A stretch of DNA of 64,000 nucleotides from Haplodiscus bocki (lineage: Eukaryota), in contig OZ296649.1 in the NCBI GenBank assembly GCA_965655095.1, forward strand, positions 95,356,001 through 95,420,000, written 5' to 3'. A program made the translations under genes and the position numbers. The notes under the pieces were generated by a model that did no database searches, had not been told where the DNA came from, and worked only from the letters and a program-made list of their open reading frames with translations. Positions 1 to 64,000 of this stretch are shown here, piece after piece. Every line of letters begins with the position of its first letter. Positions within the stretch are counted from its first letter, which is position 1.

Positions 1-609
1 TCCGGATAATTATCATTAAAATAAATGAATCAAATTCTCAATCTCGGAAACGTGCTCCGCCTAAATCAATTTACCCATAGTAAGCTGTCGATGATGCCTT
101 TGATGAAAAAAACTGAGTGGGCATTTTGAGAAAAACCATTTTCAAAATGGTCCAAAAACAGCATTTGAAGCATGTTTGTCACTTTTAGAATCATATCTTG
201 ACAATACAATAAACTCGAAAATCGGCACGACTTCAACATTTCTATATATTAACTTTCGAAAAAATAGGTTGAAAACAGAAAAATTAACTTTTCCAGATGA
301 TCGATTTGCTAGAATGAGGATGTAAAAAAAATTGCGATAATATACTTCCCCGGAATTTTTTTCAGTCATAACAATCCCGTGGACCGTTGCCGGGAAAGAC
401 TAACTAGAAAGAGTTGCGCTGTTAAACAACGAGAGAAATAGTCAGTAAAGTAGTTTTTGTATTTAAGGTTTGCTGAAGTAATAGTCCAGGGAAATAATTA
501 CAAAACAGTACAGCGGAATACTAAGGTTGGAGGCTATAAACAACGGGGTCGTTTTGTTGTTGTGTAGGTTGCAATATGACGCTACAGAAGATCGGCTACT
601 GATTATATA

Positions 610-3105
610 CAGTCCTGTCACAAAAGATTCGGACTTTTCTGTGGGCAGTATTTGGAACTGAACTTTTTATGACGTGAACTCGAAAACTGGCAGTTTTTGC
701 AAACAGTTGAAAAAATTTTTTGAACTGTCGGGCGGGGTTTGAACATCGAACCAAAAGGAATAAAAGTTTGAGACAAATTAAATTTCTTGGAGAGATTTTA
801 AGGATTAAACTCCGATTGAAAATATAGGAAAACCGTCAACTTTGGCCCCAAAGGTGAAAATTGCTTCCGAAATTCTGAAACATCCAAAACAATTGGCTAC
901 AGATCACTCTGCGTATGAGCATTTGGAGCAAAAAAATTCAAAAGATTTTGCCTAGCACTTTTGTCTAACCATCGCACATGCAAACCAGGCGGTCTCATAG
1001 GTTTGACTTAGCCCCCTGAGTCACTCGTACCAAAAATAAGAACATACCCGCGTTTATGACGGAACAATCCCAACATAAATACATAAATTTCACTAGTCGA
1101 AACAAAGCGAACATTTTCAATTTCTTCCGGATAGTATCAACTCCCAAGAATTTTCCAGGGTTTCAGACAAAATGATTTTGTTTAAAGGAAAATTTCCAAA
1201 AATTTCACTAGTTTAAATTTCACACAAAAATTTCAAAATCCAATGAATTTCGTGAAAAATATCGGATCACTACCCAAAACTAATGTAATTTTTAACCAAA
1301 CTTCTAGGTGAAAGAGGGTTACAGGATACAGTGCGCCCACACTACAACATTCTGGAAAGCAAAAACTTGATGTCGAATTTTTTTCCAAATTCTACGAACA
1401 GAAAAACCTCCAACTGTCAAAAAAACAGTAATATACAGATAACACTGTTGTGTTACTGTTCAGGCAACGATTGGCTCAATTGTCGGCTCAAAACCCATTT
1501 TTCAACGTTTTGAGGACTAGCAAAAGGACTCCAGGTGTAAAAAAATTCCATTTTTAGAAACAAGCAGGATTACCCAAAATCAGCGTCGCCTGTACGGCTC
1601 AAAAAGTCATAGAACGGAGTTGATTCTGACGTTTGAGAGAAATTGTAGTTTTGGGATCTCTGACTTCGGAATCCTTTCTTCCTAAAATTTTCTTTCAAAA
1701 AAGGTACAATTTTGGAATAGCCTGCAGTATAACATCTTTTCCGCAAAATTGTTATAAGTTCATTGTTTTGAAACAAGAAATCAGTAAAGCCTCGATTTAG
1801 CGCCAACATTCGCACGCTTGCAAACCTAATTGGCCGAATTTTGAGCAGCAGATATTCGAACAAACCGGTTACTACAACTATTTTTTCGAAACTATAGTTG
1901 TGGTTTGGAGGAAAAGTTGAGTATGCGGGAAGAAAGGCTCAGCAATCTCCCATTTATTCGCCAATAGTTGAGAAGTTCAGTAATCTTTCGATTTTCCGCC
2001 AATAGTTTCGGAGAATTGTTCGGCAAGTGCGTTGGTAACATTTCTTCCCTGGAGTATTTTCTAATTTTAACGAGATGAAAATTTATACTGAAGAGTGGGT
2101 CGATTCAAATTAAGTGCGTCTTACGAAAAAAAAAATAGCACTGTAATAGTCAGCCTTTTTTCAAAATTCCAAGCAACTTTCGAAAATCGCAACGAGAACT
2201 CATCAAGGGTGACTTGTAGAACACCCACAAATACGAAAACGGAAGTTTGCGGTACCTCTAAGGCAGAACTCATGTTATCGGCCGGCTCAGGATTCAAGTT
2301 GAAAACTTATGAATTTTGGAAAATTCTATTAAAAGTCAACGTGTAATTTCGAACTTTCCACCTGCAAAAATTATATGGGAAAATATTGCAAGAATCAACA
2401 GTCGAAAGCTGACAAAATGTTTGAGTGACTTACATGCAAAATTCTAGTCAGTTGAATGCTTAGAAGCTAACTTACTGCAGTTTGAAAATTTCTTATCAGG
2501 CTAATTTTTGGATATGAATGTACGCTTCAAAAACAGCAACAGATACATTTCATAGCTTTTTTTGCAAAAAATCTAAATTCTCAAGAATTTTTTGGCCACT
2601 GCGAAAAATTTATCGTAGATTTTTTCGGTATCAGATATTGGCTGAGTAATGGAAAAATGTTTAACATTCGCAAGTCGCACCCATTGAGCAGGCAGGTAAA
2701 ATCGCAGCCATAGCAAGGTAACACCGCATCCGCTATACGTATTAGATGAATTGATGAAAGCAAGATGCAAGCAAACCAACAAAAGCAGTCGGTCGCCTGA
2801 ATAAAGGCAGTCGACTCAATTATAACAATTTTACAAGTTAACAATCAGACTTTTCAAATGTCTGGAAAAAAAGCGCATGAGGCGTACTTATAATATTGAA
2901 CATCTTCGCCTTCGCTATTGAAAACAGTTGAGACAACAGTTTAAAGATTTGTTACATGTCAATACAAGATCTTTAATTACAGTAATATCAATCCAAAAGC
3001 TTCCAAACAAACAGCACTGTAAGCTAGGTGAAACTTGAAATAGACCGAAATATGGTTTGTCCAAAACATTTCTCACGAGAGTCCGAATCTTTTGTGGCAG
3101 TACCG
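610..3105. mobile_element. Tc1/mariner-type non-autonomous DNA transposon (~2.5 kb, no intact transposase)
   Basis: The left end TA|CAGTCCTGTCACAAAAGATTCGGACT (610-635) and right end AGTCCGAATCTTTTGTGGCAGTACCG|TA (3080-3105) form an imperfect ~26-bp TIR flanked by TA on both sides. CAGT termini with a TA target site are typical of Tc1/mariner. No transposase ORF is recognisable inside. Confidence 0.75.
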
Positions 3106-3985
3106 TAGGTTTTGAGGTACTGTGTAAATGGTCAAAAATGTATTAATTTTTCTTAGCTTCGAGGTGAAACAAACTTTGTAGCCCCCAGACGATAATTTGT
3201 TAAACTCCAACGTTTATTGGGTTTAACCTTTGAACATTTTCTAATCAACCTCGAGGTCAAAGTTCTTGGCTTCAATGCAAACTGTAGTTAATTACTTCAC
3301 GAATTATGGTATTTGTCTTCTCTATAATTATGCAAATATGCTGCGGTCGACTTCAATTGTTTATCAGGCATGTTCGTAACGATCAGTTAGTACAGGAGTT
3401 TAAAATAAAATACTTAAAATGCGCCCCCTTATTATCAACTTCAAATTAAGTGTCACAAAAACAAGAACTTACCTTATTTGCAAAATTTTAGAATCTGATG
3501 TTGAAGTCATCTGGTCATGTTTCATTTCGAATCTGATCATAGTTAATAAGTTAGAAAAAAGTCGCTTATTATCAAAACCAGTGGAAGAGTTGAATATATG
3601 CAACTGATTTTCAGGAAAATCTTCGTAAATCTACTGTAATGTTTTCAAAAATCAAAAACCAAGCTGACTAAATAATTTCCGTTTTCATTTGTTTTCACTT
3701 TTCCGTTATTTTCGAGACAGTGGGAAACATTTTCCCGGAGAAAAAGAGCGTGAAAAAAGGTTGTTTCCAGGGTTCTGCCACTACTAATTACCAGTTTATC
3801 GAAGCGGAAGCATTTCATTAGCGATATAGATTAGCAGTATAAATTCATTGATGGATTTTCGGACTATATGTTTTGTTTCTAATGATGATTGTAGCCACCG
3901 CATCTGCCTTCAAGTGTTGATACAAATTCTGAAATACCCTTCCAATTTGTATTTAACGAACGCTTTCAGTGTCTCCAGTCATCAG

Positions 3986-4981
3986 TAGGGGGACCCAAAA
4001 GTCATAAAGTCATAAAATACGGTCATATTTTCACATATTTTTCGGTTAGGTCATATTTTGAGAAATATGCCATTAATGTACTTGTGTTTACAATTTGTGC
4101 ACAAAAAGCTCTCAAAATACAAATCCAAAATCGTCAGGCACCAAATTAATGGACGAATAACGCATTGTTTGCCACGCATTGTTTGCATTTACAACAGCAT
4201 ACGCAATTGTTCAAAGGATTATTTGCAGTCACTTTACTTTATATTCTGTTTTATTTATCAACACTTTTATTTGTTATTGCATTTCAGAAAATGCCAAAAC
4301 AAGCCGCATCAGGTAAGAGTAAAGTAAACGCATTTATTCGGGAATTTCACAATGAATTTATATCGACCCCAACAGATGAGTTATTTTGCAAATTGTGTGA
4401 GAAAGTTGTTAAGCATGACAAGCGTTTTCATGTTGATCAACACCGAAATGGTAGCGTGCACCAAGCTAAACTGACAATTCCAACTACCAGCCGGCAATCG
4501 TTTATATCGACCCCAAACATTCCAAATTTTAACGAAACGGTTGTTAAAACGTTTTTGGGCGCCAATATTCCTCTCAAGAAGTTACGTCACCCTGCAATTC
4601 GACGTCTGTTTATTGATATGGGGCATCCTTTGCCAAGTGAGTCTACCAGTCGAAGAATTGTTGAAAATATTGCAAAGGAAGAAGAGAATCAAATGATATA
4701 TAACTTCAATTACATTGTTTTCTCAATTACAACAATGCTCTGCGACAAGTTGTGCGGTCGAGAGAAGTTTTTCGCTGCTGAAAAAACTGCTGTCGAAGGA
4801 GAGGAATTTTCTACCGGACAATTTAAAGAAATATTTCATATTCTATTATAATCATGCTGCAAAAGAAATTCAATGAATTGTACCTTATACACCTTTTCAA
4901 ATAAAGTCATATATAAAGTCATATTTCGACAAACGTTAGGTCATATTTTAAAATTTTTTAGGTCATAACTGGGTCCCCCTA
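3986..4981 (+). mobile_element. Internally deleted hAT transposon (996 bp) nested in the MITE
   Basis: Perfect 12-bp TIR TAGGGGGACCCA / TGGGTCCCCCTA and a perfect 8-bp TSD GTCATCAG (3978-3985 and 4982-4989). GTCATA subterminal repeats occur at both ends, and transposase remnants lie inside. Confidence 0.92.
4291..4876 (+). pseudogene. hAT transposase remnant: CGGBP1-like BED zinc finger N-terminus joined out of frame to the C-terminal dimerization motif; catalytic core deleted
   Basis: From ATG 4291 (preceded by TTTCAG) the frame reads LFCKLCEKVVKHDKRFHVDQHRNGSVH and FLGANIPLKKLRHPAIRRLF...LPSESTSRR, which are CGGBP1-like motifs. After ~4690 another frame reads CSATSCAVERSFSLLKKLLSKERNFLPDNLKKY...EIQ*, the hAT dimerization-domain signature. 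Confidence 0.85.
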
Positions 4982-5804
4982 GTCATCAGTTACGTCAAAA
5001 TATTTTCTCCAGTGGCATAGCATGCTCGGAAATATAGAAATGAATGTCTGGCTATGAATGTCTATCAGTTCTGGCAAAAATTGGTTCCCAAAAATAGCGA
5101 ATTAGCGCTTCCAAAGTAGCGGCCTAGCGATTAGCGGTTAAAGTTAGCGATGTCAGAACCCTGGTTGTTTCATAATAGCTTCTTGGTGTTTTCCATATTA
5201 AAATTGTATTCGTATGTAAAAAAATTATGACACCCTGATTTTGCGGATTTTTGATCAAATTCGCAGTTGTTAAAAGATTAAAATTCAGTGCACTCGAACA
5301 AAAGAGGCTGTTTCATCGTTTTGAATCTCTTCCGAAACATCTGCTTATCAAATATTTTCGAAAACCATTCAAAAAGTTTACGATTATAGGGCAGAGTGGA
5401 ATCGCTATACACAATACATGATGCAACTTAAGCAAATATATGCAACTGCAGCTATGACTGAAGCAGAAGTGTCCGCAAACGTAGATTTAGTGGTCTGGGA
5501 AATGGTCAATGCCGTACCTACAATATCTTTCGCCTTCGGCTTTAAAAGGTTCATTTTGGATTAGTCCCTTGATCACTACTTTAGAATAAACAAATGCTTT
5601 CTGATAAATTTTATTTTGAAGCTATAAAATGGAAACTATGCAACTGACAGAATAAACACAAAACATTTTCCATCATGAATAATTATCCATTGCATGGTAT
5701 ATGCATTAAATTGATAGCACTGATTTCTGAAATTTAACGAGCCCCCGCTTCTATGAAGTATTTTAGTGACATCTATTTTCCAAGAAAATGCAATGCAATG
5801 TAGT

Positions 5805-5810
5805 TTTATT
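5805..5810 (-). promoter_or_regulatory. Candidate polyadenylation signal AATAAA of the zinc-finger gene
   Basis: TTTATT on the + strand, ~140 nt after the stop codon. Chance matches are common in AT-rich DNA. Confidence 0.4.
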
Positions 5811-5946
5811 GAATCAAAATATAAGTTCTGTACTTGAAAATCTAATTGAATTGACTTATAATATCTAATGGCACAAAAACAGAATGGCTCTTTCTAGAGT
5901 TCCAAGTTTTTGGGCATTATAGTTCGAATGTTTTTTCATGAGCTTT

Positions 5947-6474
5947 CTAATTTGGGTTGGGTAAAGCCAGAGGAGGCAACTGTTGCGTGGGGCCATTGAT
6001 TGCAATACCATGATGCATGTTCACATTGAATCCACTGGTTGAGGCCATGTTACCATCATAAACATGTTGCGACAAGGGCAAAGTTATGTTACCAGTTTGA
6101 TGCTGTTCCATGTACAAACTACTTTCGGAGTTGCCCAGATGATTGTTCGCAGGAGCAATGTGAGTATCGTATGAAAAAATTATGCGGTCGCTAGCATAAT
6201 AGGGAACTTCGGCAGGCGCGTAGCAAGTGTAGCTGCCGGTATCAGAGGCCGGATTCATTTGATTGACATGTCCCTGTGTATTGATTGACTGTGGAACCGG
6301 GATTTCAGTGAGCACGTTTAAATCAGTAACTGCAGTGGGAACTTTCGGAAGGAAGTTCTGATCCAGAGCAGGTAGATGTACATATGAAGTATTGTGGTCG
6401 AAATTAGTAGTGGGTGGTGGATTGAACAACTTGTGTCGTTGGGTCAATCTCCTCGTCTCTCGATACTGTGCCTC
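5947..6474 (-). CDS. ZNF236-like terminal coding exon 8 (Pro/Gln/His/Asn-rich tail)
   Basis: Acceptor TTTTTTTCAG|GAG is in phase 0 and in frame with ORF 5947..6447. The segment is GC-richer than its flanks and is followed by AATAAA. Confidence 0.75.
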   Translation of the reverse strand, partial: EAQYRETRRLTQRHKLFNPPPTTNFDHNTSYVHLPALDQNFLPKVPTAVTDLNVLTEIPVPQSINTQGHVNQMNPASDTGSYTCYAPAEVPYYASDRIIFSYDTHIAPANNHLGNSESSLYMEQHQTGNITLPLSQHVYDGNMASTSGFNVNMHHGIAINGPTQQLPPLALPNPN

Positions 6475-9400
6475 CTGAAAAAAAGTGGAAAATACTCACG
6501 GTGCAGGTCACAAGAGAACAAAATACTTGAGAAAAAATAGTACATTGGGTTTGAACAATTAATCCAAAAGATTGACGAAAGTGGAAACTTTAACTGAACT
6601 TAGAACTCAAATCATCGACGCTTGTTATGCGCAGAAGCAAGATGTTTCATATAGATCCATAACGAAACGCCAAAATATACCAAGCTTCAACAGAGTTGCT
6701 CATACTTGCTTTACAAGTAAAACGCTGAGTATTGAGTCGCTTAGATATTTTGAAGACAAAAAGTTTACACCACATTCTAACACGAAGACATACAATACAG
6801 TCTTGCTTTTAATTAATGCGACTAAGCAATTTTGATACGCTCTAGAAAATCCTAAGTGGAGAAGTAAATAATAGAAGATCAGAGTAAACAAAGGTACTCT
6901 GAGAAAGTTGATTAAAAGGGCTACCACATGGCTATTTAATTTGCCAAAACAAGTACTTCAAAGAGGTAGAAAATCGTATCCCAAAGTTGAGTAAATAAAC
7001 CATGCAAGCATTGCGAATATTGACTAATTTTGGCAGTTTTCGTAAAAAATCTTGACAAAGATGCAAGATAGCATGAAAAAAATTACAGAATTTGTTAGTT
7101 TTGCTTATTACCCAAAGCTTTTAATTTGTTAGTTTTGGTTATTCCTCAGAGCTTTTATCTTGAACATTTTTTTCACAACTTCCAATTTTTAGAAGAAATT
7201 GCAAAAAGTAAAAGTATAATTTTAACATCCTATTTTAATACATTTTCAAACTTAGCAGATTCAAGATGGATTTCAGAATAGTTTTTGAAAACTTTCATGC
7301 TGACAGATGATATTAGCGGTCACAGAAACATCAGAGGCATTTATTGATGTAGTAAAATTCCATAATTAATTTTAAAGTTACGAATTTCTCAAAAGAATAG
7401 AAAATTTGGCCAAAAACGCATTTTTGTTTTATTCGCTGGAAATTTTTTTTAAAAAAAACACCATTATATTCTCCTAAAATTTCCAAGAATATTTTAATTC
7501 TGGTACTTTTGTCCAAAATGATTATTCCAGAAGTTATTCGTGCTTAAAGTTGACTTATGCATTAAAGTTGCCGCATTAATTAAAATCATGACTGTCCATG
7601 AGCGTTGAAACGTCCACAACAAAAATTTAGGGAACTGTCGATCATTGCAACTTGGTTTCATGCATCATGTGCTAGTTTCTCTTCCAAAGAGGATCAAACT
7701 GACCTACCGTAAACTTCAAAAACTCGACCTCGTTTTATAACCAAGTAGAAGGTACTTAAAACATCGAAAGTTGTGACGCAAAATCAAACTGCTATCTTAA
7801 TACATGTCGATACAAAATCTCTAACTTCTATAATAAGGATCCCAGAAGTTTCAAATAAACACCATTGTAAACTCGATGAAATTTTAATTTTTATCCGACC
7901 ATATCTTGTGATTTTTGAGTGTTACGCAATTGCATCGCTCCAATCTTCATTACAAAATAAAGGTTCCTTTTTCAATCACACTACTTTAAATCAAATCAGT
8001 GTTCTGCAAAGAAGTTCATTCATAGATTTATTCCTTTATTTTAACCTAAAGAAACATTTCTAATATTTGGTATCTAAACACGACAAGTGATTCATTGCAA
8101 GAAATGCATGTACTTAAGTTCAATCGTAATTACATATAATATGCTGAACTATTTGGTAACTCTATATCCTTGCAGTTTGAGCTAAAATGTCCATCAATAA
8201 AGCAAGTCTGAAAAAAACCTTAGCTCTCCGTGATTGCATCTTCGACGTAAAGTGGTGCTGATCCATATGATATTGCCTCTGGAAGGAGGAGTTGAACTTT
8301 TTCGGACAGAATCTACATCTCAAAGGTGCAGCCCCACTGTGTAATCTCATATGAAGAGATAATGAACTTGCACTCACAAACTGTCTCTTGCATAAATGAC
8401 ACGTGAAAAGTTTGCTCGTTCGCCAATGACTTCTGCAGACAAAAAGCCAAGATAGATAATCAAATTGTCGCAATCAGCTTAAAAAATCCATTTCCCTTTT
8501 TCCTATAATGAATCTGATTTCTGGAAACTGAACCAATTACATCTTCATGAAATTCAATTGCACTACAAACAAAGCAAAAAAACTAACGCAATATGATAAT
8601 TAAAAGAACTCTGCGTTTTGTAGCTCCTATGACAGAACTTGCAATTGAAGGGCCGCTCATTGGTATGACTTCTCACGTGTAATTTTAGCGCAATATTCGA
8701 CGAGAAAGCCTTGGGACAATCTCGACACTGGAACATTTTATTCTGGGTGAGTCGAAGTTGTTTTTGGTAGAGATGAGCCGATCCATGTGTATCACTCAGC
8801 TGCACTTCCTTGGTAATTTCATCGATGGATTTCAGCAGGATTTTTTCAGAGATGGTCACGTTTTTCTGGTCTTCTTTCTTTGTTTCGGCCATCTTGCATT
8901 TGATATCATTTGCATCCTGTTGACTAATTCGAATGAAATCTACGGATTTGTATTTAGGTGGTGGACCTGCAACAAATCAAACACTACCTGAAACTAACGG
9001 TGTGCGATGATCATTTTTTTTTCGAAACAATGCATCGATTAGTAGGTCAACTTTTGTTTCTCACAGAAAATAAGTACGTTTTTGGCTGATGTTTGTGCAT
9101 TATCACCGCATTCCATTCTGAGGAATTTTTATTTAAAGAGACGCGAAGCTGTGCTTCGCATACACTTGGGACACGCAGGTGAGGAAGGTCATCGACTAAA
9201 TACCCATCGTCCAAATGATTCTCGTGAAATTTTCAACATAGCAAAATTTTCTCAATGAAAACGAATACAGTCACTCAACGGCAACCCTACCACCGGGATT
9301 CAAATTGAGCAATGGATCGCCGCAATCCCACCGATGTTCTCCGGAAAAAAGTTTGAAAGACGAGGATAAAACTTTCGAATATCAAAGGAGTCATAATATT

Positions 9401-12400
9401 TCATGTGAGAAGTATTAAACATACAAAACGGATATGCCTGCTTCTTTTCAGATTCTCCAGATTGCGGCCTTTTGAAAAAACACTGGATGGCCCCAATACC
9501 AAACTGGTACTGTTTGAGAAGAACAACTTGGCAATAAGATGGAAGCAAAAATTTTCGAATGACAAATAACTCAAAATATTGCAGTTTTAAAGTGGGAAAT
9601 GCCAGTAAAGCGGCAAGCCTGCTTTTCTACAGATTCTTCAAAATTGTGCCTTTTCGAAAGATTACTAGAAGGCCCCAGTCTAACCACTAGCCTTCAAGAA
9701 AATTGACTTTAAAGAAACCAATTTAACAATTCTTGAATTTTAAACTACAAACCGAGAAAATTTGTGCCGAAAATATGAAACGTCACATCCGTTCTATCCC
9801 CAGGTTCAATACATTGCGGACTTTTGAATGAGCAGTGGATAGCCGCAATCCAATCAGTAGTCTTTGAAAAGAACAACTTTCGAAATATTAGCACTTTAGA
9901 GGAATGTCTCAACAAGTCCACATTAGAAAATGTTAACGAACTATTCCCCGTTCAATAATCTTTCTGAGATGCGGTTTTGGAAAATAAACACAAGTTTCAC
10001 TGGAGCTCCCCATAGAGCGTAAATTCCGATATAACGTGATTTCCATTGCCAACCGAGCTATTATCTCATTATTTTTCGTAGTAACACCTTACGAAAGAAA
10101 AATCTTTAATTGTTAGCCAATTCTCGTTGTATTAACTGACGTCCTACCTGATTTCTTCAGTGAAGTGGTTAAATGCAATAGGCGGGATTCAGGCGGCGAT
10201 GGTCAGGTTCTCATTAGGATTACATTTTTTAATACGTATTTCGCGTTTTCATCAACTTTTATTTTTTTAAAAAATTGAGTTAAAACATCAAAATTTTAAT
10301 TTCATTCTAGAGTTTTAGTGGCTTTTTATGCAAAAACATATAAATTTTGAAACTTTCGGGCAATATGGAATAATCTGACAACAGTTTCACATAAACTAAA
10401 AAAACTTCCGAAAAGCCGATCTTCGAAACTTACAATAACGATTGATTATTAGTACCTCCGATATTTCTAATTCATCGAAGTGATTCCTCTCCGAAAGTAC
10501 CAACTGAAAATCGCAAATTATGTCAGTCGACAACTTTCGACTTGCAGAAGGGCATTGAGACGTTGAAACTCGGATTTTGCAAAGTCGCTTTTTTCAACGA
10601 CAACCAGCCAGCTTTGCTCCATCACCACGTTAGTCGAGTACTTTCTCTTTATAAAAGAGAATTCGACACAGAAGTGCCAGACTTGATTGTTGGATGATAA
10701 AACTTCTAGACTGAAAACTCCACAAAAAGTCCCGACACTATTGAATTTTGTCGATTTTCACACTAAATTTCTCTCCAAAACTACTGGTCCGATTTTCCCC
10801 ATCAATGTCTTAATTGACAGCTATCAACTTGCAAAAGGACATTCAACAATGAAATCTGGGGAGTTGGTTATTGCATCGGAATTCTCAAAAATGGAAAAGT
10901 CAGAAATATTCCATTAGTATATACTTTGCTCGAAATTCAAACTCCATTTCCTCCAAAACAAGCGTCTTGATTTCTTCCTTCGAAGCCTCAAGGAGTTTTT
11001 CATTCGTAGGCGAGCATTAAATACAAAAACGTTCGGCTTCGTTCATTCTCACTGAACCCTGATATGCTAAACAAGCTGAGGTGCCATCTCCATTGACTTT
11101 TTTCCGTTCACAAATTTAACTTTTCTCGAAGACCAACAGTTTGATTTCTTCTAACATTGTCTAAGCGAGAGTTTTCAACTAGTGAATTGGCATTCAACAC
11201 CTCAAAAAAACATGGATATCTTGTCACTCCACTGAAACTTTGAGACCAAAAACGCCAAAGAACTTCAGTACTAATTTTTCGAACTTGATTTCCTTCCGCA
11301 ACTACAGGTTAGATTTTCTTTATCAATATCATGAACAACACTTTTGAACTTCTAGAGGGGCGTTCAACACGGCGCTTTTGGATTGCTTTCAATACACCGG
11401 ACTACCCAAGACAGAAAATGTCAAAAGCCAGTAGTCTAGACTTTTTTCTTACTCAGTGTTTGCCAACTCTACTAATTCGATCTCATCCAATTCCCCGATC
11501 GGCAGCCACTTAGGTGCAAAAAAGTTTGAAACGATAAAAACAAGTTTCGGTTTTGTTTCATCAATGGTAATTGGGATGAGTCAAAATTATCAGAAATGCC
11601 ATTTTGAGACATCTTTGAGTTTGTTTAAAGTCGATATGTTCAAACACCACTAGCTGGAATTTTTTTGCAATTACACTTATGTGCTAGATTGCTGAAAACT
11701 TTTGTTTCGAGACACTTTTTTGGTTCATTGGAAACCTGACAGGCCACAAATGCCAAGAACTAAAAAGTAGTGACATTTTTTGATATTGAACATTAGTTTT
11801 CTCAAAAACTATCGGGTTCATTTCCTTTAAGACGTTAACCGACAGTTACCGACTTTTGAAGGGGTATTCTGAAACAAAATATCAGGTTTTGTTGAATGCA
11901 TCGGAATGGTGATAGGCTGAAAAAGTAAAAAGTGCACTTAATTTTGCTTTTCCTGGCTGTTCATACTCGACTTCCTCCAACAAAACCCAATGGATTTCCT
12001 CTATCAAGTTCTGAATCGACCGCGTCTGCTGGAAGGAAGTCATGAGAATTTTTTTCACTTTCTTTTCTTTCGGAGCTCTGATAGGTGCCAAAAAACCAAA
12101 AAGTGCCACATGTAACAAATTCTGTTCAAAACTGACCACTTTTCATTCCAAAGCTATGCTCTGAAGTGTTCGCATCAAGGAGTCGCTCGACAACCCTCTT
12201 TCACATGAAGTAAATTATTAGTTTTATTCGGCTTTGCTTGTTGCATCAGAGACTGATATGCCAAAACATCGAAAACGCGCTACAACGAAAAATTAGGAAG
12301 ATGCAATTATTTTGACAAAATTTTGCGATTTTTTAGGCCTTGTCGATGGAAAATTTCGCACCGCTGCTGCTCCTCATCCAGTTACAACTAGCATGCTTAA

Positions 12401-15400
12401 ACAACCAAAGTCCACTAGCATAGTAGAATCAACAGATTATGCTAGCGTTAGTCAACAAGCGATTCCCGGCTTGTAGGTGTAAATTTTAGTAACTCCTATC
12501 TTTAGATCAACAAACGGATGGGTGTTATATAAAACAAGCCATCGATCCGAGTTGACGTTTCGTTTCTAAAATTGCTTGATTTCGAAAATGGTAAAATATC
12601 TGACCGTTTCGCTTTCGGATGTAGTTGAAGCGTAAAAGCTAAATCAGACGGCGAAAGTCCACAAAATCCCAAAAAAACGCAGAACTGCCCATTTCGGTGA
12701 ACTTCAAGCCGGCAAAAAAACCTGATTTTTGAAAACTGATAAACGAGGCAAAAGAAAAATATTTCCATCAATTTGATGGAACTAAGAGCTATAAATTTGA
12801 TTTAAATGTCCAAAAGACCGGAAATACCGAGGATTCGAGAAATTACTGACTTTCAACAAAATTTGCAGCACCAAAAAACGAATTTTTTACTGATGAGGAA
12901 TTAGAAGTCAACGACATGTTCGCAAAAATTATCAAACTGTATTGAGCCATGGCGAATTTTAGTTAAAAGTCGATTTTGTAGGTGGAAGAACGAACTATCG
13001 ATAGGGAAACCGATGAATCTAGTTCTCATCGCCGACTGTAAAGAACCAAATGTAGCATTCGAGACAAAAGTTTCTCGTGAACATAATAAAAAAACGTTTT
13101 TCTTGCCTAACCTTCAGGGGCGCTTTCCCGAAAATGTTCTTTGCATCAATTTTGATGCACCTCTAGCTCTTCTCTTGTACTTTCAGCCGCCGAAAACCGC
13201 AGTGATGAATCAATTTTGAGCAATTCTACTATTTTTTATACTTCCGCTTCTGCATCGAAGCAGATTTGACAGGAACGTACAAAATCAGTATGATAAACAA
13301 AGTCCGGAAATTCTGGAAAAAATCACGAAAAAGGCTTTTCCGGTTCACAATAAAACAAAACAAACTGCATTTTTCGACGATACGTTCAAAAACGTTGGAA
13401 AATCTTCTGCAAACTCAAGGTTACGAATTAACTAATGCTGGTTATGTAGATAAAGAGATGATCATAATGCAACAGAGCGGAAAACTGTAGAAACTGCGAA
13501 AACTGACTAATTCCGACGCTCGAAAACACCGAATTTTGCAAGGTTTTCGTGCAACAACAAACATTTTCAACAATGAAGGTTGGTATTAATTTAATATATC
13601 TTCGCGGAAGAAGTTTATTTTATGACTGCAATTAGCAAAAACTCGGTCGAAAAGAGCAAAACTGGCAACTTTTGGCTATTTTAAGACCCTCATTGGCAAA
13701 AACACCGTTTTGTACGGTTCAAGAAACGTTTCTTTACGTTTCGATGTTGAAAGTTGCTTTTTATTAGGCACAAAGCTTCAGATCTTACTAATTAGCAGCT
13801 GAGGTTGAAAACATTACGTCAGAAATGTCCGGGACTGAAAAAACTCGTCTGAAAAAGAAATCGGCGTCGTCCCTATAAAACCTTTCGCCTGCAGCATGAG
13901 CAAACCACTAAGGCTCAAGATGGCGCTGTCCAAACGGCTCAAAACATGCGATGCTATGACAAAATTTTCGGGATTCGGTTTTGGGAAAAATTGGACGTTA
14001 GTAATTTTTTACATAATATCCTTGTTCCCACGTTTCGAGTTCTCCTTTTTAGGGCGCCCGGGGGCCTACGACTCCAATACTTTACTGTAATATATTTGGA
14101 TAACTTTGTCAGTTCCAATGGTTTTAAGCGTTAAAAAGTGAAAAAATGGACTCAACTAGTCTCAAATCCGTATCTATGACTTAGGGACATTTTTGTCCAA
14201 TCGTCTAGACCACCGGGCCTTCTGTAGTATTATTTTGAAATGAGTGTAGAAATTTTAAAGCACTTTTAAAGGAGTGAAATATATATTTTAGTCGACGCTT
14301 TGAAAGAACCGACTATTACAGTAACTAGTTTATTTCGTAAGACGCTCTTCTCACTTTGAACCGACCCACCCTTCGGTAAAATTTGTACCTCGAAAATTTG
14401 AAGATCAAAATGCCACCAACGCACTAGTTGATCCGCCAAAAAATTCTGCGCAACCGCACGAGGAAAGTCGGGGGATTATTGAACTCCTCAACTTTTGCCG
14501 GAACATCGAGGGATTAATGATCTTCTCTTTCGTTATAATTAGTTTTCTTCCAGAACAAAAACCGTGGGTTCGTAAGACTAATAGTAGTACCCGTTTCGCC
14601 ATCAAACCTTCGTGAATTAGGTCTGTCACGGAGCGATGTTGTCAGAATATCGAGTGGCGGATAATCGAGGGTTCACGGAACTTCTCTTCTGGTATACTGA
14701 GTTTTCTTCCAAAAACTATGGTTTCGAAAAACAACTATAGTATCTGGTTTTCCCTCGAATATCCCACACTTGAATTGCCCGACGAATTAGGTCTGCCACG
14801 TTGCAAACGTTCGTAGATTATCGAGGATTTACTGGATTTTACCGTTTGAAAATACCGAATTTATGGAAACTTTTCGGAAAAACCATGTAAAAACATTCGT
14901 AGTACCTACCGCAAGCTATCTTTCGATAACTCACAATTCAAATTTTGGGCAATTAGGTCTGCCAACACTCGAAATCTTGGACGTGTTCAGATAACAACAT
15001 GGAGTACTAAAATCTTGGACGTGTTCAGAGATAACAGCATGAAGTACTAAAAAAGTCGCACAGCCAAGAATATTAAATGCGCCAATTTCAAGGAAACTGA
15101 CGGAAAATTTCGAAGAAAACATGATGAGAATTACACCGACAAAGTTCTGGAAAAGATTTGAATCACTTCACATGTACCAAAAAAGCGAATCGAATTTTTG
15201 CACCCATCGAAAGTGAATGAAAACAAACAAAAATTTTCATTCACAAAGCTATATTTGCAGGATGGAATGTAGTTCACACCTAAGGCATCCCAAAGTAAGC
15301 ATAGACAGTCTTCATTTAATTGCTCCGAAAATATTTAGCACATTAGTGGCTTGTTCGTTGTCACTCAAATACATTTTATATTCAAGTCTTAACGTGGCGT

Positions 15401-18400
15401 GTATAGACGCCTGCTGTGAAGCACTTTTTCAAATATGACGAGCCCCAGATACAATTTAGTATTCGCTTCCGACCGCCAGCCGCTAGTTATTGAAACTAAA
15501 AATGACACTACACGAAATTCTCCAAATCAAAACAAGTCTGTGTTTTTGCAACAACTATACGGTGAAAAAGGCCCCTAGCGAGGCACGAATATCGAAGCAT
15601 TTGAAAACGCAAGGGAATTTATGGATGTCAAATCTTTCATTTGAGAAAGGTGGTGTCTTCCGGTATTTTCTAACTTATTTTTCGTGATCTTAGAAATGAT
15701 CCACAAACATGAATTCCACTAAGTCACTTTTAGAAATCGATGAATTTTGATTCGAATCTCTGTGAGCAAATTCGATCAAACCGTTGTGTCAAAATCAGGC
15801 AAAGTCTACAAAAACAATCAGTCAGTATGAGTAAAAACTTAGCTAAAGTTTACACTGAACAAAATTCTCCATTATTTTTAGGGAGGCAAGATTTTCTTAA
15901 ATGAATAATGTCGGCTTCAATACGCACCTTTTCGATAGGCAATTTAAAACACAGAGGAGCGGAACTCCGCAACACGTTCTGACATGTCAGCTGAGATCAC
16001 GTATCCCAAAAGACATTTGCAATAATGATCGAGTATGTGACACTTTCAAAACTACTACACCAGTTGTCAATCAAGAGTTCAATCACAATGTGTAAAAACA
16101 CGGTATCACAAAAAATTTGGTATTTACCTTTTTGAAGTATTTATTTGGCTAATGCAAAGGGAAATCATAAAAAAATTATTGGCGTTTTGGAAAATGGATC
16201 AGTTGTACGAGTCTGTCATGTTACGAGAACCATACAAAGTCGGTTACGAGAACAAATAGTGGCCCTCGTAAGTCGGTGTAACAATCGGCTAGTGTAAAGC
16301 GCCGACTAAAACATTAGATGGGCTCTTACTGTTAGTGATATGACGGTCTCATCAGTTTTGGTAGGCAACACTAACCTGTGCTGCTCAAACTTCCACTGAG
16401 ACACTGTGGCTTCATGACGTGGTATGAGTTGAAGTGGGTTCTCAATTTAGACTGACTCGAAAAAAATAGGCCACATAAATCACATTGCCAATTTGTATAC
16501 CTCGCTCGAGTACGAGGTGCTGATTTTCCTCCGTTCAATCCTCCGAAATTTGGGTTATATTTCGAATAGACTTCACCCAAAGTCCATGCTTCGTCACTTT
16601 GATTGGATTTTGTTTGCGCCCCGTTTGCCCTTACAGCTCCATTTTTCAGGTAACTGAGGGGCTTACCCCTGCTTTTACCCTCGGAACCAACGGGACTGAT
16701 TTCTAATCTTTTAGTAGATAAATTGACAACATCTGATGAGTTGTGAGTATAAACTCTATGGGCCTTAAGTTGAAACGTTGTGGGGTAGCTCTTATTACAA
16801 TCAGGGCAGGCATGCTTGAATTTATTTGGCCATTCGCTTCTATCCGAAACATTGATGCATTCAGAAAACGTCAAATGTGAATTAGCAGCCGTAGATTCAC
16901 CTGCTACACCAGAAAATGGTTCCGGTTGCTTTTGAGACAGCTGAGAAATATTTGGCAAGATTATGATGTCAGTTGCGCTGGTTCTGTTTGGGAAATCAAG
17001 CGAGAATGAATTATGTTCGGATTCACTATTTTCAATGGAATTTTCCATGCCCTGTTCAACTGCAGATGGAACCGAATCATCGACAGCAACATCTGTTGGT
17101 AATGCATTGGCGGTTGAGGTAAGATTTTGCACAGCTGAGATCGATAAATTTCTTTCGAAGCGCGAAATTTCATTTAACTGATATGTGTTGTTATTTGGAA
17201 TATCATTAGCAACTGAAGCATCGACAGATTTTGAGACTTGTAGTATGGGTCCTTGACCAGACAAAACTTGTCTATTATAATCTATGGGTGCAGCTACGGC
17301 ATTCTGGAAGCGTTTCGCAAAGTTGTGTTCATCTGGCACCACCGAAGCCATGGCTGCCCTTTTATTCAAGTCCCCAGCTCCGTTCCAAAAATAGTTCTGA
17401 CCACTTTGTTGATGATGGCTTCCATGCACAGGCAAAAGGACACTAGTTTCGGGAGTGATAACCAAACTGCGAATGTTTTCGGTATCTGAAAGAGCCGTTT
17501 GTATGCCCTCTCCATGAAATATAGCATTCTGTTCTCCTGTCAAAACTGACGCAGATGGAACAAAGAGAGCTGGACCAGCCCAGTTGATGTAGTCATGCTC
17601 TTGAAGAGAAACGTCACTGGTACTACTTTGCGATGAATTGGCCGATGTTAGCGCATTGGCAAGTTCAGTATCTTCATCATAATGGAAGTTTTCTACAGTT
17701 TGAGATGACGAGAGCTGTGGAATGGATTCACAGAAACTTGTGTCAGATACTTTCTTCTTCAACATTTCATCTGCATCAATCAATGTCACTTCCTTGCCGT
17801 AAGATTTGCCTCCGGGTCGAGGAATGATCCTCAAAGAAGAGAAAGCATCTCCAACAGCAATTGCGTCACTTTCAGGTTCTGGGATTGCTGTTTGTAATCG
17901 TGCGTAGTTTGCATCCGTCATCTTGCCATCTCTGACGTCTTTGCCATGCGTTTTGATATGTCTTCTGCACATATACATCAACTTGAAGCTCTTTCCACAG
18001 TAAGGACACATGAAAGGTCTCGTAGAGGTATGCGAAGTAGATTTATGCCATTTCAGATGCCACTTCATTGTGAATGTTTTCGGACAATCATCGCACTTGA
18101 ATTTCCTCTCACTTCTGAAATGCTTCAAAATATGGCATTTCAAGGTCACGTTTGTTTTGAACTTCTTTTGACAGAGGGAGCAATTGAATTGATAAAGATT
18201 TGAAGAAGAATGAGACGAAATATGACGTCGACAATATCCAGAACTCTTGAATTTTTTATTGCACTTAGTGCACGGATATTTAGCTCTGTCTTGTCCAACA
18301 TCCCAGCATTTAAAGCCATGCTCGCTTTTAGACGACACACTTCTAAAAACACCGGCACTCGTAACTAACAGTGGATCTTTCAATGACGGCAAAGAGTTCC

Positions 18401-21115
18401 TTCCACTTTCTGTAATCTGGACTCCCGAGTCCGTCTCGGCAACATTACCCGCAGATCCTTTCCGGTATAAAGTCGTGAACACTTTCTTATCGTGCGTCTT
18501 ACTATGCGCTTTAAGCTGACTTTTCGTCGTGAAGTTTTTCGAGCACAAAGAGCACGTAAAGGCTTTAACTTTACGATGGATTTTCATATGCACCGCCAAT
18601 GATTGAGCAGTGGCAAGGTCCTTGTGGCAAATTTCGCATGTGTTTTTATTCAACATATTTTCTTGCATATCGACATGCTGGTATTTGAGATGTTGAGTCC
18701 GCCCAAACCTCGTAGAAAAACGTTTGTCACATTTGTCACACTGATAGGGTTTTTCATTTGTATGCTTTCGGATATGACGAACTAGAACAATTGAAACCAT
18801 TATTTTTTAATTTGTAATTTTGACCGTTTTCACATAGCAAACATGAGCTTCATGAGGGCACATCAAGTGGAAAAGGAGAGCTAAATTAACACGACCAAAA
18901 TTAATCAGGAATGGTCTTACTTTGAACAAGTGAAAACGTTCGGAGTCACACGTGAAATTTTTCAATAACTTGCCTCATGAAGTCGTTAAGAGGAACCTGA
19001 ACTTTTCAATGAAAGCAGCCACATTCTCGCTAACCTAGATCGCAAGACTTTTTGAATTCCTTCCCACAAAACTGGCAAATGCTCGCTTCAAATTTTCCAT
19101 CTTTGCCAACTTTGCGGAGATGCAGGTCTAAATTTGACAACTTGTCATTTGGTTCGTGTTTTCTAAGCATTCTCGATTTGTCTGTTGATGCTGTCATGAG
19201 AGATGAAGAAGTTTCCGGGCATCCGACTGGCAATTTAGCGTAAGGGCTTTTTCTCGCGACAGGGGTGGGTTCGTCAAATGTAGCAGCAGTATTTGCATAA
19301 GAATCAATTATGTAGAGATTGTCTTCTCCCAGCTGTGCCATTTCTGGAGCAACCGATAGATGCCCCGAACTGAAGGCAGTTGGACCAAAGGCATGTCTTG
19401 CAAATGCTTTAGTACTTTCTGGCACTAAAAAAACATGAAAACAATTCAGAGTTGACGATCTTCAAAATTAAAATTCAACAGCACAACTTTCTATCAGTTT
19501 GGGACCAAATTCATGTCGAGAAAACCCTGTCGTGGAATCAAGGATTGTTAATTATCAGACCAAGCTAGGAGGAACGAAGCTGTTGAAAAAATAGTGACTT
19601 TTAGAAGCTGCAAAAAGATATGCTGTATAATCCAGTTTCTGAATAAAAATTTCAGTTTCCCTTTCAACCACTAAAAATACCGTGACAAGTCAAGAATCAT
19701 CTAAGTCGAAATCTCCTACGCTGAAGTAAGTCATCACCGAGCACCATAAATAATAGCTAAGTTCCGGTTCCTTAGTTGATTAACAACTAAGCCTAATTTA
19801 AATCATGCAGCACAAATAAAGTAAGTACCCAAAAATTTTTGGCGATAAAAAAGATCCAATACAAATCCACCGCTAAAAAGGCGACAAAAAGAAGTTGCGA
19901 AAGTTACCGAACTTGCAAGCCGATCATTCTTCACTTGAACACCATTTGCTGCATGAAAACAAAACACCTTTAATATGTAATGCTACCGAAAAAAAAAACA
20001 GTCGATCAAACCAATTTTTCATTCGATTCATAGATACTTCAAACAGGTCCCCTGTGAAACATCTACTGTCAACTGGATATAATATTTAAATTCCAGAAGA
20101 ATACTGCTGACGATATGTTCACGGAGAGACAGAACCCAGTAAGGTTGTTGCCGCAATGAAAGAATCGCAGCTATATGCAGCTAGTAGATGTATCTGACAA
20201 CTTACATAATCAGTTATCAAGGCGCTTCTTGATAGGTGGTTTTCGGTAACCTTATCACCAGAACACGTGATTTGATCGCCTTCTCAGAAAACTACAACAA
20301 CAACAACTATATTATGGCTCTGATTCACACGAATTAGTTCCAAGTACGTCAACTACGAGGTTAGATGTTTATAGCCGTATCTACAGTTGTGATTTTAATT
20401 ATTGCGACAACTTTAAGGCATACGTCAACTTTAAGCACAAATAACTTCGGGAATAATCATTTTGAGCAAAAGCACCAGAAACAAGATAATCTTAAAATTT
20501 TTAGGAGATTATAATGGTGTTTGTTTGAAAAGTTTCCAACGAATAGAGCGAAAACTAGAAAATGCGAATTCTTTTGAGAATTTCGTAGCTTTAAAAAAAT
20601 TGGAATTTTATTTCATCAATCGACACCCCTGATGTTTCTCTGGCAGCTGTTATTATCTGTCAGCCGAAAAGTTTTCAAAAACTATTCCAAAATTCATCTT
20701 GAATGTACTGAATTTGAAAATCAATGTATTAAAATAGGATGTTAGAATTATACTTTTACTTTTTGAAATTTCTTCCGAAAATTCAAAGTTGTGAAAAAAG
20801 TGTGAAAGGTAGAAGCTCTGTGGAATAAACAAAACTAACAAATTATGTAATTTGTTTCTTGCTATTTTACGTCAGTGTCAAGATTTTTCACGAAAACTGG
20901 CAAAATTAGGCAATATTCGCAATGCTTGCATAGTTTATTTACTCAACTTTAAGAAGCGATTTTCTACATCTTTGAAGTACTTGTTTTGGCAAATGAAATA
21001 ATAATGTGGTAGCCCTTTTAATGAGCTTTCTCAGCGTACCTTTGTTTACTCTGATCTCCTATTATTCATTTCTCCACTTAGGATTTTGTAAAGCGTATCA
21101 AAATTGCTGTCGCAA

Positions 21116-21146
<31 letters not shown>

Positions 21147-24100
21147 AATACACTACTGTACAGCTGTATATGAAACACGCACGACTTTCTGCTTTTATAA
21201 ATATGAAAAACTGTCTTGCCATGAAATTTTTGCTCTTTAGAGCTTCAATTGAGATTTTTTGGGAGCTTTTGATGCACAACCGAAAAATACTTTTTTTCAT
21301 AACTCATCGAACATTTGGCAGCAATATGTACAAACGTGTTTTGGTATTGTATTAGTCCAGACTAGTGGTTAGAAAGTTGTTTTGTATCTACTAAGAGAAG
21401 AACCAAGAACGCCCTTGTCTGCTGAGAAAGTTTCTTTTCTGTTATGATCAAACTCTCGTTAAAAAAAACTTCGAGCCAGAAAATTTTGACTACAAAAGTC
21501 AGCGGACAAAAAATGAAAAATTGCAAAAGGATTTTAACTTATTGTTATCCAAGGATGTTTTGTCTCCGTCGCTACACTCGCATACACAGCCAATTTTTGC
21601 AGAAAACGTTTTGATAGGAGCAAGAATTATTCATTAATATCTTCTACCAGATTTCAATATCGATGAAAAATTATACAATCAACGGGAGCTAGCGTTTAAT
21701 TGCATAACATATGAGTTCGATAAAATCTTGTAACCAAATTATAGCAAACTTTCTATTAATACGAAAATGAAAAGAAAATAGGTTAATGCTGAGCAAAACC
21801 CTTCGTTTTTTCTTTAAAAAAACAATTTTTGAAATAGTACAAAGCACTATGATTGATCAAGAATAATTCCTAAAGACACATTTCGGAAGGAGCGCGATTG
21901 CAATAGGTTTTTTAGCAAAAAAGTTGATTTTTTGAAAAAATGATTTTTTTAAAAAAAAATCCGATAAAGTTGCAAATGCGATATAGAACCCAAAAAAAGC
22001 AAATTTCTCGCTCAACCGCGTTTTTAACAAAATTGAAGGCCAGAAGAGATTCTGGTGTTAGCCGCTTGTCTTGTTAAAATCATTTACTGACCTATTTACG
22101 CACTCTTCAAGCTACACCCCCGCCAAAGTGCTACTCTGTAACGCTATCAGGCAAGCAAGCAAGACAGTGGAGTGCAATTAAAGAGCTGGAAGTTGAGTGG
22201 AATTAGAGTTGTTCACAGATGAAAAAAAGTGCCACCATATTCGTATTCTGAAAACCTGCTGTCGCTAGTGTCAGATACACGCGAAGCTGAGCTTCGGAAA
22301 GTTGACAACATCATAAGAGCTACAATTGAACCTCTTTCTGATCAAGAGCGTTCAAGAAACTCACTTTGGAAAAAATCAATCAGCTTAAAAAATCCAAACT
22401 TCACGTTTAAACTTAAATTTTTCCACATATTGCACAAGACTTTAACAATCAATTGTATCACCTTTTCCGCAAAACTTGACTAAATTCCGAAGTTTTAACT
22501 GAAAATTTTCTCAATACGGTATGAAAAAGGAGATCTTGTGCATCAGAAGAAAGAGTAACTGAAAGGAAAGTGGATGATTGGAATCTGTGCATCAACTCAA
22601 TTGGAAAACTGTGCCTGAAAAAATCCTCAGACAACTCAGAATACACTCCAGCGTTCCCATCTTTTATTTCGACTTTCTAGCCTAACGTCTACATAAAGAA
22701 GACGGCACAGAGAATTTGTAATATTGTATAAGATTTTAAAGACTTCCACCCGTGCAGTAACCCTTCTGAACCATACCGGAAAGTCTAGTACAATGTAAGT
22801 GGAACAACAATCATCGATTAACAGAGGCGAGTTCTTAACGACCAGACAAAAAAAGAAACGTCAATCGTACAAAAGTGGCCTTGCCATCCTAAACAATCCT
22901 CAAAATTTAACATTTTTATTGAAAGGACACTAAAAAGTATTGCGAAGGCGGAACATAAATTTACAGGCAGCAAAATTTTTTTGAACACTTAAAGAAATTT
23001 TTTCAACAGAAAAACGAACTGGATTAATGCATGCATTCGAAAGGACTGCATTATTTTGAACTCACCCGAAACCAGTGAGAAGAAAGATCAACAGATTTTC
23101 TATAACACTTCATCTATCTTCAAAACAGCCTACAATTATATGAAAATAGAGCAGAATGAACAATTTCTGGCTTCTAGAAAAATTGGACAAGCATTCTAGA
23201 AAATTACAATCAAACTTTGGACCACTGCTTTAGGTACACCAATTTACACAAAATAGCCTTTCCAGTAACCCCCAAAACGAACGAATCGGGATAAATGAGA
23301 ATAACAACTTCCAAAATGAATTATATCCACATTATGAAGACTTAAGGCAATGTTGAGAGCATCATTATTGGAAAACAAAAACTTTTGAGATTGTCTTCTA
23401 GAAACAATCTACACAAACGGAAGTTTCGATTAAGCAATAGATAAAAGGGACAATTCAGGACGGAAACCATTGCAAAATGACTATATTCGAGCCTATGCAT
23501 TTAGAAATGTCTACAGTTAGACGAATCTTGAAAAAATGCTTTCAATTCACCCTGAGACACAGCGAAACAGAACTTCGCAACACATTCTGACTTGTCAGTT
23601 GAAATCGACGATATAGATTACGCACCAAAGGTCCAGAGGGACATTTGGAAACATGATCGGAGATGCAATTAGCACTTTCAAAATTACTACACCGATTGTC
23701 AAGAAACGTTTGTTGGAAAAAGTTGAAATTCTGTTACGTTGTCTCATATTCCAACATTCATTCTGTCATTCTGCCTTTTTAAGTGTCACGATTTTCCAGC
23801 GCAATGTTTAGGAGATCTGGACTGTAAACAACGCAGAAATGAAAAAACCATCAACGATGTTTCATATCCAAGACACTGTTGAGTTTAACATGACCTTTTG
23901 GGGCGCTCATTTCTTTTCACTTCAGATGTTCACAAAATTGGCACTTTTTGAAACGCGATAAAGAACTATTGCCTACCAAAAGTATCAAAAAGGTGGTTTT
24001 TGATCATTTTCACAACACCGTTAGACTCTCTGATAACGTCGAAAAATGCAAATTTCGAACATATAAGTAAATTAAGCATATGCCGGTTTCAATACATATG

Positions 24101-27100
24101 CTTCCTTCCAGCCAAAATGTGCAACAAATGGAAATGAGTCGTCAGTTTGTTATAAAACCATTTGTAAAATTGACCAAAGTCGACATATATAATTATAGCA
24201 TTATCCGGACTATAAATTCCGGAAGATAACACAAAATCTCCATTAACTCCAAAAAAGGAAACTACATATAAAACCATCTCAATTAAACGATAGTCGGAAG
24301 GATTTAAGTGGATGGTTTAGGATAAATCTATTACCTAAATCAGCATTATAGACGTTTTTGTCACTCTTATATTACACTGTGCTTCACAACACTTGCGCCA
24401 ACGGAAAACTAGTGAACAAACCGACTAAATTGAAATGCTTTTTAAAGGGGCCACGATATTACGAAGATTACTGATGAAAAGTGTACAGAAAGTCAGTTAA
24501 TTCTTCTAAATTGAAAGACAAGAAAGGTTACGAAATTTCATGCCCTTGATAAATTAAAAATAGATACTGATTCTCAAACGGCAATAGCAGTCAGTAGAGC
24601 GTGCAACTGCGGAGCGAAGGGTCCCAGGTTCCAGCCTAGGCCACTCCCAACTCTTTGGTGAAAATCTAGGAACTTGCGAGACTTGTGAACGGACCGGGAA
24701 AAAATTGAAAGATTGTAATAGATTACTTGCTTGCGCAAAAGTTAACAGTTGAGAGAACAGGTTAAAGATTTATTACACTTAACACAAAATACGATCCGAA
24801 AGCTTTCAAACAAACAGCATTGTAAGCTAGGTGAAACTTGAAATAGACCAAAATACACTTTGTCCAAAACATTTCTCACGAGAGTCCGAATCTTTTGTGA
24901 CTTATTTATATTATTTAAAGCTTATGTTCGAGGATAGGCCGCACCATCCTCTTCGTTCAATATCTACGAAGTTGTCAGTTGTACACAGATCGGGAAAAAA
25001 TAAGCTTGTGTTATAATATTTGCTTACTCAAGTGTAATCAAGGCTGGGCAAAAAATACAGAACGGTAACATCGGCTCCAAATAAACACTCTTCTATAATT
25101 TGAGTTTTCACTTCAGTTGAAAACAAGAAATTTTCAGGAACACGGAATTTAGAAAATTTTGGTAGAAAAACTAGGGGAATAATGGCATTTTAAGTCCTCT
25201 CAATTTTTTTCCGGTAATAAAATTTTTCTTTGTACGAAAATTTAGGAGAAATTCACCTATATCCACACTAAAAATTTCGAAAAATCTATATCCACAGTAT
25301 ATTTGCATTCCCACCAGGCGTAAAATGAAAAAAAATATTTCAGACACTGCTACATGTGAGCTACAAGTTTGGATGTTTACTACTAACACTTCACAACGTC
25401 GGAGAAAAGGTCACGCCATGTCTTTTTAAAATCGAACACCTAAGGTTTCGATGTTAAAAAACTTAGCATATGCACTCTTTCAAACACGGACAATAAGGAT
25501 GTTTGACATTGACCTCTCAGACTTTAGAAAAGTCAAAAGATTTCGAAATAGCCCTTTCATCACGACGACTAGCGAGAAAAAACAAGAAGTGGGCAAATTC
25601 AGTCAAAAAATTGATAGCGTCGAACATTTATAGCGTTGAAATAATCGCAGCGTTACGAAATTTGAACTTTTCTGGCGCTTTGAATAGTTTGTAACTCTTA
25701 GACACTTTGAGATTCAACATTTTTTCGACGCATTGAAGTCACCATTCTAAAAATCCGGAAAAAGAGATGCCAATTAAATTGACAGCCTCAGCAATATATG
25801 AATCAATTACTTGTACCTGAAATCGTAGAGTAATTATCGAGGAATGTCGTCCTCCTTAAATTGGGGAAACCAAAGAGTAAAAATTACGAAGAAGGTAAAG
25901 ACTTGTGCTTCACTCTATCGCTTAGCCTCAGTGAGCGAACCAGTCAGCGCGGCATTAGCGAAGAAAATTAAATAGGTCAGACATTTACAACAAATTCATG
26001 TAAATTTACTGAATAATTCTGAGAAAATTCGAAACAAGAGGCGCAATCGCTGTGATATTATTCTCCAAACCGGTGCAGAAGAGCTTGACTCAACAAAACA
26101 GATGAACTTCACAAAGAGACTCATTTTTTGAAACATAAATGTCGATGGAGTCCTTGATAAACAAATTCATGCGGGTAGATTGGAAAATTATGAATTTGAA
26201 AAGGCACAGAATACCTGTTTTTGCGTTTTTTTTTCAATTTCGGCCATCAAGATTCATAATTATGGATAAAACCAAGGATCGTTCAATCCAAGAGTAACTT
26301 GAAAATTCAAAACCGTCAGGTAATACCCTGATCAAAAAAAATCAAAGCAGTAGTTCTTGAGAACGATGAGATTGAATGCCGATATGTCTTTTAGGAATTA
26401 AGCAGTTTTCAAAATTCCGATTCCTGCCAAGGATTCTGATTTCAAGGTAGGCACGAAAAATCATAACTTTCAAAATCAAAAACTCCTTCTTAAGTATGTT
26501 TCTTTCAATTGAGACCTTGGTGGAAAAATTGAAGCAGTTGGTGATGAAGAAATTGAGTTTCAATATCGAACTTGAACAAGACTAATAGCGCTTTGTGGTC
26601 TATTAGAATTCCACTGCAGGGAACAAAACCAGTAACTTTTCAATTCCATAGGCAAGCACAAGAAAGTGGGGATTGAAACCAAGATGGAAGATTTCCAACA
26701 TAATATCCAAGTGCGAAATTATGTAGAAAAGACTGACAATCGATACATGTCAATATTATCTTCCCGAAATTTTGGGCTATCAAGATTTCGACGCACAGAA
26801 TGGCTAGTTTTTGAAAGAAGACTCTTCTACAGGTAGATAGTTTTCGATTGATACTTTTATAGAAGAATCAAGTTTGTAGGTATGGAAAAACATGAGTTTG
26901 AAAATCGAGATATGACAATACTAATGGTCAATTTTGGCAACTCTGGTCCAACAGGGAAAAGAGGCAAGAAACAAAATCTTGATACGTTCAATACAGATAG
27001 GCGTGCACAAGTTGAAAGCAGTCGTTCGAGTCCCTGAGGTTAAGATATCAAATCTGTAGTTATGCAACTAGCTCTGTTTATAAAAAATAAGTGTTTGAAA

Positions 27101-30100
27101 AACAAGTTATGTCAAATTTGTAAACTATCAAGATTCCGGAACATTTAGACTCTCTTGATTCCAACGCAAAGAACACATTCGGTAGTTTTATTAATTGGAT
27201 ACTAGTTTACAAAAGGAAGCTTCCGATCGAGAGCTTCATCTAATGAATCAGGCCTGTAGTAATAGAGAAACATAAGTCTGATTATCGAAATGTTCAATAT
27301 CAATAGCACCTTTTTCCAATTTCGGACATTCAAGCTTCAGATGCAGTCATTATTTGTTAAAATGAACAGCCCTTATCAAGTAGACATTTTTCGTTGGAAA
27401 CATTCGTTTGACAGAAAGAAATGGAGGCGGATGTTCAAGAAAAATGTGAGTTTGAGTATCCAAAAGTATCAAAACTAGTAGCAGTTTAACATTTTCGGCC
27501 AATCATCATTCCAACGCAAGGAACAAAATCGACAGTTCTCTAATTTACTAATCTTCTTGAAATGATATGCTGTTGACGGAGACCTTGATGAAATAAAGGA
27601 AGCATGAGATAATGAACACAAATGAGTTTGATTATCGAGAAATGACAAGACTAAAAGTACCTTCTTGGTCAGTAATCACCCCAACGAAAAAAAAACAAGA
27701 AACATCATATATTGGTTGCCTACTCACAAGTAAAAAAATTGTCGACTGAGACAGTGATGGAAAAATCAAGGCTATAGTTATTGGAATCATGATTTTGGAA
27801 AATGAGATACCCTACAACTAAGGGCACTTTTCGGCATTTTCGGTCCATCAGGAATCGAATCTGATGCAAATTACAAATCGTGATTCATCGAGCGCAAAGC
27901 CCTCCAAAAGTAAACAGCTGTCACGTCAGACCTTTATGGAACAGATAAAGCCTGTAGTAATGGAGAAACATAGTTTGAACATCCGAATGTGCCCATATCA
28001 ATGGCGCTTTCTAGCATTTTCGGACAATCAAGGTCAATCCCGGAACAAAATCACATTTTCGGAACAAAATCAATGATGTTTCCATTCAGGTGCGTTCTTC
28101 AAGTAAAAAGCTGTCCAATCAAACCTTGATGAAAGTGAGAAGTGAACACTGCAGTTTTGGAGATAAGTGTTTCAACATTATCGATTATCAACACCAATTG
28201 CTCATTTTGGCATTCCCTCAATGTGGCTATCACAGAACGACAAGTTCCAGCAGAGGTGCTTTCGAAGTGAATTTGTTTTTTGGCCCCGGAGAAACTAGCA
28301 AAACGAAAAAAATTGATACCAAAAAGTAGAAAGTAAACTTTTTGAGTTTTGTAAGAAAGCCATTTTTTTCTGAAATTTCAGTGATACATATGATTTGTTT
28401 CATTCGTGTCCGAAAACGCATAATTTTTGAGTCAAAAGATCCCAATTATCAAAAACTCTAAACACCGTCGGAAAAAATCCCTTTCTCTATTAGAAAAATG
28501 TAACCAGCATCTGAAAACATATAATGGATTCGAAGCCATTATCCGCGGGCGGCCTAACTGCGGTGCCACTGGACTTATATATTATACACGCCACCACCTA
28601 TTCTGCACTGCAAAACGAAGCCTGCGCGTCATGGGCAATTTCATGAAAAGCGTGAAAAAACTGAAGAATTAAATATTTTCCTTCCGAAAATTTTTTTCGA
28701 CGGAAAATATCAATGAAAAGGCACTTGAAAGTTAAATTAATGCTGATCATCCCACTTGAAAGTGAACGAATGTACATATAAGTTCGTTCACTAGCTACGC
28801 AAACTCGTACAAGGAAAAGTCACACCTGGGAGGTGGAGGTCCCAAAAAATATACAGAGTAATTATTCTACTCGCTCGGAACTTCATTTTTCCATTCTCTG
28901 TCGTTTTACCCGTGATTCAAGGCTGTTCGCTGCACCTTCCATTCGAGAATAGCTGAGGAAAAAAGGAAACGCAATTGGCCTTAAACAGTCGCTTAATGAC
29001 TGAAAAAAAAATCAATTTATTGCACGATGGGGGCGTGTTGTTGTAACGCGACAATCAGCGAGACTTGCGAAGAAAGTGAAATCAAGGAAATAAGCTCTCC
29101 TCGCCTTATGCCCAAAAAAAATAGCTACAGCAATAGCACGGCACTTTCAATTATTTAAAAAAGCCAAATGAAAAGAGGCCACTGTAATAGTCGAGCATCT
29201 AATTTCGTGAAACGCCGACTAGAAACTGCATACACTTGCAATCACATCACTTCGAGTAATAATTATTTGGAGTTCACACCACAATTTGTAATATTTTGTA
29301 TAGTTTTCACTGGTTTTTCATCAGTTCATTTTTCTATGCCAATACACGAGCGCCGAATGATATAGGCCAATTTCAAAAAGGCACAGGCAAGTGACGCCGT
29401 ATTAAGGAAATTTTGACAACTCTTTTGTGATAAACTTAAATTTAAATATATAAGGGACCAACATACCTGTGAAATTATTATGTTTATTCAGAACAACTTG
29501 GTGGAATAGTTTGTTTTTCACCAGCACGGCATTATCAGAAGCTTCGAAACTTGTTGTCTTCGATTGCTCTACCTTTTTCTTATTGCTTTCGCTGAGCAAA
29601 GCGACTCGACTTTTCATGGACGGCTTCTCTGGATGATGGCGGGATACATGGGCAGATAACCCTTGAGCCGTTTCGAAACTGCAACTACAGTGGGGACAGG
29701 CATGACAGTTTTCTGCGCTTTCTCCAAACAGTTCTCGGTGACAAGTCCTCAAATGCTGCAAATAGTTGGTTTTCTGGATGAATTTCCTATCGCACAACTC
29801 GCAAGTGATGCATTTGTCAGAGTTGGTGTCATTAGTTGCTTCGTGGATTTTCTCGTGTGTCTTCAAGCTACTTTTCTGACTGAATCCTGTTGCAAATACA
29901 TACTTAAATCGATGAATTATTTCGAATTGCATTTAACTAGTTTTCGAACTAATTGCAGTTTTTCCTAAGTCAAACTTGACAAAAAGTCTACTTCAAAAAA
30001 TGCAAGCCGTGGCTCACGTGAAAAAGATGTAATGAGAAACTCAAAATGCACACTTTCTACACTCACCCTTTAAACATAAAGAGCATTGGTACTTTTTCTC

Positions 30101-32475
30101 TTTTGTATGCACAACTTCATGTCTTTTGACTTGGCATGGCCTCAGAAAACGCTTTCCGCAGTAGCTGCATCGATTTTTGTCATCACTGGCAATTTTTGTC
30201 TGCTTTCTCTTATCTCCAGGCGGAAGCTCTCCCATTTCAGGGTCTCTTGTCCGACGACTGAACTTTTTGGCGAAGTTCTTCACCGCTGGATGTTTGCATT
30301 TCAATTGCACGTGATAAGATAGCGTCGTTTTTGTAAGGAAAAACTTTCCGCATAATTTGCATTGGACAGGTTTGTCCAAAGACAATTTTGGAAGCCTGCA
30401 AATAATAAAGCCCAATGGGGAAGACTCAGTAACTGAAAAATTGAAAAGATTCTTAATCTGTTCAATGGACATACAGAAGGAAAACATTGAAAGAAGATTT
30501 CAAAAATAGCGTATACCAAATGACCGACAAAATTATATAAGAGGCAAAGCAGTGCTTCGGAACACTTGTGCCAACGAAATATTAATGAACAAATCGACCA
30601 AATGAAACTGATTTTAAAAGGGCCTCGATACTACTAATACTACTGATAATAAGTGTACAGAAACTCAGTTGAGTCTTTTTTGAATTAAATTACTTTGTTG
30701 AGCGTTAAAACAAATCAAACGCACGGTAAAGTAAAAAAATCAAAGAAACTTAAAAACGAGAATTCTAGGGCTTCAATTTAAAAACAAAAGTAAAAGGTAT
30801 GCTCTCTGAAGAAACAGTTTCTGCGAGTACTACCTAGTTTTTATTTGCCTGGTTTAAAGATTCTTCTTATTGTGGCCGTCAAGAATTTTAGTTTCAGCGA
30901 GGACTTATTGTTGAAGAAAAAATTCCAATTACGAATATTCAGCAGAATTCGGATATTTTTATTTACGTGGCATTTGAATATCAGATGGTTTCAAAAACTC
31001 CACATTGAAAACATAAAGGGTCTGGAACTAAATCTTTCAACCATCTGTCTCGTTTGTCTGAGTTGCTTCCCATCAACAAACTGTATATATCATTCTTTGA
31101 AGTGGATGCACATTCTTCAATTTCCGAAGATTTCTCGAAAACTTGTTAAATTTTGCGGACTGATTCCCAATTTATTGGCTCGATCTGTTACACAAGAGAT
31201 TCCTACATCCTGTTCAGAAAAATTTCGAAGGATGCTGAACACAACTGATGTTTGCGAATCTTTTGAGATCTGAAATTCAAGTCCTCCCTGTTTGATACAA
31301 AATGTGCTGTCCGAAATGACAATTTTTTTTCTCGCCCAAATGCCTTTTTTTTCATTTTACAAAAGACTACAGAATTAATTCTTGCACATTTATATACAAG
31401 TATCAAACGCTGTAATATTTCATTCGCTTCATAGTTTTCTCAAAACACTCATTCCCAAGCGACAATAGTACAGTCAGATAGAGCACGAGACTTCGGCGCG
31501 AACGGCCCTAGGTTCGAGCCGAGGCCACTCCGCTTTCTTTGGTGAAGTCTAGAAACTTGCGTCAAGTAATGAATGGATCGGAAAAAAATTCAAGACTGTT
31601 TGTTATAACACTTGCTTGTGCAAGTGTAATAATTATATCTGAAAGAGTATTTTCCACATACAACTACAAATTAAGATGGCTTACTTTTCACCATTTAGAT
31701 GATCCATTTCATGAGACTCATACTCCGCCAAGTATTCGAAGCTCAGATCACACAATTCACAAGTAAACACTTCATCTTTTAGATGTGTCACCAAATGTGC
31801 TTTCCACTTTGAAACTCTGGAGAAAGACATATCACAACGAGTGCAGATTAACTTGTCAGAATCTTGTTTCCCATCTATTGAAGACTTCTCCCGTTCTGTG
31901 TTAAAAAAATGGCAGGCTTCCTGATGGATCTCAAGATTTTCTTCGCAATTGAAGCTGGCTGAACAATTACCACCAGAAAGATTACATTTGAATGGTTTTT
32001 CTCTTAAATGTTTTTTCCTATGTTTGAAATATTCAATGAAATTTGAACACTTTGTGTTACAGAAGGAACAGGTGTATGTTAAACAACCACCATTTAATTC
32101 ATCTTCAGCTTTGGTATCGACTTCGGTCTGAGACGCATGCGATATACTATTGTCCAAAACAGAGCGAGAAATTTCTGTAATCTCATCAGTGATGTCCAAA
32201 TTATACCACTGATTGTCAGCGGAAAAACTTTGCAAGATATCTCTTATTTGCCATTCGTCGAATCCAGTAGACGCCCACAGTGAGTCTAAAGTATCAACCT
32301 GTGATACCGAGTGTTCAGCAAAATCAGTAGAGAACATGCTTGACAAGAATCGGGGATCATCAACTGAAGTCTCGTTTGGGAAAAAATAAAAGTTGGAACT
32401 CTTAGGATTCAATACAGAGAAACCCATGTCTGGTGGTTTCAACGAAACAGGCGGGTTAGATTCGAAGTCCGCCAT
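5947..32475 (-). CDS. ZNF236: Multi-exon C2H2 zinc-finger protein, ZNF236-like (gene span; 8 coding exons, 1818 aa, 23 C2H2 fingers)
   Basis: Exons 32475-31685, 30395-30067, 29886-29467, 19424-19035, 18781-16376, 8966-8588, 8432-8219 and 6474-5947 all have GT-AG boundaries. Phases 2,1,1,1,1,2,0 match, the total is 5457 nt, and three fingers are only completed by splicing. Motifs I recall from ZNF236: FSRVSKWKAHLVTHLKDEVFTC, CGKEFKKSCDLVRHIRKHTNEKPY, LKDPLLVTSAG linker, RPFMCPYC. Orthology is from recall, not from a search. Confidence 0.8.
6807..7585. mobile_element. TIR-bounded non-autonomous element (~780 bp), copy 1 (intron 7)
   Basis: The ends TTTTAATTAATGCGAC / GCCGCATTAATTAAAA are inverted repeats. 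The body aligns by eye, reverse-complemented, to 20393-21122. Superfamily not assignable. Confidence 0.7.
8219..8432 (-). CDS. ZNF236-like coding exon 7
   Basis: Acceptor TTTGTCTGCAG|A completes YHIASH. CHLC and CRFC fingers; donor AAG|GTTTTT (phase 0, weak consensus). Confidence 0.8.
8588..8966 (-). CDS. ZNF236-like coding exon 6
   Basis: The frame of ORF 8563..8892 stays open upstream to the acceptor TTGTTGCAG|GT (phase 1, matching the exon 5 donor). CRDC and CKFC fingers with a TNERPF linker; donor GC|GTTAGT. Confidence 0.8.
9300..10000. repeat. Degenerate tandem repeat, ~175-bp period
   Basis: A recurring motif GGATCGCCGCAATCCCACC / GGATGGCCCCAATACCAAAC / GAAGGCCCCAGTCTAACC / GGATAGCCGCAATCCAATC occurs at ~9315, 9485, 9667 and 9836. 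Confidence 0.55.
14610..15051. repeat. Degenerate ~170-bp tandem repeat ending in a ~38-bp direct duplication
   Basis: AATTAGGTCTG(T/C)CA at ~14615, 14785 and 14951. AAATCTTGGACGTGTTCAG...AGTACTAAAA is duplicated at 14972-15051. Confidence 0.65.
15945..16072 (+). repeat. Dispersed repeat fragment, second copy at ~23555-23702
   Basis: CGCAACAC.TTCTGAC.TGTCAG.TGA and CACTTTCAAA.TACTACACC..TTGTCAA are shared. Confidence 0.65.
16376..18781 (-). CDS. ZNF236-like coding exon 5 (2.4 kb; finger clusters, long Ser/Asn-rich linker, two isolated fingers)
   Basis: 809-aa ORF. Acceptor TTGTTCTAG|TT gives (V)RHIRKHTNEKPY. Donor CAG|GTTAGT lies just before the ORF stop (phase 1). Confidence 0.92.
19035..19424 (-). 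CDS. ZNF236-like coding exon 4
   Basis: Acceptor TTTTTTTAG|TG and donor TAG|GTTAG. Ends in CQFCGKEFKKSCDL, which is completed by exon 5. Confidence 0.88.
20393..21122. mobile_element. TIR-bounded non-autonomous element, copy 2 (intron 3, opposite orientation)
   Basis: For example TTTGAAGTACTTGTTTTGGCAAAT and TACCTTTGTTTACTCTGATCT are reverse complements of segments in 6870-6965. Ends TTTTAATTATTGCGAC / GTCGCAATAAATAAA. Confidence 0.7.
21114..21147. repeat. (AAAT)n microsatellite, ~8 copies, at the element terminus
   Basis: Seen directly in the sequence. Confidence 0.9.
24378..24510 (+). repeat. Dispersed repeat fragment, second copy at ~30552-30680
   Basis: GTGCTTC..AACACTTG.GCCAACG...AAGTGTACAGAAA.TCAGTT is shared between the two sites. 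Confidence 0.7.
24566..24743 (+). mobile_element. tRNA-derived SINE, copy 1 (degenerate)
   Basis: A-box-like TAGCAGTCAGTAGAGC and B-box-like GGTTCCAGCC, followed by a tRNA-unrelated body shared with 31447-31632. Confidence 0.7.
24743..24901 (+). mobile_element. Right-end fragment of the same Tc1/mariner-type family as 610-3105
   Basis: TGTAAGCTAGGTGAAACTTGAAATAGACC...TTTGTCCAAAACATTTCTCACGAGAGTCCGAATCTTTTGTG matches ~2922-3096. Confidence 0.85.
26100..28250. repeat. Highly diverged tandem array, ~175-190-bp monomers (~12 units)
   Basis: The consensus-like motif TGTCGA..GAGACCTTGATGGAA.AATCAAG.CTGTAGT.ATGGAGAAACATGAGTTTGA..ATCGAG recurs at ~26140, 26505, 26843, 27020, 27220, 27570, 27740, 27918 and 28111. 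Confidence 0.65.
29467..29886 (-). CDS. ZNF236-like coding exon 3
   Basis: Acceptor TTTGCAACAG|GA completes CSLCLKGFSQKSSLKTHEKIH. Donor CAG|GTATGT. Confidence 0.9.
30067..30395 (-). CDS. ZNF236-like coding exon 2
   Basis: Acceptor TTTGCAG|G (phase 2) and donor AAGG|GTGAGT (phase 1). Contains CKLC and CSYC fingers and the first half of a CSLC finger. Confidence 0.85.
31447..31632 (+). mobile_element. tRNA-derived SINE, copy 2
   Basis: A-box-like TAGTACAGTCAGATAGAGC and B box GGTTCGAGCC (31511-31520). Shared body TCTTTGGTGAAGTCTAGAAACTTGCG and tail hairpin ACACTTGC-TTGT-GCAAGTGT. A third tail fragment lies at ~24985-25040. Confidence 0.75.
31685..32475 (-). CDS. ZNF236-like coding exon 1 (start, acidic N-terminus, fingers 1-4)
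   Basis: ORF 31681..32475, with an in-frame TAG upstream of the ATG. Acceptor TTTTTCAG ends at 32505; donor AA|GTAAGC at 31684 (phase 2). Confidence 0.88.
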
Positions 32476-33329
32476 TACCTCCGCTGCGTTCTAGCCCACT
32501 GTATCTGAAAAAGAATGAGATCCAGAGAAAAAATTGAACCAAATTGTTCAAACAATAATCTTGTAATAATGCGGCAAGTGACATTTGTCTCGGCCCTCAG
32601 ATATTTCGCTATTTTGTATCAATTGCATTGTGGGATTGTTGCTATTTATAAACGAGTCGCTTCATCTTTTCGAAATTACTTTTCCCGATGACAATCATGC
32701 GAAACCAAAACTTATTGAGTTATTGTTGATTTGCAGTCAAGCTGCCGGGATCTCTCCCTTGCATTTGTTTAGAATATCGCCCACTTATCCCTGCAGTCTT
32801 GAGAGTCGCAGCTCAGCTGCCAACAACACAAGTTGCCGGGTAAGTATTTCTTATTGACGAACATCCAAATGAAGTTAAGAACTCGGTTTTTTAGCCCTTT
32901 AGATGTTTTGGAGTCGATATAACATATCGTTTTGTTGAATATCCTGCATGTGCGGTGAAAAAAAATCACCCTTAGGTCATCCTGCTCTTCGTTTTGGCAG
33001 CTTCAATAATGTCATATTCCGGCTGTCTATTTCTATAAAATCTGGTAGCTCAATATTGTATTGTTCGTTTTTTGATACAACTTAGAGAAAAAGGATGTCA
33101 TTTAAATGTAGAAAAAGGAAGCGGAAGGATATTTAGAAGGTACAGCTGTTCGTTGTAGTGTAAATCTTTGCCTTGTGTGCCACAAACCCAATTAAATTAT
33201 TTCTTCTGAAAAGCTTCAAGATCTCGGATGCTCCCCTTTGTCAGATGTGCACAAGTCAGGCCATAACTGAAAATTGGCAGGAATATGGACTTGTACAAAC
33301 CCAGTTTAAGGACTGTTTTCACACGATAC

Positions 33330-34053
33330 GCAACGTTGCGCCGTAAGCAGTATGACATTTTGTTAGGCTTTGCAGGGGCGTCCTTGATGCGGTTAGACCA
33401 GGATAGATTGCCACTTACGAGAACATCTAATCTTGTGTCATTGTGAGTGTTCTGAGCGGCTGTATGCTCAAGATCTTTCGTTTTGATTCGCTTTCGAAAT
33501 TAACTTCGCATTTGTTGCAGGCTTTGTCCATTTTGTAATTTCTGCCCCATTTTTGATTCTCGATAAGTAATATTGGAAATTTGAGGTCATCGGAAAAAGT
33601 ATATATCACTGTTTTATGATCTCGGGTATATCGTTGATAAAGAAAAAGAAAAGCGGCCCCAGCAATGAACCTTGGGGTACACCGCTCAACAGTGTCAACT
33701 CTTCTGAGCAGTGGTTCTCCAAACCAACAAATTGCTTGCGTCCTTCCAAGTAGTCAAAGAGAATGTCGAATAGGACGCCGCCGACTCCGATTTTGTCAAG
33801 TTTCTGTAGAAGCGGTTTATGGGGTACGCAATCAAAAGCTTCGGAGAAGTCTGCATAAAATTCTATTACTGATTCATTTGAGTTGTTATCTAGTGCTCCG
33901 TGGATATCCTGCAAAAAATTTAGCTTGTTACTGAATACATGTCGTTTCCTAACGGAACCATGTTGATTTTTGTCATTTGCATTGCATTGTGGATCGTAAA
34001 TGGACTTTTCAAATATTTTGCTATCAACATTGAGTAGTGATATTCCCGATGGT
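33330..34053 (-). pseudogene. Non-LTR retrotransposon (CR1/L2/Jockey-group) reverse transcriptase fragment
   Basis: ISLLNVDSKIFEK, NQHG, YADFSEAFDCVPH, SGVPQGSLLGPLFF..IND and FSDDLK, interrupted by stops and frameshifts. Confidence 0.9.
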
Positions 34054-35699
34054 TTGTCAGGTTTATTCTATCCCCCTTTCTGTGTATGCATCACTGCTCC
34101 AAAAACAAAGACCACTACCACTACTATGTTTTGCCCGCATTCATTTCATGCTCAATATAATTCCAAGACTAAAATTGCGATTAACAAAGACTAGCGCTCA
34201 ACTGCAACATTTCGGTTTAAACGTTACTTCAGGCAAAAGAAACCCCCTCGAACAATCAAGAAACGAGGCGTAAAAATATCCTTACCTCTTTGCATTACTT
34301 TCATGAATAATTCTGCACATTGCTTGTAAAAGTGACTTCTATGCACATCCGATAACAGGCGTCAACGACAAGTTACATTTCAAAACATACACATTACGGC
34401 TGAGTGATATGCTCGCGGTAAAAGCTTCTCAAACAATCAAGGGAAACGTGCAATCATCTCTTGAGTGAAACTGTTTCCTCTAAGGATTTGATATGAATGT
34501 AACTTTTAGGAAGTATTCAAACTACTTCTAATTGTCGAGAAAAAAACCTATCAAAAAATTTTAACCTCAACTAAAATGTAGTGTGGTACATATTCAAGTC
34601 TCCTTGTGTTTGTGGTAATGCCAAATCTTGGTAACTTTCTATCCCTCCTTCCAGGTGAAAGGATTTAAATTTCACAAAGAAACTCGAAAAATTCCTATCT
34701 TTCAAGTCTGTTCTGCTGAAAATGTATCAAATTATTCTGATGGCAACGAAAACTGAGAAGGTGAACCAATTGAGTAATCATTCTGGTAACACAAACTGTC
34801 GGTTACTTTTGTTTCCCAGAGGTTGAATAATCACCAAAAAAGCAAAGAAAACAAAAAATGATTCTCTCGCTGAACAACTGATACGAAAAACTTATAACCA
34901 ATTCGAAACAGTTAACCCACTAAACTTCAATATGAAGCCGGTGCAAAAATTGTGTCTTTCTTTGAATTAACTTTCCGTACACGATGCACTAAAAACTTTA
35001 AAAAACCGTGCGAAGGAGATGTTTCTGCCATTTTTTTGTGGAAAACTGATAAAAAAATGCCAACCAAGCAAAAGTTTACTATCTGATAACTTGCAACCTC
35101 ATCGTCAAGCCTAGAAGTTTTAAAAGTAACTTGAGGAAAACTCCAATCTGACAAACAGCAATGGAACCAGGAAAAACCGCTAATTTCATGATTCGAAGGA
35201 CAAAACAAGCCCATCATTATAGAAACTGACAGCAACCAAAACAAAAACTTTATTGAAAAATTATATTTCTTAAGCCAGAGCAAAGACGTGTTTCCCTATC
35301 AAGCCAGGCAAAACGAAAAACCAGACTATGACAAAAATTGTTGCAAAACGGAGCAGTTTTCAGAACGTTGAGGCAAAAAACACGTAGAGACAACCTTTGA
35401 CAATGCAACCGGAAAATAGTGTAACGGAAACAAGACTTCGACCAACTTACATGAAAAAAAGTACCTTGAAATTGTTGGTGCCAGATGAAAAACTTCGATT
35501 TAGCAAGTTATTTTAAAACCAAAAAAAACTCGATGTTAAAGGCTCCAAATGTAAAAAAGCGATCACCAAAAAAAAGCGGCCGCGGAATCAAAATACTTTA
35601 TCCAACTGAACGGTGTCTCCTTGTTAAACTTGTGAAAAGTTAAAGCATTTTGGAGCCCAAAATGCTGAAAGCAATAACTTCTAATATCTAATATTTCAA

Positions 35700-36190
35700 T
35701 CAGCGTGAAAGTAGCCTTTTTCTACTCAACTGCGTTCCCAGTTTGTTCGAAATAGAAACGAATCGAAGCTTTGATGGAAGCATATATATACATGAGTCAC
35801 TGTATATCATGGGAAACATCGTTAAATGCTGGTACACTTGCAGTAAGGTTAGTGAGTAGTTCAACCCTGTTTTCCAACGTCTGCGCCATTGGTCAGTGAT
35901 AGATCCCGCAATTTGGTCATTAGTATACTCGAGAATGGTTTCCTTGTTCATAAATCGATTGTATCTCTTCAAACTTGATTCCAGTGATTTAGCTTGGCTG
36001 CGAGGTATACTAATCAATTTCAAGTGAGTATCCCGTACGAGACCATCATTCTGTCTAATTTTGATGGCGAATTTGATAGCTATGTTTTCGCAGTACATGT
36101 CAACCGGTGGTAATCCAGTCAATGCTTCACACGCCTCAATACAGGGTGATGGACCATGCTTGAAAATATTTCTCATAACATTGTTCTTGC
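35700..36190 (-). pseudogene. LINE ORF2 post-RT fragment (I/R1-like group)
   Basis: SPCIEACEALTGLPPVDMYCENIAIKF resembles the conserved 'T.P.EAL..LTGLPPL' post-RT motif. It is followed by a W-rich DQWRRRWK segment. Confidence 0.55.
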
Positions 36191-37088
36191 TGGCGAAGGT
36201 CAGAAAATATTAACATTAACATTGCTTAATGTAAGCAAAGAAAACGAGTGTATGAAAAAAGAGCTTTTATGACAAGCCGTTGAGAAAACAAGCAATTTCA
36301 AGACCTAAATGCATGAAAAAATCTTCGTTGATGACAAATGTTGTCAAAATGAAATATCAACTTGTTTTTAAAGTTTGTTTCGGACAAAAGCCTGTCGAAA
36401 AACTGATTGATTAAAACCAAAACTCAAAACAGATACGAGAGTTTCTTTGTCAAATCTGCGCTAAACATGGCTAAAATTGTCAAAATGTGTTTTCAAAAAC
36501 TTTCCGCATATTATTTCCTGAAAAATGTGGAGAAGAAAACAAATAATAATATTTAACGGAACTGATGCTTTTTGTTGTATGGAATGGCCACACTACCTGC
36601 GGAATAGTTTGATTAGCTTTATTACATATGTCGCGAACCAAACCAAAATTAAAATGACATCAAAATTTCTTGCCACAGAACCAATCGAAAAATTCATGGA
36701 TATCAATTGAGATTCAATATCTCAGAGCAGAGCGCCTTGCAAGAAGTTGTGCTGACTTTTGTTAAATGTGCTGACTAGGTAGAACAATTCATTTGTACTC
36801 GAGGTAAAATCCATCACATAGTTAGTTTGTCAGAATCTCTTGAAAGTCGGCTAGAAGACGTATATTTTCTGTATTAGCTTTTGACTGGTCGTGGCAGTTT
36901 CCAAAAGTTCCACGTAATCCTCAACAAATTAGCAAGAGCCCTTCGCCAGCGCCCCGAGGTAAAAAAAATGTTAATATGGTTAATGAAAAGTTAGTTCTAA
37001 CGATGTCTAACGAGGAAAGGCATTTTTTATTTACGTAAATGGGCATTGAATTTGTTGATTCTGTATGTAACAAGTTCAGGCAGTTTCG

Positions 37089-39885
37089 GTGAGGGAATTT
37101 TCAAATGAACCGACCCCACCCATATACACGAATGAAGGTAATAGAATTTTTAGCAAAGACACTGAAACCGGTCGAGAAGGCAACGAATGGATTTTTCACG
37201 GCATTATTCGTTCGCCTAATGAGAACTTTGAGAGTTCAGAGTTTTATTTAGAAACTTTGGGCATTATTAAGCCATCTGTTGTTTGTTTATCGGAAGCATG
37301 GAGATCAATTTTAAACGATTTTCGATTGTCATTTAAACAAATTTCATCCCGGCTTCAATGGAAATGACGTTGTTTTCGTTTATGTTCACGAATCCATCAA
37401 ATATGAGGTAGTAAGCACTAAAGCAAACCTATGTCATAATATCATTAGTGCAAAAAATAAAAACAACCAATATTTTGTTGTGGTTTACATGTACATCTCC
37501 GTCGATCAAACATTCTTTAATATTGAAGGAGATTGAATCGTTACAAACTGACATTTCCAATTCAATCGGGAACCCAGTTTTGATTAGAGGCGCTATGAAT
37601 CTTGAGCTTCGGAAACAAAACAAATTGTCTAATTATACAAAATTATTGCAGTATAACGGATTGTTGCATCCACTAACGACTGCAACACGAGTTGCCATAG
37701 ATTCAGCAACTCTGGTCGATCATGTATTTCATAATCATTTGTTGGATAATCCGGAATGTGTCATACTTGATGCTGGGTTAACTGACGGCTGTGTTAGTTT
37801 CGTGAAACTGTCAACCTATTGTAAAAAATATCATGTTACTGGAACTACATATAATGTTTCTCCTCTTATTTATATTGAAAATGCAAGACAAGCCTTTTTG
37901 GAAAGACTTTCAAAAGAACTGAAAATGCCAACTTCTATGATGATTTTCATGAGCAGTTTGAAATGTTTTTGAACCCATACATTTTAGTATTGAACTATGC
38001 AGTTCTGTGAAAAAACGCAAAAAAAATGTAAATCCCTTGGTTCAGTAGAAGAGGTAATAATGCTATCAGTAAGAAAAGACAGGCACTGAAGCGTTTTTGA
38101 AAAAGACCAACTGCTTCGATTAAAAGCAGACTCCTAAAAAACAATCGAAAGTGAACTAGTCGAAAAAACCAATTGTAATCATTTTTCAAAGGTCCCTTCA
38201 GAATGTATGAAAAAACCAAAAAAGTTTTATAGGACGCTTAACGAAACGACAGGTAAACGACGCGTGAAAACGAATCCGACAATTAATAATGGAAATAAAA
38301 ACAGCAAATATTCCGCTACAGTTTTTGCAGATATGTTCAAAAAAGTTTTCTTGATTGTGCAACTACTGTTGAAAGTCCCACCACACAGGAGCTCGAAGAA
38401 TATAATGAAAATTTTGATAATAATGATGGAGTGCATAAAACTTCAGTTCCCGGGCTTTTTTAGGTTTTAATTGAGTTTCTAAACCTATTTTGTCACGCGG
38501 TTGGTTCCTAAAGTGTCTGAAAGATGCAGTATTATATCCATTAGACAAACCGGGTGACATAATCAACATCAATAACTATAAGTCGGTTTCGAAAAAACCA
38601 GCCATCAGTGAAGTGGTCAAAATAATCATGTATGAACGATTATTTTCAATTTTCGACAAGAAAAATGTGTTTTATTAGAAGCTGTTTGTTTTATGTAGTA
38701 GACGAAGTACTATCAACGCCCTTGTTGAAGTTACAATACAAATTAGGCAAGGGAGTACTGGTACATTTACTTGTAAATTGGTTGATTTGCGTAAAGCATT
38801 TGATTCCAACATTCGTGAAATTTTGTTAAGTAAACTGGAAGGACAAAATGTCAAAAGAAATTGTTTAAATTGTGGCTTGAATCAAATCTAAAAGAACGAC
38901 GTCAGCGTGTTCGAGTGAAAAATGTACTTCCGGGTTTCTTGTACCTGCTGGCAGGAGTGCCGCGAAGCTCTATTCTTGGGCATCTACTGTTTTTTATATA
39001 CATCAGTGGTCTACCAGTTGCTTGTGAATTTCGCAAACCAATTTTTTTGATGACGACACGAATCATTTTCATCGCAAAAATCAAGATGAGTGGTTTTTGA
39101 TAAAAATCTTTTAGGGAAAAGTTCCGAAGTGGTTATCTGTCGATAAACTTGCTCTGGCTATCGATAAAACTCACGCTGTAGGCTTGTTGAAAACTCACGG
39201 CGAAGAGAATCGTTCAACAGATTCCTTTATTGAGTGAAGCACTTGTGTAAAACATCTAAGCGTTTTAATCGATATACCTTCAATTTTTAGTATTCATTTT
39301 GTTGAGGTAGCTAAAAAACTATCAAAACATCATTTAGTTATATCGCGATTGGGACAGTGTGTTAAAAAACCTGTGCTTCTCCAGTATTATAACACTCAAC
39401 TTACACGATTTATTGGAAATGGTCTCCTAATTCACGGCTGTACTTCAAAAACCAGAAGAAAATTTTTTATATTTTACAGAAAAAGATACTACGACAAGTT
39501 TGCTTTAAAGCTCGTTATTATCCATCTACAGAACTTTTTCATGAACTAAATATGTTAAATGTGTATCACTAATATAATGTTGAGCTTCTACTTTTTTCCT
39601 AATACATTTCGTCGTGTGCTAATAACTGAATATCTTAACTCGTTATATGATCCCAAAGTGTTTAACATTCAAACCATAATGTTCAACTTAAACTTTTTTT
39701 TGCCAAATCAACCATGCTCTGTTAGTCATTTTTCTTTGTGTTAACGGGCTGCAAAGCTGATTAATTGCCTCTTAGAAATAATTTTGGGTACGGTTGGTTT
39801 TCCGATAAGAATCAAGCGTAAACCATTAAAACACATGCAATTTGTAATGGTAAGGGATCAGACATCAAATACAAATTTTCAATGA
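37089..39885 (+). mobile_element. Degenerate LINE ORF2 (APE endonuclease + RT; CR1/L2/Crack/Daphne-like), progenitor of the tandem array
   Basis: Endonuclease motifs PSVVCLSEAW and ATRVAIDSATLVDHVF..GLTD; linker KKFYRTLNETTGK; RT motifs NNYKSVS..PAISEV, DLRKAFDS, GVPRSSILGHLLFFIYI and F-D-D-D-T (in place of FADDT). Many stops and frameshifts. Confidence 0.9.
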
Positions 39886-42800
39886 AATTGCTCATCATGG
39901 GCTGTTACTTTATTGTGGTCCTAATTTCATACTTCAGAGAATCCCCTCTGTTGGCGCTAATTGTAATATATATCTACAAAAATTTACTGTTATTTATATA
40001 CTTGAATCTTCTACGATTGTGTTGTTTGTTAATTGCTCCTCATCAGAGAAATTAACTCCATACTTCTAGTCTTATTCCTAACTGTCGGATGTGGCGACTG
40101 CTAGTCCTCCTCAGAAAGTCACACAGTACCGAGGGCCGCAAAATCAGCGATCCCGCTGCGTACTGGCGGTTAGGATCAGAGGGTGTTAATGGCCATAGGA
40201 AGGTAGTTGTTTCATTAAGGGTTTTTTGTATATCCTGCTGAGATGCTGAAATTCATAGGTCAGCTTGATGTAAAAGCCAATTGATCTCAAATCCTGAAAA
40301 ATTATTTGCAAAACGGCTTGAAAATCTCAACAACCAGAAAGCAGATGTCGTTTCTCACGATATTGATAAGTGTTGATGCTTTTGTTTGATGTACGCCTAC
40401 ATGAAAAAATTCATAAGTTGGAACCGGCACGGGAAATACTACTTGGAGAAGTTTTTCAGTCAGTAATTTTTGACTTTTCCAATTGCATGGAAAAATCAAA
40501 AAAGTTCTATAGGACGCTTAACGAAACGACTGGTAAACGAAGCGTGAAAACAAACTGAATAATTCAAAATGAAAAATCAAAAACACCATAAATTCCCGTA
40601 CAGTTATCGCGGAGATGTTCAAAAAAAATTTGTTAACTTTGCAACTACTGTTGAAGGTCCAACCACACAGGAGCTTAAAAAAATATTGAAAACTTTGACA
40701 ATAATGATGGAGTGCATAAAACTTCAGTTCCGGGGCTTTTCCAAGTTTTAATTGAGTTTCTAAACCTATTTTGTCAGGCGGTTGGATCCTAAAGTGTTTA
40801 AAGATTGAAATATTACATCCATTAGACAAGTCGGGTGACATGATGAACGTCAATAAATATAGGTCGGTTTCGGAATTACCAGCAATTAGTGAAGTGTTCG
40901 AGATAATCATATATGAACGATTATTTTCAGTGTTCGACTAGAAGAATATGATTCCTTCGAAGCTGTTTGGTTTTTGTAGTGGACGAAGTACTATCGACGC
41001 TCCTGCTGAAGTTACAAAACAAATTAGGCAAGGGAGTACTGATACATTTACATGTATATTGGTTGATTTGCCTAAAACAATTGTTTCCGTCATTCGCGAA
41101 AATTTTTAAGTAAACTGGAAAAAGATAATGTCAGAAGGAATTGTTTAAATTGTGGCTTGAATCATATTTAAAAGAACGACGTCAGTGTGTTCGAGTAAAA
41201 AATGTACTTCCGGGTTTCTTGTACCTGCTGGCAGGAGTACCGCAAAGCTCTATTCTTGGGCATCTACTGTTTTTCAATTACATCAGTGGTCTACCAGGTG
41301 CTTGTGAATTTCGCAAACCAATTTTTTTGATGACGACACGAATCTTTTTCACCGCAAACATCAAGATGGGTTGTTTTTGATAAAAATCTTTTAGGAAAAA
41401 GTTCCGATGTGGTTATCTGTCGATAAACTTGCTCTGGCTATCGATAAAACTCAAGCTGTAGGCTTTTTGAAAAATCACGGCGAGGAGATTCGTTCAACAG
41501 ATTCCATCTCTGAGCGAAGCAATTAAGTAATACATCTAGGTTTTTTAATCGATAAACCTTTAAACTTTAGTCTTCATTCTGCTGAGGTAGCTAAAAAACT
41601 TCCAAAACATCGTTTAGTAATATTTCGATTAAGAGACTGTGTTAAAACACCTGTGCTTCTCCAGTATTATAATACGCAACTTACACCATTTATTGGATAT
41701 GGTCTCCTAATATATGGCCGTACTTCAAAAACCTGAAAAAAAATTTGCTTATTCTACGGAAAAAGATACTATGACAAATTTGCTTTAAACCTCGTTATTA
41801 CCCATCTACAGAACTTTTTCAGGAACTAACTGTGTTAAATGTGTATGACTATTGTACTGTTGAGCTTCTACTTTTTTCTTGAATCAGTTCGTAGTGTTCG
41901 ACCAACAGAAAAATTATTTCGTTTTATGATCCCAAAGCATCTAATGTTCAAACCAAAAAGACCAACTTGAACTTTTTTGCCAAATCAACCATGCTCTTTT
42001 AGTCATTTTTTTTTGCGTTAACGGGCTGCAAAGCTGATCAATTGCCTCTTAGAAATATTTTTGGGTACGGTTGGTTTTCCGATAAGAATCAAGCGTAAAC
42101 CATTAAAACACATGCAATTTGTAATGGTAAGAGATCAGACATCAAATACAAATTTTCAATGAGATTGCTCATCATGTGCTGTTACTTTATTGTGGTCCTG
42201 ATTTCATACTTCAGAGAGTCCCCTCTGTTGGCGCTATTTGTAATATATATCTACATAAATTTACTGTTATTTATATACTTGAATCTTCTACGATTGTGTT
42301 GTTTGTTAATTGCTCCTCATCAGAGAAATTAACTCCATACTTCTAGTCTTATTCCTAACTGTCGGATGTGGCGACTGCTAGTCCTCCTCAGAAAGTCACA
42401 CAGTACCGAGGGGCGCAAAATCAGCGATCCCGCTGCGTACTGGCGGTTAGGATCAGAGGGTGTTAATGGCCATAGGAAGGTAGTTGTTTCATTAAGGGTT
42501 TTTTGTATATCCTGCTGAGATGCTGAAATTCATAGGTCAGCTTGATGTAAAAGCCAATTGATCTCAAATCCTGAAAAATTATTTGCAAAACGGCTTGAAA
42601 ATCTCAACAACCAGAAAGCAGATGTCGTTTCTCACGATATTGATAAGTGTTGATGCTTTTGTTTGATGTACGCCTACATGAAAAAATTCATAAGTTGGAA
42701 CCGGCACGGGAAATACTACTTGGAGAAGTTTTTCAGTCAGTAATTTTTGACTTTTCCAATTGCATGGAAAAATCAAAAAAGTTCTATAGGACGCTTAACG

Positions 42801-45800
42801 AAACGACTGGTAAACGAAGCGTGAAAACAAACTGAATAATTCAAAATGAAAAATCAAATACACCATAAATTCCCGTACAGATATCGCGCAGATGTTCAAA
42901 AAAAATTTGTTAACTTTGCAACTACTGTTGAAGGTCCAACCACACAGGAGCTTAAAGAAAATATTGAAAACTTTGACAATATTGATGGAGTGCATAAAAC
43001 TTCAGTTCCGGGGCTTTTCCAAGTTTTAATTGAGTTTCTAAACCTATTTTGTCAGGCGGTTGGATCCTAAAGTGTTTAAAGATTGAAATATTACATCCAT
43101 TAGACAAGTCGGGTGACATGATGAACGTCAATAAATATAGGTCGGTTTCGGAATTACCAGCAATTAGTGAAGTGTTCGAGATAATCATATATGAACGATT
43201 ATTTTCAGTGTTCGACTAGAAGAATATGATTCCTTCGAAGCTGTTTGGTTTTTGTAGTGGACGAAGTACTATCGACGCTCCTGTTGAAGTTACAAAACAA
43301 ATTAGGCAAGGGAGTACTGATACATTTACATGTATATTGGTTGATTTGCCTAAAACAATTGTTTCCGTCATTCGCGAAAATTTTTAAGTAAACTGGAAAA
43401 ATATAATGTCAGAAGGAATTGTTTAAATTGTGGCTTGAATCATATTTAAAAGAACGACGTCAGTGTGTTCGAGTAAAAAATGTACTTCCGGGTTTCTTGT
43501 ACCTGCTGGCAGGAGTACCGCAAAGCTCTATTCTTGGGCATCTACTGTTTTTCAATTACATCAGTGGTCTACCAGGTGCTTGTGAATTTCGCAAACCAAT
43601 TTTTTTGATGACGACACGAATCTTTTTCACCGCAAAAATCAAGATGGGTTGTTTTTGATTAAAATCTTTTAGGAAAAAGTTCCGATGTGGTTATCTGTCG
43701 ATAAACTTGCTCTGGCTATCGATAAAACTCGAGCTGTACGCTTTTTGAAAAATCACGGCGAAGAGATTCGTTCAACAGATTCCATCTTTGAGCGAAGCAA
43801 TTAAGTAAAACATCTAGTCTTTTTAATCGATAAACGTTTAAACTTTAGTCTTCATTCTGCTGAGGTAGCTAAAAAACTACCAAAACATCGTTTAATAATT
43901 TTTCGATTAAGACAATGTGTTAAAAAACCTGTGCTTCTCCAGTATTAAAAAACGCACCTCACACCAATTATTGGATATGGTCTCCTAATATATGGCCGTA
44001 CTCCAAAAACCTGAAAAAAAATGGCTTACTTTACGGAAAAAGATACTATGACAAATTTGCTTTAAACCTCGTTATTACCCATCTACAGAACTTTTTCAGG
44101 AACTAACTGTGTTAAATGTGTATGACTATTGTACTGTTGAGCTTCTACGTTTTTCTTGAATCAGTTCGTATTGTTCGACCAACAGGAAATTTAATTCGTT
44201 TTATGATCCCAAAGCATCTAATGTTCAAACCCAAAAGACCAACCTTAACTTTTTTTGCCGAATGAACCATGCTCTTTCAGTCATTTTTCTTTGCGTTACA
44301 GGGCTGCAAAGTTGATCAATTGCCTCTTAGAAACAAGTTTGGGTACGGTTGGTTTTCCGATAAGAATCAAGCGTAAACCATTAAAACACATGCAATTGGT
44401 AATAGTAAGAGATCAGACATCAAATACAAATTTTCAATGAGATTGCTCATCATGTGCTGTTACTTTATTGTGGTCCTGATTTCATACTTCAGAGAGTCCC
44501 CTCTGTTGGCGCTATTTGTAATATATATCTACATAAATTTACTGTTAATTATATACTTGAATCTTCTACGATTGTGTTGTTTGTTAATTGCTCCTCATCA
44601 GAGAAATTGACTCCATACTTCTAGTCTTATTCCTAACTGTCGGATGTGGCGACTGCTAGTCCTCCTCAGAAAGTCACACAGTACCGAGGGCCGCACAATC
44701 AGCGATCCCGCTGCGTACTGGCGGTTAGGATCAGAGGGTGTTAATGGCCATAGGAAGGTAGCTGTTTCATTACGGATATTTTGTATATACTCCTGAGATG
44801 CTGAAATTCAGGAGTCAGCTTGATGTAAAAGCCAATTGATCTCAAATCCTGAAAAATTATTTGCAAAACGGCTTGAAAATCTCAACAACCAGAAAACAGA
44901 CGTCGTTTCTCACGAAATTGATAAGTGTTGATGCTTTTGTTTGATGTTGGCCTACATGAAAAAATTCATAGGTGGGAACCGGCACGGGAAATACTACTTG
45001 GAGAAGTTTTTCAGTCAGTAATTTTTGACTTTTCCAATTGCATGGAAAAATCAAAAAAGTTCTATAGGACGCTCAACGAAACGACTGGTAAACAAAGCGT
45101 GAAAACAAACTGAATAATTCAAAATGAAAAAACAAAAACACCATAAATTCCCGTACAGTTATCGCGGAGATGTTCAAAAAAAATTTGTTAACTTTGCAAC
45201 TACTGTTGAAGGTCCAACCACACAGGAGTTTAAAGAAAATATTGAAAACTTTGACAATAATGATGGAGTGCATAAAACTTCAGTTCCGGGGCTTTTCCAA
45301 GTTTTAATTGAGTTTCTAAACCTATTTTGTCAGGCGGTTGGATCCCAAAGTGTTTAAAGATTGAAATATTACATCCATTAGACAAGTCGGCTGACATGAT
45401 GAACATCAATAAGTATAGGTCGGTTTCGGAATTACCAGCCATTAGTGAAGTGTTCGAGATAATCATATATGAACGATTATTTTCAGTGTTCGACTAGAAG
45501 AAAATGGTTCCTTTGAAGCTGTTTGGTTTTTGTAGTGGACGAAGTACTATCGACGCTCCTGCTGAAGTTACAAAACAAATTAGGCAAGGGAGTACTGATA
45601 CATTTACATGTATATTGGTTGATTTGCCTAAAACAATTGATTCCGTCATTCGTGAAATTTTTAAAGTAAACTGTAAAAATATAATGTCAGAAGGATTTGT
45701 TTCAATTGTGGCTTGAATCATATTTAAAAGAACAACGTCAGTGTGTTCGAGTAAAAAATGTACTTCCGGGCTTCTTGTACCTGATGGTAGGAGTACCGCA

Positions 45801-48800
45801 AAGCTCTATTCTTGGGCATCTACTGTTTTGCAATTACATCAGTGGTCTACCAGGTGCTGGTGAAAATCTCAACCCAATTTTTTTGATGACGACACGAATC
45901 TTTTTTATCGCAAAAATCAGGATGAGTTGTTTTTGATGAAAATCTTTTAGGAAAAAGTTCCGAAGTGGTTATCTGTCGATAAACTTGCTCTGGCTATCGA
46001 TAAAACTCAAGCTGTAGGCTCTTTGAAAAATCACGGCGAAGAGATTCGTTCAACAGATTCCATCTTTGAGCGAAGCAATTAAGTAAAACATCTAGGCTTT
46101 TTATTCGATAAACCTTTAAACTTTAGTCTTCATTCTGCTGAGGTAGCTAAAAAACTACCAAAACATCGTTTAGTAATATTTCGATTAAGACACTGTGTTA
46201 AAAAACCTGTGCTTCTCCAGTATTATAATACGCAACTTACACCATTTATTGGATATGGTCTCCTAATATATGGCCGTACTTCAAAAACTTGAAAAAAATT
46301 TGCTTATTTTACGGAAAAAGATACTATGACAAATTTGATTTAAACCTCGTTATTACCCATCTACAGAACTTTTTCAGGAACTAACTGTGTTAAATGTGTA
46401 TGACTATTGTACTGTTGAGCTTCCACTTTTTTCTTGAATCAGTTCGTAGTGTTCGACCAAAAGAAAATCTTAATTCGTTTTATGATCCCAAATCATCTAA
46501 TGTTCAAACCAAAAAGACCAACTTGAACTTTCTTGCCAAATGAACCATGCTCTTTTAGCCATTTTTCTTTGCGTTACAGGGCTGCAAAGCTGATCAATTG
46601 CCTCTTAGAAACAAGTTTCAGCACAGTTGGTTTTCCGATGAGAATCAAGCGTAAACCATTAAAACACATGCATTTTTTAATAGTAAGAGATCAGACAACA
46701 ATTACAAATTTTCAATGAGATTGCTCATCATGTGCTGTTACTTTATTGTTGTCCTGATTTCATACTTCAGAGGGTGCCCTCTGTTGGTGCTATTTGTAAT
46801 ATATATCTACATATATTTACTGTTTTTTATATACTTGTATTATTCAACGATTGTGTTGTTTGTTAATTGCTCCTCATCAGAGAAATTAACTCCATACTTC
46901 TAGTCTTATTCCTAACTGTCGGATGTGGTGACTGCTAGTCCTCCTCAGAAAGTCACACGGTACCGAGGGCCCCAAAATCAGCGATCCCGCTGCGTACTGG
47001 CGGTTAGGATCAGAGGGTGTTAATGGCCATAGGAAGGTAGCTGTTTCATTAAGGATTTTTTGTATATCCTGCTGAGATGCTGAAATTCATAGGTCAGCTT
47101 GATGTAAAGGCCAATTGATCTCAAATCCTGAAAAATTATTTGCAAAACGGCTTCAAAATCTCAACAACCAGAAAACAGACGTCGTTTCTCACGAAATTGA
47201 TAAGTGTTGATGCTTTTGTTTGATGTTCGCTGACATGAAAAAATTCATAGTTGGGAACCGGCACGGGAAATACTACTTGGAGAAGTTTTTCAGTCAGTAA
47301 TTTTTGACTTTTCCAATTGCATGGAAAAATCAAAAAAGTTCTATAGGACGCTTAACGAAACGACTGGTAAACGAAGCGTGAAAACAAACTGAATAATTCA
47401 AAATGAAAAATCAAAAACACCATAAATTCCCGTACAGTTATCGCGGAGATGTTCAAAAAAACTTGTTAACTTTGCAACTACTGTTGAAGGTCCAACCACA
47501 CAGGAGCTTAAAGAAAATATTGAAAACTTTGACAATAATGATGGAGTGCATAAAACTTCAGTTCCGGGGCTTTTCCAAGTTTTAATTGAGTTTCTAAACC
47601 TATTTTGTCAGGCGGTTGGATCCTAAAGTGTTTAAAGATTGAAATATTACATCCATTAGACAAGTCGGGTGACATGATGAACGTCAATAAGTATAGGTCG
47701 GTTTCGGAATTACCAGCCATTAGTGAAGTGTTCGAGATAATCATATATGAACGATTATTTTCAGTGTTCGACTAGAAGAATATGGTTCCTTCGAAGCTGT
47801 TTGGTTTTTGTAGTGGACGAAGTACTATCGACGCTCCTGCTGAAGTTACGAAACAAATTAGGCAAGGGAGTACTGATACATTTACATGTATATTGGTTGA
47901 TTTGCCTAAAACAATTGATTCCGTCATTCGTGAAATTTTTTAAGTAAACTGTAAAAATATAATGTCAGAAGGAATTGTTTAAATTGTGGCTTGAATCTTA
48001 TTTAAAAGAACGACGTCAGTGTGTTCGAGTAAAAAATGTACTTCCGGGTTTCTTGTACTTGCTGGTAGGAGTACCGCAAAGCTCTATTCTTGGGCATCTA
48101 CTGTTTTTCAATTACATCAGTGGTCTACCAGGTGCTGGTGAAATTCTCAACCCAATTTTTTTGATGACGACACGAATCTTTTTTATCGCAAAGATCAGGA
48201 TGAGTTGTTTTTGACAAAAATCTTTTAGGAAAAAGTTCCGAATTGGTTATATGTCGATAAAATTGCTCTGGCTATCGATAAAACTCACGCTGTAGGCTTG
48301 TTGAAAAATCACGGCGAAGAGAATCGTTCAACAGATTCCTTTATCGAGTGAAGCACTTGTGTAAAACGTCTAAGCATTTTAATCGATATACCTTTAAATT
48401 TTAGTAGTCATTTTGTTGAGGTAGCTAAAAAACTATCAAAACATCATTCAGTTATATCACGATTAGGACACTGTGTTAAAAAACCTGTGCTTCTCCAGTA
48501 TTATAATACGCACCTTACACCATTTATTGGATATGGTCTCCTAATATATGGCCGTACTTCAAAAACCTGAAAAAAATTTGCTTATTTTACGGAAAAAGAT
48601 ACTATGACGAATTTTCTTTAAACCTCGTTCTTACCCATCTACAGAAATTTTTCAGGAACTAACTGTGTTAAATGTGTATGACTATTGTACTGTTGAGCTT
48701 CTCTTTTTTTCTTGAATCAGTTCGTAGTGTTCGACCAACAGAAAATCTTAATTCGTTTTATAATCCCAAAGCATCTAATGTTTAAACCAAAAAACCAACT

Positions 48801-51800
48801 TGAACTTTGAACTTTTTTGGCAAATGAACCATGCTCTTTTAGTCTTTTTTCGTTGCGTTACAGGGCTGCAAAGCTGACCAATTGCCTCTTAGAAACAAGT
48901 TTGGGCACAGTTGGTTTTTCGAAGAGAATCAAGCGTAAACCATTAAAACACATGCATTTTTTAATAGTAGGAGATCAGACATCAATTACAAATTTTCAAT
49001 GAGATTGCTCATCATGTGCTGTTACTTTATTGTGGTCCTGATTTCATACTTCAGAGGGTGCCCTCTGTTGGTGCTATTTGTGATATATATCTACATATAC
49101 TTACTGTTTTTTATATACTTGTATTATTCTACGATTGTGTTGTTTGTTAATTGCTCCTCATCAGAGTATTTAACTCCATACTTCTAGTCCTATTCTTAAC
49201 TGTCGGATGTGGCGACCGCTATTCCTCCTCAGAAAGTAACACGGTACCGAGGGCCTTAAAATCAGCGATCCCGCTGCGTACTGGCGGTTAGGATCAGAGG
49301 GTGTTAATGGCCATAGGAAGGTAGCTGTTTCATTACGGATTTTTTGTATATACTCCTGAGATGCTGAAAATTAGGAGTCAGCTTGATGTAAAAGCCAATT
49401 GATCTCAAATCCTGAAAAATTATTTGCAAAATGGCTTGAAAATCTCAACAACCAGAAAACAGACGTCGTTTCTCACCAAATTGATATGTGTTGATGCTTT
49501 TGTTTGATGTTCGCCTACATGAAAAAATTCATAAGTGGGAACCGGCACGGGAAATACTACTTGGAGAAGTTTTTCAGTCAGTAAGATTTAGCTTTTCCAA
49601 TTGCATGGAAAAATCAAAAAAGTTCTATAGGACGCTTAACGAAACAACTGGTAAACGAAGCTTGAAAACAAACTGAATAATTCAAAATGAAAAATCAAAA
49701 ACACCATAAATTCCCGTACAATTATCGCGCAGATGTTCAAAAAAAATTTGTTAACTTTGCAACTACTGTTGAAGGTCCAACCACACAGGAGCTTAAAGAA
49801 AATAATGAAAACTTTGACAATAATGATGGAGTGCATAAAACTTCAGTTCCGGGGCTTTTCCAAGTTTTAATTGAGTTTCTAAACCTATTTTGTCAGGCGG
49901 TTGGATCCTAAAGTGTTTAAAGATTGAAATATTACATCCATTAGACAAGTCGGGTGACATGATGAACGTCAATAAGTATAGGTCGGTTTCGGAATTACCA
50001 CCCATTAGTGAAGTGTTCGAGATAATCATATATGAACGATTATTTTCAGTGTTCGACTAGAAGAATATGGTTCCTTCGAAGCTGTTTGGTTTTTGTAGTG
50101 GACGAAGTACTATCGACGCTCCTGCTGATGTTACAAAACAAATTAGGCAAGGGAGTACTGATACATTTACATGTATATTGGTTGATTTGCCTAAAACAAT
50201 TGATTCCGTCATTCGTGAAATTTTTAAAGTAAACTGTAAAAATATAATGTCAGAAGGATTTGTTTCAATTGTGGCTTGAATCATATTTAAAAGAACAACG
50301 TCAGTGTGTTCGAGTAAAAAATGTACTTCCGGGCTTCTTGTACCTGATGGTAGGAGTACCGCAAAGCTCTATTCTTGGGCATCTACTGTTTTGCAATTAC
50401 ATCAGTGGTCTACCAGGTGCTGGTGAAAATCTCAACCCAATTTTTTTGATGACGACACGAATCTTTTTTATCGCAAAAATCAGGATGAGTTGTTTTTGAT
50501 GAAAATCTTTTAGGAAAAAGTTCCGAAGTGGTTATCTGTCGATAAACTTGCTCTGGCTATCGATAAAACTCAAGCTGTAGGCTCTTTGAAAAATCACGGC
50601 GAAGAGATTCGTTCAACAGATTCCATCTTTGAGCGAAGCAATTAAGTAAAACATCTAGGCTTTTTATTCGATAAACCTTTAAACTTTAGTCTTCATTCTG
50701 CTGAGGTAGCTAAAAAACTACCAAAACATCGTTTAGTAATATTTCGATTAAGACACTGTGTTAAAAAACCTGTGCTTCTCCAGTATTATAATACGCAACT
50801 TACACCATTTATTGGATATGGTCTCCTAATATATGGCCGTACTTCAAAAACTTGAAAAAAATTTGCTTATTTTACGGAAAAAGATACTATGACAAATTTG
50901 ATTTAAACCTCGTTATTACCCATCTACAGAACTTTTTCAGGAACTAACTGTGTTAAATGTGTATGACTATTGTACTGTTGAGCTTCCACTTTTTTCTTGA
51001 ATCAGTTCGTAGTGTTCGACCAAAAGAAAATCTTAATTCGTTTTATGATCCCAAATCATCTAATGTTCAAACCAAAAAGACCAACTTGAACTTTCTTGCC
51101 AAATGAACCATGCTCTTTTAGCCATTTTTCTTTGCGTTACAGGGCTGCAAAGCTGATCAATTGCCTCTTAGAAACAAGTTTCAGCACAGTTGGTTTTTCG
51201 AAGAGAATCAAGCGTAAACCATTAAAACACATGCATTTTTTAATAGTAGGAGATCAGACATCAATTACAAATTTTCAATGAGATTGCTCATCATGTGCTG
51301 TTACTTTATTGTGGTCCTGATTTCATACTTCAGAGGGTGCCCTCTGTTGGTGCTATTTGTGATATATATCTACATATACTTACTGTTTTTTATATACTTG
51401 TATTATTCTACGATTGTGTTGTTTGTTAATTGCTCCTCATCAGAGAATTTAACTCCATACTTCTAGTCCTATTCTTAACTGTCGGATGTGGCGACCGCTA
51501 TTCCTCCTCAGAAAGTAACACGGTACCGAGGGCCTTAAAATCAGCGATCCCGCTGCGTACTGGCGGTTAGGATCAGAGGGTGTTAATGGCCATAGGAAGG
51601 TAGCTGTTTCATTACGGATTTTTTGTATATACTCCTGAGATGCTGAAAATTAGGAGTCAGCTTGATGTAAAAGCCAATTGATCTCAAATCCTGAAAAATT
51701 ATTTGCAAAATGGCTTGAAAATCTCAACAACCAGAAAACAGACGTCGTTTCTCACCAAATTGATATGTGTTGATGCTTTTGTTTGATGTTCGCCTACATG

Positions 51801-54800
51801 AAAAAATTCATAAGTGGGAACCGGCACGGGAAATACTACTTGGAGAAGTTTTTCAGTCAGTAAGATTTAGCTTTTCCAATTGCATGGAAAAATCAAAAAA
51901 GTTCTATAGGACGCTTAACGAAACAACTGGTAAACGAAGCTTGAAAACAAACTGAATAATTCAAAATGAAAAATCAAAAACACCATAAATTCCCGTACAA
52001 TTATCGCGCAGATGTTCAAAAAAAATTTGTTAACTTTGCAACTACTGTTGAAGGTCCAACCACACAGGAGCTTAAAGAAAATAATGAAAACTTTGACAAT
52101 AATGATGGAGTGCATAAAACTTCAGTTCCGGGGCTTTTCCAAGTTTTAATTGAGTTTCTAAACCTATTTTGTCAGGCGGTTGGATCCTAAAGTGTTTAAA
52201 GATTGAAATATTACATCCATTAGACAAGTCGGGTGACATGATGAACGTCAATAAGTATAGGTCGGTTTCGGAATTACCACCCATTAGTGAAGTGTTCGAG
52301 ATAATCATATATGAACGATTATTTTCAGTGTTCGACTAGAAGAATATGGTTCCTTCGAAGCTGTTTGGTTTTTGTAGTGGACGAAGTACTATCGACGCTC
52401 CTGCTGAAGTTACAAAACAAATCAGGCAAGGGAGTACTGATACATTTACATGTATATTGGTTGATTTGCCTAAAACAATTGATTCCGTCATTCGTGAAAT
52501 TTTTAAAGTAAACTGTAAAAATATAATGTCAGAAGGATTTGTTTCAATTGTGGCTCGAATCATATTTAAAAGAAAAACGTCAGTGTGTTCGAGTAAAAAA
52601 TGTACTTCCGGGCTTCTTGTACCTGCTGGTAGGGGTACCGCAAAGCTCTATTCTTGGGCATCTACTGTTTTTCAATTACATCAGTGGTCTACCAGGTGCT
52701 GGTGAAATTCTCAACCCAATTTTTTTGATGACGACACGAATCTTTTTTTTCGCAAAAATCAGGATGAGTTGTTTTTGATAAAAATCTTTTAGGAAAAAGT
52801 TCCGAAGTGGTTATCTGTCGATAAACTTGCTCTGGCTATCGATAAAACTCAAGCTGTAGGCTTTTTGAAAAATCACGGCGAAGAGATTCGTTCAACGGAT
52901 TCCATCTTTGAGCGAAGCAATTAAGTAAAACATCTAGGCTTTTTAATCGATAAACCTTTAAATTTTAGTCTTCATTCTGCTGATGTAGCTAAAAAACTAC
53001 CAAAACATCGTTTAGTAATATTTCGATTAGGACACTGTGTTAAAAAAGCTGTGCTTCTCCTTTATTATAATACGCAACTTACACCATTTATTGGATATGG
53101 TCTCCTAATATATGGCCGTACTTCAAAAACCTGAACTAAAATTTGCTTATTTTACGGAAAAAGATACTTTGACGAATTTGCTTTAAACCTCGTTATTACC
53201 CATCTACAGAACTTTTTCAGGAACTAACTGTGTTAAATGTGTATGACTATTGTACTGTTGAGCTTCCACTTTTTTCTTGAATCAGTTCGTAGTGTTCGAC
53301 CAAAAGAAAATCTTAATTCGTTTTATGATCCCAAATCATCTAATGTTCAAACCAAAAAGACCAACTTGAACTTTCTTGCCAAATGAACCATGCTCTTTTA
53401 GCCATTTTTCTTTGCGTTACAGGGCTGCAAAGCTGATCAATTGCCTCTTAGAAACAAGTTTCAGCACAGTTGGTTTTTCGAAGAGAATCAAGCGTAAACC
53501 ATTAAAACACATGCATTTTTTAATAGTAGGAGATCAGACATCAATTACAAATTTTCAATGAGATTGCTCATCATGTGCTGTTACTTTATTGTGGTCCTGA
53601 TTTCATACTTCAGAGGGTGCCCTCTGTTGGTGCTATTTGTGATATATATCTACATATACTTACTGTTTTTTATATACTTGTATTATTCTACGATTGTGTT
53701 GTTTGTTAATTGCTCCTCATCAGAGAATTTAACTCCATACTTCTAGTCCTATTCTTAACTGTCGGATGTGGCGACCGCTATTCCTCCTCAGAAAGTAACA
53801 CGGTACCGAGGGCCTTAAAATCAGCGATCCCGCTGCGTACTGGCGGTTAGGATCAGAGGGTGTTAATGGCCATAGGAAGGTAGCTGTTTCATTACGGATT
53901 TTTTGTATATACTCCTGAGATGCTGAAAATTAGGAGTCAGCTTGATGTAAAAGCCAATTGATCTCAAATCCTGAAAAATTATTTGCAAAATGGCTTGAAA
54001 ATCTCAACAACCAGAAAACAGACGTCGTTTATCACCAAATTGATATGTGTTGATGCTTTTGTTTGATGTTCGCCTACATGAAAAAATTCATAAGTGGGAA
54101 CCGGCACGGGAAATACTACTTGGAGAAGTTTTTCAGTCAGTAAGATTTAGCTTTTCCAATTGCATGGAAAAATCAAAAAAGTTCTATAGGACGCTTAACG
54201 AAACAACTGGTAAACGAAGCTTGAAAACAAACTGAATAATTCAAAATGAAAAATCAAAAACACCATAAATTCCCGTACAATTATCGCGCAGATGTTCAAA
54301 AAAAATTTGTTAACTTTGCAACTACTGTTGAAGGTCCAACCACACAGGAGCTTAAAGAAAATAATGAAAACTTTGACAATAATGATGGAGTGCATAAAAC
54401 TTCAGTTCCGGGGCTTTTCCAAGTTTTAATTGAGTTTCTAAACCTATTTTGTCAGGCGGTTGGATCCTAAAGTGTTTAAAGATTGAAATATTACATCCAT
54501 TAGACAAGTCGGGTGACATGATGAACGTCAATAAGTATAGGTCGGTTTCGGAATTACCACCCATTAGTGAAGTGTTCGAGATAATCATATATGAACGATT
54601 ATTTTCAGTGTTCGACTAGAAGAATATGGTTCCTTCGAAGCTGTTTGGTTTTTGTAGTGGACGAAGTACTATCGACGCTCCTGCTGAAGTTACAAAACAA
54701 ATCAGGCAAGGGAGTACTGATACATTTACATGTATATTGGTTGATTTGCCTAAAACAATTGATTCCGTCATTCGTGAAATTTTTAAAGTAAACTGTAAAA

Positions 54801-57800
54801 ATATAATGTCAGAAGGATTTGTTTCAATTGTGGCTCGAATCATATTTAAAAGAAAAACGTCAGTGTGTTCGAGTAAAAAATGTACTTCCGGGCTTCTTGT
54901 ACCTGCTGGTAGGGGTACCGCAAAGCTCTATTCTTGGGCATCTACTGTTTTTCAATTACATCAGTGGTCTACCAGGTGCTGGTGAAATTCTCAACCCAAT
55001 TTTTTTGATGACGACACGAATCTTTTTTTTCGCAAAAATCAGGATGAGTTGTTTTTGATAAAAATCTTTTAGGAAAAAGTTCCGAAGTGGTTATCTGTCG
55101 ATAAACTTGCTCTGGCTATCGATAAAACTCAAGCTGTAGGCTTTTTGAAAAATCACGGCGAAGAGATTCGTTCAACGGATTCCATCTTTGAGCGAAGCAA
55201 TTAAGTAAAACATCTAGGCTTTTTAATCGATAAACCTTTAAATTTTAGTCTTCATTCTGCTGATGTAGCTAAAAAACTACCAAAACATCGTTTAGTAATA
55301 TTTCGATTAGGACACTGTGTTAAAAAAGCTGTGCTTCTCCTTTATTATAATACGCAACTTACACCATTTATTGGATATGGTCTCCTAATATATGGCCGTA
55401 CTTCAAAAACCTGAACTAAAATTTGCTTATTTTACGGAAAAAGATACTTTGACGAATTTGCTTTAAACCTCGTTATTATCCACCTGCAGAATTTTTGAGG
55501 AACTAACTGTGTTAAAAGTGTATGACTATTGTACTGTTGAGCTTCTACTTTTTTCTTGAATCAGTTCGTAGTGTTCGACCAACAGAAAATCATAATTCGT
55601 TTTATGATCCCAAAGCATCTAATGTTCAAACCAAAAAACCAACTTGAACTTTTTTTGCCAAATGAACCCTGCTCTTTTAGTCATTTTTCTTTGCGTTACA
55701 GGGCTGCAAAGCTGATCAATTGCCTCTTAGAAACAAGTTTGGGCACAGTTGGTTTTTCGATGAGAATCAAGCGTAAACCATTAAAACACATGCATTTTTT
55801 AGTAGTAAGAGATCAGACATCAATTGCAAATTTTCAATGAGATTGCTCATCATGTGCTGATACTTTATTGTGGTCCTGATTTCATACTTCAGAGGGTGCC
55901 CTCTGTTGGTGCTATTTGTAATATATATCTACATATATTTACTGTTTTTTATATACTTGTATTATTCTACGATTGTGTTGTTTGTTAACTGCTCCTCATC
56001 AGAGAAATTAACTCCATACTTCTAGTCTTATTCCTAACTCTCGGATGTGGCGACTGCTAGTCCTCCTCAGAAAGTCACACAGTACCGAGGGCCGCACAAT
56101 CAGCGATCCCGCTGCGTACTGGCGGTTAGGATCAGAGGGTGTTAATGGCCATAGGAAGGTAGCTGTTTCATTACGGATATTTTGTATATACTCCTGAGAT
56201 GCTGAAATTCAGGAGTCAGCTTGATGTAAAAGCCAATTGATCTCAAATCCTGAAAAATTATTTGCAAAACGGCTTGAAAATCTCAACAACCAGAAAACAG
56301 ACGTCGTTTCTCACCAAATTGATATGTGTTGATGCTTTCGTTTGATGTTCGCCTACATGAAAAAATTCATAGGTGGGAACCGGCACGGGAAAACTACTTG
56401 GAGAAATTTTTCAGTCAGTAATTTTTGACTTTTCCAATTGCATGGAAAAATCAAAAAAGTTCTATAGGACGCTTAACGAAACGACTGGTAAACGAAGCGT
56501 GAAAACAAACTGAATAATTCAAAATGAAAAATCAAATACACCATAAATTCCCGTACAGATATCGCGCAGATGTTCAAAAAAAATTTGTTAACTTTGCAAC
56601 TACTGTTGAAGGTCCAACAACACAGGAGCTTAAAGAAAATATTGAAAACTTTGACAATAATGATGGAGTGCATAAAACTTCAGTTCCGGGGCTTTTCCAA
56701 GTTTTAATTGAGTTTCTAAACCTATTTTGTCAGGCGGTTGGATCCCAAAGTGTTTAAAGATTGAAATATTACATCCATTAGACAAGTCGGCTGACATGAT
56801 GAACATCAATAAGTATAGGTCGGTTTCGGAATTACCAGCCATTAGTGAAGTGTTCGAGATAATCATATATGAACGATTATTTTCAGTGTTCGACTAGAAG
56901 AATATGGTTCCTTCGAAGCTGTTTGGTTTTTGTAGTGGACGAAGTACTATCGACTCTCCTGCTGAAGTTACAAAACAAATTAGGCAAGGGAGTACTGATA
57001 CATTTACATGTATATTGGTTGATTTGCCTAAAACAATTGATTGCGTCATTCGCGAAAATTTTTAAGTAAACTGGAAAAATATAATGTCAGAAGGAATTGT
57101 TTAAATTGTGGCTTGAATCATATTTAAAAGAACGACGTCAGTGTGTTCGAGTAAAAAATGTACTTCCGGGTTTCTTGTACCTGCTGGCAGGAGTACCGCA
57201 AAGCTCTATTCTTGGGCATCTACTGTTTTTCAATTACATCAGTGGTCTACCAGGTGCTGGTGAAATTCTCAACCCAATTTTTTTGATGACGACACGAATC
57301 TTTTTTTTCGCAAAAATCAGGATGAGTTGTTTTTGATAAAAATCTTTTAGGAAAAAGTTCCGAAGTGGTTATCTGTCGATAAACTTGCTCTGGCTATCGA
57401 TAAAACTCAAGCTGGAGGCTTTTTGAAAAATCACGGCGAAGAGATTCGTTCAACGGATTCCATCTATGAGCGAAGCAATTAAGTAAAACATCTAGGCTTT
57501 TTAATCGATAAACCTTTAAATTTTAGTCTTCATTCTGCTGAGGTAGCTAAAAAACTACCAAAACATCGTTTAGTAATAATTCGATTAGGACACTGTGTTA
57601 AAAAAGCTGTGCTTCTCCTTTATTATAATACGCAACTTACAACATTTATTGGATATGGTCTCCTAATATATGGCCGTACTTCAAAAACCTGAACTAAAAT
57701 TTGCTTATTTTACGGAAAAAGATACTATGACAAATTTGCTTTAAACCTCGTTATTATCCACCTGCAGAATTTTTGAGGAATTAACTGTGTTAAAAGTGTA

Positions 57801-60800
57801 TGACTATTGTACTGTTGAGCTTCTACTTTTTTCTTGAATCAGTTCGTAGTGTTCGACCAACAGAAAATCATAATTCGTTTTATGATCCCAAAGCATCTAA
57901 TGTTCAAACCAAAAAACCAACTTGAACTTTTTTTGCCAAATGAACCCTGCTCTTTTAGTCATTTTTCTTTGCGTTACAGGGCTGCAAAGCTGATCAATTG
58001 CCTCTTAGAAACAAGTTTGGGCACAGTTGGTTTTTCGATGAGAATCAAGCGTAAACCATTAAAACACATGCATTTTTTAGTAGTAAGAGATCAGACATCA
58101 ATTGCAAATTTTCAATGAGATTGCTCATCATGTGCTGATACTTTATTGTGGTCCTGATTTCATACTTCAGAGGGTGCCCTCTGTTGGTGCTATTTGTAAT
58201 ATATATCTACATATATTTACTGTTTTTTATATACTTGTATTATTCTACGATTGTGTTGTTTGTTAATTGCTCCTCATCAGAGAAATTAACTCCATACTTC
58301 TAGTCTTATTCCTAACTGTCGGATGTGGCGACTGCTAGTCCTCCTCAGAAAGTCACACAGTACCGAGGGCCCCAAAATCAGCGATCCCGCTGCGTACTGG
58401 CGGTTAGGATCAGAGGGTGTTAATGGCCATAGGAAGGTAGCTGTTTCATTACGGATATTTTGTATATACTCCTGAGATGCTGAAATTCAGGAGTCAGCTT
58501 GATGTAAAAGCCAATTGATCTCAAATCCTGAAAAATTATTTGCAAAACGGCTTGAAAATCTCAAGAACCAGAAAACAGACGTCGTTTCTCACGAAATTGA
58601 TAAGTGTTGATGCTTTTGTTTGATGTTCGCTGACATGAAAAAATTCATAGTTGGGAACCGGCACGGGAAATACTACTTGGAGAAGTTTTTCAGTCAGTAA
58701 TTTTTGACTTTTCCAATTGCATGGAAAAATCAAAAAAGTTCTATAGGGCGCCTAACGAAACGACTGGTAAACGAAGCGTGAAAACAAACTGAATAATTCA
58801 AAATGAAAAATCAAAAACACCATAAATTCCCGTACGGTTATCGCGGAGATTTTCAGAAAAAATTTGTTAACTTTGCAACCACTGTTGAAGGTCCAACCAC
58901 GCAGGAGTTTAAAGAAAATATTGAAAACTTTGACAATAATGATGGAGTGCATAAAACTTCAGTTCCGGGGCTTTTCCAAGTTTTAATTGAGTTTCTAAAC
59001 CTATTTTGTCAGGTGGTTGGATCCTAAAGTGTCTAAAGATTGAAATATTATATCCATTAGACAAGTCGGGTGACATGACGGACATCAATAAATATAGGTC
59101 TGTTTCGGAATTACAAGCCATTAGTGAAGTGTTCGAGATAATCATATATGAACGATTATTTTCAGTTTTCGACTAGAAGAATATGGTTCCTTCGAAGCTG
59201 TTTGGTTTTTGTAGTGGACGAAGTACTATCGACGCTCCTGTCGAAGTTACAAAACAAATTAGGCAAGGGAGTACTGATACATTTACATGTATATTGGTTG
59301 ATTTGCCTAAAACAAATGATTCCGTCATTCGTGAAATTTTTAAAGTAAACTGTAAAAATATAATGTCAGAAGGATTTGTTTAAATTGTGGCTTGAATCAT
59401 ATTTAAAAGAACAACGTCAGTGTGTTCGAGTAAAAAATGTACTTCCGGGCTTCTTGTACCTGCTGGTAGGAGTACCGCAAAGCTCTATTCTTGGGCATCT
59501 ACTGTTTTTCTTTTACATCAGTGGTCTACCAGGTGCTGGTGAAATTCTCAACCCATTTTTTTTGATGACGACACGAATCTTTTTCATGGCAAAAATCAGG
59601 ATGAGTTGTTTTTGATAAAAATCTTTTAGGGCAAAGTTCCGAAGTGGTTATCTGTCGATAAACTTGCTCTGGCCTCTGGCTATCGATAAAACTCAAGCTG
59701 TAGGCTTTTTGAAAAATCACGGCGAAGAGATTCGTTCAACAGATTCCATCTTTGAGCGAAGCAATTAAGTAAAACATCTAGGTTTTTTAATCGATAAACC
59801 TTTAAACTTTAGTCTTCATTCTGCTGAGGTAGCTAAAAAACTACCAAAACATCGTTTAGTAATATCTCGATTAAGACACTGTGTTAAAAAAACCTGTGCT
59901 TCTCCAGTATTATGATACTAACCTTAAACTATTTATTGGATATGGTCTCCTAATATATGGCCGCACTCCAAAAACTTGAAAAAAAAATTGCTTATTTTAT
60001 GGAAAAAGATACTATGACGAATTTGCTTTAAACCTCGTTCTTACCCATCTACAGAACTTTTTCAGGAACTAAATGTGTTAAAGGTGTATGACTATTGTAC
60101 TGTTTAGGTTCTACTTTTTTCTTGAATCAGTTCGTAGTGTTTGACCAACAGAAAATCTTAATTCGTTTTTTGATCCCAAAGCATCTAAAGCTCAAACCAA
60201 AAAGACCAACTTGAACTTTTTTTGCCAAATGAACCATGCTCTTTTAGTCATTTTTCTTTGCGTTACAGGGCTGCAAAGCTGATCAATTGCCTCTTAGAAA
60301 CAAGTTTGGGCACAGTTGGTTTTTCGATGAGAATCAAGCGTAAACCATTAAAACACATGCATTTTTTAATAGTAAGAGATCAGACATCAATTACAAATTT
60401 TCAACGAGATTGCTCATCATGTGCTGTTACTTTACTGTGGTCCTGATTTCATACTTCAGAGGGTCCCCTCTGTTGGTGCTATTTGTAATATATATCTACA
60501 TATATTTACTGTTTTTATATACTTGTTTTATTCTACGATTGTGTTGTTTGTTAATTGTTCCTCATCAGAGAAATTAACTCCATACTTCTGGTCCTATTCT
60601 TAACTGTCGGATGTGGCGACCGCTACTCCTCCTCAGAAAGTCACACGGTACCGAGGGCCTTAAAATCAGCGATCCCGCTGCGTACTGGCGGTTGGGATCA
60701 GAGTGTGTTAATGGCCATAGGAAAGTAGCTGTTTCATTAGGGATTTTTTGTAAATGCTGCTGAGATGCTGAAATTTATAGGTCAGCTTAATGTAAAAGCC

Positions 60801-63800
60801 AATTGATCTCAAATCCTGAAAAATTATTTGCAAAACGGCTTGAAAATCTCAACAACCAGAAAACAGACGTCGTTTCTCACCAAATTGATATGTGTTGATG
60901 CTTTCGTTTGATGTTCGCCTACATGAAAAAATTCATAGGTGGGAACCGGCACGGGAAAACTACTTGGAGAAATTTTTCAGTCAGTAATTTTTGACTTTTC
61001 CAATTGCATGGAAAAATCAAAAAAGTTCTATAGGACGCTTAACGAAACGACTGGTAAACGAAGCGTGAAAACAAACTGAATAATTCAAAATGAAAAATCA
61101 AATACACCATAAATTCCCGTACAGATATCGCGCAGATGTTCAAAAAAAATTTGTTAACTTTGCAACTACTGTTGAAGGTCCAACAACACAGGAGCTTAAA
61201 GAAAATATTGAAAACTTTGACAATAATGATGGAGTGCATAAAACTTCAGTTCCGGGGCTTTTCCAAGTTTTAATTGAGTTTCTAAACCTATTTTGTCAGG
61301 CGGTTGGATCCCAAAGTGTTTAAAGATTGAAATATTACATCCATTAGACAAGTCGGCTGACATGATGAACATCAATAAGTATAGGTCGGTTTCGGAATTA
61401 CCAGCCATTAGTGAAGTGTTCGAGATAATCATATATGAACGATTATTTTCAGTGTTCGACTAGAAGAATATGGTTCCTTCGAAGCTGTTTGGTTTTTGTA
61501 GTGGACGAAGTACTATCGACTCTCCTGCTGAAGTTACAAAACAAATTAGGCAAGGGAGTACTGATACATTTACATGTATATTGGTTGATTTGCCTAAAAC
61601 AATTGATTGCGTCATTCGCGAAAATTTTTAAGTAAACTGGAAAAATATAATGTCAGAAGGAATTGTTTAAATTGTGGCTTGAATCATATTTAAAAGAACG
61701 ACGTCAGTGTGTTCGAGTAAAAAATGTACTTCCGGGTTTCTTGTACCTGCTGGCAGGAGTACCGCAAAGCTCTATTCTTGGGCATCTACTGTTTTTCAAT
61801 TACATCAGTGGTCTACCAGGTGCTGGTGAAATTTTCAACCCAATTTTTTTGATGACGACACGAATCTTTTTTTTCGCAAAAATCAGGATGAGTTGTTTTT
61901 GATAAAAATCTTTTAGGAAAAAGTTCCGAAGTGGTTATCTGTCGATAAACTTGCTCTGGCTATCGGTAAAACTCAAGCTGGAGGCTTTTTGAAAAATCAC
62001 GGCGAAGAGATTCGTTCAACAGATTCCATATTTGAGCGAAGCAATTAAGTAAAACATCTAGGTTTTTTAATCGATAAACCTTTAAACTTTAGTCTTCATT
62101 CTGCTGAGGTAGCTAAAAAACTACCAAAACATCGTTTAGTAAAATCTCGATTAAGACACTGTGTTAAAAAAACCTGTGCTTCTCCAGTATTATGATACTC
62201 ACCTCAAACTGTTTATTGGATATGGTCTCCTAATATATGGCCGTACTCCAAAAAATTGAAAAAAAATTTGCTTATTTTACGGAAAAAGACACTATGACGA
62301 ATTTGCTTTAAACCTCGTTCTTACCCATCTACAGAACTTTTTCAGGAACTAAATGTGTTAAAGGTGTATGACTATTGTACTGTTTAGGTTCTACTTTTTT
62401 CTTGAATCAGTTCGTAGTGTTTGACCAACAGAAAATCTTAATTCGTTTTTTGATCCCAAAGCATCTAAAGCTCAAACCAAAAAGACCAACTTGAACTTTT
62501 TTTGCCAAATGAACCATGCTCTTTTAGTCATTTTTCTTTGCGTTACAGGGCTGCAAAGCTGATCAATTGCCTCTTAGAAACAAGTTTGGGCACAGTTGGT
62601 TTTTCGATGAGAATCAAGCGTAAACCATTAAAACACATGCATTTTTTAATAGTAAGAGATCAGACATCAATTACAAATTTTCAACGAGATTGCTCATCAT
62701 GTGCTGTTACTTTACTGTGGTCCTGATTTCATACTTCAGAGGGTCCCCTCTGTTGGTGCTATTTGTAATATATATCTACATATATTTACTGTTTTTATAT
62801 ACTTGTTTTATTCTACGATTGTGTTGTTTGTTAATTGTTCCTCATCAGAGAAATTAACTCCATACTTCTGGTCCTATTCTTAACTGTCGGATGTGGCGAC
62901 CGCTACTCCTCCTCAGAAAGTCACACGGTACCGAGGGCCTTAAAATCAGCGATCCCGCTGCGTACTGGCGGTTGGGATCAGAGTGTGTTAATGGCCATAG
63001 GAAAGTAGCTGTTTCATTAGGGATTTTTTGTAAATGCTGCTGAGATGCTGAAATTTATAGGTCAGCTTAATGTAAAAGCCAATTGATCTCAAATCCTGAA
63101 AAATTATTTGCAAAACGGCTTGAAAATCTCAACAACCAGAAAACAGAAGTAGTTTCTCACAAAACTGATAGGTGTTGATGCTTTTGTTTGATATTCGCCT
63201 TTATGAAAAATTTGATAGGTGGGAACCGGCACAGGAAATACTACTTGGAGAAGTTTTTCAGTCAGTAAGATTTGACTTTTCTAATTGAATGGAAATATCC
63301 AAAAAGTTCTATAGGACAATTAACAAAACGACTGGTAAAGGAAGCGTGAAAACAAACTCAATAATTCAAAATGAAAAATGAAAAACCATAAATTCCCGTA
63401 CAGTTATTGCGGATATGTTCAAAAAAGTTTTGTTAACTTTGCAACTACTGTTGAAGGTCCAACCACACCGGATCTCAAAGAAAATATTGAAAATTTTGAA
63501 AATATTGATGGAGTGCATACAACTTCAGTTCCGGGGCATTTTTAGGTTTTAATTGAGTTTCTAAATTAATTTTGTCACGCAGTTGGTTCCTAAAGTGTCT
63601 AAAGATTGCAATATTATATCCATTAGCAAGTCGGGTTGCAAAATGAACATCAATAAATATAGGTCGGTTTCGAAATTACCAGCCATTAGTGAAGTGTTCC
63701 AGATAATCATATATGAACGAATTTTTTTAGTTTTCGACTAGAAGAATATGTTTCATTCGCAGCTGTTTGATTTTTGTTGTGGACGAAGTACTATCGACGC

Positions 63801-64000
63801 TCCTGTTGAAGTTATAAAACAAATTAGGCAAGGGAGTACTGATACATTTACATGTATATTGGTTGATTTGCCTAAATTAATTGATTCCGTCATTCGTGAA
63901 AACTTTAAACTAAACTGGAAAAATATAATGTCAGAAGGAAATGTTTAAATTGTGGCTTGAATCATATTTAAAAGAACGACGTCAGTGTGTTCGAGTAAAA
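38204..64000 (+). repeat. LINE-derived macrosatellite: head-to-tail ~2.28-kb units, 11 complete plus 1 partial, open at the right edge
   Basis: Units start at about 38204, 40484, 42761, 45039, 47318, 49602, 51881, 54161, 56439, 58718, 61005 and 63286. The marker ORF MF(K/Q)LWLES recurs at 38861, 41141, 43419, 45697, 47975, 50260, 52539, 54819, 57097, 59376 and 61663 (spacing 2278-2287). Confidence 0.97.

What the first reader, a model, noticed from the sequence alone, without database searches (positions are those of the whole stretch)
38204..64000. A dead LINE reverse-transcriptase region turned into a >25-kb macrosatellite, with its progenitor still attached
Seen: the endonuclease half of the LINE (37089-38200) occurs once. 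Every unit restarts at the same internal ORF2 breakpoint (TG(T/C)ATG.AAAA..CAAAAAAG, just before KKFYRTLNE) and carries the RT region, the C-terminus and ~600 bp of downstream sequence. All copies share the same lesions (FDDDT instead of FADDT, the same frame breaks around the GVPQ motif). Inference: amplification happened at the DNA level after the element died (unequal exchange or rolling-circle/eccDNA reinsertion), not by repeated retrotransposition. This is a rare snapshot of satellite birth from a TE. The array could act as a piRNA/siRNA source against the active LINE family, or as a heterochromatin or centromere-like domain ~6 kb upstream of the zinc-finger gene.
Basis: partly seen in the sequence, partly recalled or inferred. 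Interest (0 to 1): 0.8.

Follow-up and report, generated by a model that had tools for sequence, protein, structure and literature searches.

The report
Old tandem array from dead LINE
A 2.28-kb piece of DNA, made of the back two thirds of one dead jumping gene (a LINE) plus 390 bases of its neighbourhood, was copied head to tail about 22 times in place; it is a cleanly resolved but ordinary example of repeat DNA born from a transposon, and this genome holds many like it.

Summary
A head-to-tail array with a period of about 2,279 bp starts at window ~38195. It runs 25 kb past the window end, giving 22.4 units and ~51 kb in the assembly.

- **Unit content:** each unit holds a LINE from an internal point to its 3' end (~1.89 kb) plus 391 bp of flank.
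- **Origin in place:** the flank continues an older dispersed repeat ("X") that the LINE split exactly. X's left part lies just upstream of the LINE's single-copy 5' part, so the array arose at this site.
- **DNA-level copying:** the X|LINE joint is the same in all 22 junctions and occurs nowhere else in the 1.5-Gb genome. The units share lesions that dispersed copies lack (FDDDT, a 1-bp frameshift, a ~110-bp deletion).
- **Not a birth snapshot:** units differ by 1-19%. The tree shows layers: old distal units, a middle block, and a young core (U02-U11), which is the part seen in the window.
- **Edges:** U01 is an edge unit, not an unamplified master copy. The distal end is cut off.
- **Function:** nothing supports one. 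Divergence is flat along the unit, there is no Rfam hit and no CpG decay, and the unit occurs at one locus only.

I confirmed four more kb-unit arrays on this chromosome. This scan had already described several TE-derived arrays of this kind elsewhere in this genome. Known kind, low interest.

The parts
36773..36927 (-). Left relic of the older dispersed repeat X, ending exactly where the LINE was inserted. X's ORFs lie on the minus strand.
   Evidence: Sensitive blastn: window 36773-36923 matches L036:461-607 and seven other X copies at 70-75%.
36928..38194 (+). Single-copy 5' remainder of the 5'-truncated LINE (endonuclease region and linker). It is contiguous with unit 1.
   Evidence: Collinear with five ~3.9-kb dispersed copies from their position ~618 onward, at 73-75%. 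It occurs once. The homologous ORF of a dispersed copy scores 0.96 to Exo_endo_phos clusters. Pfam Exo_endo_phos is below threshold, E=0.021. A read contig bridges 37986-38441 at single-copy depth.
38195..40084 (+). LINE part of unit U01: RT region to the 3' end with a TTCTTA-like tail. It carries FDDDT, a 1-bp frameshift and a ~110-bp deletion at ~38427.
   Evidence: An RVT_1 domain is found in a homologous dispersed copy (E=1.5e-9).
40085..40475 (-). Right relic of repeat X: the LINE's original 3' flank and the non-LINE part of every unit.
   Evidence: Window 40085-40476 matches L036:612-1015, directly continuing the left relic, which ends at L036:607. A weaker search found the same family for 40244-40470.
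40452..40497 (+). First duplication junction. X (about position 1015) is joined to the internal LINE point. The breakpoint lies after 40475, give or take ~12 nt, with a possible imperfect microhomology.
   Evidence: Alignments. The junction probe hits 22 times, only in this array.
40476..63277 (+). Units U02-U11, the young core (94-99% identical to each other). Junctions lie after 42752, 45030, 47309, 49593, 51872, 54152, 56431, 58709, 60997 and 63277.
63278..64000 (+). Start of U12. The array continues 25.2 kb beyond the window (U12-U23, 81-93% identity) and ends cut off inside the RT region at G000:C2:95445208.

Best explanation
This is a composite, transposon-derived macrosatellite that arose and grew in place, and it most likely has no function.

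1. An APE-type LINE of a now long-dead ~3.9-kb family inserted, 5'-truncated, into an old copy of a 3.3-kb dispersed repeat, X. This step is shown by the sequence.
2. After the copy had picked up a ~110-bp deletion, a 1-bp frameshift and an Ala-to-Asp change in the RT motif, a 2.28-kb segment was duplicated in tandem. The segment ran from an internal LINE point to 391 bp into the X flank. The new joint is X|LINE-internal. The joint is shown. That a short imperfect microhomology mediated it is inferred.
3. The two-copy seed then grew and turned over for a long time by unequal exchange between misaligned units, mostly with offsets of one unit and at least once of two units, together with gene conversion. 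This step is inferred from the tree and its match to physical order. It left old, unhomogenised units at the distal side and a young core next to the proximal edge unit.
4. A later deletion or rearrangement cut the distal end.
For: - **Array size:** period ~2279 bp, 22.4 units, ~51 kb.
- **Empty site rebuilt:** X left relic 36773-36927 matches L036:461-607 and X right relic 40085-40475 matches L036:612-1015, so the LINE sits in one clean gap of X.
- **One original LINE:** the LINE is collinear across 38194/38195 with dispersed copies.
- **One joint:** the same joint occurs 22 times and nowhere else in 1.5 Gb.
- **Shared lesions** are absent from dispersed copies.
- **Common origin:** units are monophyletic against five dispersed copies, with a stem of 0.096 substitutions per site.
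- **Layered growth:** tree layers follow physical order. Sister neighbours are U02/03, U06/07, U08/09, U10/11 and U13/14. U16/18 and U17/19 show a two-unit duplication.
- **Mosaic kinship:** near the 3' part of the unit, U03 is closest to U08/U09, but over the whole unit it is closest to U02.
- **No constraint:** divergence is flat along the unit.
- **Read depth** fits single-copy edges and a multi-copy core.
- **Known route:** the literature describes this path for TE-derived and composite arrays (PMC5932611; PMC12628747; bioRxiv 10.1101/2021.07.12.451456).
Against: - The distal end does not run into the rest of X, as a simple in-place model predicts. U23 stops at unit position ~930 and unrelated DNA follows, so a second event has to be assumed.
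- Sequence alone cannot tell unequal exchange from replication-based or circle-based amplification for any single step.
- No long reads or population data were available. Copy number and polymorphism are unverified, and the short-read runs may come from the assembled individual.
- Absence of function is argued from a lack of signals, not shown.
Confidence: 0.82

Rival explanations
1. Circle-based amplification. The 2.28-kb segment was cut out as an extrachromosomal circle, closing at the X|LINE microhomology. It was copied by rolling-circle replication, and the concatemer re-entered its own locus by homologous recombination. This would explain either the first step or the burst that made the young core.
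For: One invariant joint that is exactly a circle-closing joint. Ten units at 94-99% identity form a compact block. Earlier scan notes report abundant rolling-circle (Helitron-like) elements in this genome; these are unchecked leads.
Against: The tree is layered, not star-like, and depths run from ~0.005 to ~0.11 substitutions per site. Sister pairs are physical neighbours, and there is a two-unit duplication, as stepwise unequal exchange predicts. The array sits in register with the progenitor's 5' part. No hairpin or Helitron-like end motif was looked for or seen at the joint.
Confidence: 0.1
2. The array is kept because it does something, for example as a small-RNA source against the LINE family, a heterochromatin block that affects the C2H2 zinc-finger gene 5.7 kb away, or a centromere-like domain.
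For: Position: 5.7 kb from the 5' end of a minus-strand C2H2 zinc-finger gene. The array shares some exact 24-mers with dispersed LINE copies, 7-55 per copy. Divergence dips slightly (0.10 against 0.11-0.18) in the GC-rich part just after the LINE end.
Against: - No part of the unit is clearly conserved.
- There is no Rfam family and no RNA run on record.
- The LINE family appears extinct, with copies 72-79% identical to the unit and broken, so there is no evident target.
- CpG o/e is 0.93-1.0 and CpG sites are not hypermutable, so there is no sign of germline methylation.
- The unit occurs at one 51-kb locus at 95.4 Mb of a 151.7-Mb contig and is not shared between chromosomes.
- Many unrelated sequences form similar arrays in this genome.
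Confidence: 0.06
3. Assembly artefact: a few copies were inflated by the assembler.
For: No long reads were inspected. The only runs found belong to one study and may be the source sample.
Against: Units differ by 1-19%, have their own indels (lengths 2243-2303 bp) and form a nested tree that follows position. Depth of word-based contigs rises several-fold on the young units over single-copy flanks in all four runs.
Confidence: 0.02
4. Repeated retrotransposition into one site, or 3' transduction of the flank.
For: Each unit ends with a LINE 3' end plus downstream flank, as a read-through transcript would.
Against: All 22 units restart at the same internal base, where independent 5' truncations would differ. 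There is no tail or target-site duplication at the joints, and the joint is found at no other locus.
Confidence: 0.01

Closest known systems
Composite macrosatellites of the complete human genome (Hoyt et al., bioRxiv 10.1101/2021.07.12.451456)
   Same: The kb-sized core unit is built from TE pieces plus other repeats. It is arrayed in tandem, mostly on one chromosome, cannot retrotranspose, and its growth is ascribed to unequal crossing over.
   Different: The unit here has only two parts (a LINE 3' portion and a relic of repeat X) and no gene. The progenitor insertion and its empty site can still be read at the array's edge. This is a different organism.
TE-derived satellites seeded by tandem TE dimers (McGurk and Barbash 2018, PMC5932611; reviews PMC12628747, PMC6947457, PMC9659126)
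   Same: A transposon sequence becomes the monomer of a tandem array, which then expands by recombination.
   Different: The seed here was not a double insertion of whole elements. It was a tandem duplication of an internal LINE segment together with flanking DNA, so the joint is flank|LINE-internal rather than TE end|TE start.
Other single-locus TE-derived arrays noted by this scan in the same genome (for example s1-359328, s1-354063, s1-366627, s1-376443)
   Same: Units of 1-2.3 kb and arrays of 40-92 kb. Each is built from one dead TE copy with or without flank, at one locus, and was read as decaying DNA.
   Different: A different TE segment and locus. I checked only that four arrays exist at the stated places, not their origin.

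Membership tests
TE-derived / composite macrosatellite | Head-to-tail tandem copies of a unit of about 1 kb or more | tested here: met
   Period 2277-2288 bp, 22.4 units.
TE-derived / composite macrosatellite | The unit contains recognisable TE sequence joined to other DNA | tested here: met
   LINE part is 73-79% identical to dispersed copies. The 391-bp X relic is shown.
TE-derived / composite macrosatellite | Amplified as DNA: one invariant junction, not mobile | tested here: met
   22 identical junctions, none elsewhere in the genome.
TE-derived / composite macrosatellite | Copy number varies between individuals | not testable with these tools
   Only word-based contigs of one study were available.
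APE-type LINE (non-LTR retrotransposon) | Reverse-transcriptase domain | tested here: met
   RVT_1 at E=1.5e-9 in dispersed copy L012, which is collinear with the units. The window's own broken ORF pieces gave no Pfam hit, but the GVPQ and F(A/D)DDT motifs are readable.
APE-type LINE (non-LTR retrotransposon) | Apurinic-type endonuclease domain upstream of the RT | tested here: inconclusive
   Pfam Exo_endo_phos scores only E=0.021, below its cut-off. PDB hits to sphingomyelinases of the same superfamily score E~0.1. The feature search scores 0.96, with 20 of 30 hits in Exo_endo_phos clusters.
APE-type LINE (non-LTR retrotransposon) | Insertion marks: 5' truncation, 3' tail, target-site duplication | tested here: inconclusive
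   5' truncation of ~618 bp and a TTCTTA-like tail are seen. No target-site duplication is visible at the clean X gap. The clade was not assigned.
Centromeric satellite | Large arrays of the same monomer, usually shared between chromosomes; CENP-A binding | tested here: not met
   The unit occurs at one 51-kb locus only. CENP-A binding is not testable here.
piRNA cluster / small-RNA source | Dense small RNAs map to it; it holds sequence of active TEs | not testable with these tools
   No RNA run on record. The LINE family looks extinct. Few exact 24-mers are shared with dispersed copies.

The most novel reading that the evidence does not exclude
This array may be one product of a genome-wide process in this animal-like genome. 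That process would turn arbitrary 1-2.4-kb segments (LINE pieces, DNA transposons, Maverick and virus genes, tRNA genes) into single-locus arrays of a similar total size (about 40-90 kb in the ten cases with a measured length). A specific amplification mechanism, or a length-limited equilibrium, would then be at work rather than generic, occasional unequal exchange. The window's array, with both the progenitor and the joint legible, would be a good substrate for working it out.
Probability: 0.2. Interest if true: 0.6.

Novelty: new member of a known kind. Interest (0 to 1): 0.25.

Why it matters
It adds little on its own. Satellites and macrosatellites born from transposons are well documented.

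Its value is as a fully legible case. The sequence still shows:
- the target (repeat X) and the clean LINE insertion into it;
- the lesions acquired before the first duplication;
- the single duplication joint;
- the layered growth of the array.

That makes it a usable exemplar for dating and modelling array turnover. Taken with the many similar arrays in this genome, it could also help ask whether this species has an unusual tendency to make kb-unit arrays.

Tried and rejected
- **Tandem Repeats Finder** missed the array because its longest period is 500. The repeat finder and blastn found it.
- **Pfam on the window's own LINE ORF pieces** gave nothing. I had to go through dispersed copies.
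- **PDB sequence searches** with the endonuclease and RT pieces gave nothing significant, so the LINE clade stays unassigned.
- **Rfam** on 36000-45000 gave no family.
- **The bacterial-type promoter/terminator scan** is irrelevant here and was not above chance.
- **Search for the lost distal flank** (the rest of X) in the 55 kb after the array found nothing.
- **Locally conserved segment** (the sister note on 40081-40200): only a slight dip in divergence, 0.10 against 0.11-0.18. That stretch is simply the start of the X relic.
- **CpG-decay test for germline methylation:** negative. For that count a majority vector of the units was held in memory only; it was neither printed nor saved.
- **Repeat X:** no Pfam family. 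A feature search points weakly to class-I viral fusion glycoproteins, with a recognition value below the tool's guide mark. If X is part of an env-bearing retroelement it counts as proviral, so I only observed it and built no consensus.
- **One earlier-note array** was not found at my first coordinate guess (L048). The offset is measured from the finding's end, and the corrected place was confirmed.
- **Failed script calls:** two tree runs failed on the thread setting and one fuzzy-regex script timed out. All were redone by other means.
- **Organism:** names are coded, and I did not try to unmask them.
Full report

Yes. The repeat finder gives 12 in-register copies with start-to-start spacings of 2277-2288 bp. 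A blastn of one unit (42700-44977) tiles the window from 38204 to 64000 without gaps. Tandem Repeats Finder missed it only because its longest period is 500.

The window is G000:C2:95356001-95420000 of a 1.5-Gb assembly. Fetching 80 kb downstream shows that the array goes on for another 25.2 kb, to C2:95445208. That gives 22.4 units and ~51 kb. There are no N runs.

**2. Anatomy of the unit**

Dispersed relatives of the unit in the same genome match only its LINE part, at 72-79% identity.

Five copies with longer flanks share a common 5' end, which defines a family of ~3.9 kb. The window copy is collinear with them from their position ~618 to their 3' end, across window 36926-40081. So it is one 5'-truncated LINE, and the stretch before ~38195 occurs once.

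- **RT domain.** A dispersed copy gives Pfam RVT_1 at E=1.5e-9.
- **Endonuclease domain.** The upstream ORF of another copy looks like Exo_endo_phos by the feature search (0.96, 20 of 30 hits). Pfam is below its cut-off (E=0.021), and PDB hits are not significant.
- **3' end.** The LINE ends in a TTCTTA-like tail at 40084.

The remaining 391 bp of each unit (40085-40475) is not LINE. A sensitive blastn shows it matches positions 612-1015 of a 3.3-kb dispersed repeat that I call X. The 155 bp just upstream of the LINE (36773-36927) matches X positions 461-607. The LINE therefore sits in one clean gap of an old X copy, and the flank carried by every unit is this locus's own DNA. This is the strongest evidence that the array arose in place.

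**3. The junction**

Each unit ends in X at about position 1015 and restarts at the same internal LINE point, which corresponds to ~38195 in U01. The KKFYR motif follows just after it.

- An 80-nt probe centred on the joint hits 22 times at 85-100% identity. All hits are in the array, and 11 lie in the window.
- In a whole-genome search with a 301-nt probe, only places inside the array span the joint. Elsewhere the matches stop at it, from the LINE side or the X side.
- There is no tail, no target-site duplication and no variable truncation. This excludes repeated retrotransposition or transduction.
- X and the LINE are loosely alike around the breakpoint (ATTGnATnAA-like), so a microhomology-mediated first duplication is possible. 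At this level of divergence the breakpoint can only be placed to about 12 nt either way.

**4. Shared lesions**

Relative to dispersed copies, the array units differ in three ways:
- They read FDDDT, where three dispersed copies read FADDT.
- GVPQ and FDDDT are 92 nt apart in U01-U11 and U21, against 93 nt in a dispersed copy. That is a 1-bp frameshift.
- They lack ~110 bp at ~38427. This was seen directly in U01 and U02, and the other units align to U03 without large gaps.

With the 5' truncation, the copy was dead before it was amplified.

**5. Age and growth**

Pairwise identities:

| Units | Identity |
|---|---|
| U02-U11 (the block in the window), to each other | 94-99% |
| U12-U14, to U02-U11 | ~90% |
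| U15-U23, to the others | 81-90% |
| U01, to the others | 81-89% |

A maximum-likelihood tree with five dispersed copies as outgroup shows the following:
- The units are monophyletic, on a stem of 0.096 substitutions per site.
- The deepest branches are the distal units U21-U23. Next come U15-U20. Then comes a clade of U01 with (U12-U14, U02-U11), supported at 99%.
- Depth inside the array is ~0.10-0.12. Dispersed copies have terminal branches of 0.14-0.18.

So the first duplications are old, and the window shows the youngest layer.

Sister pairs are physical neighbours (U02/03, U06/07, U08/09, U10/11, U13/14). U16/18 and U17/19 record a two-unit duplication. Kinship is mosaic along the unit: in the 3' part, U03 is 99% identical to U08/U09, but overall it is closest to U02.

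These are the marks of stepwise unequal exchange with some gene conversion. A single burst would give a star-like tree. U01 is the edge unit, not an untouched master copy.

**6. The distal end**

U23 stops at unit position ~930, just after the FDDDT site. Unrelated DNA follows, and about 170 bp further on an abundant dispersed TE begins. The rest of X, which a simple model predicts after the last unit, is not found within 55 kb. A later deletion or rearrangement must be assumed.

**7. Is it an artefact?**

Unlikely. Units have private substitutions and indels (lengths 2243-2303 bp) and form a tree that follows position.

Word-based contigs from four runs (two samples, one study, possibly the source individual) were laid on 37500-43400:
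- Depth is single-copy on the LINE 5' part and on U01 (for example ~54-66 in X2).
- One contig bridges 37986-38441 with no differences.
- Contigs in the young units have depths of 170-250 in X2. Summed bin depths reach ten-fold or more, although the tool warns that summed depth is not a copy number.

No long reads were available.

**8. Function**

- Divergence among old units is flat along the unit, at 0.10-0.18 per 100-bp bin. There is only a slight dip in the GC-rich start of the X relic, which is the stretch flagged by sister note s1-356435.
- There is no Rfam family.
- CpG o/e is 0.93-1.0, and CpG sites change about as often as other G/C sites. There is no sign of germline methylation.
- No run on record is RNA.
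- The LINE family looks extinct in the 17 copies examined. The array shares only 7-55 exact 24-mers with each of them.
- The array lies 5.7 kb from the 5' end of a minus-strand C2H2 zinc-finger gene. Nothing links the two.

I rate a retained function at about 6%.

**9. Context in this genome**

Earlier notes of this scan describe many single-locus arrays built from TE or virus pieces in the same genome, and 96 notes use the word macrosatellite. These are unchecked leads.

I fetched four of the stated places on the same chromosome, and all four are tandem arrays:

| Place on C2 | Period |
|---|---|
| 25.75 Mb | 1.12 kb |
| 29.71 Mb | 2.0 kb |
| 120.22 Mb | 1.97 kb |
| 120.36 Mb | 1.84 kb |

So the kind of object is common here. 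The scan had already found and followed up arrays like this one on other DNA of this genome.

**10. Comparison with what is known**

TE-derived satellites and their routes of origin are reviewed in PMC12628747, PMC6947457 and PMC9659126. McGurk and Barbash (PMC5932611) show tandem TE dimers as seeds that recombination expands.

The complete human genome paper on repeats (bioRxiv 10.1101/2021.07.12.451456) defines 'composite' units of TEs plus other repeats. These are arrayed as macrosatellites, mostly on one chromosome, and are ascribed to unequal crossing over. The present array fits that kind.

It differs in two ways. Its seed was a duplication of an internal LINE segment with flank, rather than a double insertion. 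And the progenitor, empty site and joint are all still readable.

**11. Verdict**

The DNA-level, in-place origin is supported. 'Snapshot of birth', rarity and the functional ideas are not supported. It is a new member of a known kind, of low interest in itself.

The one reading worth a follow-up is genome-wide: why this genome holds so many kb-unit arrays of 40-90 kb.

- Repeat X may be part of an env-bearing retroelement (weak lead) and was only observed.

Noticed in passing
L051:6074-8000 + L036:1-1405 (G000:C9:57640074-57643405); relics at window 36773-36927 and 40085-40475: Repeat X is a 3.3-kb dispersed family whose copies are 86-95% alike. It has two long minus-strand ORFs (about 388 and 349 aa) with no Pfam hit. 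A feature search places one ORF near class-I viral fusion glycoproteins (hemagglutinin, F0, Baculo_F/Gypsy env) at 0.91-0.94, but its recognition value is below the tool's guide mark. It may be the env region of a retrovirus-like element.
   Followed up: partly
G000:C2:25745001-25755000, 29710001-29720000, 120222001-120232000, 120355001-120365000 (L053, L054, L050, L049): Four more tandem arrays with kb-sized units (1.12, 2.0, 1.97 and 1.84 kb; copies 85-99% alike) lie on the same chromosome. The ten arrays with a measured length in the scan notes, including this one, are all 40-92 kb long. That range may reflect how they were picked, or a real size limit.
   Followed up: partly
L022:5521-6000 (5' region of a full-length copy of the LINE family): A 160-aa ORF in the family's 5' ~600 bp contains YGRRDNIRFFGVEE, which from memory resembles the RRM motif of L1-type ORF1 proteins. 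Pfam did not call it. The window copy lacks this region.
   Followed up: no
window 33427-33914 (-) and 35700-36176 (-): Pieces of another dead LINE lie on the opposite strand (RVT_1 at E=2e-7 for 33606-33911), between the zinc-finger gene and the array. The array sits in a TE-rich intergenic stretch.
   Followed up: partly
window 16371-18797 (-) and 29402-32472 (-): Two C2H2 zinc-finger genes on the minus strand. The first has an 808-aa open exon (zf-C2H2 at E=2e-27). The second is in at least three ORF pieces, and its 5' end lies 5.7 kb from the array.
   Followed up: partly
L015:5379-6400 (G000:C2:95445379-95446400): A very abundant dispersed repeat (more than 1,700 first-look candidates, 76-85% identity) begins about 170 bp after the cut distal end of the array. 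It contains a 35-37-nt inverted segment.
   Followed up: no
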